Positions 1 to 46,353 of a DNA stretch of 46,353 bases are shown in pieces (within the stretch, counting starts at the first letter, position 1; each line of letters opens with the position of its first letter). The stretch spans positions 1-46,353 of the forward strand of contig CAYVDB010000005.1 in assembly GCA_964450705.1 (NCBI GenBank), given 5' to 3'. Made by a program: the position numbers and the translations under genes. Source of the DNA: an uncultured Candidatus Saccharibacteria bacterium. Its GTDB lineage: Bacteria > Patescibacteriota > Minisyncoccia > Phycocordibacterales > Zambryskibacteraceae. The notes beneath the pieces are model-generated. The model had not been told where the DNA came from and ran no database searches. It worked only from the letters and a program-made list of their open reading frames with translations.

Positions 1-1
1 G

Positions 2-1906
2 CTACATGCTTACGACAGGGACTGTTTAAAAGAAAGCGATGGAGGATGGAAAATATCTGTTAGAAAAGCTCGAAATGGGGAAAGTGTTGTTGCTCTTGAT
101 GGTAATCAGTATTTCTTGGAAGAAACTGATCTTGTCATCACTGATGGAAATACAGATAGCCCCATTGGTATTGCTGGAGTAAAGGGCGGTAAACAAAGTG
201 AGATATCAAAAAATACGAAAAATATTATTCTAGAGGCGGCAAACTTTGATTCGGTATTAATACGAACTACAGCGAAAAGGCTAGGACTCAGGACTGACGC
301 TTCAGTTCGCTTTGAAAATGCAATTACTCCAGAGCTCACTATGGCCGCTCTCGACATGGCGACTTCTCTTATTTTTTCAGTTGCCCAAGGAGACACTCAA
401 GATAAACATCTGCACGCTGAAGGCGCTTGTGACGTATACCCTCGAAGGCCGTCTTTGTATAAAGTGGGGGTATCACTTTCTGAAATAGAAAATATTCTTG
501 GTGTTGGTCTTCAAAATAAGCAGGTGGAAGATATTCTCAAACGCAGAGGATATGAATGGAGTTATGTAAAGCCTAGAGAGATAATAGCTTCTCTAGCGGA
601 GACATTAATTGATGCGCCCTATAAATATGGGGCAAGCGTTGTGTATGATTCTCCTAAAACCTTTGATTGTTCATCTTTATCCAGTTTTCTTTATGCTCAA
701 GCAGGGATTGCTATTCCAAGAGTTTCGATTGAACAGTTTCTTTTTGGTGAAGAAGTTCAAGAAAATGATCTGATGCCAGGTGATCTTGTATTTGCTAAAG
801 GGGCAAAGCCTTACTTTTTTAAAGAAGAGCCTCGCGGAGTTGGCCATGTGGGTATTTATATTGGGAATGGAGAAATTATTCATGCTGCAGGGAGCGCGCA
901 CGGTAATCGTGTTCGGAAAGAAAAACTCAAAGAGTCGTCCTCTTTTGATGGAGATTCTTTTAGAGGATTTCGAAGACTTATTAGAAATGAAGAAGGTCGT
1001 TTTGTAGTTACCGTTCCTGCTGAGCGTCTTGATCTCCGAATTAAAGAAGATCTTATTGAAGAAATAGGGAGGATATATGGATATGAAAATCTTAAATCAA
1101 AAGCGATTTCTTTACCTGAGACAATTCTAGAAATTCACAAAAAAACCTACTACGAGGGATTAGTGAGAAAGTTTTTTGCTGAACGAGGTTTCTCTGAAGT
1201 AATTACTTATGCATTCCAGGGAACCGGGGATATTGAAATTCAAAATCCGATTGCAGGAGATAAAAGTTTTCTGCGGAGTTCTCTTGCTATCGGTCTTAAT
1301 AGTGCGCTCGAGATAAATTCTAAAAATATAGATCTCCTTGGGCTTTCACAAGTTAGATTATTTGAGATTGGAAACATTTTTAAGAAAAATGATGAGTATA
1401 CAGCTCTTGGGTTTGGTATGAGAGATCATAAAGGAACCGCCATCTTAAACATAGAAGAGTTAGTCTCGGAACTTTCTAAGCTTCTCCAAGCACCTATTAA
1501 TTTTAGTGAAGTGGATGGGATATTTGAATTGAACTTTACTAAACTACTTGAATCGCTCGAGACCCCTGTTGAGTGCCTGAGATATGAAAAAAGCTTAGAT
1601 GATGTGAAATATAAAGAATATTCTCGATACCCGGCAATTTTTAGGGATATTGCGGTGTTTATTCCAGAAAGTGCTGATTCTGAGCAGATCATTGAAGTGG
1701 TAAAAAGAGAAGCGGGTTTGCTTTTGGTGAACTATAGATTGTTTGATGTTTTCACTAAGGAATTTTCTGAAGGGAAGAAAACCTCATACGCGTATAAGTT
1801 AGTATTTCAGTCTATGGAAAAGACACTTTCTGATGATGAAATAAATCCTATTATGGATCGTATTACCAAGACACTTAATGAAAAAGCTGGCTGGAACGTA
1901 AGATGA
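2..1906 (+). CDS. pheT: Phenylalanine-tRNA ligase beta subunit (5'-truncated at the window edge) carrying an inserted NlpC/P60 domain
   Basis: The frame is open from nt 2 (LHAYDRD...). It shows B3/4 motifs (IAGVKGG, IILEAANFD, RTDASVRFE), a B5 domain split by an insert (VPAERLDLRIKEDLIEEIGRIYGY), a catalytic-like core (NPIAGDKSFLRSSL, RLFEIG) and a C-terminal FDX-ACB domain (SRYPAIFRDIAV, LFDVF, KTLSDDEIN). Confidence 0.95.
   Translation, partial: LHAYDRDCLKESDGGWKISVRKARNGESVVALDGNQYFLEETDLVITDGNTDSPIGIAGVKGGKQSEISKNTKNIILEAANFDSVLIRTTAKRLGLRTDASVRFENAITPELTMAALDMATSLIFSVAQGDTQDKHLHAEGACDVYPRRPSLYKVGVSLSEIENILGVGLQNKQVEDILKRRGYEWSYVKPREIIASLAETLIDAPYKYGASVVYDSPKTFDCSSLSSFLYAQAGIAIPRVSIEQFLFGEEVQENDLMPGDLVFAKGAKPYFFKEEPRGVGHVGIYIGNGEIIHAAGSAHGNRVRKEKLKESSSFDGDSFRGFRRLIRNEEGRFVVTVPAERLDLRIKEDLIEEIGRIYGYENLKSKAISLPETILEIHKKTYYEGLVRKFFAERGFSEVITYAFQGTGDIEIQNPIAGDKSFLRSSLAIGLNSALEINSKNIDLLGLSQVRLFEIGNIFKKNDEYTALGFGMRDHKGTAILNIEELVSELSKLLQAPINFSEVDGIFELNFTKLLESLETPVECLRYEKSLDDVKYKEYSRYPAIFRDIAVFIPESADSEQIIEVVKREAGLLLVNYRLFDVFTKEFSEGKKTSYAYKLVFQSMEKTLSDDEINPIMDRITKTLNEKAGWNVR
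570..1000 (+). other. NlpC/P60 (papain-like cell-wall peptidase) domain inserted in frame in PheT B5; boundaries approximate
   Basis: Motifs APYKYG, FDCSSL (Cys codon 668-670), IPRVSIEQ, LMPGDLVF and GHVGIYIGNGEIIHA (His codons 845-847 and 881-883). Confidence 0.92.
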
Positions 1907-2472
1907 TTCACGCTGTACCATTTATTTCCCAGTTTGACGAAACTTCGCGATCCGAATGGAAGGCTAGGTCTTGCAGTGTTGCATGTCTTTTAATGGCAAT
2001 TTCTTTTATAAGAAACGAGAGCGTCTCTCTCGACGATCTCATCGATGAAGCGCTTCTTGTTAAAGGATGGACCCCTCTCGGATGGACTCACGATGCGCTT
2101 ACGATTGTTGCTCATAATCATGGCGTTGCTGCATATCGCGAGGAGTTTCGTTCGCTCCGGGCCGATGTCAGTACAGGAACATTTTCTCCAAGTGTTTTTG
2201 CCGAAGAACTTTTAAGGTATGGTACAAACAAAATAGTCTCTCATATTGAACAAGGAGGTGTTGTTATAGCTTCTATTCATCGAGATTGGAAAACAAGTGA
2301 AAATTTCCATACTGTATTAATCATTGGTTTTGAAAAAAATGAGCGTGGATTAGCCGGTTTTTATTATCATGATCCTGACACAGAGAAGGAAATGAGAGAG
2401 AATAAATATATTTCACTGTCTGATTTTCTCTTAGGCTGGAGGAAGATGGCTGTATTTTTGGGAAAGGTATGA
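1903..2472 (+). CDS. C39-like (papain-fold) cysteine peptidase family protein
   Basis: Motifs VPFISQ..., SCSVACLLMA, FHTVLIIGF and YYHDP give the Q/C/H/D pattern of C39-like peptidases. The start overlaps the pheT stop (ATGA). Confidence 0.75.
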   Translation: MIHAVPFISQFDETSRSEWKARSCSVACLLMAISFIRNESVSLDDLIDEALLVKGWTPLGWTHDALTIVAHNHGVAAYREEFRSLRADVSTGTFSPSVFAEELLRYGTNKIVSHIEQGGVVIASIHRDWKTSENFHTVLIIGFEKNERGLAGFYYHDPDTEKEMRENKYISLSDFLLGWRKMAVFLGKV

Positions 2473-2578
2473 CCCCGTTAGAAGTCTCACTCATATCTAG
2501 AGGCACGTAAGTTCGTCTATCTCATTAAGCTTTATATAAATTAAGAAGAAAAAAAGTTTGTTCGAATTTCTAATGTGG
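2473..2578. repeat. Possible degenerate MITE-like element bounded by imperfect inverted repeats
   Basis: CCCCGTTAGAA at 2473-2483 versus TTCTAATGTGG at 2568-2578 (9/11 inverted match), with a non-coding interior. Confidence 0.3.
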
Positions 2579-2583
2579 CAAAG

Positions 2584-2611
2584 AAAAAGGCCCGTATAAG
2601 TTATACGGGCC
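2584..2611 (-). terminator. Intrinsic terminator for the 2620-2880 ORF
   Basis: GGCCCGTATAA-G-TTATACGGGCC perfect inverted repeat, with an A-tract on the left that gives a U-tail on the minus strand. Confidence 0.8.
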
Positions 2612-2619
2612 CTGAAGCT

Positions 2620-2880
2620 TCACCGTGTCGGGAGATGCTGAAGCACTTGCCGCCTACTCCTCACTTGGAGGAGGGCGGTTCGCCACTCTCCTCGCCACTT
2701 GGCGAGCTCCTGCTCGAATTCGACGCCACCTCCGTGGACAGCGATTGGCCATGCTCGCTCATTGTAGAGCGTGCCGAGCCGATTCTCGCGTTTCCACAGG
2801 AGTTTTGTCACCATCAGATACGAGAGCGTTGCGAGAACCAGCCCGAGGGCGAAAATTCCAAACTTAGTGAGCATCTCCAT
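2620..2880 (-). CDS. Small orphan protein with one N-terminal TM helix (cassette 1)
   Basis: Hydrophobic FGIFALGLVLATLSYLMV; bounded by a consensus promoter upstream and a terminator just past the stop. Confidence 0.65.
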   Translation of the reverse strand: MEMLTKFGIFALGLVLATLSYLMVTKLLWKRENRLGTLYNERAWPIAVHGGGVEFEQELAKWRGEWRTALLQVRSRRQVLQHLPTR

Positions 2881-2920
2881 TTTTGTGGGCGATAGAGGTT
2901 GGAAGGGGCGATCTTTTCCT

Positions 2921-2948
2921 ATTATATCATATATATTATACTTGTCAA
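2921..2948 (-). promoter_or_regulatory. Sigma70 consensus promoter for cassette 1
   Basis: Minus strand TTGACA-16 nt-TATAAT with an extended -10 TG. Confidence 0.8.
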
Positions 2949-3081
2949 TACAATATATTTAACCGGGTTTTTTCTTTGTTTTTACTCCAAAATATTGCTA
3001 TAATAAAGCCCTTAATATTGTTTCTTTAGATAATGTATCCGATCTAAAATGGATACATTATTTATTCCCAAATATTTCCGC

Positions 3082-5133
3082 ATGGCAGAGGAAAAGAAGA
3101 AGAAAAGTGGATATAGCGCTGAGGATATTCAGGTCCTTGAAGGTCTTGATCCTGTCCGAAAACGCCCTGGAATGTATATCGGTACTACTGGCCCAGACGG
3201 CCTTCACCATCTTATTTGGGAGGTATTTGATAACTCTAGAGATGAAGCGATGGGCGGGTTTGCAAACGATATTGAAGTAACGCTTCTTCCTGACAGCCAT
3301 ATCAGAGTGGTTGATAACGGTCGTGGTATCCCGGTTGACGTACATAAACAGACAAAAGTCTCTGCGCTCGAGACCATAATGACGACGCTTCACGCCGGTG
3401 GGAAATTTGGCGGAGAAGGGTATAAGGTTTCAGGAGGCCTTCATGGAGTCGGCGCATCAGTCGTCAACGCTCTTTCGCTTTATACTCGAGCAGAAGTTCA
3501 TCGTGATGGTGGGCGTTTTGTTCAAGAATATAGTAAAGGAAAAAAGAAAGGAGCTGTCAAAAAGATCGAATCTTCGAAAAAGAATGGGACTATTATTACT
3601 TTTCGCCCAGATGAAGAAATATTCCCAGATATCAATTTTGATTTCAATCGAGTAGTAAACCATCTTCGTCAGCAAGCTTATTTGGTAAAAGGGTTACGTA
3701 TTTCTGTGATTGACGCTCGTAAACTAACCGGCCTTAAACACACAGATTGTTTCTACCTTCGCGAGCTTCATCCAGACGCTCCTTCGATGACTTTTTACTT
3801 TGAGGGGGGGCTTCTTTCTTTGGTTAAGTTTTATAATTCGCTTCAAAAGCCAATCCATAAAAATATTTTTTATGTTGAGAAGAAAAGCAACGACTATGAA
3901 TCGGTTGAAGTAAGTTTGCAATATGTAGATGATATTTCTTCTCGCATTGTTCCTTTTGCGAACAATATCTATAACTCTGAAGGGGGAACCCATGTTACTG
4001 GCTTTAAGACTGCTCTTACCAGAAGCCTTAATGCATATGCCCGTAAGAATAACCTTGTAAAGGAAAGCGAGGATAATTTTACTGGAGATGATGTGTTGGA
4101 AGGTCTCACCGCTGTAATATCAGTTAAGATCAGAGAAATCCAATTTGAAGGCCAAACTAAAGCCAAACTTGGGACAGTTGAAGCAAGGTCTCTTGTTGAG
4201 TCTATATTCGGAGATACCTTCGCTACTTTTCTTGAAGAAAATCCTGACGATGCTCGAGCAATCATAAACAAAGTTGTTTTAGCTCTTAAGGCGCGAAAAG
4301 CAGCTAAAGCTGCAAAAGATTCGGTATTGCGCAAGGGCGCTCTTGAAGGGATGACGCTCCCCGGTAAACTTGCTGATTGTCAGTCAAAATCTGCAGAGGA
4401 ATCCGAACTCTTTATTGTGGAGGGAGATTCAGCTGGTGGTACTGCGAAAATGGGTAGAGACAGAAGAATTCAAGCAGTACTTCCACTTCGTGGAAAAATT
4501 TTGAATATTGAGAGGGCTCGTCTTGATCGTATGCTTGCGTCTGAACAGATCAAGAATCTTGTTGTTGCCTTGGGTACTGCAATTGGAGATACTTTTGATA
4601 TTTCAAAACTCCGTTATCACAAAATAATTATTGCAACCGATGCCGATGTTGATGGGGCCCATATTAGGACGCTTCTCCTTACTCTTATTTATCGATTCTT
4701 TAGACCTTTGATTGATGCTGGGAATGTCTATATTGCACAACCTCCACTTTATAAAATTAAAAAAGGGAAGGAGTTATTTTATGCTTATTCAGATGATGAA
4801 AAGCATTCAATTGTAGGTATAGGAGATGTTTCAGAGACGACTGAAGTAGAAGAAGATGCTGAAATTGAAAATGAAGACGAAAAAGAAGAAGAAAAAGATT
4901 CTAAAAAGAAAAACGCCAAAATCTCTATCCAAAGATATAAAGGTCTTGGAGAAATGAACGCGGAAGAATTGTGGGAGACAACTATGGATCCGGAGCGCCG
5001 TATTTTAAAACAAGTTTCAGTTTTGGATGCTCAGGAAGCGGATAAGATATTTGATGTGCTTATGGGAACAGATGTTCCATCTCGAAAAACATTTATTCAG
5101 TCGAATGCGAAGCTCGCGAATCTAGATGTATAA
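3082..5133 (+). CDS. gyrB: DNA gyrase subunit B
   Basis: Motifs VRKRPGMYIG, DNGRGIP, GGLHGVG, EGDSAGG, DADVDG and QRYKGLGEM. Start taken at MAEEKK (3082). Confidence 0.97.
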   Translation: MAEEKKKKSGYSAEDIQVLEGLDPVRKRPGMYIGTTGPDGLHHLIWEVFDNSRDEAMGGFANDIEVTLLPDSHIRVVDNGRGIPVDVHKQTKVSALETIMTTLHAGGKFGGEGYKVSGGLHGVGASVVNALSLYTRAEVHRDGGRFVQEYSKGKKKGAVKKIESSKKNGTIITFRPDEEIFPDINFDFNRVVNHLRQQAYLVKGLRISVIDARKLTGLKHTDCFYLRELHPDAPSMTFYFEGGLLSLVKFYNSLQKPIHKNIFYVEKKSNDYESVEVSLQYVDDISSRIVPFANNIYNSEGGTHVTGFKTALTRSLNAYARKNNLVKESEDNFTGDDVLEGLTAVISVKIREIQFEGQTKAKLGTVEARSLVESIFGDTFATFLEENPDDARAIINKVVLALKARKAAKAAKDSVLRKGALEGMTLPGKLADCQSKSAEESELFIVEGDSAGGTAKMGRDRRIQAVLPLRGKILNIERARLDRMLASEQIKNLVVALGTAIGDTFDISKLRYHKIIIATDADVDGAHIRTLLLTLIYRFFRPLIDAGNVYIAQPPLYKIKKGKELFYAYSDDEKHSIVGIGDVSETTEVEEDAEIENEDEKEEEKDSKKKNAKISIQRYKGLGEMNAEELWETTMDPERRILKQVSVLDAQEADKIFDVLMGTDVPSRKTFIQSNAKLANLDV

Positions 5134-5159
5134 AAAAATGACTCCCTTTCGGGAGTCAT
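5133..5159. terminator. Hairpin terminator between convergent gyrB and cassette 2
   Basis: ATGACTCCC-TTTC-GGGAGTCAT preceded by an A-tract. Confidence 0.8.
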
Positions 5160-5171
5160 GTCTTGTGCGCA

Positions 5172-5384
5172 CTACGACACCTGCTCGAAATTGCAGGCCG
5201 GATGCCAGGAACCACCTTCTTCGAGGGAAATCATCCAACGTCCACGCTTGTGAATGATTCCCCGCACGAGATGTGGGGACGCTCCAGGAATGGAGACGTT
5301 TCTGCGAACCACCTCCTGTCCGATCTGAAAGGGCTGGGCCTGAAGTTCTTCCGGCGAGCTTTCAAGCGGCGTGTCAGCAAGCAT
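5172..5384 (-). CDS. Small orphan protein, possibly a small beta-barrel (cassette 2)
   Basis: GGAGG SD at 5394-5398 (minus), own promoter and terminator. PFQIGQEV...WMISLEEG alternation suggests beta strands. Confidence 0.7.
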   Translation of the reverse strand: MLADTPLESSPEELQAQPFQIGQEVVRRNVSIPGASPHLVRGIIHKRGRWMISLEEGGSWHPACNFEQVS

Positions 5385-5418
5385 GCTTCACTTCCTCCAA
5401 GAAAAGGGTCCGCTACAA

Positions 5419-5447
5419 AGCATATAATTATGTTCCTTAGATGTCAA
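5419..5447 (-). promoter_or_regulatory. Sigma70-like promoter for cassette 2
   Basis: TTGACA-17 nt-TATGCT on the minus strand. Confidence 0.7.
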
Positions 5448-5455
5448 TTTAGAGA

Positions 5456-6694
5456 TTATTTTCTTGCGTCTATTTCCTCTCTGATTGATATTAAGAAGTT
5501 CTCTAATGATGCTATCTCTTTAGTATCACTTCCTCTTTTTTCTACGCTTACCGAGGAATCTTCCTTTTCTCTGTCTCCAACAACAAGGATATAAGGGATT
5601 TTCTCCACTTTTGCAGTACGTATTCTCTTTCCTAGGTTCTCGTTTGAATCGTCTATTTCAACACGAACATTTTGGGTTTTCAGTTCGGTGCATATTTTTT
5701 TCGCATATTCTTTTTGATCGTCACTTACAGGGAGAATCACAACTTGTGTAGGCGAGAGCCATGTAGGGAATGCCCCAGCATATTTTTCAATGAGAAATGC
5801 GACAATACGCTCAATTGCACCAATTGAAGAGCGATGAACTACAAATGCTCGTTTTTTCTCTCCATCAGGCCCAATATATGATAGGTCAAAGCGATCCGGC
5901 ATACAGAAGTCGTATTGTACAGTAAACGCAGTATCTTCTTTGCCGTTTACATTCTTCATCTGAATATCAATCTTTGGACCGTAAAATGCCGCTTCATCAC
6001 GTGCCTCTTCAAATGAGCTTCCTCTTTCTTCCATGAGTTTTCTTAACAATCCTTCTCCTTTTTCCCAAGCAGCATCATTTTTGTAGTATTTTTCCGTATT
6101 AGCTCTATCTCCAAGGGAAAGTCTGTATCGATAATCTGTATTTAGTTTTAAACCAAATACAGATGTTACATATTCAATGAGATCAAGTGCGTGGCCTATC
6201 TCTTCTACGGCTTGTTCCTCGGAAGCACAGATAATGTGCGCATCTGCAAGGCAGAATGTTCTGACTCTTTGGAGGCCCATAAGCTCACCTGATTGTTCGT
6301 ATCTATAAAGTTGCGCGAGTTCTGCAATTCTCATGGGTAGATCCCGATAGCTGTGGGGTTTTGAAAGATAGAGTTCAAAATGATGGGGGCATGTCATGGG
6401 GCGAAGCATAAACTCTTCGTCGTCTATAACAATAGGCGCATACATTGATTCTTTGTAGTGCGGATAGTGGCCCGATTTCTTATAAAGATCGAGCTTAGCA
6501 ATATCAGGTGTTATCACATGGAGATATCCACGACGGATTTCTTCGTCAGTAATAAATCGTTCAAGTTCTCTTCGAATTGTTGCTCCCTTGGGAAGCCACA
6601 AAGGAAGTCCTTTTCCTACCGTGTCGCTAAAAGTAAATAATTCAAGCTCTTTTCCTAAGCGTTTATGGTCGGGTTTTTCTTCTGCATGTTCCAT
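5456..6694 (-). CDS. thrS: Threonine-tRNA ligase, short form lacking the N-terminal TGS and editing domains
   Basis: Motifs DHKRLGKELELF, LRPMTCPHH, YRYEQSG, AAFYGPKID and HRSSIGAIER, plus the anticodon domain. Probable start MEHAEEK at 6694, with TACCAT 7 nt upstream. Confidence 0.95.
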   Translation of the reverse strand: MEHAEEKPDHKRLGKELELFTFSDTVGKGLPLWLPKGATIRRELERFITDEEIRRGYLHVITPDIAKLDLYKKSGHYPHYKESMYAPIVIDDEEFMLRPMTCPHHFELYLSKPHSYRDLPMRIAELAQLYRYEQSGELMGLQRVRTFCLADAHIICASEEQAVEEIGHALDLIEYVTSVFGLKLNTDYRYRLSLGDRANTEKYYKNDAAWEKGEGLLRKLMEERGSSFEEARDEAAFYGPKIDIQMKNVNGKEDTAFTVQYDFCMPDRFDLSYIGPDGEKKRAFVVHRSSIGAIERIVAFLIEKYAGAFPTWLSPTQVVILPVSDDQKEYAKKICTELKTQNVRVEIDDSNENLGKRIRTAKVEKIPYILVVGDREKEDSSVSVEKRGSDTKEIASLENFLISIREEIDARK

Positions 6695-6732
6695 ATTATG
6701 TATGGTATCAGTTGAGAGAAATCTTTTCAAAA

Positions 6733-6761
6733 TTGACTTTTAAGGCTAGGTCTTTTACCCT
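6733..6761 (+). promoter_or_regulatory. Sigma70-like promoter for cassette 3
   Basis: TTGACT-17 nt-TACCCT. Confidence 0.6.
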
Positions 6762-6799
6762 CTAAAAAGAGTTCAGTCACTAACCCAAAAGGAATCTTT

Positions 6800-7126
6800 A
6801 TGACAAGCCTCTCGCTGATGCCCCGTGAAGATATGGAGCGAATATGTTTAAAGCTCCTAGTATTTGCTCTTCAAGTGCCTCCGCTCCATATCGCGAATCA
6901 TCAAGTTGGGAGAGAACGCACCGTGCTTCTTCCTGTTTTGGTCGGGTTTGCGCATAGATTCCAGGCGCTTCTTCAAGAGCATGGACTTGAGGTAGCGAAA
7001 GAGATCGGCGTCTCTCCACGTGATCTTCAGTGGTTTTGCGATAGCCTCGAGGCGTCTTTGGGGGATCGAGATGCTAGATTATTCCAATCAAGATCGATTG
7101 CTGGCTCCGGACACCCGCTTGTTTAG
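6800..7126 (+). CDS. Small orphan protein (cassette 3)
   Basis: AAGGA SD-like sequence at 6789-6793, own promoter, and a terminator overlapping the stop. No family recognised. Confidence 0.65.
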   Translation: MTSLSLMPREDMERICLKLLVFALQVPPLHIANHQVGRERTVLLPVLVGFAHRFQALLQEHGLEVAKEIGVSPRDLQWFCDSLEASLGDRDARLFQSRSIAGSGHPLV

Positions 7127-7138
7127 CGGGTGTTTTTT
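7111..7138 (+). terminator. Intrinsic terminator
   Basis: ACACCCGCT...AGCGGGTGT followed by a T-tract; convergent with the dnaE end. Confidence 0.8.
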
Positions 7139-7144
7139 AAATTT

Positions 7145-10100
7145 TTAGTCGCAGAGTTTTGCTTTTTCTATAATGATCGAGACTTCATTATTACGGAGAG
7201 AAACCTTTCCGATGATGGCAATCAGGGCGTCTTTCTTTATTATATTTTTATAACTTTCAAAAGTTTTAGGAAAAACTACGCAGTCTATTCTATCTGTTAG
7301 ATCCTGAAGTGTAACAAAAGCCATGTACTCATTTTTTTTGGTTATTACTTCACGCATTTCTTCTACAAGGCCGACAAGCATTACCTCTTTGCCTTCTTTC
7401 GGCTCCTTCTTTATTTTCTGAATGTCGGTATCTAGTTTCCCAAGTTTTTCTTTAAACTTATCTAAGGGATGTCCAGAAATATAGAGGCCAAGAAGTTCTT
7501 TCTCCCACGATAGCCGATCTGAAATAGGCGCTTCGGGATGTGATTTAAGTGAAAGGTCTGAGATTTTGTCTTTAAGTCCTCCAAACAATGAGTCTTGATT
7601 TATATTTTGCTCCTTAGTTACTTCTTTATGATACTCAAGAAGAAGATCGAGGTTATGGAGAAGTGTTCCGCGTTCTTCGAAATCATCTAGCGCACCAGAT
7701 TTTATAAGCGCCTCGAGGGATTTTTTGTTGAGATTTTTATCCTTAATTCTCCGAAGAAAGTCTGTGAGGGATATAAAACGCCCTCGCTCTTTTCGTTCTT
7801 TTACGATCGTATTTGCGATGCCTTCTCCAAAATTCTTAATAGTTGTTAATCCGAAACGGATTGTGTCTTTTTCTCCTTCTTTTCTTACAACAGAAAATCC
7901 TTGGAAGCTTTCATTTATGGAAGGGGGAAGTACTGGGATGTCGAGGCGCTTACATTCTTCGATAAGATCGGCGATTTGTGGAATGTTTCCTGAATCTGCA
8001 GTAAGTGCCGCAGACATATATATAGCAGGGAAGTTTGCCTTTAGATATGCGGTTTGGTATGCAACTCGTCCGTAGCTTGCAGCGTGGGCTTTATTGAATC
8101 CGTATGCTTGGAAGGGTTCAAATAATTTCCAGAGCATTTCTGCAAACTTTTTACTTTGACCGTTCTCGATTACTCCCTTAATAAATTTTTCTTTTTGGGC
8201 GGCCATCTCTGCTGGAATCTTTTTTCCAACAGCTTTTCTAAATTTATCTGCTTCAAGCCAGGAGTATCCCGCGAGCTCGATAGCTGAAAACAAGAGGTCA
8301 TCTTGGTACACAATGAGACCGTAGGAAGCTTCCAAGTACTTCTTCATCCTAGGGTCGGGATAAGTTATGAGCGTAGGATCATTTTTTCTTCGAATGTATT
8401 CCGGTATAACTTCCATAGGTCCTGGTCGATATAGAGCTACCATGGCATTAATATCGTGGATTGATGTAGGTTTAAGCTCCATAAGGAATTTAGTCATTGC
8501 TTCTCCGTTTAACTGGAAAAGTCCTTCGGTTTCGCCACGAGCTAAAGATTCAAATGTTTTAGTATCATCAAGTGGAATATCCTCAATATTGAAAGTTTTT
8601 CCTAGAATGGCTTCAATACGGTGCAAGGTATCAGCAATAATGGAAAGGTTCTTTAGCCCTAAGAAGTCAAATTTAAGAAGTCCTGCATCTTCTACTGCAT
8701 GCATGTCATATTGTGTAATAATCTTTTCCTCTCCTTTTGTATCAAATTGTAAAGGCACGAAATCAGTTATATTTGTCGGCGAAATGACTACCCCAGCTGC
8801 ATGCACGGATATGTGTCGCGCACATCCTTCTATCTTTTTTGCCATGTCCAAAATGTTTTTCGCTTCAGAGTCTTTATTGTAAAGCTCTGCTAGTTCGGGG
8901 ACGAGCTCAAAAGCTCGATCAATTGTCATTGGGAATCCTTGTGAGCCAAGAGGGATTAGCTTGGCAATTTTGTCTCCAATTGCGTATGGATATCCAAGCG
9001 CTCGGGCCACGTCTCGTACAGCCCCACGCGCGAGCATTGTCCCAAAGGTGCCGATTTGGGCAACTTTTTCATGTCCGTATTTTTTCCGAGCATATTCAAT
9101 AACCTCATCTCTTCTGTCATCTGCAAAATCCATATCTATATCTGGCGCTGAGGGGCGTTCCGGATTGAGGAACCGCTCAAAGGGAAGCCCATATTCTAGC
9201 GGGTTGACGCTCGTAATTCCTGAGAGATATGTAACCATAGACCCAGCAACTGACCCTCGAATGTTTGTGAGTATCCCGTGTTCGTGAGCGTATCGTAAGA
9301 GATCTGCTACAACAAGGAAATATGGAGAATAACCTTTGTTTTTTATAACGAGGAGTTCATATTCGATACGGTCAATGATTTCTTTTGTGCTTGTAACCTT
9401 TCGCTTTTCAATACCTTCATATACAAGTCGACGCAACTCATCATCGTGAGAAAGCCCGCTCGGAACTATATAGTTAGGGAAAACCCAGGAACCTAAATTT
9501 AATTCTAGATTACATTTTTCGACAATACGCATTACATTATCCAAAGCTTCAGGAATATCATTAAAAAATGTATTGGCTTCTTCTTGAGTTATGAAAGAAA
9601 AATTTTCATCTGTGTCGTTAAAACTGCCACGATCTTTTTCATTTCCTGTTTGTATAGAGATAAGAGTTTCTCTCGCGTCTCTATCCTCTTTATTTAGATA
9701 ATAAACATCGTGAGCAGCAACGATAGGGATTTGCAATCGTTTTGCAAATACTTTTAATTTCTCATCTTTTTCTTTGAATCCTGGTATTTCTGGATGATGA
9801 GTTATTTCTAAATAGAAATCTTCGCCAAAAGTTTTTACATACCAGCTATACGCTTCTTCTGCTAATTTTTCGCTATCGGATTGAAGGAGACTTACTATTT
9901 CTCCCGAAAAGGAGGGCATTATTGCGATAAGGCCTTCTTTATGAAGATTCAACAACTCCTTATCAATGCGAGGTTTGTAGTAAAACCCTTCAAGATGAGC
10001 TTTGGTAACGAGCTGGATAAGATTCTTATAGCCAGTTTCATTTTTTGCAAGAAGCACAAGCCGGTACCTCGCCTTATCTACTCCTGCTTGTTTATCAAAT

Positions 10101-10324
10101 CTACTTCTGAGCGCTACGTATGCATCTGTGCCGATGATCGGTTTTACATCATTCTTTTTGCATTCTTTATAGAATTCTATGGCTCCATACAGATTTGAGT
10201 TATCGGTAAGTGCAAGCGCAGGCATATTGTCTTTTTTTGCCTGAGATACCAGTTCTTCTATTTTTGGAAGAGCGTTCAAGAGGCTAAAGTGGCTATGTGT
10301 ATGGAGGTGAGCAAACGGCTTCAT
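7145..10324 (-). CDS. dnaE: DNA polymerase III alpha subunit
   Basis: Motifs HLHTHSHFSLL, RGSVAGS, FERFLNPER, PDIDMDF, KFDFLGL and YGFNKAHA, plus a C-terminal OB fold. Probable start MKPF at 10324. Confidence 0.97.
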   Translation of the reverse strand: MKPFAHLHTHSHFSLLNALPKIEELVSQAKKDNMPALALTDNSNLYGAIEFYKECKKNDVKPIIGTDAYVALRSRFDKQAGVDKARYRLVLLAKNETGYKNLIQLVTKAHLEGFYYKPRIDKELLNLHKEGLIAIMPSFSGEIVSLLQSDSEKLAEEAYSWYVKTFGEDFYLEITHHPEIPGFKEKDEKLKVFAKRLQIPIVAAHDVYYLNKEDRDARETLISIQTGNEKDRGSFNDTDENFSFITQEEANTFFNDIPEALDNVMRIVEKCNLELNLGSWVFPNYIVPSGLSHDDELRRLVYEGIEKRKVTSTKEIIDRIEYELLVIKNKGYSPYFLVVADLLRYAHEHGILTNIRGSVAGSMVTYLSGITSVNPLEYGLPFERFLNPERPSAPDIDMDFADDRRDEVIEYARKKYGHEKVAQIGTFGTMLARGAVRDVARALGYPYAIGDKIAKLIPLGSQGFPMTIDRAFELVPELAELYNKDSEAKNILDMAKKIEGCARHISVHAAGVVISPTNITDFVPLQFDTKGEEKIITQYDMHAVEDAGLLKFDFLGLKNLSIIADTLHRIEAILGKTFNIEDIPLDDTKTFESLARGETEGLFQLNGEAMTKFLMELKPTSIHDINAMVALYRPGPMEVIPEYIRRKNDPTLITYPDPRMKKYLEASYGLIVYQDDLLFSAIELAGYSWLEADKFRKAVGKKIPAEMAAQKEKFIKGVIENGQSKKFAEMLWKLFEPFQAYGFNKAHAASYGRVAYQTAYLKANFPAIYMSAALTADSGNIPQIADLIEECKRLDIPVLPPSINESFQGFSVVRKEGEKDTIRFGLTTIKNFGEGIANTIVKERKERGRFISLTDFLRRIKDKNLNKKSLEALIKSGALDDFEERGTLLHNLDLLLEYHKEVTKEQNINQDSLFGGLKDKISDLSLKSHPEAPISDRLSWEKELLGLYISGHPLDKFKEKLGKLDTDIQKIKKEPKEGKEVMLVGLVEEMREVITKKNEYMAFVTLQDLTDRIDCVVFPKTFESYKNIIKKDALIAIIGKVSLRNNEVSIIIEKAKLCD

Positions 10325-10409
10325 GGGAATCAGTATACTATGTCTCATTACCTCCAAGTATCTTCACTTCTGTCTTCTGCTATGGCGATGTATACTATAT
10401 GAATCTAGT

Positions 10410-10934
10410 ATGAAATATATTCTATCTAAAAGAGGTTTCACTGTTACAGAACTTTTAGTCGCGATCGCTATTATCGGTATCTTACTAGGCACTATTGCTG
10501 TAAGTGCAAGCTCGGTTCGTTCTCGAGGAAGAGACGCTCAGGTTCGCTCTGATAAACAGCAGATCATTCTAGCTTTGGTGCGGGCTCGTGACAGTAGCCC
10601 AAATTATCTCTATCCGGGGTCTGGAAGTGGATGGAGATGTTTAAAATCATCAGGAACATGTTGGAATGGTTCTTATGGTGGAGATGCCGCAGTTATAACT
10701 ACACTATCTCCGTATTTTTCTAATGCTACTGTTCCGCAACCCCCAGGGACCCAATCAGGGCAGAGTCGGCATGATTCATATTTGTATACCCCAGGGCCGA
10801 TTACAGTAGGAACTCCTGCAGTTACCGGAGCATTTCTTATTTGGGCACAAGAAAGCCCTATTTCTGACTGTAATGGTTTTTATGCTGGTCAAATTGAGAC
10901 TGGAATATACTATTGTTACGAAAAGTTGCCTTAA
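10410..10934 (+). CDS. Type IV pilin-like protein (prepilin N-terminal methylation motif)
   Basis: KRG|FTVTELLVAIAIIGILLG, then SRGRDAQVRSD and a Cys-containing globular domain. Start at MKYILS. Confidence 0.9.
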   Translation: MKYILSKRGFTVTELLVAIAIIGILLGTIAVSASSVRSRGRDAQVRSDKQQIILALVRARDSSPNYLYPGSGSGWRCLKSSGTCWNGSYGGDAAVITTLSPYFSNATVPQPPGTQSGQSRHDSYLYTPGPITVGTPAVTGAFLIWAQESPISDCNGFYAGQIETGIYYCYEKLP

Positions 10935-10937
10935 TTA

Positions 10938-11522
10938 ATGAAAGCGAAAGGGGTTGTTGGGATTGACGAAGCGGGACGTGGGCCTCTTGCTGGGCCACTA
11001 TCTCTTGGACTGGTTTATTTTTTAAAGAAGAAACCAAATCTTATAGGGCTTAAAGACTCAAAAAAACTTTCTCCAAAAAAGAGAGAAGAATGGTTTTCTA
11101 AAATAAAGTTGTGGGAAAAACAAAAAATTATTTCATACGAGCATGTGTTTGTATCCTCTGCTCACATTGATCGATACGGTCTTGGTTTTTCTCTTAAAAA
11201 AGGAGTTTCTCTTTTGTTAAAAAAAGCTGCAATAGACAGAGAGCGTAAAATTCTTCTTGATGCTGGCCTTAAAGCGCCTTTGGAATTTTTACAAAAGAGC
11301 ATTGTGAAGGGTGATGAAAAGATTAAAGAAATATCCTTAGCTTCAATTGTTGCCAAAGTTAAGCGTGACAAATATATGCTTAAAAAGGCCAAAGTTTACC
11401 CTAAGTACGGGTTCGACATTCATAAGGGTTATGGCACAAAGGCTCATTTGGATGCTATTTCTCAGTATGGCATGACTAAATTGCATCGAGAGTCCTTTTT
11501 TAGGGGTATAAATATGAAGTAG
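10938..11522 (+). CDS. rnhB: Ribonuclease HII
   Basis: Motifs GIDEAGRGPLAGP, LKDSKKLS, VKGD, ASIVAKVKRD and HKGYGT. Confidence 0.96.
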   Translation: MKAKGVVGIDEAGRGPLAGPLSLGLVYFLKKKPNLIGLKDSKKLSPKKREEWFSKIKLWEKQKIISYEHVFVSSAHIDRYGLGFSLKKGVSLLLKKAAIDRERKILLDAGLKAPLEFLQKSIVKGDEKIKEISLASIVAKVKRDKYMLKKAKVYPKYGFDIHKGYGTKAHLDAISQYGMTKLHRESFFRGINMK

Positions 11523-11568
11523 TTTCTCTTCTTGATAAGTCTTATCTTTTAGACTATACTCTTTGATT

Positions 11569-11796
11569 ATGGTTGTACGAATGAGGCATACCCGTTCGCA
11601 TACAGCGAACCGCAGATCTCACCACGCCCTAAAAGGCAAGGGTTTTGCTGTTTGCGCAAATTGCGGCGCAAAGAAGATGAAGCACCGCCTTTGTTCTTCT
11701 TGTGGTAAGTATAAGGACAACGTTGTGGTTGATGTGATTGGTAAAACTGCTCGCAAGGCAGCGAAGAAGAAGGAGAAAGAGAAAACAGGGCGTTAA
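11569..11796 (+). CDS. rpmF: 50S ribosomal protein L32
   Basis: RRSHHAL, then a CxxC...HRLCxxCG zinc ribbon. Confidence 0.93.
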   Translation: MVVRMRHTRSHTANRRSHHALKGKGFAVCANCGAKKMKHRLCSSCGKYKDNVVVDVIGKTARKAAKKKEKEKTGR

Positions 11797-11831
11797 GCCA
11801 AGATTTAATTTTTTAGGTTCTTTATATTTTT

Positions 11832-12728
11832 ATGGCAAATCGGCATCTCGCGCGATCGATTGTAATGCAGACACTCTTTGAGTGGGATTTTATGAAAAAA
11901 AATTCGGAAGGGGCTATAAATGTCCTTACTCGGAATGCTGAGGAGTTTGCTCCGGGAGTTTCTGATATATCTTTTATGCAAGATCTATTAGAGGGGGTTC
12001 TTGCAAAGAAGAAGGACCTTGATGCTGTTATAGTAAAAGCCGCTCCAGATTGGCCAATTGATAAGATATCAAATATTGATAGGAATATTTTACGCCTCGG
12101 CCTATATGAGCTTTTGTTTGCTGATCATGAGCAAGTCCCTCCTAAGGTTGCAATCAATGAAGCGATTGAGCTCGCTAAGACATTTGGTGGTGAGACATCA
12201 GGTAAGTTTGTTAATGGGGTTTTGGGAGCCGTTTATAAAGAAATGGGAGAACCAGGCAAAGACGACCAAAGTCCTAAGAAAAAGTTTTCAAACGATATTC
12301 CAGAAGAAGAGTTGCCGCTTGAAGCCCTTGGAGGTGCTCTTGTTTTCGCAGAAGAGAAAGGAAAACTCCTCATTGCTCTTGTGCATGATGTGTTTGGACA
12401 CTGGACTCTCTCAAAAGGTCATCTAGATAACGGTGAAGAAGTTTCTACTGGAGTAGAAAGAGTTGTCTCCGAGGAACTCGGTATCAGAGTTCGCCCTACA
12501 GAACTTATCGGAGATAACCAATATATCGCATACGATCCTGAGAAGGGTAAAATTAGAAAAAGAGTAACGTATTATCTTGCCGAAGCAGATTTTAGCGAGC
12601 TTAATCTACAGACATCTGGTGGACTCGATGATGCTCGATGGTTTCCTATTGAAGATATTGTTGATTTAAATTTCTATGATGATATCTTACCTTTGGTCAC
12701 AAAAGGGTTGACCATGCTAAAAAAATAA
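11832..12728 (+). CDS. nusB: Transcription antitermination factor NusB fused to a C-terminal Nudix-fold domain
   Basis: N-terminal RHLARSIVMQTLF, IDRNILRLG, VAINEAIELAK and FVNGVLG. C-terminal WTLSKGHLDNGEEVSTGVERVVSEELG is Nudix-box-like. Confidence 0.92.
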   Translation: MANRHLARSIVMQTLFEWDFMKKNSEGAINVLTRNAEEFAPGVSDISFMQDLLEGVLAKKKDLDAVIVKAAPDWPIDKISNIDRNILRLGLYELLFADHEQVPPKVAINEAIELAKTFGGETSGKFVNGVLGAVYKEMGEPGKDDQSPKKKFSNDIPEEELPLEALGGALVFAEEKGKLLIALVHDVFGHWTLSKGHLDNGEEVSTGVERVVSEELGIRVRPTELIGDNQYIAYDPEKGKIRKRVTYYLAEADFSELNLQTSGGLDDARWFPIEDIVDLNFYDDILPLVTKGLTMLKK

Positions 12729-12733
12729 ACCGT

Positions 12734-13432
12734 ATGAAGTCTCTTGATTGGGCAGAATTAGAAAAGCGGATAGGGGTTAGTTTTCAAAATAAAGATCTTC
12801 TATACCAGGCGTTTGTGCACAGATCCTATTTAAATGAAAATAGGAATTTTGAACTTGGCCACAATGAGCGCCTCGAATTTTTAGGAGATGCGGTCCTTGA
12901 GCTGGTTATCACTGACTATCTTTTTCAGAAATATCCAGAAAAAGCTGAGGGGGAGATGACCTCCTTACGTTCTGCGTTAGTTAATGCAAATGCTCTGTAT
13001 CAGGTTGGAGATTCCTTAGGTTTTAATGAATTTTTACTTCTCTCTCGTGGAGAGATGAAAGATACCGGTCGGGCGCGTCAGTATATTCTTGCAAATACTG
13101 TTGAGGCAGTTATCGGTGCTGTATACCTTGACCAAGGTTACGGAAGTTCAAAAGATTTTATTTATGCTCATGTTTGCCCGTTGATGGAAGAAGTCTTAAC
13201 TGAGCGCTCGTGGATCGACTCAAAGAGTTTGTTCCAAGAAAAGGCACAAGAGCATGAGGGGGCAACACCTGTCTATAAGACGTTAAAAGAGACCGGGCCT
13301 GATCATGATAAGCATTTTACCGTTGGGGTATATGTAAGAAGCGAACTTGTTGCGCAAGGTGATGGTGATTCTAAGCAAAATGCAGAGCAAATTGCTGCCC
13401 GAAATGCTTTAGAAAAGAAAGGGTGGAGTTAG
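12734..13432 (+). CDS. rnc: Ribonuclease III
   Basis: NERLEFLGDAVL signature and a dsRBD (GPDHDKHF, SKQNAEQIAA). Confidence 0.97.
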   Translation: MKSLDWAELEKRIGVSFQNKDLLYQAFVHRSYLNENRNFELGHNERLEFLGDAVLELVITDYLFQKYPEKAEGEMTSLRSALVNANALYQVGDSLGFNEFLLLSRGEMKDTGRARQYILANTVEAVIGAVYLDQGYGSSKDFIYAHVCPLMEEVLTERSWIDSKSLFQEKAQEHEGATPVYKTLKETGPDHDKHFTVGVYVRSELVAQGDGDSKQNAEQIAARNALEKKGWS

Positions 13433-13445
13433 TAGTTTATATAAA

Positions 13446-13483
13446 TACAAAGCGCGGCTCCTTGTCGAAGGGATGTCCGCGCT
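13446..13483 (-). terminator. Hairpin terminator closing the candidate ncRNA (also downstream of rnc)
   Basis: AGCGCGG (13451-13457) pairs with CCGCGCT (13477-13483), with an inner CCTT/AAGG stem and a U-rich tail on the minus strand. Confidence 0.6.
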
Positions 13484-13490
13484 AGGGTTA

Positions 13491-13700
13491 CCTCAAGACA
13501 AACTTCAGTTACTCTCGAGCTTTCACCCATTCTCTCCGTTTCTTTTTAATTAATATAGTTAAAAATGGGAGAATCTTGGTGTTGCACGAGGAGTCTGTAA
13601 GCTATGATTCGGAAAGCTGTCACAAACAACTTCGTCGAAAAAATTACTTTGTCCTGAGGGCAGTTTTAGAACATGCCCGGTTCACTGGATGAGCTTGTTT
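13491..13700 (-). ncRNA. Candidate structured non-coding RNA with a rod-like fold (6S RNA-like?)
   Basis: Nested long-range stems 13491-13502/13648-13659, 13518-13524/13612-13618, ATTCTC/GAGAAT and TTTTTAA/TTAAAAA. G-U pairs favour the minus strand. There is an upstream TTGACT promoter, a downstream terminator and no useful ORF. Confidence 0.55.
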
Positions 13701-13708
13701 CTCTTTAT

Positions 13709-13738
13709 CTTATATACTATAAAAACTCTATAAGTCAA
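13709..13738 (-). promoter_or_regulatory. Sigma70-like promoter pointing into the ncRNA candidate
   Basis: Minus strand TTGACT at 13733-13738, with TATATA/TATAAG 16-18 nt downstream. Confidence 0.55.
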
Positions 13739-13786
13739 TTTTTGAAAAAAGGTTTAAAATTGCTATAATTTGGGCACTTTTTCTTT

Positions 13787-16039
13787 ATGCTCCTCAAGTC
13801 AATAGAGCTCTCCGGATTTAAATCTTTCGCTAAAAAGAGCGAGTTTTTGTTTACGTCTCCTATATCTGCAATTGTGGGCCCTAATGGAAGTGGAAAGTCA
13901 AACGTTGCCGAAGCGTTTCGTTTTGTTTTAGGTGAGCAATCAATAAAATCTCTTCGAGGTAAAAAAGGCGAGGATCTTATCTTTAACGGGGCTTCCGATG
14001 GAGCTCGAGCCAATAGAGCAAGTGTGAAAGTTATCTTTGATAATTCTCGGAGATTTTTAGATATTGATTTTCCAGAAGTATCCATTGAGCGCGTCGTTCA
14101 TAGAGATGGAATTAATGAATATTTTATAAACGGGAGTCTTGTGCGTCTAAAGGATATAGTCGAACTCCTTTCAGGTGCCCATATTGGGGCGTCTGGGCAT
14201 CATATTATTTCTCAAGGAGAAGCTGATAGGATTTTGAATTCAAATGTTCGCGATCGACGTGCAATGATTGAAGATGCTCTTGGTTTAAAAATTTATCAAT
14301 ATAAGAGAGAGGAAAGCGAGCGGAAGCTCGATAAAACTTTAGAAAATATCGCGTCTGTTGAGTCTTTAAGAAGAGAAATAGCACCCCATATAAGATTTCT
14401 AAAAAAACAAGTAGAAAAAATCGAAAAAGCTAAAGAATTAAAGCAGAGCCTTGTTGATCTTGCTCAAGTATATCTTCGACAAGAAGACTTTTTTATTGCA
14501 AATACTCGAAAAGATATCGAAGAGAAGATTGTTTCCTTAGAAAAAAAGAAAGAACTATTTGATAACGAGCTTAGAGAAGTTCGCGATTTACTTGAGAGTT
14601 CTAAGACAAAAGATGCGAAAAGCGAAGAAGTTATAGCTTTAGAGAAAAAGATTCATGATGTTCTAAAGGAAAAAGATACCCTGCTTCAGGATATGGGAAG
14701 GCTACAAGGGAATATTTCTGCTGAGGAGCGTCTCATTGAAAAACAAACAGCAGATGCTTTAAAGGAAGAAAAGGCACTTATTCCGCTTTCTTCACTAAAC
14801 ACTTTCAAGATTTCGCTTGAACAAAAAATCAAAGAAGCGGAAACAACAAATGATATTTCTCGATTGAAGATATTTTTAACTGAAATTCGAGAGTCTCTCG
14901 TAAGCTTCTTTGAGAGTCACAGAACAAACAAGAACGAGGCGAGTTTAAATGATCTCAAGTTGCATGTAGATAATCTTAAAAAAGAAAAAAATGCTGTTGA
15001 AGACCGCCTCAATGCTTGCAGATCCACAGAAGCTCTCTTAGCCAAGGAGAAAACTGCTCTTGAGGAAGTCATTGAAAAAGAAAAAGACAGGAGCCGTGAT
15101 GCAGAGAAGACTCTTTTTCGTATTATGGCTGAGCAAAACAATGTATCAGGCGCTCTTCAGGTCGAATATGGAAGAAGAGAAAGTCTTCTTCTTGTTGAAG
15201 AAGACTTTAAACGAGAAAGGGAAGAATGCGCCCTTCTTGTTGGGCGAGATGTCCTAGAATACCGGGAAAAGGAAGCGTTTGTTGAAGAAAGAAATCTTCA
15301 AGAAGAACGTCGCAGATCGCTTGAAAAATTGAAGATCCGCCTTGAGGATGCTGGCATATCTTCTGGTCAGGATATTTTGAAAGAATATGAAGAAACTTCA
15401 GAACGGGACATCTTTCTAGAGAGAGAACTAGAGGATTTAGTTAAGTCAGCAGAGTCTCTGAGGGCCCTTATAAAAGATCTCGAGACCACCCTTGATACTG
15501 AGTTTAAGGACGGTGTAGAGAAAATAAATTCACAATTTCAAGATTTTTTCTCTTTGATGTTTGGTGGAGGCAACGCCCAGCTTGCTTTAGTTAAGGGGTC
15601 TAATAAACGATTAAAAAAGGACACAGACCTATTATCTTTAGATGTTGAGGATGATGGTTTTATGGAGGAGGCAAATGATGAAGAGGAAGGGATTGATATC
15701 GAAGTATCTTTGCCTAGAAAAAAGATAAAAGGCCTCATGATGCTTTCCGGTGGGGAACGAGCACTTACTTCGATTGCGCTTCTTTTTGCGATGTCTCAAG
15801 TTAAGCCTCCGCCATTCATTATTCTCGATGAGACTGATGCGGCGCTAGATGAAGCAAATTCAAAAAAATATGGAGATATGATAGAGAGTCTATCGAAGTA
15901 TTCACAACTTATACTCATTACTCATAACCGCGAGACGATGTCGCGTGCCGGAGTTATCTACGGGGTGACTATGGGGAATGGTGGTATATCAAAAACTCTT
16001 TCTATCCAGTTTGATGAAGCGATAGCAGTTGCAAAATAA
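13787..16039 (+). CDS. smc: SMC-family ATPase, short form (750 aa)
   Basis: Motifs GFKSF, GPNGSGKSN (Walker A), IISQG (Q-loop), LSGGE, ILDETDAALD and ITH, with a central coiled coil. Located after rnc. Confidence 0.9.
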   Translation: MLLKSIELSGFKSFAKKSEFLFTSPISAIVGPNGSGKSNVAEAFRFVLGEQSIKSLRGKKGEDLIFNGASDGARANRASVKVIFDNSRRFLDIDFPEVSIERVVHRDGINEYFINGSLVRLKDIVELLSGAHIGASGHHIISQGEADRILNSNVRDRRAMIEDALGLKIYQYKREESERKLDKTLENIASVESLRREIAPHIRFLKKQVEKIEKAKELKQSLVDLAQVYLRQEDFFIANTRKDIEEKIVSLEKKKELFDNELREVRDLLESSKTKDAKSEEVIALEKKIHDVLKEKDTLLQDMGRLQGNISAEERLIEKQTADALKEEKALIPLSSLNTFKISLEQKIKEAETTNDISRLKIFLTEIRESLVSFFESHRTNKNEASLNDLKLHVDNLKKEKNAVEDRLNACRSTEALLAKEKTALEEVIEKEKDRSRDAEKTLFRIMAEQNNVSGALQVEYGRRESLLLVEEDFKREREECALLVGRDVLEYREKEAFVEERNLQEERRRSLEKLKIRLEDAGISSGQDILKEYEETSERDIFLERELEDLVKSAESLRALIKDLETTLDTEFKDGVEKINSQFQDFFSLMFGGGNAQLALVKGSNKRLKKDTDLLSLDVEDDGFMEEANDEEEGIDIEVSLPRKKIKGLMMLSGGERALTSIALLFAMSQVKPPPFIILDETDAALDEANSKKYGDMIESLSKYSQLILITHNRETMSRAGVIYGVTMGNGGISKTLSIQFDEAIAVAK

Positions 16040-16067
16040 AACACTAGGCAGCGGGGCCTAGTGTTTT
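16038..16067. terminator. Bidirectional terminator between smc and cassette 4
   Basis: AAAACACTAGGC-AGCGGG-GCCTAGTGTTTT. Confidence 0.85.
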
Positions 16068-16238
16068 CTCCTCTAACAACCTGTTGAAGTGAACACGGTA
16101 TGCTTCCCAGCACTCTATCGGGAGAATGTGGTAGTAGAACTCTTTTCCGTGGTCGTTTACTCGGGCTAGGCCATTTGAGTAGAAAGGTCTAAGACAGTGG
16201 TTACAGATAGTTTCGGGTCTAACGTTTGGCGTTTCCAC
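16044..16238 (-). CDS. Small orphan protein with a putative Zn-binding CxxC...H...C motif (cassette 4)
   Basis: ICNHC...YYH...EC. GTG start with a GGAG SD and a TATACT -10 at 16270-16275; no clear -35. Confidence 0.65.
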   Translation of the reverse strand: METPNVRPETICNHCLRPFYSNGLARVNDHGKEFYYHILPIECWEAYRVHFNRLLEEKTLGPAA

Positions 16239-16286
16239 AGTTTTTCTCCAGAGAAAGAGATCTTCACCTAGTATATCTTTTATACT

Positions 16287-18215
16287 TTAAGATACTAGCG
16301 TGTAATCCAGAATCCTTTTATCTAGATCGGCATTTACAAGTTTTACTTTTACACGGTCACCTAGTGAGAATCGTCTTTTCTTCTCTATGCCTACGATAGA
16401 GTAGGTCTTTTCTTCAAGTATATAAGTGTCGTCAGTTAAATCTCGTAGCTTAATCATCCCTTCCGCTTTTGCGGTTTCCTCTTCAATATATATACCCCAC
16501 TCAGATACACCGGAAACAGTTCCAAAAAATTCCTGCCCAATTTTAGGCAACATGAATTCAACTTGTTTGTATTTGATTGAAGCCCTTTCTGCTTCAGCGG
16601 CAAGGATTTCTCTGTCAGTTGCATCATCTGCGAGCTTCTGAAGTTTAGTAATTTCATCTTGCTGGATTGCGCCTTTATTTAAAAATCTAAATATGAGCCT
16701 ATGAACAATTAGGTCTGGGTAGCGTCTTATAGGGGAGGTGAAGTGGGTATAGTATTCAAAACCAAGACCAAAGTGCCCCACGTTGTTTGTTGAATAGACG
16801 GCTTTAGCCATTGATCGTATGGTCGCTGTTTTTATAAGAGATTCTTCGGGCTTACCCTCAATTTGCTTTAAAAGTGAGTTTAGGTCTTCTGAGGTTACTT
16901 CTCCGTCAGATGCCTCAAGATCGTAGCCAAGAGCTTTTAGGAAAGTGTTTAAATTGATAATCTTTTCTTTGTCCGGAGCATCATGTATGCGGTAAATAAA
17001 AGAGCCTTTGTGTCCATTTTTCTTACCTTCTACATTCATAAAATGAGCAACTTCACGGTTGGCAAGAAGCATATACTCTTCAACAAGTTTATGGGTATCC
17101 TTTCTTTCTTTTCGATATACACGAAGTGGTTTTCCTTCCGCGTCTAATTCGAATTTTATCTCCTCTGTCTCGAATTCAATTGCTCCATTTGCAAACTTTT
17201 CTTCTTTAAGCTTCTTCGCAATTTGATTAAGAGTAGAGAGTTCTTGATAGTAGAGCCCTTCTCCTTTATCTAGAATTTCCTGCGCTTCTTCATAGGTGAA
17301 ACGCTTATCTGAATGAATAACAGTTTTTCCAAACCATCGATCTAGTACCGAACCCTTTTCATTCATGGTAAAAACCGCTCCAAAGGTAAATTTGTCTTCA
17401 TTGGGATTAAGGCTACAGAGATCGTTTGAAAGTATCTCTGGAAGCATTGGGATTGTCCGATCTACCAGGTAGACAGAAGTACCTCTCTTTCTTGCTTCTT
17501 TATCAAGGAGAGACCCCTCTTTTACAAAATGAGAAACATCAGCAATGTGGACTCCAATTTCGTATAATCCGTTCCCAAGATCTTTGTAGGAGATTGCATC
17601 ATCAAAATCTTTTGCATCTACTGGATCAATAGTAAAAGTCAGAGTGTCGCGGAAATCTTTTCTACGAGAGATCTCTTCTTGTCGAAGACTCAACTCCTTC
17701 TGCTTTATCTTTTCTGCTTCCTCCTCGACTTCTTTTGGAAAGGTCGCGTCAAATCCCTTTTCGAGAACGATGGATTCCATTTCGACGTTATGAACCCCCT
17801 TTTTCCCGAGAACCTTTAGGACTTCACCTTCTGGGCTTTTAAGGGGATCTTTCCATCCTATTATTTGCGCAAATACCTTTTCACCCTTTTTTGCTCCGAG
17901 TGCTTTTGAAGAGTGAATAAAGATATCACGGTACATCCTTCTATCATCTGTTTTTAGAAAGAAGAAATCATTTGTGTCGTTACCCTCTAGGACTCCTACG
18001 AAAGTCGTTTTTGCTCTTTTGTTAATGGAAATAACCTCTCCTTGCTCTCTGTCGTTTTCTTTTTGTGGCAGTAATTTTATAGTTACCTCATCTCCGTGTA
18101 GCCCAGTTTTTAGCCGAGAAGGCTGTATCTCAATATCTTGCTCTTTCTCGGGTACGGTAAAGTAGCCAACTCCACGTCCACTTACCGAAAGCGTTCCTGT
18201 ATAAGTATTTTCCAT
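16287..18215 (-). CDS. rnr: Ribonuclease R
   Basis: Cold-shock domains, RNB motifs TIDPVDAKDFDDA, HIADVS and YTHFTSPIRRYPDL, and a C-terminal S1 domain. Confidence 0.95.
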   Translation of the reverse strand: MENTYTGTLSVSGRGVGYFTVPEKEQDIEIQPSRLKTGLHGDEVTIKLLPQKENDREQGEVISINKRAKTTFVGVLEGNDTNDFFFLKTDDRRMYRDIFIHSSKALGAKKGEKVFAQIIGWKDPLKSPEGEVLKVLGKKGVHNVEMESIVLEKGFDATFPKEVEEEAEKIKQKELSLRQEEISRRKDFRDTLTFTIDPVDAKDFDDAISYKDLGNGLYEIGVHIADVSHFVKEGSLLDKEARKRGTSVYLVDRTIPMLPEILSNDLCSLNPNEDKFTFGAVFTMNEKGSVLDRWFGKTVIHSDKRFTYEEAQEILDKGEGLYYQELSTLNQIAKKLKEEKFANGAIEFETEEIKFELDAEGKPLRVYRKERKDTHKLVEEYMLLANREVAHFMNVEGKKNGHKGSFIYRIHDAPDKEKIINLNTFLKALGYDLEASDGEVTSEDLNSLLKQIEGKPEESLIKTATIRSMAKAVYSTNNVGHFGLGFEYYTHFTSPIRRYPDLIVHRLIFRFLNKGAIQQDEITKLQKLADDATDREILAAEAERASIKYKQVEFMLPKIGQEFFGTVSGVSEWGIYIEEETAKAEGMIKLRDLTDDTYILEEKTYSIVGIEKKRRFSLGDRVKVKLVNADLDKRILDYTLVS

Positions 18216-18256
18216 GTGAGCGCTTATTATATCTGAATTAAATACGTCTCTCTATA

Positions 18257-18284
18257 TTGACATACCTGTTTTTTACTCTAACCT
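18257..18284 (+). promoter_or_regulatory. Sigma70-like promoter for cassette 5
   Basis: TTGACA-16 nt-TAACCT. Confidence 0.65.
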
Positions 18285-18319
18285 TTATAGAAGACAATCC
18301 TTGAAGGGAGGGTAATCCT

Positions 18320-18532
18320 ATGGCGAGCGCTCTTTTCTCTTTTGAAACACCAGCGAATACTCTGCTTACTGAATTGGCAGAACTAGACGGAGTAGGCAAA
18401 ACAGAAGTTCTCCGGCGCTCTTTGATGCTCTATCATTTTCTTCGTAGAGAGATGAGAGACCAGGGGCTTCAGTCTGGCGCAAAGGTTGGTTTTGAAGTCG
18501 GGAACAAAAAGATTGACGTGGTAATACCTTAG
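18320..18532 (+). CDS. Small protein, probable ribbon-helix-helix (CopG-like) DNA-binding fold (cassette 5)
   Basis: ALFSF strand followed by LTELAELDGVGKTEVLRRSLMLY helix-turn-helix pattern. GGGAGG SD at 18306-18311. Confidence 0.65.
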   Translation: MASALFSFETPANTLLTELAELDGVGKTEVLRRSLMLYHFLRREMRDQGLQSGAKVGFEVGNKKIDVVIP

Positions 18533-18536
18533 CTTC

Positions 18537-18559
18537 AGAGACCCTTTAGGGGGTCTTTT
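18537..18559 (+). terminator. Intrinsic terminator
   Basis: AGAGACCC...GGGTCTTTT hairpin with a T-tract just after the stop. Confidence 0.75.
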
Positions 18560-18609
18560 CTTTACTTACAGCATTGACTCCTAATAAGACACCTGTTACT
18601 ATAGCCCCC

Positions 18610-19092
18610 ATGTTAAAAATTCGTTTGCAAAGAGTGGGCAGGAAACACGAACCAACTTTTCGTGTGGTTTTGACTGACTCAAAAAATAGCCCAAAAAGCG
18701 GACGATTCTTAGACGTTCTCGGATCATACGATCCACGTAAAAAAGGTGAGGTGTTCAACGGAGATAAAATTAAACATTGGATGAGCCATGGAGCTCAACT
18801 TTCTGACACTCTTCGAAATCTTCTCATTACTCACAAAGTTATCGAGGGCAAGAAAAAGAATGTTCTCCCTAAAAAGAGTCCTGTTGTAGACGAAGAGAAA
18901 CTTGCTCAAGAAAAGGCGGCGGCCGAAGAAGCTCTCCGAAAGGCAGAAGAAGAGAAAAAGGCAAAAGAAGAGGCTGATAAACTTGCTCAGGCAGAAGAAG
19001 AGAAAAAGGAAGAAGCTTCCCCAGAAGTTTTAGAGGAGGGTGCAGAGACTGTAGAAACTCCAGAAGTAAAAACAGAAGAAGCGACAAGTTAA
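18610..19092 (+). CDS. rpsP: 30S ribosomal protein S16 with an acidic C-terminal extension
   Basis: Motifs MLKIRLQRVG, FRVVLTDS, LGSYDP and GAQLSDT. Promoter TTGACT-17-TACTAT ends 7 nt before the ATG. Confidence 0.95.
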   Translation: MLKIRLQRVGRKHEPTFRVVLTDSKNSPKSGRFLDVLGSYDPRKKGEVFNGDKIKHWMSHGAQLSDTLRNLLITHKVIEGKKKNVLPKKSPVVDEEKLAQEKAAAEEALRKAEEEKKAKEEADKLAQAEEEKKEEASPEVLEEGAETVETPEVKTEEATS

Positions 19093-19099
19093 CTAACCT

Positions 19100-19165
19100 C
19101 CTGAGTGTATCGAAGGAACTTGTCCTGAGCTTGCCGAAGGAACTTGTCCTGAGCGTATCGAAGGA
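19100..19165 (+). repeat. Tandem array of a 24-bp REP-like unit (2.75 copies)
   Basis: CCTGAGTGTATCGAAGGAACTTGT / CCTGAGCTTGCCGAAGGAACTTGT / CCTGAGCGTATCGAAGGA. Confidence 0.85.
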
Positions 19166-19238
19166 TTGAGCAATTCTCTTTAAATTGTTACTATTGTATG
19201 GTGCAGGATGTCTGATTAGCTCTAGTTACAATCTAAAT

Positions 19239-19553
19239 ATGGAAAGAGACGTTCAATTTTTGGAAATGCTTGTGAAAGCTTTGGTAGACAACCCAGATGA
19301 TGTTCGAATCAATAGAACAGTAGACGAGATGGGAGTTCTCATTACCCTCGATGTTAATCCCGTAGATATGGGTAAGATTATAGGAAGACAAGGCAATACC
19401 GCAAAGGCCATCAGAACACTTCTCCGGGTTGTTGGTATGAAAAATAATGCTCGGGTAAATCTAAAAATAAACGAGCCTGAAGGAGGTAAGGTTGGCCAGC
19501 AAGTTATGAAAGATTTTGACCAAGCCTTAGACGACTTGAAACTCGAAGATTAA
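19239..19553 (+). CDS. khpA: KH-domain RNA-binding protein (KhpA/YlqC family)
   Basis: Motifs LVKALVDNPDDV and DMGKIIGRQGNTAKAIRTLL; syntenic after rpsP. Start at MERDVQ. Confidence 0.9.
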   Translation: MERDVQFLEMLVKALVDNPDDVRINRTVDEMGVLITLDVNPVDMGKIIGRQGNTAKAIRTLLRVVGMKNNARVNLKINEPEGGKVGQQVMKDFDQALDDLKLED

Positions 19554-19588
19554 AAAGACAGACCACCCTTACGGGGTGGTCTTGTTTT
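19553..19588. terminator. Bidirectional terminator between khpA and cassette 6
   Basis: GACCACCC-TTACG-GGGTGGTC flanked by A- and T-tracts. Confidence 0.8.
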
Positions 19589-19778
19589 CCGTTTGCTCGG
19601 GCTCTGCCCCAGGTTGGGTACCCTTGATTGCAGCGACGATTTCATCTGTTGCCAAGTTCAGAGCAAGTATCAAAAAAGCTGCAGCTGTCAAAGGCGGGAA
19701 TACATCTCGGTCGCTGATGAGCCCAAGAAAGAAAGTCCCAAACAGGGTCAGATATCTGTAGCTTTTGAACGAAAACAT
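19569..19778 (-). CDS. Small orphan membrane protein (cassette 6)
   Basis: Two hydrophobic segments. GGAG SD at 19785-19788 and a consensus promoter. Confidence 0.7.
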   Translation of the reverse strand: MFSFKSYRYLTLFGTFFLGLISDRDVFPPLTAAAFLILALNLATDEIVAAIKGTQPGAEPEQTENKTTP

Positions 19779-19800
19779 GGAATACTCCGAGTGAGGGTTC

Positions 19801-19835
19801 TTGACTTATTATAGCATAATATAGTAGCATGTCAA
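19801..19835. promoter_or_regulatory. Fully overlapping divergent promoters (cassette 6 on minus, trmD on plus)
   Basis: Minus: TTGACA(19830-19835)-16-TATAAT(19808-19813). Plus: TTGACT(19801-19806)-18-TAGCAT(19825-19830), 7 nt before the trmD ATG. Confidence 0.7.
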
Positions 19836-19837
19836 GT

Positions 19838-20491
19838 ATGACGCATTTCCATATAGTTACTCTTTTCCCAGGAGCTTTTGATTCCTATTTAGGAGAGTCA
19901 ATTCTTAAGCGCGCCATAGAAGATAAGAAAATAAAAGTAACATTCTACAATCCTCGGGATTTTGCCGCTAATAAACACGATAGAGTAGATAGGTCCCCAT
20001 ATGGTGGTGGCCCAGGTATGGTTATTCAAGCGCTTCCAGTTATAAAGGCGATTAGTAAGGCTAAAGGAAATAAAAAAAGGGTCAAGATCATTTTCTTAAG
20101 TCCAGGTGGGGAACAGTTTACTAATGAGTATGCACAAAAAACTGCCAAGAGTTTTTCCAATATTATTATTGTCTGTGGGCGCTATGAGGGAATTGATGCG
20201 AGAGTAAAAAAGGTTTTCAAAATGGACGATATATCAGTTGGGCCGTTTGTCTTAACGGGAGGGGAACTTCCTGCAATGCTTATCATTGACTCTATTGCGC
20301 GCCAGAAAAAAGGTATTTTAGGAAATTTTGATTCTTTAGAGGAGCGAAGAGTTTCTTCTCACGATTCATACACAAGGCCTGAGGTATTTGAATATAAAGG
20401 TAAGAGATATAAAGTTCCCAAGGTCTTGCTGTCTGGCCATAAAGCAAATATAGAAGAGTGGAAAAAACAGAGAGGCATATCTGGAAAGTGA
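19838..20491 (+). CDS. trmD: tRNA (guanine-N1)-methyltransferase
   Basis: Motifs VTLFP, PYGGGPGMV, CGRYEGIDAR, VLTGGELPA, YTRP and VPKVLLSGH. Confidence 0.97.
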   Translation: MTHFHIVTLFPGAFDSYLGESILKRAIEDKKIKVTFYNPRDFAANKHDRVDRSPYGGGPGMVIQALPVIKAISKAKGNKKRVKIIFLSPGGEQFTNEYAQKTAKSFSNIIIVCGRYEGIDARVKKVFKMDDISVGPFVLTGGELPAMLIIDSIARQKKGILGNFDSLEERRVSSHDSYTRPEVFEYKGKRYKVPKVLLSGHKANIEEWKKQRGISGK

Positions 20492-20524
20492 GGGGGCAGA
20501 AGAAATACTTCAAGGTATTTTAAT

Positions 20525-20562
20525 TTATAACAAAGATGTGCGATCGCACATCTTTGTTATAA
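20525..20562. repeat. Perfect 38-bp palindrome
   Basis: TTATAACAAAGATGTGCGA|TCGCACATCTTTGTTATAA with no spacer. Confidence 0.95.
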
Positions 20563-20618
20563 GGAGCAGTTTAAAGTCGGGGCTATTTAAAGGTTATGTA
20601 CTCTAACTCTGTTTTTAC

Positions 20619-20659
20619 TGTGGATAAGGTCTTGACTACATCTTTTATCCATATATAAT
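20619..20659 (+). promoter_or_regulatory. rpoB promoter with two DnaA-box-like sites
   Basis: TTGACT(20632-20637)-16-TATAAT(20654-20659); TGTGGATAA at 20619-20627 and TTATCCATA at 20645-20653. Confidence 0.65.
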
Positions 20660-20819
20660 TACCCCCACTTCGGCAAGATTGAGTTGCGGCCAGAATAAAC
20701 GAAGTTGCGGACGTTTATTAATTCTTTTTAGGAGTCTTGCATCCTAACAACTTATAAATTTTAGATATAGACAGAACGCCTCCTTGCAAGAGGTCATTTT
20801 GCGTTTTGCCAAAAATTGT

Positions 20820-23800
20820 ATGTCCCAAAAAACAATAAAAAGGGAGAAGAAGTATTTTGGAAAGTTTAAGGAATCAATGTCAGAGATTCCTAATCTGGTC
20901 GAGTCCCAGATCGATTCGTTTCAGTGGCTAATAAAAGAGGGCCTCAAAGAAGTTTTTCAGGAGTACTCTTCTATCAAGGATTTTTCTGAAAAGAAATTCA
21001 CGCTTGATTTCGTTGGTTTTGAGCTTTCAGAGCCAAAGTACGACGAGTATTATGCAAAAGAGAATAAATTGTCTTACGAAGCTCCGCTCAAGGTTCGTGT
21101 TCGTTTGAAGAACCATATTCATAAGTCAGAGAAGGAGCAGGAGATCTTCATGGCAGATTTTCCTCTGATGACACCTCATGGGACTTTCGTTATCTCAGGG
21201 ATTGAACGAGTTATTGTTCCGCAACTTGCTCGTTCATTTGGGGTATTTTTTACCTCTCAAATGCTTCGTGGTCGCCAACTCTTTGGCGCGAAAGTTATTC
21301 CTTCACGAGGCGCATGGATAGAATTCGAAACTGATCTTGAGGGAGTGGTAAATGTTCGTATAGACAAAAAACGAAAATTCCCAGCAACAGTACTTCTTCG
21401 TGCTCTTGGGGCTAAGACAGATAAAGAAATCATTGACCTCTTTAAAGGTAATGAGTTTGCAAAAACTCATATTGAAAAGACTCTTTTGAAGGATCACGCC
21501 AAGACAGAAGAGGAAGCATTTATAGAGATCCACAAGAGACTTCGAGATGGTGATTTGGCAACGGCCGAGAATGCAAAAGAATTTTTCCAATCAATATTTG
21601 GGGCTGAGCGGTATGATCTTTCTAAAGTGGGTCGTTTCCGATTCAACAACCGTTTCGGAAAGAGTATGAAAGAAAGTGAAATTGATCGAAGAACTCTCGA
21701 TCTCGATGATGTGCGCGTTATTCTTGATCACATAATAAAACTTAATAATACTCCCGATTCTGAAGCAGATGATATCGATCATCTTGGAAGTCGACGAGTT
21801 CGATATGTTGGAGAGATGTTCCAGCAAAAGATTCGAGTTGGTATGTCTCAGATCAAGAGAAATATTCAGAATAGAATGTCGACTGTTGATACCGACGTAA
21901 CTTTACCTGTGCAGTTTATTTCTCCAAAACCTCTTCAGGCTCGTATAAAAGAATTCTTCACTACTAACCAGCTATCTCAGTTTATGCAACAAGAAAATGC
22001 GCTGACTGAAATTGAGCATCTCCGCACGCTTTCTGCTTTAGGACAAGGCGGTCTTAACCGCGCACGAGCCGGCTTTGAAGTTCGAGACGTGCACCCCTCT
22101 CATTACGGAAGACTTTGTCCTATTCATACTCCAGAAGGGCCAAACATCGGTCTTATCTTACGTCTTGCGGTATATGCTCGAGTCAATGAGTTCGGCATGA
22201 TTGAGACCCCATATGCAAAAGTTCGTGATGGAAAGCTTACCGGTGAGGTCGAGTTTCTTAATGCTTTGGAAGAAGAGAAATGGAATATCGCTCACGCGGC
22301 AACTCCTTATGATGAAAATGGAAAGATTACTGTCTCTGATGTTGAGGTTAGATTTGAAGGTAAGCCAATTTCTGTTCCAAAGACAAGTGTAAATTATATG
22401 GATGTTGCTACAAATCAAGCATTCTCTATTGCAACATCAATGATCCCATTCTTGAATCACGATGATGCTAACCGCGCACTCATGGGAAGTAATATGCAGA
22501 AGCAGGCAACGCCTTCGATTGTTCCCGAAGCGCCTCTAGTTGCAACCGGTATTGAGGGTGCCGCTATTCGTGATACAGGACGCCTTATTCTCGCCGAAGA
22601 TCCAGGAACTGTTACTTATGTCGATGGAAAGAAAATTATTGTAAAAAGTGAAAAAGGAAAAGAGCGTGAGTACAAGCTTGTTACTTTTTCTCGAACAAAC
22701 GGATTTACTGCTTTTCACCAAAGACCATCTGTTGCTATTGGGACAAAGGTAAAAAGAGGCGATGTACTTGCTGACACCTCATCGTCAGACCATGGAGAGA
22801 TGGCTCTTGGGCACAATATTCTTATTGCTTTCATGTCTTGGTCTGGAGCGAACTACGAGGACGCGATTATCGTATCTGAGCGTTTGGTACAGGAGAGTAA
22901 GTTTACTTCAATCCACATCGAGGAATTTGTGGTAAATGTTCGGGATACAAAGCTTGGTCCAGAAGTTACCACTTGCGACATACCAAATGTTGGAGAATCA
23001 AAATTGAAAAATCTTGCAGAAGACGGTGTTGTTCGCGTTGGTGCGGAAGTTCGTCCTGGTGATATCTTGGTTGGTAAGATTACTCCAAAAGGGGAAACCC
23101 AACTTACCCCAGAAGAACGACTTTTAAGATCTCTATTTGGAGAAAAAGCTCGTGATGTAAAAGATACTTCCAAGCGAATGGAAGGAGGGAAGCGTGGACG
23201 AGTTGTGTCTGTGCAGATTTTCTCACGAGAGAAAGGAGATAAACTTGAGAGTGGAATTATAAAGAGGATTCACATTGAAGTTGCTCAATTACGACATCTT
23301 CAAGTCGGGGATAAATTAGCCGGACGACACGGAAATAAAGGAGTTATTTCAAAGATTCTTCCTGTTGAAGATATGCCTTATATGGCTAACGGTACTCCAA
23401 TTGATATTATCCTTACTCCACTTGGAGTTCCGTCTCGTATGAATCTTGGACAGATTCTCGAGCTTCACCTAGGTCTTGCCGCGCACACTTTGGGATATCA
23501 AGCGATTGTCCCTCCATTTATCGGCGCTACAGATACTGAAATCAAAGGAGAGCTTGTTGCTGCTGGCTTTGCTGAGGATGGAAAGATGCCACTCTTTGAC
23601 GGAAGAACAGGCGAGGCCTTCAATCAACGGGTTGCTGTAGGGTATATGTACATATTGAAACTTCATCATATGGTGGAAGACAAGATCCATATGCGTTCTA
23701 TCGGACCATACTCTCTCATTACTCAACAACCACTTGGAGGTAAGGCTCAAGGGGGAGGACAGAGATTTGGAGAAATGGAAGTGTGGGCACTTCTAGGTCA

Positions 23801-24026
23801 TGGGGTAGCACATACTCTTCGAGAGATGTTGACGATCAAGTCAGACGATATTCTCGGAAGATCCGCAGCTTTCGATGCAATTGTTAAGGGCGAAGAAATT
23901 CAAAACACTAACACACCGGCTTCATTTAATGTGCTTCTTAACAATCTACGCGGGCTTGCGCTCGATGTAGAGTTGAAGAAAACGTCAGGGTCGACCAATG
24001 AAGAAGATACTCAAGAAGAAGCCTAG
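20820..24026 (+). CDS. rpoB: RNA polymerase beta subunit
   Basis: Motifs DIDHLG, RDVHPSHYGRLCP, GSNMQKQ, GDKLAGRHGNKG and GGQRFGEME. Probable start MSQK at 20820. Confidence 0.98.
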   Translation: MSQKTIKREKKYFGKFKESMSEIPNLVESQIDSFQWLIKEGLKEVFQEYSSIKDFSEKKFTLDFVGFELSEPKYDEYYAKENKLSYEAPLKVRVRLKNHIHKSEKEQEIFMADFPLMTPHGTFVISGIERVIVPQLARSFGVFFTSQMLRGRQLFGAKVIPSRGAWIEFETDLEGVVNVRIDKKRKFPATVLLRALGAKTDKEIIDLFKGNEFAKTHIEKTLLKDHAKTEEEAFIEIHKRLRDGDLATAENAKEFFQSIFGAERYDLSKVGRFRFNNRFGKSMKESEIDRRTLDLDDVRVILDHIIKLNNTPDSEADDIDHLGSRRVRYVGEMFQQKIRVGMSQIKRNIQNRMSTVDTDVTLPVQFISPKPLQARIKEFFTTNQLSQFMQQENALTEIEHLRTLSALGQGGLNRARAGFEVRDVHPSHYGRLCPIHTPEGPNIGLILRLAVYARVNEFGMIETPYAKVRDGKLTGEVEFLNALEEEKWNIAHAATPYDENGKITVSDVEVRFEGKPISVPKTSVNYMDVATNQAFSIATSMIPFLNHDDANRALMGSNMQKQATPSIVPEAPLVATGIEGAAIRDTGRLILAEDPGTVTYVDGKKIIVKSEKGKEREYKLVTFSRTNGFTAFHQRPSVAIGTKVKRGDVLADTSSSDHGEMALGHNILIAFMSWSGANYEDAIIVSERLVQESKFTSIHIEEFVVNVRDTKLGPEVTTCDIPNVGESKLKNLAEDGVVRVGAEVRPGDILVGKITPKGETQLTPEERLLRSLFGEKARDVKDTSKRMEGGKRGRVVSVQIFSREKGDKLESGIIKRIHIEVAQLRHLQVGDKLAGRHGNKGVISKILPVEDMPYMANGTPIDIILTPLGVPSRMNLGQILELHLGLAAHTLGYQAIVPPFIGATDTEIKGELVAAGFAEDGKMPLFDGRTGEAFNQRVAVGYMYILKLHHMVEDKIHMRSIGPYSLITQQPLGGKAQGGGQRFGEMEVWALLGHGVAHTLREMLTIKSDDILGRSAAFDAIVKGEEIQNTNTPASFNVLLNNLRGLALDVELKKTSGSTNEEDTQEEA

Positions 24027-24051
24027 ATAACAATCTCAATCACGAACTATC

Positions 24052-27000
24052 ATGAATACTAAAAACAAAACAACAGAAAAAAAGGGCTTCGACATTTTAG
24101 GTCTTCGACTTGCTTCTCCAGACAGAATCAAGGAGTGGTCATTTGGTGAAATCACCAAGCCAGAGACAATAAACTATCGAACTCAAAGAAGTGAGAGAAA
24201 TGGATTGTTTGACGAGAAAATATTTGGTCCTGATAAAGACTATGAGTGTTACTGTGGTAAGTACCGCGGTATTCGCTATAAGGGAATCGTTTGTGAAAAG
24301 TGCGGAGTGGAAATTACCCGTTCTATTGTTCGTAGAGAGCGAATGGGGCATATTGAACTTGCAAGTCCTGTTTCTCACATCTGGTTCTTGAAATCTATGC
24401 CATCACGACTTGCTCTTGTAATGGGGATACCGTCAAGCGACCTTGAGAAGGTAATCTACTTTGCAGGCTATATCGTAACAAGCGTTTCTCAGGCAGAGAA
24501 GGAGAGGATTTTAAAGGATCTTGATTCAGAGTTTCGCTCAAAGGTTAAGGCGCTTCAAGATGAAAAATCAAAAGAAGCCCTGAAGGAATTACTTCTTTCT
24601 ACTAAGAAAGATATTGAGAGTCTTGTTCCTGGAAAGGTTCTTGATGAAGTTGAGTATCATACATTCTCCATGAAGTATGCGACTCTCTTTGAGGCAGGGA
24701 TTGGAGCGGAAGCTATTTACAATATTCTAAAGAAGCTCGACCTTGAATCTTTACTTACTACTCTTAAGGCAAGTCTTGAAAAAGCAAGTGCGCTTGAAAC
24801 TCCTAAAATTACCAAGCGCATTAGTGTAATTCAGCAACTTATAAACGGTAAGGTTAGACCAGAGTGGATGTTTCTAGTTAGAATACCTGTTATTCCTCCT
24901 GCATTACGTCCGATGGTTCCGCTTGATGGAGGTCGTTACGCAACCTCTGATGTTAATGACTTGTATCGCCGAGTTATAAACAGAAATAATCGTCTTAGAA
25001 AACTAAAGGAGATAAGTGCTCCAGATGTAATCTTGCGTAATGAAAAAAGAATTCTCCAAGAAGCAGTTGATGCCTTGATTGATAATTCGATTCGACATGG
25101 TAATGCTTTGTCCGCTGGAGCAAACCAAGCTCAAAGAAGGCCTTTGAAGTCTTTATCTGATAACTTGAAGGGCAAGAGAGGTCTTTTCCGACAGAATCTT
25201 CTTGGAAAACGTGTGGATTATTCAGGACGTTCTGTTATCGTGGTTGGCCCAGAACTCAAAATGCATGAATGTGGTCTTCCAAAACATATGGCCCTTGAGC
25301 TCTTCAAGCCTTTTGTTATCGGAGAGTTACTAAAAAGAGAGCTTGCGTTTAACATTCGTGGAGCGAGCCGTCTTATTGATGATGGTATACCAGAAGTTTG
25401 GGCAATTCTTGAAGATGTTATTAAAAGTAAGTATGTACTTTTAAACCGAGCCCCAACACTCCACCGTCTTGGTATCCAGGCATTTAAGCCTGTTCTTATT
25501 GAAGGAAATGCAATACAAGTGCACCCGCTGGTCTGTACCGCCTTTAATGCCGATTTCGATGGAGATCAGATGGCAGTCCATGTTCCTCTTTCCGTAGAAG
25601 CTCAGATAGAAGCTCGGGAAATTATGGCTGCTGATAAAAATATCTTGAAACCGGGAAGTGGAGAGCCTACTGTTGTTGCAAAGCTCCTAGATATTGTTCT
25701 TGGTTGTTACTGGATGACAAAAGTTGTTCCAGGAGAAAAGGGCGAAGGAAAAATATTCCACACGCCAAATAGTGCAATCACTGGTTATGAGTTTGGAGAA
25801 GTTGGATTCAGGGCTCTCATAAAAGTACTTGGAACAGAAAATCAGAAATACGCTGCATTTGAAGGTAAGGTATTTGAAACGACAGTGGGGAGACTTCTTT
25901 TCAATAGCGTGCTTCCATCCGACTATCCATTCTTGAATCAAGAAGTAGACCAGAAAAAGATGGCGCTTTTGGTTGATGATCTTATTGAACGATACGGTGT
26001 CGATAAAGTGCCCCCAATCATGGATCGCATTAAGGCATTCGGATTCAAGTACACAACATACTCTGGTATTACGTGGGGTATAAATGACGTTCAGATTCCA
26101 GAAGGTAAAGATGCGATTATAAAGAAGGCGCGAGCGCAAGCTGATGAAGTTATAAGTCAGTTCAATGCTGGGCTTCTTTCAGCTGAAGAGAGGTTAAGAA
26201 AGCATACTGAAATATGGCACGGAGCAAAAGGAGAAGTTGAAAAGCTTGTTCCTGAGGCGCTTGATTCAAACGGCCCAGTAAATGACATGTTGAGATCTCG
26301 CGCTCGAGGATCTGTTGCACAGCTTACTCAAATGGCTGGGATGAAGGGTCTTATCACCAATACTGCCGGAGAGACTATTGAATTTCCAATTATCTCTTGT
26401 GCTAAAGAAGGTCTTTCTCCGCTTGAATACTTCATCACCACTCACGGAAGTCGAAAGGGTCTTACCGACACGGCGCTTAATACTGCGAAAGCTGGGTATC
26501 TCACGAGACGTCTTTTCGATGTTGCCCAAGATGCAATTGTCTCCGAGGAGGATTGCGGGACAAAAGATTTTATTGTTATCAGCTCAAAGAATTCTGCTGG
26601 TCTCGAAGCATCGTTAGCAAAAAATATCCGTGGGCGTTTCCTTGCTGAAGATGTAACGGCCTCAAGTGGAGAAGTGCTTTTCAAGAAAGGTCATCTTGTC
26701 TCAAAACATGATGCACAAACAATTGAGGCAAAAGGAGTTCCTCATGTTTCTGTTTTCTCTCCTCTAACATGTAAATCTTCCCAAGGTGTTTGTATTAAGT
26801 GTTACGGTGCCGATCTTGGAAAACATAAAGTGATTGATCTCGGTGAAGCAGTTGGAACTATTGCCGCACAAGCGATTGGTGAACCAGGTACTCAGCTTAC
26901 AATGAGAACGTTCCACGCAGGGGGAACCGCGTCTGTTGGAGGGGACATTACTCAAGGTTTGCCACGTGTCGAGGAAGTATTTGAAAATAGGACACCAAAA

Positions 27001-27705
27001 AATCCTGCAGTAGTTTCCCACGTTGATGGAACTGTTTCTGAAATTATCAAGGATGGGAACGAGAAGGTCATTGTAATTGTTCCAGAAGAGAGATCTAAGG
27101 TTAAGGATAAGATTGAGTATCCAGTTACTGCGGCTCGAATGGTTTTAGTTAAGGTTGGGGATACAGTACACAAAGGAGATCTTCTTACTGATGGGTCTGC
27201 CGATATCGACGAACTCTTCAAATACGGCGGAAGGGATGTCGCTCAGAACTACATCATTAGAGAAATCTCAAAACCATATGATCTTCAAGGAGAGACTGTG
27301 TCTCGAAAACATATTGAAGTGATCGTTAAGCAGATGTTTTCTCGTAAAAAAGTAAAAGATCCTGGAGAAACACATCTTTCTCGCGGTGATGTTGTCGAAC
27401 ATAACGATTTTGCGCTCGCAAATGCGTACGCTCGAGAGAAGGGTCTTACTGAAGCAAAAGCGGACGATATACTGATGGGTATTACTGAAGTTTCACTTTC
27501 TCGACGAAGTTTCTTGTCGGCCGCATCATTCCAGCATACAACTCGAGTCCTCATTGCCGCTGCAATTAGAGGTGTTGACGACGAACTTACTGGGCTTAAA
27601 GAAAACGTCATCATTGGCCGTTTGATTCCTGCTGGAACCGGCTTTAAAGAGAGTCCGAAGCACGAGCTTGTGAGTAGAGTAGAAAGAGAAGGTAATCAAG
27701 AGTAG
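24052..27705 (+). CDS. rpoC: RNA polymerase beta' subunit
   Basis: Zinc finger (CYCGKY...CEKC), NADFDGD catalytic motif and GEPGTQLTMRTFH. Confidence 0.98.
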   Translation: MNTKNKTTEKKGFDILGLRLASPDRIKEWSFGEITKPETINYRTQRSERNGLFDEKIFGPDKDYECYCGKYRGIRYKGIVCEKCGVEITRSIVRRERMGHIELASPVSHIWFLKSMPSRLALVMGIPSSDLEKVIYFAGYIVTSVSQAEKERILKDLDSEFRSKVKALQDEKSKEALKELLLSTKKDIESLVPGKVLDEVEYHTFSMKYATLFEAGIGAEAIYNILKKLDLESLLTTLKASLEKASALETPKITKRISVIQQLINGKVRPEWMFLVRIPVIPPALRPMVPLDGGRYATSDVNDLYRRVINRNNRLRKLKEISAPDVILRNEKRILQEAVDALIDNSIRHGNALSAGANQAQRRPLKSLSDNLKGKRGLFRQNLLGKRVDYSGRSVIVVGPELKMHECGLPKHMALELFKPFVIGELLKRELAFNIRGASRLIDDGIPEVWAILEDVIKSKYVLLNRAPTLHRLGIQAFKPVLIEGNAIQVHPLVCTAFNADFDGDQMAVHVPLSVEAQIEAREIMAADKNILKPGSGEPTVVAKLLDIVLGCYWMTKVVPGEKGEGKIFHTPNSAITGYEFGEVGFRALIKVLGTENQKYAAFEGKVFETTVGRLLFNSVLPSDYPFLNQEVDQKKMALLVDDLIERYGVDKVPPIMDRIKAFGFKYTTYSGITWGINDVQIPEGKDAIIKKARAQADEVISQFNAGLLSAEERLRKHTEIWHGAKGEVEKLVPEALDSNGPVNDMLRSRARGSVAQLTQMAGMKGLITNTAGETIEFPIISCAKEGLSPLEYFITTHGSRKGLTDTALNTAKAGYLTRRLFDVAQDAIVSEEDCGTKDFIVISSKNSAGLEASLAKNIRGRFLAEDVTASSGEVLFKKGHLVSKHDAQTIEAKGVPHVSVFSPLTCKSSQGVCIKCYGADLGKHKVIDLGEAVGTIAAQAIGEPGTQLTMRTFHAGGTASVGGDITQGLPRVEEVFENRTPKNPAVVSHVDGTVSEIIKDGNEKVIVIVPEERSKVKDKIEYPVTAARMVLVKVGDTVHKGDLLTDGSADIDELFKYGGRDVAQNYIIREISKPYDLQGETVSRKHIEVIVKQMFSRKKVKDPGETHLSRGDVVEHNDFALANAYAREKGLTEAKADDILMGITEVSLSRRSFLSAASFQHTTRVLIAAAIRGVDDELTGLKENVIIGRLIPAGTGFKESPKHELVSRVEREGNQE

Positions 27706-27759
27706 TTTTGGTTTTGTTTATATCTGGGCTGTGCGGGAAGAGTAAACAAATAACTTGTC

Positions 27760-29499
27760 ATGTCTTCCTCATCTGTAGAAAAAATTAAAGAGCGTCTCTC
27801 CATATCAGATGTGATTGGGACGTATATTAAACTTGAAAAGGCGGGCCTCAATTTTAAAGCTCGATGCCCTTTTCATAATGAAAAAACACCATCATTTTTC
27901 TTGTCGTCTTCTCGCAATACGTATTATTGTTTTGGTTGTGGAGCAAAAGGGGATATTTTCACTTTTGTCGAGGAGTTTGAAGGGGTTGATTTTGTAGCCG
28001 CGCTTACATTATTGGCTGACCGTGCAGGAGTTACTCTCGAGGCTTTTGAGCCAAAAGAGAAAGGCGAGAAGGAAGAACTTTATAAAGTCTTAGAAGCCGC
28101 AACAGTTTTTTTTGAAACTGAACTTGAGAAAAATAGTAAAGCCAAAGAGTACCTTGTTTCGAGGGGTCTTTCGATGGAGTCTATTAAGAGGTGGAGAATT
28201 GGGTATGCGCCTAATGAATGGCGTTTGCTTTCAACAGAGCTTATTAGTAAAGGCGCCTCAAGGATTCGCCTTGAAACAGCTGGTCTTATAAAACGCGGAA
28301 CCAAAGATGGAACAGATGGTTTCTATGACGTATTTCGAGGGCGTATAATTTTTCCCATTAAAGATTCTTCAGGGAGAGTCATTGCCTTTAGTGGAAGAAT
28401 ATTTGATGACGTACCAGATGCTCCCAAGTACCTTAATAGTCCGGAGACACCGCTTTTTGTTAAGTCTGAAACTTTATACGGTTTTGATGTAGCAAAAGTT
28501 CCTGTTCGTAAAAAGGACTACTCTCTTCTTGTTGAAGGTCAAATGGATTTACTGCTTTGTCATCAGGCCGGCTTTGATAATGCCCTTGCTTCATCGGGTA
28601 CAGCGTTTACCGAGGGGCACCTCTTGAAATTGAAACGACTATCAAACCGCATTATGTTTGTCTTTGATGGTGATAACGCTGGGTTTGGTGCAAGTCTGAA
28701 AGGAGGACTTCTCGCTCTTTCTTTAGGCTTTGAAGTAAAGTTTGCTTCTTTGCCGAAGGGCTTGGATCCGGCAGATCTAATTGCGAAAGATGTAGAAATG
28801 TTTCGGGATGCATTAAAAAATTCAAAACATATAATTGATTTTCATTTGGATACATTGATTGAAACGGGAGTATCGGGTCGTGGGCTTTTAAAGGAAGTAG
28901 AAAAAAAGATTCTGCCTTACGTGCTTCTTCTTAACAGCTCTATTGAACAATCGCACTTTGTTTCTCAAATATCGAAAAAAACTGGAATTCCAGAAAGTGC
29001 TATTTGGCAGGATATTCGCAATCAGAAAATTAATCCAAGAAACTCTCAACAAAAAGTTTCTCCTGGACAAGATGCTCCAAATTCAGAGGTTTTGAAAAGA
29101 AGAAATTATGTTGAGCGTAGGCTTGTCGGCATATTATTCTGGCAAGAATCAGAAAAAGAAAAATCTATCGACACTGATAAGCTGCGTATTTCACTCGTTT
29201 CTCTTATTGGCGATAAAGAATTTGTTGGGCTTCTTGAGCATTATAAAGGTATTCGCGAAGAATTAATTTTTGAAGCAGAGTCATATTATGGAGATTCTTC
29301 GCGAATTACAAAAGAGATTGAAGAGCTCTCAATCAATCTTACAGAAGATATCTTGCGTGAAAGGTTTGTAGAAATCATGAGAGCGCTCGATAAGGCTGAA
29401 AAGGCAAAAGATGAGACAAGCGCAAAACAATTATTAAAAGAAGGCCAAGATATTACACAGAAATTAAGTGAATTGTCAGAGAAAAGGAGGGCAACATAA
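27760..29499 (+). CDS. dnaG: DNA primase
   Basis: CPFHNEKTPSF...CFGC zinc finger, KYLNSPET and TOPRIM motifs EGQMD, FDGDNAG and DPAD. Confidence 0.96.
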   Translation: MSSSSVEKIKERLSISDVIGTYIKLEKAGLNFKARCPFHNEKTPSFFLSSSRNTYYCFGCGAKGDIFTFVEEFEGVDFVAALTLLADRAGVTLEAFEPKEKGEKEELYKVLEAATVFFETELEKNSKAKEYLVSRGLSMESIKRWRIGYAPNEWRLLSTELISKGASRIRLETAGLIKRGTKDGTDGFYDVFRGRIIFPIKDSSGRVIAFSGRIFDDVPDAPKYLNSPETPLFVKSETLYGFDVAKVPVRKKDYSLLVEGQMDLLLCHQAGFDNALASSGTAFTEGHLLKLKRLSNRIMFVFDGDNAGFGASLKGGLLALSLGFEVKFASLPKGLDPADLIAKDVEMFRDALKNSKHIIDFHLDTLIETGVSGRGLLKEVEKKILPYVLLLNSSIEQSHFVSQISKKTGIPESAIWQDIRNQKINPRNSQQKVSPGQDAPNSEVLKRRNYVERRLVGILFWQESEKEKSIDTDKLRISLVSLIGDKEFVGLLEHYKGIREELIFEAESYYGDSSRITKEIEELSINLTEDILRERFVEIMRALDKAEKAKDETSAKQLLKEGQDITQKLSELSEKRRAT

Positions 29500-29541
29500 T
29501 AAGTTTAAATAATTAAATTAATAAGCACTAACAAAAATATC

Positions 29542-30783
29542 ATGGCTCAGAAAAAGAAAAAAAATATAAAAAAGGTTGCAAAAAAGAAAGTTATAAAAAC
29601 AAAAAAGATCGTAAAGAAGACCAAGAAGGCACAAAAGAAATCTCCTTTAAAAAAGAAGGCGCAGGTATCAAAGAAGGAAATAAAGACTCCTAAAGTTTCT
29701 AAAAAAGCTCAAGAGGTTGAGAATAAAGTTCAGGCTCTTATTGCTAAGGGCAAGCAAAAGGGGTTTGTCACCTATGATGAAATTCTCAAGCAGTTTCCTA
29801 CAATTGAGGAAGATATTGTTTTTTTGGAAGATTTTTATAACCGCCTTCATACAGGAGGCATAGATGTCTTAGAAGGAGGAGGGTTGCTTGATTTTGCAAA
29901 AGATGAAGAAGTTCCTTTGAGTAAGTATGAGTATAGCAAAGGGGATTCCTCTTATGACTCTATCCAAATGTATCTAAAAGAGATTGGGCAGTATCCTCTT
30001 ATTTCTGGAGCTCAAGAAAAGGAGCTCGCAAAGAGGATTGAGGCAGGAGACGAAGAAGCAAAAAATCTCCTTGCTCGGGCTAACTTGCGACTGGTTGTAT
30101 CTATTGCAAAGAAGTATGTCGGACGAAGTCCTGACCTAACCTTGCTTGACCTTATCCAAGAAGGAAATCTAGGCCTCTTTAAGGCGGTTGATAAGTTTGA
30201 TTGGACTAAGGGATACAAGTTTTCTACATATGCTACTTGGTGGATTAGACAGGCAATTACTAGAGCGCTTGCTGATCAGTCCCGAACTATTCGTGTTCCT
30301 GTGCACATGGTGGAAACTATCGCCAAATACAAACAAGTAGTTCGAAGACTTACCCAGGATCTTGGAAGGGATCCACTTGCGGAAGAGATTGCCACTGAGA
30401 TGAATATGGAAGTTGATAAGATCTACCAAATAGAAAAAATTGATCAAGCAACTGTTTCTCTTGAATCTCCTGTAGGAGAAGATGCTGATGATGGAAAGAG
30501 TAAGCTCGGAGATTTTCTTGCTGATGACAAGATTTTGTCTCCAGATCAAGAATCTTCCAGGAGAATCATCGCTGATCAAGTTCGAGAGATTTTAAGCGAT
30601 CTTCCTCCTAAAGAGAGAAAAATTCTTGAGATGCGACATGGCCTTGTAGACGGCATTACTCATACGCTTGAAGAAGTAGGGAAGGTCTTTGGTGTTACAA
30701 GAGAGCGTATCAGGCAGATTGAAGCCAAAGCTCACGAAAAAATCCGACAAAACGAGAAAATAAATCGTCTCAGAAATTATTAA
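29542..30783 (+). CDS. rpoD: RNA polymerase primary sigma factor with a Lys-rich N-terminal tail
   Basis: Motifs [36 protein letters not shown] and [10 protein letters not shown]. Confidence 0.96.
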
Positions 30784-30809
30784 AAAAATAACCCATCGAG
30801 AAGATGGGT
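30782..30809. terminator. Hairpin terminator between convergent rpoD and cassette 7
   Basis: ACCCATC-GAGAA-GATGGGT preceded by an A-tract. Confidence 0.7.
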
Positions 30810-31003
30810 CAGAAGAGAAACTCCAGTAGCATTCCGATGAAAAGAAATGACATGCCACCAAGGAATGTAAGGAAACCTCTTCTGGCTTGGTATTTGTAGA
30901 TCGTGCCTTGTTGTGCCCGATTTAGATATATGACGTACATGAGGCTACCCAGCACAGAAATCAAGGCGATTACATAGCATGTTCTCGTTGCAAAAAAGAG
31001 CAC
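30809..31003 (-). CDS. Small orphan membrane protein with two TM helices (cassette 7)
   Basis: Hydrophobic VIALISVLGSLMYVIYL and FLTFLGGMSFLFIGMLLEFLF. GTG start with a GGAGG SD at 31009-31013. Confidence 0.7.
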   Translation of the reverse strand: MLFFATRTCYVIALISVLGSLMYVIYLNRAQQGTIYKYQARRGFLTFLGGMSFLFIGMLLEFLF

Positions 31004-31030
31004 CCCGTCCTCCAGAGAAAGTCTCTGTAA

Positions 31031-31058
31031 TTTCTAACACTTATTTCAAAAAAGTCAA
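31031..31058 (-). promoter_or_regulatory. Sigma70-like promoter for cassette 7
   Basis: TTGACT-16 nt-TAGAAA with an upstream TG. Confidence 0.55.
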
Positions 31059-31097
31059 ATATAGTAAGGTGGGCGTCGTGATACAATTTCTCTATAT

Positions 31098-34082
31098 ATG
31101 AAAGAGGACCCTTTTATCTCTGCCTATAAGTCTCTTAATTCTGAGCAGAAAAAAGCTGTAGACGCGATTGAAGGCCCAGTGATGGTGATTGCAGGTCCTG
31201 GGACAGGTAAGACTTCTATTTTGACGTTACGAATTGCAAATATACTTCGAAAAACAGACACAACCCCTGATAGTATTTTGGCACTTACTTTTACGGAATC
31301 AGCTGTATATTCGATGAGGAAAAAGCTCGCTGAACTTATTGGTTCCCGAGCATACAAGGTGAATATTGCGACCTTCCATTCGTTTTGCAACGACATTATC
31401 GAGCGTTACCCGGAGTACTTTCCAAGAATTATTGGCGGAACTCCAATAAGTGAAGTAGATCAGGTTCGCATTGTCGAGAATATATTTGAAGAAAATTCTT
31501 TCTCTATTATTAAACCATTCGGAAATATCTTCTATTATTTACGCCCAGCCATCCAAGCAATCCAAGCGCTCAAGCGAGAGAATATTGATCCGAAAGAATT
31601 TACAAATAGAGTAAAAGCCGAAGAAGAAAGATTCCTTGCTTTGGAAGACCTCTATCATACAAAAGGTAAGTATAAGGGCCATATGAAAGGTATTTATAAG
31701 GTGACAGAGAAAAAGATCGAAAAAAACAAAGAACTCGCGGTTGTCTTTGAAGAGTACGAGAAATCTCTTGCTCTGGAGAAAAAATATGATTATGAAGATA
31801 TGATACTTGAAGTAATTCGTGTTCTCGAGAAAGAAAACGATTTATTACTTATCTTACAAGAAGAATATCATTACATACTTGCTGATGAGCATCAGGATGC
31901 AAACAATGCTCAAAATAGAATTCTTGAATTGCTTTCTTCGTTCCACGATTCTCCAAATCTATTTATTGTTGGAGATGAGAAACAGGCCATATACCGTTTC
32001 CAAGGGGCTTCCTTAGAAAATTTTCTGTACTTCAAAAGAAAATATCCTCAAGCTCTTCTTTTGGCTCTTGAGAAGAATTATCGTTCCACACAGATTATCC
32101 TAGATGTAGCGCACTCTCTCATCGAAAATAATCCCGTATCTCTAGAAGCTTTACGTATTCCTCTCCAGGGGGTATCTCTTGAAGGTCCTCCTGTCGCTCT
32201 CTATGAATTAAAAACTAAAGAAGAGGAAATTTCTTTTCTTGTCGAAAATATAAAAAGTCGCATTAGTTCCGGTGTTTTACCTAGCGAGATTGCAGTGCTA
32301 TATCGTAATAATAAAGATGCCATAGAAATATCCAGATTACTTGAGAAGTTTGATATACCATTTGGAGTTCACTCTGACGAGGACGTTTTTCATGACTTTG
32401 ATATTCGAAAATACATAGAAATACTTAGAGCAGTTCATGCCTATGGGAAGGAACAGTTTATTGCGCCAATTATGTTTTTTGATTGTTTTGGGCTACCTCT
32501 TCTTGATGTATACCGTCTTATTTCCTTTGCTTCAAAAGAAAGAAAAAATATATATGATTTTCTGAGCAATCCTTTGCTTTTAAAGCAGGCGGAAATAACA
32601 GAGACCACGGCGTTTCTGAATTTTGGGGACGTTATGAAAAAATGGGCTCGTCTTGCAAAAAATAAACCACTTCTTGAGGTATTGGAAACCATTTTAAGGG
32701 AGTCTGGTTTTGTAGAGAGTATTCTTAGCAGTAAAGGATCTCTTGCAAAGATAGAGCGAATGGATGGGTTTCTGTTGTCTGCACGAGAACTTGTCCAAAC
32801 AAAAAGAGGGGCAACTCTCAATGATTTCATTGATTTTGTTGATACGCTTGAGGTTCATAATATTAAAATTCGGAAGAAAAATAGACCTCAATTTAATGAG
32901 GCGGTTTCTTTGATGACCGCCCACAAATCAAAAGGTCTGGAGTTTAAAGTAGTTTATATTGTCGGCCTTAATCAGAGCGTTTGGGGAGATAAGAAGCTTC
33001 GGGAACATTTCTCCCTGCCTATATTTTCCGATATTCCAGAGGATTCTTTTATAGAGGATGAACGTCGTCTTTTTTATGTTGCGCTTACCCGTGCAAAAGA
33101 GGAGGTTGTGATACTTTATTCGAGGCTTTCTTCAAACGGTAAAGAAGAATTAGGAAGCCAATTTCTTGACGAGTTGCGTAAAGATAAACTCTTGAAGGAG
33201 AAAGTATCTATTGAGATTTCTTTTAAAGACGGCATTGCTCCGGTCTCGTTCCCAGGTATTTCAATTTCTGACAAAAAATATTTACGATCGCTTTTCCTTG
33301 AGCAAGGGCTTAATGTGACAGCTCTTAATAATTTTTTAGAATGTCCCTGGAAATATTTCTTTGAGAATTTGATTAGAATTCCTAAAACTCCAGAAAAGTC
33401 CGCACTTTTTGGGGTTGCAGTTCATAGCACCTTAAGAGAAGCTTTGCTATTGGTGAAACAGGGTAAAAAGGTTGAAGAGCGGGAATTTCTTAAGATTTTT
33501 GAGAGATTTTTAAGTCGAGAGCCCTTGTCTCCAATAGATTTTAAAGAGGCTTTAAGAAAAGGCAAAAAAGCTTTAGTAGGGTATAGAAAAAAATATATAA
33601 AAAACTGGGGCGGGGAATCTCTTCCAGAGGTTTCAATTGCAGGAGTTTTTACTACGCTCGTTGATGGCACCAAGCTTCTCCTACGTGGGCAAATTGATAG
33701 GGTCGATCTTTTAGAAGGCTCGTTTGTTCGAGTGGTTGATTATAAGACCGGGAAACCAAAGTCACGCAATGCTATCCTTGGAGAAACTTCTGATTCCGAA
33801 GGTAACATGAAGCGTCAGTTGGATTTTTATAAACTTCTTCTCGACTTATATGAGGATGGCAAGTATAACATGAGGGAAGGGGTAATCGACTTTGTTGAAC
33901 CAACCGATCGAGGAGACTACAAGCAAGAATTTTTCTTTTTTGAAGATAAGGATAGGAGTGCCATTGAGAGTCTTGTTAAGGAGATTGGCAACGAGATACA
34001 AAACTTTACATTTTGGGATAAGAACTGCGGGAAGAAGGATTGTAAATTTTGTGAACTTCGTAAAAGCTTACATGAAGATTAG
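31098..34082 (+). CDS. UvrD/PcrA-family SF1 helicase fused to a C-terminal PD-(D/E)XK (RecB-like) nuclease with four Cys (AdnA/B- or AddB-like)
   Basis: Helicase motifs AGPGTGKT, DEHQD, NYRS, TAHKSKGLEF and ERRLFYVALTRAK. Nuclease motifs ECP...GQIDRVD...VDYKTG...QLDFY...C...CKFC. Confidence 0.9.
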   Translation: MKEDPFISAYKSLNSEQKKAVDAIEGPVMVIAGPGTGKTSILTLRIANILRKTDTTPDSILALTFTESAVYSMRKKLAELIGSRAYKVNIATFHSFCNDIIERYPEYFPRIIGGTPISEVDQVRIVENIFEENSFSIIKPFGNIFYYLRPAIQAIQALKRENIDPKEFTNRVKAEEERFLALEDLYHTKGKYKGHMKGIYKVTEKKIEKNKELAVVFEEYEKSLALEKKYDYEDMILEVIRVLEKENDLLLILQEEYHYILADEHQDANNAQNRILELLSSFHDSPNLFIVGDEKQAIYRFQGASLENFLYFKRKYPQALLLALEKNYRSTQIILDVAHSLIENNPVSLEALRIPLQGVSLEGPPVALYELKTKEEEISFLVENIKSRISSGVLPSEIAVLYRNNKDAIEISRLLEKFDIPFGVHSDEDVFHDFDIRKYIEILRAVHAYGKEQFIAPIMFFDCFGLPLLDVYRLISFASKERKNIYDFLSNPLLLKQAEITETTAFLNFGDVMKKWARLAKNKPLLEVLETILRESGFVESILSSKGSLAKIERMDGFLLSARELVQTKRGATLNDFIDFVDTLEVHNIKIRKKNRPQFNEAVSLMTAHKSKGLEFKVVYIVGLNQSVWGDKKLREHFSLPIFSDIPEDSFIEDERRLFYVALTRAKEEVVILYSRLSSNGKEELGSQFLDELRKDKLLKEKVSIEISFKDGIAPVSFPGISISDKKYLRSLFLEQGLNVTALNNFLECPWKYFFENLIRIPKTPEKSALFGVAVHSTLREALLLVKQGKKVEEREFLKIFERFLSREPLSPIDFKEALRKGKKALVGYRKKYIKNWGGESLPEVSIAGVFTTLVDGTKLLLRGQIDRVDLLEGSFVRVVDYKTGKPKSRNAILGETSDSEGNMKRQLDFYKLLLDLYEDGKYNMREGVIDFVEPTDRGDYKQEFFFFEDKDRSAIESLVKEIGNEIQNFTFWDKNCGKKDCKFCELRKSLHED

Positions 34083-34795
34083 TTATCAGAAAGGGCCGTA
34101 TCGATGATACTTTTAACAACATCATATGGATAAGCCCCCTCTATAGCTATTTTTTCGCCATTAGGTGCAATAAGGACGCTATAAGGAGTCCCTCGAGCTC
34201 CAGCTTTCTGCCCGTCATTAATATGGTCCGTTACAACTTGGGCAAACTGTCCACCAGATAGACACGTATTGAATTTATCCACATCTAGACCAAGAGACCC
34301 GGCTATTTTAGGTAACTCACTTGGATCAAGTGAGTCGTTCGAGTTTGTTTTTTCATAAATAGCGTCGATGTATTTCCAAAATACATCTTTCCCACCAATA
34401 GAAGCTGCGCACTCAGAGGCTTCTGCTTCTTTGCGAGCTTTCTTGTGAAGATTATCAATTGGCATGTGTCGATACACCCAAGCAACTTTTCCTTCTGCTC
34501 CGTACTCATCCATAATCATTTTCATTGTTTGATGGAACTGCTTGCAGTAAGGGCATTCTGTGTCAGAGAATTCAATAATAGCAACAGGCGCATTAGGGTT
34601 TCCGCGGATATGATCTTTCTCTGTAATTGGGTTTACTTGAATTGCGCCGACCACTTGATTGCGTCTGTCTGAGCCGTTAGGGAATTGCTTTGTCTCCTTT
34701 GATGACAAAAATATACCTCCGCCAACCAGAGCCCCTGCGATAATAATTGAGAATGGCACTATCCATGGATTTGGTTTTACAGTCTGTGGTTCCAT
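34079..34795 (-). CDS. Membrane-anchored DsbA-family thioredoxin-fold oxidoreductase
   Basis: N-terminal TM helix, GNPNAPVAIIEFSDTECPYC and a GTP cis-Pro motif. Confidence 0.92.
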   Translation of the reverse strand: MEPQTVKPNPWIVPFSIIIAGALVGGGIFLSSKETKQFPNGSDRRNQVVGAIQVNPITEKDHIRGNPNAPVAIIEFSDTECPYCKQFHQTMKMIMDEYGAEGKVAWVYRHMPIDNLHKKARKEAEASECAASIGGKDVFWKYIDAIYEKTNSNDSLDPSELPKIAGSLGLDVDKFNTCLSGGQFAQVVTDHINDGQKAGARGTPYSVLIAPNGEKIAIEGAYPYDVVKSIIDTALSDN

Positions 34796-34864
34796 ATCAT
34801 TTTTAGCTATTTAGGTAGTAGAGACTAGTATATCATTCTCTCTGCGCTATGGTAGGCTACTCTT

Positions 34865-35662
34865 ATGACCATATTTGATGGGATTATCCTAGGGATATTA
34901 CAGGGGATCACCGAGTTTCTGCCTGTGTCTTCATCAGGGCACCTTATTATTGCTCGTGATATTTTAGGGATTAATACCTACGGGAGCCTTTCATTTGATG
35001 CGGTACTCCAATTAGCAACTGCTTGTGCTCTTTTGGTTTATTTTCGTTCAGATTTATTTGATCTACTTAGAACATTTACAGATATTCTATCTCGAAAAGA
35101 GGTCTCTAAAGAACGTCGTACTTTACTTTTTGGCGTTGTGTTCGCAACTATTCCGGCAATTGTATTTGGATTTTTACTCGAAGACTTAATGGGTACTCTC
35201 TTTAGGAGCGCATCTTTAGTGGCGTCTGCGTTGATTTTTGGTAGCGTTCTTATGTTTTATGCTGAAAAAATAGTGTCTAAACCCTCTGAAGTTCTAACTA
35301 AGAGAAAGGCTTTTGTAATAGGTCTTTTTCAGTCTTTGGCTTTAGTGCCAGGTATATCAAGGTCTGGATCAACTATATCTGGAGGTATGATTTTAGGCTT
35401 ATCTCGAGAAGTCGCTACTCGATTCAGTTTTATCTTAGCCTTCCCGATTCTCTTTGGTTCCGGATTAAAAAAACTGTTTGAGATTATTCTGAGCTCGGGA
35501 GTTGACCAAGATTTTAATGTCCTTTTTTTTGCAACAGTAACTGCATTTTTAGTGGGACTTGTGGCAATTCGTTTCCTTCTTAATTTTTTAAAGAAAAGAA
35601 CTCTCTTACCTTTTATTATTTATAGACTAGCTCTTGCTCTTCTTATATTTGTCTTTGTATAG
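34865..35662 (+). CDS. uppP: Undecaprenyl-diphosphatase (BacA family)
   Basis: Motifs QGITEFLPVSSSGHL and PGISRSGSTI; multiple TM helices. Confidence 0.96.
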   Translation: MTIFDGIILGILQGITEFLPVSSSGHLIIARDILGINTYGSLSFDAVLQLATACALLVYFRSDLFDLLRTFTDILSRKEVSKERRTLLFGVVFATIPAIVFGFLLEDLMGTLFRSASLVASALIFGSVLMFYAEKIVSKPSEVLTKRKAFVIGLFQSLALVPGISRSGSTISGGMILGLSREVATRFSFILAFPILFGSGLKKLFEIILSSGVDQDFNVLFFATVTAFLVGLVAIRFLLNFLKKRTLLPFIIYRLALALLIFVFV

Positions 35663-35733
35663 AAAAGGCCGTCCCAAGGTCATTAGTACAGCCCTACCGC
35701 AGCAGAAACATCCCTTAAAATAAGGATTTTTTA

Positions 35734-36306
35734 CTAGAAGGGGAGCGTGTGTGTAAGCGTTGTACTTTGAACACTTTCCCAATTTGAGGTATCAAGCGGG
35801 ATGTTAATGAGTTGCCCGCCTTCTTTGAAGATAAGTTTATTGTTAGCTCGGGCGTACTCATAGATATCTTTTGTGATTCTCACATCCTCAATACAGTAAT
35901 CTATAACTTTCTGATACTCGCCATCTTTCCACCACTTCATTGCCTCTAATCCGTGACCGCTTTTATTTCTTTGTAATGTTCCTTCGGCAATCTGATCAAG
36001 CTTCATTCTTCGTCCATAAGAACTTTTAATTTCTTTTAGAATATCAAGACTCTTAATTTTTGTAAGATCTCCAGTGTAATAGCGATTGAGAACTGGGATA
36101 TCAAAGGAGTCGCTATTAAAACCTATCAAAAGATCAGTTGTTTCTAATATTGGCCAAAGTTCTTTTAGTTCTTCTTCTTTAAAACTTTTATATTGATCTG
36201 TTTTGCTATCATATATACACACGACAAATAGGTTGGGGAATACATACTTTCCATCAAGAGTAGTTATAATTCCATCTGTTTCAATATCAAAAAAAATCTT
36301 TCGCAT
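35734..36306 (-). CDS. RNase H-fold (DEDD/YprB-like) predicted exonuclease
   Basis: Motifs FFDIET, GFNSDSFDIP, LDQIA and YCIEDV. Probable start MRKIFF at 36306. Confidence 0.8.
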   Translation of the reverse strand: MRKIFFDIETDGIITTLDGKYVFPNLFVVCIYDSKTDQYKSFKEEELKELWPILETTDLLIGFNSDSFDIPVLNRYYTGDLTKIKSLDILKEIKSSYGRRMKLDQIAEGTLQRNKSGHGLEAMKWWKDGEYQKVIDYCIEDVRITKDIYEYARANNKLIFKEGGQLINIPLDTSNWESVQSTTLTHTLPF

Positions 36307-36316
36307 CGCTAAAATT

Positions 36317-37552
36317 TTATTTTGAGGATACAATAAAATCTCTTATCTCTTCTGCATTTGCGCAGACTTTTTCCTTACCTCCTTTTGTGGATTCTTTTAC
36401 AAGATATTGTGAGGAGGTATCGGTTATCAGAAGTACAAAAGGAATTTTGTTTCTTTCTGCATATTTATAGAAATCACCAGACTGTTTACTAAGCCCAAAA
36501 AGGGAAGCGTTTAAATCTTTTTCCCTTATTTGAGCTGTAATTTTTTCTGCCACTTCTTTATTACTTTCATCTGTAAAGCCAACTGAAATATTCGTTTCTG
36601 ATACATATGGGGGAATAAGGTTTCTTGTTTCAAGAAAGTCTTGCAACGTAACATCGCCCATGCCAAAACCAACAGCAGGAATATTTTGATCATCAAAAAG
36701 AGAGGTCAAATTATCATAACGCCCACCTCCAAAAAGCGAGCGTCTATTCTCGGGGTGCTTATCAAATATTTCAAATATTACGCCTGTATAGTAGTCAAAA
36801 CCTCTTTCAATTTTTTCTGAAAAAACTAAATTTGAAATACCCTTCGATTTTAAGCCTTCTATGACAAGATTAAGTCTTTCGCTTTTCTCCATCTCTATTT
36901 GGAGGTTGCTACCGAGGATTTCTTCAATTCCTTTTTTCCGTTCATCATCAGATATTTTTTTGTCTCGAAGCCTCCTCCATTTTCGTTCTTGTTCGGGAGA
37001 TAGTGTTTCTGGCGTAACTCTAATTCCGTTAATTTTCAATGGATTTGCCCTGTCGTTTATTTGAATTTCAAAATCATTATCTTTTGCTCCAAAAGCGCAC
37101 ATTATTTTGTAAGCAATTTCGATTATTTCAATGTCCGCTTGAATATCATCTTTACCAAAGAGATCTACGTTGAGCTGGTAGTGCTCTCTGAGACGTCCTT
37201 TTTGTGGATTTTCATAGCGGAATAGATTAGGCATAGAGTACCAACGTAGAGGAAAACCAAGTTCTCTTCTTTTCTTTGCAACCATGCGGGCAACTGTCGG
37301 TGTCATCTCTGGCCTAAGAGTTACCTCTCTTCCTCCTCGATCTGTGAATGTGTATGTTTGCTCGTTTACAATCTCGTCTCCGCTTTTCGCCTTATAAAGA
37401 TCTGCGGGCTCGAGAGGAGATGCCCCATATTCAACATAACCATATTTTTCTACCTCTTTTCTGATAGTTTCAAACATCCACTTAAGGGTTTTTTGTTCTT
37501 CAGGGTAGAAGTCGCGGACACCTTTATAGGGGTCGGTAGAAAGTTTTGACAT
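36317..37552 (-). CDS. hisS: Histidine-tRNA ligase
   Basis: Motifs KGVRDF, LRPEMT, FRYENPQKGRLREHYQ, RGFDYYTG and GGGRYD. Confidence 0.96.
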   Translation of the reverse strand: MSKLSTDPYKGVRDFYPEEQKTLKWMFETIRKEVEKYGYVEYGASPLEPADLYKAKSGDEIVNEQTYTFTDRGGREVTLRPEMTPTVARMVAKKRRELGFPLRWYSMPNLFRYENPQKGRLREHYQLNVDLFGKDDIQADIEIIEIAYKIMCAFGAKDNDFEIQINDRANPLKINGIRVTPETLSPEQERKWRRLRDKKISDDERKKGIEEILGSNLQIEMEKSERLNLVIEGLKSKGISNLVFSEKIERGFDYYTGVIFEIFDKHPENRRSLFGGGRYDNLTSLFDDQNIPAVGFGMGDVTLQDFLETRNLIPPYVSETNISVGFTDESNKEVAEKITAQIREKDLNASLFGLSKQSGDFYKYAERNKIPFVLLITDTSSQYLVKESTKGGKEKVCANAEEIRDFIVSSK

Positions 37553-37571
37553 GTGCTATATTCTAGCAGAA

Positions 37572-38330
37572 ATGGCTAAAGTAGAACATATTTTGATTCT
37601 ATATAAAGAAATAGGCGAGACCCCTCTTGAGTGCCTTATTCGTTTTAAAGATTCTCATCCGGAATATAAAGATATAAAAATGACCTATGCGGGCCGGCTT
37701 GACCCAATGGCAGAGGGCGTTCTCGTAGTGCTTGCTGGTAGTATTCGCGAAGAAGAGAAAAAAGAAATTTTAGAAGCAGACAAAGAATATGAATTTGAAA
37801 TCCTTTGGGGGTTTGAGACCGACACCTATGACATATTGGGCCTGGTAACTTCTGTAGGAAAAGAGCCAATAAAAAATTTTGATAAAAAGCTTCCTAAACT
37901 TTTAGAAAAAGTCCTCAATAAAAAGACCCAAGAGTATCCTCCATACTCTTCAAGAACCGTAAATGGGAGAAGCCTTTTTGAATGGGCACGGGAGGGAAGA
38001 ATTAACGAAGTAGATATTCCCACACGACACATCAAAGTATTTTCTTTGAGTCACATTGAGACGCGCAGGGTTCTTCAGAAAGAAATTCTTTCCTATACAA
38101 GAGATAGGGTTTCAAAAGTGCGTGGAGATTTCAGACAGGAAGAAATCTTAAAGAAGTGGGCAGAAAGTGTTATAGAAGATGAGTATGCTCTGGTTTCTAA
38201 GTGTAAAGCGGCAGTTTCCTCAGGGACTTACATTCGTTCACTGGCGCATATTTTGGGTAAAGAAATGGGAAGTGGCGCCCTTGCTTACTCTATAAAACGT
38301 ACTAGGGTTGGAGAATATAAACTTAAATAA
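37572..38330 (+). CDS. Divergent TruB-family pseudouridine synthase
   Basis: Motifs YAGRLDPMAEGVL, KEY, ETDTYD, YPPYSS, SSGTYIRSLA and KRTRVG. Start at MAKVEH. Confidence 0.85.
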   Translation: MAKVEHILILYKEIGETPLECLIRFKDSHPEYKDIKMTYAGRLDPMAEGVLVVLAGSIREEEKKEILEADKEYEFEILWGFETDTYDILGLVTSVGKEPIKNFDKKLPKLLEKVLNKKTQEYPPYSSRTVNGRSLFEWAREGRINEVDIPTRHIKVFSLSHIETRRVLQKEILSYTRDRVSKVRGDFRQEEILKKWAESVIEDEYALVSKCKAAVSSGTYIRSLAHILGKEMGSGALAYSIKRTRVGEYKLK

Positions 38331-38333
38331 GTA

Positions 38334-38361
38334 TTGACTTTTCATAAAAATTAAGTATTGT
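38334..38361 (+). promoter_or_regulatory. Sigma70-like promoter for cassette 8
   Basis: TTGACT-16 nt-TATTGT. Confidence 0.6.
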
Positions 38362-38403
38362 TTTGTTGGATTTTGCTCACATAACCCTTTTCAAGAGGAA
38401 AAA

Positions 38404-38949
38404 ATGAGTGATGCTTGGGCAGAAATGTCTTTGGGCTATCTTCAGGATCTTGAAGAAGCTCATCAAAGAGGAGTGCTTCCTTCTCGAGAGAAGTTCCAAG
38501 CGCTCCTCGGTCTCGAACTCGAACTTCGGGTTCGAGTAGACTATGATCTCTCGATCCGCGAACTTCTCTCAACTTTCTCGAACAGCTTGGTTATTGAGGA
38601 GGAAGTAGAGGAATCGGACATCTACGCAGAGCGCGTAGGGCCTGGGTCTGGGCTTCGTATGGTAAACATGAGGCCCGTGGACCCTGGTAAACTTCTCAGC
38701 GTAGATGATTTTGAGAGCGTTCTTCCCCCAGGTCAGAAATATGCGACTCTTGGAGAAGGGCTCCATTTTCTGAAACGAAACCACGGCTCTCGTGCACTCG
38801 GCCCTCTCATCATGGTGCACCAGTTTTCTTCCGGGCGTCGTATGGCGGTTTTTGTTGGAAGCCGTTCTGGGGGAGAAGTTTCTGCTGTACGTTTCAGGCC
38901 TCGTGATCTCAAGTGGAAAGGTTGCCGGCATCTCATTGTTTCTCCTTGA
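38404..38949 (+). CDS. Orphan protein, 181 aa (cassette 8)
   Basis: GAGGA SD, own promoter and terminator; visibly more GC-rich than its flanks. No family recognised. Confidence 0.75.
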   Translation: MSDAWAEMSLGYLQDLEEAHQRGVLPSREKFQALLGLELELRVRVDYDLSIRELLSTFSNSLVIEEEVEESDIYAERVGPGSGLRMVNMRPVDPGKLLSVDDFESVLPPGQKYATLGEGLHFLKRNHGSRALGPLIMVHQFSSGRRMAVFVGSRSGGEVSAVRFRPRDLKWKGCRHLIVSP

Positions 38950-38957
38950 ATTGAAGC

Positions 38958-38983
38958 AAAAACCCCGACTAGGTCGGGGTTTC
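38958..38983. terminator. Bidirectional terminator between cassette 8 and typA
   Basis: AAACCCCGAC-TAG-GTCGGGGTTT. Confidence 0.85.
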
Positions 38984-38984
38984 G

Positions 38985-40775
38985 TTATTTCTTTGCTTCT
39001 CGGAGGGCTTTAGTTCGCGCTGCTTCTGTGAGATATTTTTTACGTAGCCGGACGCTCTTTGGTGTGATTTCAATATAATCATCTCCCGACATCACTTCCA
39101 TAGCTCTTTCAATCGAAAGCTTCCATGCTGGAGCAAGGTATATTCCGTCGTCAGAGCCCGATGCCCGCATATTGGTAAGCTGCTTTCCTTTTGTTGGGTT
39201 TACATAAAGGTCGTCTCCTTTTGTAACGTTACCAACAACCTGACCCTCATAGATTTCGCTCCCTGGTTCAATATAGAGCACTCCTCTTTGTTGGAGATTA
39301 TCGAGAGCAAATGCTAGAGCTTTTCCGCTTTCCATAGAAACCATAGATCCATATTTTTGTTGACGTATTTCTCCAGCGTATGGACGAAAACCAATAAATC
39401 TAGATGAAAGAATTCCTAAGCCTTTTGTGTCTACAATAAATTGACCTCGGTATCCTAAAAGACCTCGAGTTGGAATCTCAAAAATTAATCGAGTATGGCC
39501 AGAGTCTTGCTTCATATTCATGAGAGTTCCTCTTTTTTCTGCCAAAGTTCCGATTACTCCGCCAGAGAATTCTTCAGGAACATCGATTACCAGTTCTTCA
39601 AAAGGCTCTGTCTTACCATGTTCGTCCTCTTTAAAGATTACTTGCGGTTGAGAAACTTGCACTTCGTAGCCTTCTCGTCGCATATTTTCAAGTAATACAG
39701 CAATGTGAAGTTCGCCTCTGCCGTAGACAGTAATGTATTCGTTAGATAAGAAATCAACTTTCAAACCGACATTTACTTCAAGCTCCTTTTCCAAACGTTC
39801 TCTGATTTGTCGCCCGGTTACAAATTTTCCTTCTTTCCCTGCGAAAGGAGAGTCGTTAACTAAGAAGTTTAAGGATATTGTCGGTTCGTCGATAGTAATT
39901 GCAGGAAGTGCCAGGATATCGTCTTTTGTACCAATAGTTTCACCAATATAGATGTCGCTTAGTCCAGCAATCATAACAATATCTCCAGAAGACGCTTGTT
40001 CTACATCTTTTCTTTTCATTCCCTCAAAGGTAAAGAGTTTGGTGATTTTTCCTGCATACGATTCTCCATTTGGTTTTTTTACATAGACGGTCTGTCCTGA
40101 AGTGATAGTACCTTCATATATTCTTGATATTGCCATTCGGCCAAGGAAATTGTCGTACGCTAAATTGAAAACCTGAGCTTTCCCCGGAGACGTTTCGTTT
40201 TTATTTGCAGGTGGAACATTTTCTAAAATAACTTCAAGGAGAGGGGTAAGATCTTTCATTTCATCCTTGAGATTTCTCTTAGCAACACCATCTCGTCCAA
40301 TCGCATAGACTGTTACGAAATCGAGTTGCTCGTTAGTTGCTCCAAGTTCCAGAAAAAGTTCAAGGACCATTTCATGGACTACTTCGGGTCGCGCTGCGGG
40401 TTTGTCGATTTTATTTATAACTACAATTGGCTTCAACCCAAGCTCAAGTGATTTTTTTAATACAAATCGAGTTTGTGGCATTGGTCCTTCCTGTGCGTCT
40501 ACAACAAGAAGAACTGTATCTATGGAGCGCAAAACTCTTTCCACCTCGCTTCCAAAGTCAGAGTGTCCTGGGGTGTCGACAATATTTATCTTAGTGTCCT
40601 TAAAAAACAGCGAAGTGTTTTTCGCATATATAGTAATCCCGCGTTCTTGTTCGATCGCGTTTGAGTCCATCGTAAAACCCTCTTCAACCATTCCTGTCTG
40701 GCGCATAAGTGCGTCGGTTAGAGTTGTTTTGCCGTGGTCAACGTGTGCAATAATTGCAATGTTTCGTATTTCCAT
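38985..40775 (-). CDS. typA: Translational GTPase TypA/BipA
   Basis: Motifs RNIAIIAHVDHGKTTL, ERGITI, DTPGHSDFG, GRGELH and KQLTNMRASG. Confidence 0.97.
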   Translation of the reverse strand: MEIRNIAIIAHVDHGKTTLTDALMRQTGMVEEGFTMDSNAIEQERGITIYAKNTSLFFKDTKINIVDTPGHSDFGSEVERVLRSIDTVLLVVDAQEGPMPQTRFVLKKSLELGLKPIVVINKIDKPAARPEVVHEMVLELFLELGATNEQLDFVTVYAIGRDGVAKRNLKDEMKDLTPLLEVILENVPPANKNETSPGKAQVFNLAYDNFLGRMAISRIYEGTITSGQTVYVKKPNGESYAGKITKLFTFEGMKRKDVEQASSGDIVMIAGLSDIYIGETIGTKDDILALPAITIDEPTISLNFLVNDSPFAGKEGKFVTGRQIRERLEKELEVNVGLKVDFLSNEYITVYGRGELHIAVLLENMRREGYEVQVSQPQVIFKEDEHGKTEPFEELVIDVPEEFSGGVIGTLAEKRGTLMNMKQDSGHTRLIFEIPTRGLLGYRGQFIVDTKGLGILSSRFIGFRPYAGEIRQQKYGSMVSMESGKALAFALDNLQQRGVLYIEPGSEIYEGQVVGNVTKGDDLYVNPTKGKQLTNMRASGSDDGIYLAPAWKLSIERAMEVMSGDDYIEITPKSVRLRKKYLTEAARTKALREAKK

Positions 40776-40854
40776 ACAGTGGGTTATTTAAGCACGAAGG
40801 GAGACTCTAGTCAAAAGTCCTGTTTCCCATTTTGTGATAGAATAGAAGGGTTTT

Positions 40855-41088
40855 ATGGAAAATCCTTTTCAAGGTCTACCGGAGGTTTCTCTTTCTATTG
40901 GCAAGCCAGTACTGTGGGGTTTCTTTGTGTTATTTTTTATTGGATATTCTATTATCTCAGGCGTTCTTGTATATCACTGGAAGAAGTACGGGATGAGTAA
41001 CAAGACCATTATATTTGCCCAAGGGTTATTTATCGTCGTGTCTATTATCTTATTTGCAATAACATTTGGAGCCCTTTCTCTTATCTAA
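40855..41088 (+). CDS. Small two-TM membrane protein
   Basis: Two hydrophobic helices around YHWKKYG; first gene of a tightly spaced plus-strand run. Confidence 0.75.
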   Translation: MENPFQGLPEVSLSIGKPVLWGFFVLFFIGYSIISGVLVYHWKKYGMSNKTIIFAQGLFIVVSIILFAITFGALSLI

Positions 41089-41089
41089 T

Positions 41090-41671
41090 ATGTTGCATCT
41101 TGATCCAGGAGAACAAATAGTGCACGAAGTTCGTAAACATTGGTTTGTCTTTTTTGCACATGGTTTTTTCCTTGCTTTAGCCGCTATCTTACCTCCGCTT
41201 CTTATTGAGAGTTTTGTTCGTTTTGTGCCAATACCAGGTTATATCCCAGAGGCTACTCCTGCGATTTTACTTTTTATTTACGGTCTCTGGCTTCTAGCGC
41301 TCTGGATCGCTTTCTTTGTTCAATGGACAAACTATTATCTTGATGTTTGGCACGTTACTCAAAAGAGGATAATTGATGTTGAACAGAAAAGATTATTTCA
41401 CCGCGAGATATCTACAATTCGTTTTGATAAGATACAGGACATAACTGTCGAAGTCAGTGGCCTTCTCGCAACCTTTCTTGATATCGGAGATATAAGGGTT
41501 CAGACCGCATCAGAAAATAGTAAAGATTTTTTTATGAAGAGCGCGTCTCGACCCGAACAAATTCGTCGAATTGTATTTGCCCAACATAATTGGGAATCAG
41601 AAAGAAGTCGACCTGTGCGTCTTGTTGATAAAGATGGCGATGGATACCCAGATCATAACATCAAAACATAG
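41090..41671 (+). CDS. Membrane protein with a bacterial PH (bPH_2-like) domain
   Basis: LDPGEQIVHEVRKHW, two TMs, VTQKRII, KIQDITV and GDIRVQTA. Confidence 0.8.
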   Translation: MLHLDPGEQIVHEVRKHWFVFFAHGFFLALAAILPPLLIESFVRFVPIPGYIPEATPAILLFIYGLWLLALWIAFFVQWTNYYLDVWHVTQKRIIDVEQKRLFHREISTIRFDKIQDITVEVSGLLATFLDIGDIRVQTASENSKDFFMKSASRPEQIRRIVFAQHNWESERSRPVRLVDKDGDGYPDHNIKT

Positions 41672-42521
41672 GTCTTCTTATAAGAGATACCTTTTTTCTT
41701 TGTTTTTAATCACACTTCTCGGTGTTGGTGTTTTTTTGAATCTGGATTTAGTAAAGCAATCGTTTTTGTTTTCAGAAGATGTTAAAAGTGAGGTTCTTCA
41801 ATTTGCAAAAGATATTTCTACTCCAGGAGGTCTTGTTTCTAAGATTGAATCTAAAAATGCTTTTCTTACCGAAGCTGGTGTTTTTGAGTTTACAAATAAA
41901 GCTCGAGTAGAGAATTCTCTCGGGGCTTTTGTTTTAGACGATGGGTTATCTCGTATCGCAAAAGAGAGATTAGATGATATGTTTCGTTATCAATATTTCG
42001 AACATGTTTCTCCTACAGGTTCATCTGCGAGTAAGGTAGCGGAAGATTTTAAGTATCAGTTTATTTCTATTGGAGAAAATATTGCATTGGGTAATTTTGA
42101 AAATGATCAAGTCCTTGTTGAAGCGTGGATGAATAGTCCCGGGCACAGAGCAAACATCCTTTCCTCAAAGTTTACCGCCTTGGGGGTTGCTGTTGGTAAA
42201 GGAAATTACGAAGGAAGAACTGTCTGGATTGGCGTTCAAATATTTTCACGCCCTCTTTCTGCGTGTCCTCAGATTGATAGCAGTATTCGTTCCAAGATCC
42301 GTGTTGAGGAAGACAACCTAGAGAATCTTCACCAGGAATTAGAAAGAGTAAAAAATGATCTTGATGTCGCGCGAAAAGCCAAAGATGAAGAGGAATACAA
42401 TAGGCTAGTTTCTATTTATAATGATTTAGTGCGAAATATAAACGAAAAATCTGGGGAAGTTAAGAAAATGGTTGATGAGTATAATGCCCAAGTCCGCGCC
42501 TTTAATGATTGTATTGAATAA
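41640..42521 (+). CDS. CAP/SCP-domain protein with an N-terminal anchor and a C-terminal coiled coil
   Basis: Motifs YFEH, GENIA, WMNSPGHRANIL and GVAV. Start position uncertain (41634 or 41640). Confidence 0.88.
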   Translation: MDTQIITSKHRSSYKRYLFSLFLITLLGVGVFLNLDLVKQSFLFSEDVKSEVLQFAKDISTPGGLVSKIESKNAFLTEAGVFEFTNKARVENSLGAFVLDDGLSRIAKERLDDMFRYQYFEHVSPTGSSASKVAEDFKYQFISIGENIALGNFENDQVLVEAWMNSPGHRANILSSKFTALGVAVGKGNYEGRTVWIGVQIFSRPLSACPQIDSSIRSKIRVEEDNLENLHQELERVKNDLDVARKAKDEEEYNRLVSIYNDLVRNINEKSGEVKKMVDEYNAQVRAFNDCIE

Positions 42522-42526
42522 CATGT

Positions 42527-43159
42527 ATGGCAGGAGAGATTCTACTTATCGACAAGCCAAAAGGCATTACCTCGTTTGATGTCATCCGTATTTTGCGTAA
42601 GAAACTTGGGATAAAAAAGATGGGTCATGCAGGAACTCTTGATCCGCTTGCAACGGGGCTTATGATTGTTGCGACAGACGAAAAGACTAAGACTCTCAGC
42701 TCATTTTTAAAACTTGATAAAACATATGAAGTAAGGGCTATTCTCGGAATAGAAACCGATACACTCGATGTTACGGGCAAAGTTTTAGAGAAAAGAGACT
42801 TACCCCTTTTATCAAAAGAACAAGTGATACGTGCGGTAGATAAGTTAAAAGGTGTCCATAATCTTTCTGTCCCTCTGTATTCGGCAATCAAGAGGCAAGG
42901 TCAACCGCTCTATTCATATGTACGGAAGGGTCTTATGGTTGAACTTCCAGTAAAAGAAATGAAAGTGTTTTACTCAAGGTGTATATCTTATGATAATAGC
43001 CACGTCTCAATGATTCTCTCAGTAAGTAGTGGTACGTATATCCGCAGTCTTATAAAAGAGTTTGCAAGATTTCTTGGGACAATTGCAACTGTTGAAGAAC
43101 TTCGACGTACCCAAATTGGAGATTTTAAAGTCACTAATGCAGAAAAACTCACTATTTGA
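42527..43159 (+). CDS. truB: tRNA pseudouridine(55) synthase
   Basis: Motifs DKPKGITSFDV, GHAGTLDPLATG, PLYSAIK, SSGTYIRSL and LRRTQIG. Confidence 0.95.
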   Translation: MAGEILLIDKPKGITSFDVIRILRKKLGIKKMGHAGTLDPLATGLMIVATDEKTKTLSSFLKLDKTYEVRAILGIETDTLDVTGKVLEKRDLPLLSKEQVIRAVDKLKGVHNLSVPLYSAIKRQGQPLYSYVRKGLMVELPVKEMKVFYSRCISYDNSHVSMILSVSSGTYIRSLIKEFARFLGTIATVEELRRTQIGDFKVTNAEKLTI

Positions 43160-43194
43160 TATATTCAGAGCATTATTTATTTTAAACGAATGTC

Positions 43195-43575
43195 ATGTTG
43201 CAAGGATTTAAGAGTTTTTTGTTACGCGGAAATGCTGTCGATTTAGCTGTCGGTGTTGTAATCGGCGCAGCGTTTGGAAGCGTGGTGACCTCTTTAGTCG
43301 CTGATATTTTAACTCCTCTTATTGGAGCTCTTTTAAAGACGCCAGACTTTTCTGGGCTTTCGTTTTCGCTTAATGGAAGCGCTCTTATGTACGGAAATTT
43401 TCTGAACGCCCTAATTTCATTTGTTATTGTGGCTTTTGCAATTTATTTTTTTGTAGTTGTGCCACTAAATAAAGCAATGGGTTTGGGGAAAAAGAAAGAA
43501 GAAGAAAAAACCCCTGAAACCCCGGAAGATATTCGTCTTTTGCGAGAAATAAGAGATTCTCTCAAGCGTTCATAA
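43195..43575 (+). CDS. mscL: Large-conductance mechanosensitive channel
   Basis: Motifs FKSFLLRGNAVDLAVGVVIGAAFG, YGNFL and LLREIRDSL. Confidence 0.97.
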   Translation: MLQGFKSFLLRGNAVDLAVGVVIGAAFGSVVTSLVADILTPLIGALLKTPDFSGLSFSLNGSALMYGNFLNALISFVIVAFAIYFFVVVPLNKAMGLGKKKEEEKTPETPEDIRLLREIRDSLKRS

Positions 43576-43618
43576 GCTAAATAGACTTCGATCTAAAAAT
43601 GGGGCACTATAGATGAGT

Positions 43619-44872
43619 ATGACCGAATATCATATTCTTTTTGGGAACCGCCTTTCTGAATCTTGGCAATCTCTATCTCGCGAAGAATTCTTGGGATTCC
43701 TTAGACCTAAAGTAGAAACAGCTCTAACGTGGGAAGAGCTTGAAGAAAAACTCGGAGAGAATCGAGTTCTTAACATAAAGCTCGGAATTGATCCAACTGG
43801 AGCAGAACTTCACTTGGGCCATTTAGTTCCGGTACTTCTTCTTAATCAATTTTTAAGAGCAGGACACCACATCGATTTTGTAATTGGAGATTTTACTGCA
43901 CGAATAGGAGACCCCTCTGGCAGAGATTCTCAACGTACTCCATTAACAACTGAAGATATTGAAAAAAATTTCAAAACATATACCGAACAGGTTGCGCCAT
44001 ATCTGGATATATCCAAAGTTTCTGTTCGCAAGAATAGAGAATGGCTTTCAAAAATGACATTAGAAGAGCTCTTTCCTCTTTTACAGGGAGTTAATCTTAG
44101 AGAAGCAACTCAAAGAGAAGACTTTAGGGCCCGGCTAAAAAACCAAGAGGGAGTGAGTCTTGCAGAAGCCACTTACGGAGTACTTATGGGCATTGATTCT
44201 GTCGAACTAAAGACCGATGTAGAACTCGGGGGCATTGATCAGCTTCTAAATTTTCAACAGTGTCGTTCGGTACTTCTTGCGTGCGGGCTTCCTAGAGAAG
44301 TTGCACTTACTACGCCTATCCTTTTAGGAACCGCCGGAGATGGGCGAAAGATGAGTAAGAGTTTCGGTAATTATATTCCACTATCTGCGTCTCTTGAGGA
44401 CAAATTCGGAAAAATTATGTCTATACCAGATTCTTTGCTGTTGCCTTACTTTCTAAGTTTTGCTGATGTTCACGAGAAAGAAGTTTCTGATTTGAAAGAT
44501 TTTATCGCTAAAAATCCACTTGAAGCAAAAAAGCAACTAGGAACGTTCTTGGTGTTTCTTGAAACAAGAGATATGGAAAAAGCTCTCCAAGAGCGAGACA
44601 AATTTGAGAGAAAGTTTTCTAGGGGAGATTTAAATCCTGAAGATGTAGTAAGCATTTCTGCCAAAGGAGACGAGTCAATTTTTGATATTCTTACTCAACA
44701 TATAGGAGAGAGTAAGAGTGAGCTAAGGAGATTGTTTGCACAAGGTGCAGTCTCTTCTCTATTTTCTAATGGCGAGAAAGAAGCAATTTCTCCAGATGTT
44801 AAGGCAAACGAACTTCAGTCAGATTTGGTTAAGGTAGGGAAGTATAATCTATTTAAAATAAATATAGAATAA
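43619..44872 (+). CDS. tyrS: Tyrosine-tRNA ligase (divergent)
   Basis: Motifs KLGIDPT...LHLGH, IGDFTARIGDPSGR, ELGGIDQ and KMSKS, plus an S4-like C-terminus. Start at 43613 or 43619. Confidence 0.9.
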   Translation: MTEYHILFGNRLSESWQSLSREEFLGFLRPKVETALTWEELEEKLGENRVLNIKLGIDPTGAELHLGHLVPVLLLNQFLRAGHHIDFVIGDFTARIGDPSGRDSQRTPLTTEDIEKNFKTYTEQVAPYLDISKVSVRKNREWLSKMTLEELFPLLQGVNLREATQREDFRARLKNQEGVSLAEATYGVLMGIDSVELKTDVELGGIDQLLNFQQCRSVLLACGLPREVALTTPILLGTAGDGRKMSKSFGNYIPLSASLEDKFGKIMSIPDSLLLPYFLSFADVHEKEVSDLKDFIAKNPLEAKKQLGTFLVFLETRDMEKALQERDKFERKFSRGDLNPEDVVSISAKGDESIFDILTQHIGESKSELRRLFAQGAVSSLFSNGEKEAISPDVKANELQSDLVKVGKYNLFKINIE

Positions 44873-44905
44873 AAACTCTGAGAGGTGGCGAACCCCTCAG
44901 AGTTT
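44871..44905. terminator. Bidirectional terminator between tyrS and cassette 9
   Basis: AAACTCTGAG...CTCAGAGTTT inverted repeat. Confidence 0.75.
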
Positions 44906-45087
44906 CATTTCACAGGTGTTAGTTCGGAATTGCCAACAGGGAAAACTGTACCATCTTGAAACCGAACAAGCCATGTTCGCCTGTCGATTTTTCTTTCGAT
45001 AGTGACAATTTCGTCTCTGTGCCAGAGAGATTGTGTCACCGATCTAAAAGTGGCGGTTGAACTCTCCCTCAAGACATTCTCAGGCAT
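44905..45087 (-). CDS. Small orphan protein, possibly SH3-like (cassette 9)
   Basis: IVTIERKID..TWLVRFQDG..PV..SEL pattern. GGAG SD at 45093-45096. Confidence 0.65.
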   Translation of the reverse strand: MPENVLRESSTATFRSVTQSLWHRDEIVTIERKIDRRTWLVRFQDGTVFPVGNSELTPVK

Positions 45088-45126
45088 AGGCTCTCCGTAT
45101 GGGGTAAGAACTTATTCCTATATTGA

Positions 45127-45155
45127 ACTATGCTAGAAATATAGTCTTTGGTCAA
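45127..45155 (-). promoter_or_regulatory. Sigma70-like promoter for cassette 9
   Basis: TTGACC-17 nt-CATAGT. Confidence 0.5.
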
Positions 45156-45352
45156 ATGTTTTATTGGGTTTGAACACACTATCTGAGTGTTAAGTCAATG
45201 ATTCCAATGGAATTAGATTGGGGACAAGTTGTTGATAGCATGTAGAGAAATGCCTTACTTATGTGTATAAAAAAGTAAGAAACATTTTCTAAAAATTATC
45301 AAGATAAAAAGTGTTGCTTCGATGGTTATGCAACCTGATAATGTATGAGTAT

Positions 45353-45976
45353 ATGATCAACCTCTTTGAAGGTCTTAGTTTAGAAGAGACGAAGATATTT
45401 CGGAAACTTACAACTCCCAATAAAATTCAAGATTTTCTTGATAAGCTTCCGATTAATTTTGAAGAAGATGGTGATACTTTGTATTCTCCGCGTCTGGTTT
45501 TGAGAAATAAGAGAGCGCACTGTCTTGAGGGGGCTCTCTTTGCTTGTGCGGTACTTTCTTTCCATGGATATAAGAATTTTCTTTTAGACTTACAACCAGG
45601 TCCGAAAGATGACGGCCATGCAGTTGCTTTGTTTAAAATAAAAAACCGATGGGGGGCAATTAGTAAGACAAACCATGCAGTATTACGATTTCGTGATCCC
45701 GTCTATCTTTCTCCGCGAGAGTTGGTTATGTCGTATTTCCATGAGTATTTTTTAGATGATGGTAGAAAGACTTTGCGGACATATACCGTATTCGAATTGA
45801 ATAAAATAAAAAAGAATTGGATTATAGACGGGCAGGATTTGTGGTACATAGACAAAGCTCTCGATAATGCAAAATACACAAATCTTTTTACTTCAAGACA
45901 AGCACGTAACTTACGAAAAGCATCAGATGTTGAACGAAAAGCTGGAAAATTGGTCGAATGGAGTATAAAAAGGTAG
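45353..45976 (+). CDS. Conserved hypothetical protein with a transglutaminase/papain-like Cys-His motif
   Basis: Motifs AHCLEGALFA, DDGHAVALF and WGAISKTNH. Start approximate. Confidence 0.65.
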   Translation: MINLFEGLSLEETKIFRKLTTPNKIQDFLDKLPINFEEDGDTLYSPRLVLRNKRAHCLEGALFACAVLSFHGYKNFLLDLQPGPKDDGHAVALFKIKNRWGAISKTNHAVLRFRDPVYLSPRELVMSYFHEYFLDDGRKTLRTYTVFELNKIKKNWIIDGQDLWYIDKALDNAKYTNLFTSRQARNLRKASDVERKAGKLVEWSIKR

Positions 45977-46028
45977 TTAGACAATAAGGGCACCTTAAGT
46001 ATCTCTTATTGAGAATCAGCAGGAAAAA

Positions 46029-46352
46029 TTATTTAGTGGAAGAATCTTCTTTTTCAAAAAAGAATTGGCTAATTTTTACTGTTATCCAGAATGATAAGGG
46101 GAGAAGTAATGTCATTTGGATGATTGGGGAGAGACCCACGTTTAGGAATGGAATTACAGGCATGACGTCAACATATGACCACTTTTGAAGAATTATTGCC
46201 TTATATTCCACAAATAAGGCGATAGTGAAACCCAAAATCACAAGAAAGGTGTAATCTTTCTTATCTAATCGTGTAATGTCTCTTGTCTTTTTAATAAATA
46301 AAATTATTAACAAGGCAAATAAGGTGTAAAGGACGTCACCAATTGTTGCCCA
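46029..46352 (-). CDS. Membrane protein, 5'-truncated at the window edge
   Basis: Frame open to the window end (WATIGDVLYTL...); hydrophobic helices, WSY...MP and GLSPIIQM. Confidence 0.75.
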   Translation of the reverse strand, partial: WATIGDVLYTLFALLIILFIKKTRDITRLDKKDYTFLVILGFTIALFVEYKAIILQKWSYVDVMPVIPFLNVGLSPIIQMTLLLPLSFWITVKISQFFFEKEDSSTK

Positions 46353-46353
46353 T

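Follow-up and report, generated by a model that had tools for sequence, protein, structure and literature searches.

GC-rich single-gene units with predicted expression signals of their own among SD-less core genes in a Zambryskibacteraceae genome

A Parcubacteria subgroup that is poor in anti-SD sequences and lacks uL1 is reported in PMC9297842, and most individually transferred Patescibacteria genes come from other Patescibacteria according to PMC12455944. The genome analyzed here (G000) is a tiny Parcubacteria genome of 634 kb in 37 contigs, assigned to the Zambryskibacteraceae. The family matches the former subgroup in two respects. CCTCC was absent from the 16S tail and the next 400 nt in both relatives with a recovered 16S (G005 and G010), and uL1 was not found in any of five genomes, while the control was found in 14 of 14. 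Since the 16S of G000 and of its congener G001 is unassembled, it is from these relatives and the uL1 absence that anti-SD loss appears probable in the genus itself. We analyzed a stretch of 46,353 nt of contig CAYVDB010000005.1 (hereafter, the window), in which a sequence-only reading had proposed nine small, unrelated ORFs of one layout, reminiscent of phage morons. The observation was confirmed, and its interpretation was supported in part.

Expression signals of nine small ORFs in the window

All nine ORFs were present in a mechanical ORF list (Table 1). Each was preceded by a −35/−10 pair that ended 27–42 nt before the start codon and had a spacer of 16–17 nt, and the −10 positions imply putative leaders of roughly 20–35 nt, short as had been claimed. 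The −35 hexamer was TTGACA in four cases, TTGACT in three and TTGACC in one, with c16044 as the only departure, and the −10 boxes ranged from perfect (c2620 and c19569) to poor (TACCCT, TAACCT and TAGAAA). An SD-like site, defined as GGAG, GAGG or AGGA at positions −17 to −4, was found in 8/9 candidates, the exception being c2620, and in 0/32 other window genes (Fisher p=9e-8). Under a strict terminator rule (stem of at least 7 bp, at least 4 GC pairs, at least 5 T in 8), 8/9 candidates had a hairpin, with energies of −11.5 to −21.5 kcal/mol, compared with 1/32 other window genes, namely khpA by way of the c19569 hairpin (Fisher p=8e-7). The hairpin of c16044, which spans the stop codon, is followed by ATTTTG and sits immediately past the end of smc on the opposite strand, was recognized by eye; the strict rule missed it because the T run was counted into the stem. 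A hairpin at or past the stop in every unit thus held, but its usual sharing with a convergent core gene was clear only for c19569 and khpA, and by eye for c16044 with smc and c38404 with typA.

Table 1. Coordinates of the nine candidate units and of one core gene start given for contrast
Unit	Span	Strand	ORF	Promoter	SD	Terminator hairpin
c2620	2587..2948	−	2620-2880, 86 aa, GC.58, N-terminal hydrophobic segment	TTGACA-16-TATAAT, 2921-2948	none	2587-2613
c5172	5138..5447	−	5172-5384, 70 aa, GC.57	TTGACA-17-TATGCT, 5419-5447	GGAGG	5138-5159
c6800	6733..7135	+	6800-7126, 108 aa, GC.505	TTGACT-17-TACCCT, 6733-6761	AAGGA (SD-like)	7109-7135, overlaps stop codon
c16044	16038..16306	−	16044-16238, 64 aa, CxxC...CW motif	ATTACA-16-TATAAA (weak), about 16279-16306	GGAG	16038-16067, 12 bp, by eye
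c18320	18257..18558	+	18320-18532, 70 aa, between divergent rnr and rpsP	TTGACA-16-TAACCT, 18257-18284	GGGAGGG	18537-18558
c19569	19560..19835	−	19569-19778, 69 aa, hydrophobic segment, splits khpA from trmD	TTGACA-16-TATAAT with TG extension, 19808-19835	GGAG	19560-19582, common to khpA on other strand
c30809	30789..31058	−	30809-31003, GTG start, 64 aa, two hydrophobic segments, GC.43	TTGACT-16-TAGAAA, about 31031-31058	GGAGG	about 30789-30811
c38404	38334..38982	+	38404-38949, 181 aa, GC.51	TTGACT-16-TATTGT, 38334-38361	GAGGA	38960-38982
c44905	44872..45155	−	44905-45087, 60 aa, GC.45	TTGACC-17-CATAGT, 45127-45155	GGAG	about 44872-44906 (−21.5 kcal/mol)
rpsP start (contrast)	18574..18612	+	ATG at 18610	TTGACT-17-TACTAT, 7 nt before ATG	none	

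SD and terminator together occurred in 0/109 further window ORFs of at least 55 aa, mostly shadow frames, and the AT-rich small orphan orf77 (40855-41088) had neither. In a shuffle comparison over positions 1-20000, terminator-like sites exceeded expectation (37 vs 17.9), and the strongest ones were those of the candidates. The total of promoter-like sites was not above chance (34 vs 39.8), but the six sites with at least 10/12 matches all preceded genes (three candidates, smc, rnr and rpmF). The claimed GC contrast was borne out: GC was.431-.579 in the candidates, with a median of.487, and.348-.470 in the other genes, with a median of.395 (Mann-Whitney p=1e-5). As had also been stated, no integrase or transposase domain was found by Pfam in 30 non-candidate window ORFs, nor in rpmF or orf221. 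No tRNA was detected in the window, and Rfam gave no match there, either at the gathering score or at E<=1. That the nine are unrelated agrees with a blastp comparison of the GC-rich set, which gave no matches at E<=1e-4 among the included window ORFs; this set covered at most 5/9 candidates, because three had too low a GC for inclusion and an opposite-strand ORF stood in for c2620. The normal linkage of khpA and trmD, interrupted here by c19569, was also verified: at 12 of 19 scorable family loci the two genes were at most 180 nt apart with no ORF of at least 35 aa between them.

Two signal classes across the genome and family

The pattern proved specific neither to small ORFs nor to the window. 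In gene sets from a crude longest-ORF caller, which include shadow frames and wrong starts, the GC-rich class of G000 amounted to about 105 ORFs, roughly 15% of the set, and ranged from 60 to 700 aa (median 123 aa), a range that does not fit the small-protein programme suggested earlier. Its SD motifs were textbook AGGAGG with a sharp peak 7–12 nt before the start. GGAG or GAGG at −12 to −7 occurred 0.51 times per GC-rich ORF (n=107) vs 0.01 per core ORF (n=447) in G000, 0.50 (n=88) vs 0.02 (n=483) in G001, and 0.39 (n=54) vs 0.03 (n=200) in contig 1 of G005; a strict SD count in G019 gave 20% (n=44) vs 2.5% (n=285). The split thus recurred in three further family genomes, making four with the class in all. 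Of 60 strong terminators in G000, 41 belonged to ORFs with GC of at least.46. Terminators followed 12/36 convergent GC-rich stops vs 3/88 core stops, and promoters with at least 10/12 matches were present in 14/37 GC-rich vs 7/80 core divergent gaps. These data agree with the earlier proposal of a second, stereotyped expression class.

Core genes showed a different start: a −10 box 6–11 nt before the ATG and no SD. The −10 peak at 6–8 nt reached 0.13-0.20 per core ORF over a background of about.03 and was missing from the GC-rich class. Such boxes lay 6–10 nt before an ATG of rnr, khpA, trmD, a proS-like gene, dnaE, rpmF, an addA-like gene, hisS and an exonuclease gene, and the layout at rpsP (Table 1) was kept between G000 and G001. 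Because of this spacing, core mRNAs appear to be leaderless, with translation probably starting at the 5′ end, and such a regime fits the anti-SD loss in the 16S of family relatives.

These contrasts bear on whether the nine are ordinary small hypothetical genes with a generic monocistronic promoter/RBS/terminator layout and no special class behind them. Each signal is indeed textbook sigma-70, SD or intrinsic terminator, good −35/−10 pairs are present at core genes as well (smc with 11/12, rnr, rpmF), and the congener keeps 6/9 of the ORFs in place. In this genome, however, the generic layout is the exception: besides the window counts and the bare orf77, an SD precedes only 12/447 core ORFs, and core stops seldom carry terminators. 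The ordinary-gene explanation is already largely refuted, and we regard it as improbable.

Coding constraint, conservation and turnover

Positional orthologues in G001 were found for six of the nine ORFs, three clear and three faint, so that inheritance at genus level, not fresh capture, applies to these six. The clear pairs showed an excess of differences at the third codon position: c5172 (64% identity; differences by codon position 21/16/40; SD and terminator both kept), c6800 (57%; 36/29/71) and c38404 (52% in the A1 alignment, 50.5% by tblastn; 64/59/114). At the sites of the faint pairs, G001 has same-strand ORFs: one of 112 aa for c16044 (z=5.8; score equalled in 0/500 shuffles), one of 55 aa for c19569 (z=3.9; 0/500), and one of 62 aa for c30809, with hydrophobic stretches and without an SD (z=3.5; 3/500). 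The c18320 site is empty in G001, where 78 nt separate the rnr and rpsP matches, whereas in G011, which belongs to another genus, this gap contains a 38%-identical homologue; the AF2 model of c18320 is of low confidence (pLDDT 64.5), with two helices and a beta-hairpin. Nothing similar to c2620 was seen in syntenic G001 stretches, in which a 210-aa Clp_N-repeat gene occupies the site.

Relatives were few. A search of 1.84 billion representatives gave two relatives for c2620, a twin with 97% identity and a distant protein of 201 aa, and among 5.8 billion proteins c5172 matched one other only, at 63% identity. Of 86 family genomes, only G000 and G001 had c6800, apart from one marginal match (E=0.006), and the ESM Atlas gave no usable match. 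No match to c19569 was found among 40 relatives at E<=0.01; by eye, the C-terminal ends of two tandem G011 ORFs look similar to it. For c44905, no homologue was detected in syntenic G001 stretches, in 40 relatives or, by word-indexed search, in 5.8 billion proteins, and its putative coding status derives only from its expression signals.

The protein of c38404 belongs, as a distant member, to a family of roughly 200 aa that is restricted to Patescibacteria. It has a confident AF2 model (pLDDT 87.6) with a C-type-lectin-like fold, and DGR variable proteins were among the best fold matches (TvpA, Z 6.6; Mtd, Z 5.5). In G017, one protein of the family is targeted by a DGR. Relatives occur at non-syntenic places in seven other genomes; GC was.54-.62 in 5/6 fetched loci (.41 in the sixth, L013), and the flanks of the GC-rich loci had GC of.33-.46 in 4/5. 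The family thus appears to behave as a mobile one.

The third-position excess in three pairs, together with the c38404 fold, is evidence that the ORFs code for protein. Structured non-coding RNA genes with incidental ORFs would be a natural thought, given that a GC-rich island with promoter and terminator is what an RNA gene typically looks like in an AT-rich genome, and that both strands are open in c2620 and c5172. This is scarcely credible, since the excess lies in the annotated frames, the SD stands at the correct distance, the c38404 protein model is confident, and the window lacks tRNA and Rfam matches.

Across the genome, a G001 homologue was found for 85-89% of ORFs with GC.36-.44 vs 21% at GC >.52, and median orthologue amino-acid identity was 54.8% for GC-rich vs 74.6% for core ORFs. 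Of 107 GC-rich ORFs, 24 matched G001, eight matched G005 contig 1 and seven matched other G000 ORFs (five of them core or mid-GC ORFs, and one reciprocal GC-rich pair). The 51 G001 GC-rich ORFs of at least 100 aa matched eleven Pfam families; at most 12 had a domain and about 40 had none. The 82 GC-rich runs comprised 64 single ORFs, 14 pairs, three triples and one quadruple. Of 35 species-specific sites, nine were empty in G001 and 17 held a different GC-rich ORF there, and the rnr-rpsP and khpA-trmD gaps likewise carry different GC-rich ORFs in different genera. Single occurrence, deviant composition and site turnover fit the moron-like picture. They do not make a family of related elements: terminator stems differed in sequence, no flanking repeats, integrase or other insertion trace was seen, and the one empty site aligned had no target duplication. 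Evidence was found neither for a stage-specific role or one in host interaction nor for a gene-capture mechanism targeting terminators.

Chimeric insertion of GC-rich pieces from other metagenome organisms during assembly or binning was also considered, as the assembly is of metagenome type in 37 contigs and shows foreign composition in contig C35 (GC.67) and at the ends of C11 and C16. The C16 end is a DGR target gene. The islets, however, lie inside contigs and are bounded by core genes at gene scale, three to six of the nine are found at corresponding sites of the congener, whose assembly is independent, with proteins 50–64% identical, and four genomes share the class, so that such an artefact is very improbable.

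Origin and use of the units

We favor, with a probability of about 0.55, the reading that the nine are a local sample of a genome-wide, horizontally acquired class of single accessory genes forming a second, leadered expression class; that they are real, separately transcribed genes is part of this joint estimate. A unit would consist of a sigma-70 −35/−10 promoter, a leader of about 20–35 nt, a canonical AGGAGG-type SD 6–9 nt before the start, the ORF itself and an intrinsic terminator of high strength. Most units stand alone in the gaps that separate core transcription units. Members would be GC-rich, fast-evolving, mostly orphan accessory genes, set against core genes with leaderless mRNAs, no SD and few intrinsic terminators.

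Some observations speak against transfer. Most members lack any homologue, whereas genes transferred recently from sequenced lineages would be expected to have one, and no donor was identified for the GC-rich units. Six of the nine have a positional orthologue in the congener, and GC-rich orthologues remain GC-rich in both species (.498/.506) despite saturated synonymous sites, which simple amelioration of foreign DNA would not predict.

The maintained GC, and the presence of the class in 4/4 family genomes examined, would suit an endogenous functional division, with leaderless initiation for housekeeping and SD-dependent initiation for fast-evolving lineage-specific genes, the SD being read by a non-canonical partner or a 16S variant still unassembled. 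Despite diverged leaders, 6/7 orthologue pairs between G000 and G001 kept the SD, as did 5/5 of those with the same start, and it was no rarer in shared (14/37) than in unshared ORFs (26/68). Retention and age-independent frequency suggest an SD in use, and this is difficult to square with an anti-SD-less host. Against this division stand the 16S tails of the two relatives, a motif scan of three genomes that gave no stand-alone anti-SD RNA candidate, and a turnover (nine empty sites, non-syntenic c38404 copies) that points to gain and loss; SD selection was tested in one genus only, that with the unassembled 16S. We consider the endogenous explanation possible but doubtful.

Under the favored reading of horizontal acquisition, single genes would have entered from a pool of higher GC in which SDs are used, probably that of other Patescibacteria or their mobile elements, and would have brought their own expression signals. 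They would be quickly gained, replaced and lost at permissive intergenic slots, while some would persist and then be inherited vertically. If the endogenous explanation were true instead, the two signal classes would mean separate control of an accessory gene set.

Signals and inheritance of nine small genes in the window

The genome assembly to which the window belongs as contig 5 (G000) has 634,332 bp in 37 contigs and a GC content of 40.9%. The large genes of the window are housekeeping genes, namely pheT, gyrB, a class II aminoacyl-tRNA synthetase (aaRS) gene, dnaE, rnhB, rpmF, nusB-NUDIX, rnc, smc, rnr, rpsP, khpA, trmD, rpoB, rpoC, dnaG, rpoD, an AddA-like helicase gene, uppP, hisS, typA, truB, mscL and tyrS. 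All nine small ORFs that the sequence-only reading had placed among them, here named by their start coordinates (c2620, c5172, c6800, c16044, c18320, c19569, c30809, c38404 and c44905), were present. Signals were scored with one script, applied identically to every gene of the window, in which a promoter was a −35/−10 pair with at least 8 of 12 matches, ending 15–60 nt upstream. Such a pair preceded all nine units. The predicted TTGAC[A/T/C] −35 element was found in eight, with spacers of 16–17 nt, and a Shine-Dalgarno (SD)-like site likewise in eight, as had been claimed. A hairpin at the stop had been described for all nine; the strict terminator rule recovered eight, and the ninth (c16044) was recognized by eye only, because its 12-bp hairpin lies across the stop codon with the T run partly within the stem. 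Among the 32 other window genes, none had an SD site and one had a terminator, and none of 109 further window ORFs of at least 55 aa combined the two signals. A consensus scan of positions 1–20000 returned 37 terminator-like sites against 17.9 in shuffled sequence, the strongest being those of the units themselves. The units were also more GC-rich than their flanks (.43–.58, median.487, versus.35–.47, median.395, for the other window genes). The layout was thus accurately described, and it goes far beyond what chance would produce. The 77-aa orphan ORF listed in the table is of the AT-rich, ‘native’ type, so some small orphans lie outside the class. The window contained no tRNA gene and no Rfam match even at E ≤ 1, and RNA genes were rejected as an explanation of the nine units; the terminators could not be treated as copies of one repeated element, since their stems are diverse in sequence.

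The window is collinear with the genome of a congener (G001) at 65–80% DNA identity. Full-length syntenic orthologues of c5172, c6800 and c38404 were found there, with 64, 57 and 52% identity, respectively, and differences at codon positions 1/2/3 of 21/16/40, 36/29/71 and 64/59/114, indicating that these three genes are coding, under purifying selection and saturated at synonymous sites. At the sites of c16044, c19569 and c30809, G001 carries a small ORF on the same strand with faint similarity, the score of which was reached by 0, 0 and 3 of 500 shuffles, respectively. The c18320 gene is absent from G001, where the rnr and rpsP matches lie 78 nt apart, and a homologue with 38% identity occupies the rnr–rpsP gap of another genus. 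The c2620 site of G001 is occupied by a gene for a 210-aa protein with Clp_N repeats. Relatives of c44905 were found neither in the syntenic stretches of G001, nor in 40 relatives, nor in a word-indexed search of 5.8 billion proteins; the c5172 sequence itself was absent among the proteins returned from that collection.

Searches with the nine ORFs gave three sub-threshold matches in Pfam and none in NCBIfam. PHROGs gave two marginal matches at E ~0.05 and none below E = 0.048. No usable match to c6800 was obtained in the ESM Atlas. Hydrophobic segments are present in c2620, c19569 and c30809. Inspection of the c18320 sequence by eye had raised the idea of a ribbon-helix-helix (RHH) regulator or antitoxin, a type of protein in which an N-terminal β-strand precedes two helices. 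No passing match to RHH families was found in Pfam, NCBIfam or PHROGs, and the low-confidence AF2 model (pLDDT 64.5) contains helices at residues 10–23 and 27–48, with the N-terminus unmodelled. A PDB profile search with c18320 returned designed helical repeat proteins only and was taken as spurious.

The AF2 model of c38404 (pLDDT 87.6) has a C-type-lectin-like fold. Almost all of its top 50 structural matches are CLec/FGE-type domains with middling Z scores (4.6–6.8), and they include two variable proteins of diversity-generating retroelements (DGRs), TvpA (Z 6.6, rmsd 4.1, 132 aligned residues) and Mtd (Z 5.5); the Foldseek E value was ~0.07. G001 aside, a profile of c38404 and its orthologue found relatives of ~200 aa in 3 of 150 other genomes of the order and 3 of 85 other genomes of the family. 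None of the six loci outside G000 and G001 is syntenic, and five of them, L013 being the exception, are GC-rich islets (e.g..62 between genes of.36–.43). The wider family comprises 35 database members, all hypothetical, and those with a named source are all from Patescibacteria, Parcubacteria or Taylorbacteria. At one locus (L011), the family gene has a variable repeat/template repeat (VR/TR) pair and a reverse transcriptase (RT) gene downstream. Of 49 mismatches in the full 180-nt alignment, 25 fall at TR adenines, and in its well-aligned part nearly all of them do, judged by eye. The c38404 protein resembles DGR variable proteins in its predicted fold and in having a profile relative with adenine-specific VR/TR and an adjacent RT. 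It differs in that its 3′ 300 nt have no second copy in G000 that could serve as TR and no RT lies nearby, the only RT/DGR of G000 being on contig C16 with a different target (table). For these reasons, the best reading of c38404 is a protein of the DGR-target type that no longer belongs to a DGR.

A conserved 5′ leader of ~75 nt with hairpin potential, beginning GCTRTGGCGACA, accompanies the family genes of other Parcubacteria at loci L011, L012, L007, L008 and L013, and a conserved stretch just after the stop codon is found at L011, L012 and L009. A structured leader or a sequence for DGR homing would be possible explanations. Neither feature is present at c38404 in the window.

Coordinates of features in the window, in other contigs of G000 (C1, C11, C16, C35) and at loci with c38404-family genes (L011, L012)
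Feature	Contig or locus	Positions	Description
PheRS β ORF	window	2–1906	NlpC/P60 peptidase domain (aa 206–301, E = 1e-16) between B3_4 and B5
Peptidase_C39_2 ORF	window	1903–2472	overlaps end of PheRS β ORF
203-aa ORF	window	10323–10934	N-terminal methylation (type IV pilin-like) motif; overlaps dnaE start region, opposite strand
77-aa orphan ORF	window	40855–41088	GC.37; no Pfam match; no SD, no terminator
Complete DGR	C16	1–2419	target gene runs off contig start
VR	C16	431–540	
TR	C16	935–1045	only A-to-G changes in aligned core
Avd-like ORF	C16	1051–1413 (−)	
RT	C16	1391–2419 (+)	342 aa
c38404-family gene	L011	1300–2060	conserved 5′ leader
c38404-family gene	L012	1310–2080	conserved 5′ leader
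ARAGORN tRNA	C1	complement 8171–8248	anticodon UUA (‘tRNA-Stop’); possible UAA suppressor or false call
Short GC-rich stretch	C35	1–1763	GC.67 (whole genome 41%); possible contamination or chimeric contig end
Short GC-rich stretch	C11	1–460	GC.67; possible contamination or chimeric contig end

The GC-rich class across the genome and its turnover

Gene sets for the whole genome were made with a crude longest-ORF caller, shadow frames included, and compared with all of G001; at c2620 the caller picked the incorrect strand, and at the target of the C16 DGR an incorrect frame. Contig C35 was excluded from class counts. In the GC-rich ORFs (about 105 genome-wide), GGAG/GAGG occurred 0.51 times per ORF at −12 to −7, with no spike in any other 6-nt bin between −60 and +30, whereas in the core ORFs the profile was flat at 0.01–0.06 across all bins. 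Since the core profile shows no rise to either side of the predicted starts, wrong start calls cannot conceal SD sites of core genes. The sites in the GC-rich ORFs are textbook AGGAGG, 6–9 nt before the start, and by a strict count they precede 40 of 105 GC-rich versus 12 of 447 core ORFs (Fisher p = 5e-22). Terminators followed 12 of 36 GC-rich versus 3 of 88 core genes with a convergent neighbour, and promoters with at least 10 of 12 matches were found in divergent gaps for 14 of 37 versus 7 of 80. Among 60 strong terminators of G000, 41 belong to ORFs with a GC content of at least.46. On this contrast in SD sites, terminators and promoters, the explanation first favoured, that the units are ordinary vertically inherited small genes, was dropped. 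The SD peak was likewise present in GC-rich and absent in core ORFs of G001 and of two other genomes of the family (G005 and G019); the split is a family trait.

The proportion of ORFs with a homologue in G001 fell with GC content, from 85–89% at.36–.44 to 48% at.44–.48, 41% at.48–.52 and 21% above.52. The second, stereotyped expression class proposed earlier is real, but it marks a flexible gene pool and not small proteins; GC-rich ORFs are up to 699 aa long (median 123 aa). Pfam searches with 51 GC-rich G001 ORFs of at least 100 aa identified 11 families (NUDIX, with two members, ThyA, DHFR, GTP_EFTU, Clp_N, ParB_N, ClpP, Band_7, T4SS pilin, GRDP-like and DUF815) and left about 40 ORFs domain-free.

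Genome-wide, GC-rich ORFs occur as 64 singles, 14 pairs, 3 triples and 1 quadruple, in keeping with the description of units that sit singly. Both empty and differently filled sites were found. Of 35 G000-specific GC-rich sites with collinear flanks in G001, 9 are empty there (<300 nt), 5 hold another ORF, 4 have no ORF of at least 60 aa, and 17 hold a different GC-rich ORF, some of which may be orthologues diverged past recognition, as the case of c16044 suggests. The alignment of the c18320 site with the empty site of G001 revealed no target duplication. The rnr–rpsP gap in which c18320 lies is at most 154 nt long in 11 of 17 loci, and the remaining six contain relatives of c18320 (two) or unrelated ORFs (four, three of them GC-rich). 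Of the 19 loci of the family that could be scored, 12 show khpA and trmD directly linked with no ORF between them, as is said to be the normal state, and in the other seven minus-strand or other ORFs separate the two genes; the minus-strand ORFs look hydrophobic in G000, G001 and, by eye, several other genera. Any match at all was found for 24 of 107 GC-rich ORFs in G001 and for 8 in contig 1 of G005, and the congeners G005 and G019, with a core identity of 66.5%, have only two GC-rich pairs in common. Seven GC-rich ORFs match other ORFs of G000, five of these matching core or mid-GC ORFs, plus one reciprocal GC-rich pair.

Core gene starts and the 16S rRNA tail

The words enriched upstream of the core ATG are those of a −10 box (TATAA, ATAAT and TACTA), and a T/G/T/A/A/T periodicity was seen at −15 to −7. 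TATAAT-like hexamers ending 6–8 nt before the start occurred at 0.13, 0.13 and 0.20 per core ORF in G000, G001 and G005, respectively, over a background of ~.03; the GC-rich class lacks this peak. At rpsP, the arrangement TTGACT-17-TACTAT is followed by 7 nt and the ATG, and is kept in G001; rnr, khpA, trmD and hisS are further window genes with such a start. A −10 box just before the start is the signature of leaderless transcription described in the GeneMarkS-2 preprint (10.1101/193490). Judged by the position of the motif, the core genes appear to fit this leaderless-type (group C) organization, with a −10 box and no ribosome-binding site. An alternative core SD, complementary to a changed 16S tail, was rejected, the enriched upstream 5-mers being −10-box words instead.

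In the 16S rRNA genes of G005 and G010, representing two genera, the tail lacks CCTCC, and none occurs within the next 400 nt; the tail after helix 45 reads GTAATTCAATT at both loci (L089 and L090), without an anti-SD. A strong intrinsic terminator lies ~220 nt past this tail at both loci. The ribosomal protein uL1 (PF00687) was not found in G000, G001, G005, G010 or G019, with a control of 14/14. Tsurumaki et al. (2022, PMC9297842) describe the anti-SD motif as missing in a subgroup of Parcubacteria that overlaps the uL1-less group, while about half of Parcubacteria keep it. The −10-box starts of the core genes thus fit a ribosome of this kind. For the genus of G000 itself, we infer anti-SD loss from these relatives, the 16S rRNA genes of G000 and G001 being unassembled. 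As for a stand-alone anti-SD RNA, a scan of G000, G001 and contig 1 of G005 for 9-mers that include the canonical anti-SD yielded nothing but coding sites, SD complements and the end of a tRNA-Ser. An unusual tRNA call on contig C1 is listed in the table.

The group C genomes of the GeneMarkS-2 preprint (10.1101/193490) share with this family the Pribnow box 6–8 nt from the start of first genes of operons and the occurrence of both leaderless and SD-led genes within a genome. In the Actinobacteria and Deinococcus described there, however, the anti-SD has been retained and an SD also precedes core genes and genes inside operons, whereas here SD sites are confined to GC-rich accessory genes and the 16S rRNA of relatives lacks CCUCC. 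Parcubacteria are not listed in the available text of that preprint, and atypical genes are there usually GC-poorer. The uL1-less Parcubacteria (PMC9297842) agree with this family in the CCTCC-free 16S tail, as seen in G005 and G010, and in the missing uL1, but the features treated in the available text are those of rRNA and ribosomal proteins, with nothing on mRNA signals, leaderless core genes or an SD-bearing subset. A full-text search of a literature collection found no paper on Parcubacteria or Patescibacteria that describes core genes as leaderless or a GC-rich subset as SD-bearing, although supplements may hold per-lineage anti-SD tables.

Origin and meaning of the GC-rich units

A phage moron is an autonomous promoter–gene–terminator unit between conserved phage genes. 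The likeness to morons that had been proposed holds for the promoter of its own, the terminator, the deviant composition, and the insertion of single genes, present or absent between relatives, between conserved genes. It fails for the surroundings, the flanks being gyrB, dnaE, smc, rnr, rpsP, trmD, rpoD, typA and tyrS. The units do not lie in a prophage and have no phage genes nearby. They occur throughout the chromosome, in a symbiont-type genome of 634 kb, and their GC content is above that of the host, not below it. Integron cassettes are promoterless ORFs with an attC site, arrayed beside an intI integrase. They too are single-gene units that differ between relatives at one site, but the present units are dispersed and have their own promoters. 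The window yielded no integrase domain, in line with the sequence-only reading, and the hairpins, unrelated in sequence and followed by T runs, are terminator-like. The horizontally acquired atypical genes and islets reported in Patescibacteria (PMC12455944) are similar in deviant composition, patchy distribution, lower conservation and single-gene scale. They differ from the present units, which are GC-richer than the host, mostly homologue-free and uniform in their foreign-type signals, with an SD that appears conserved and not decaying.

The most economical origin would be horizontal entry of single-gene units carrying donor-type signals. Entry would occur at the few places that a 634-kb genome tolerates, the gaps between transcription units, and would be followed by rapid gain, replacement and loss, some units then being vertically inherited. 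Single-gene transfer in Patescibacteria is reported to take place mostly within the group (PMC12455944), and SD-using donors exist within Parcubacteria, because about half of them keep the anti-SD (PMC9297842). Against units that are simply relics of such transfer, and in favour of a functional second expression regime, the SD is kept in six of seven G000–G001 orthologue pairs with otherwise diverged leaders (in one genus), and is equally frequent in shared and species-specific members. Moreover, GC-richness persists in both species beyond synonymous saturation, and no donors are visible. Because these four facts resist a simple relic reading, we put horizontal origin at roughly 55%, and regard a functional second regime as rather unlikely. 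It would be still bolder, and we consider it improbable, that a lineage without anti-SD and with leaderless core translation nevertheless keeps, by selection, canonical SD sites on a separate GC-rich accessory set. If true, either something other than the 16S 3′ tail reads the SD, giving a switchable second translation regime, or the units are built for the canonical ribosomes of another cell, e.g. the host of this episymbiont, comparable to the plant signals on T-DNA genes.

Parcubacteria are abundant and uncultured, and their gene expression is little studied. If the split holds, GC content, SD and terminator on one side versus a −10 box at the ATG on the other would be a simple sequence rule parting the flexible pool from the core. 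It may also help explain uncalled accessory genes such as c5172, given that single-model gene callers miss atypical genes (GeneMarkS-2 preprint, 10.1101/193490), and would connect leaderless initiation with the anti-SD loss reported for the group. A further question is what role an SD has where the ribosome is unable to pair with it, and what reads it. The accessory set, mostly orphans and including several membrane proteins, would be a natural place to seek host-interaction functions.
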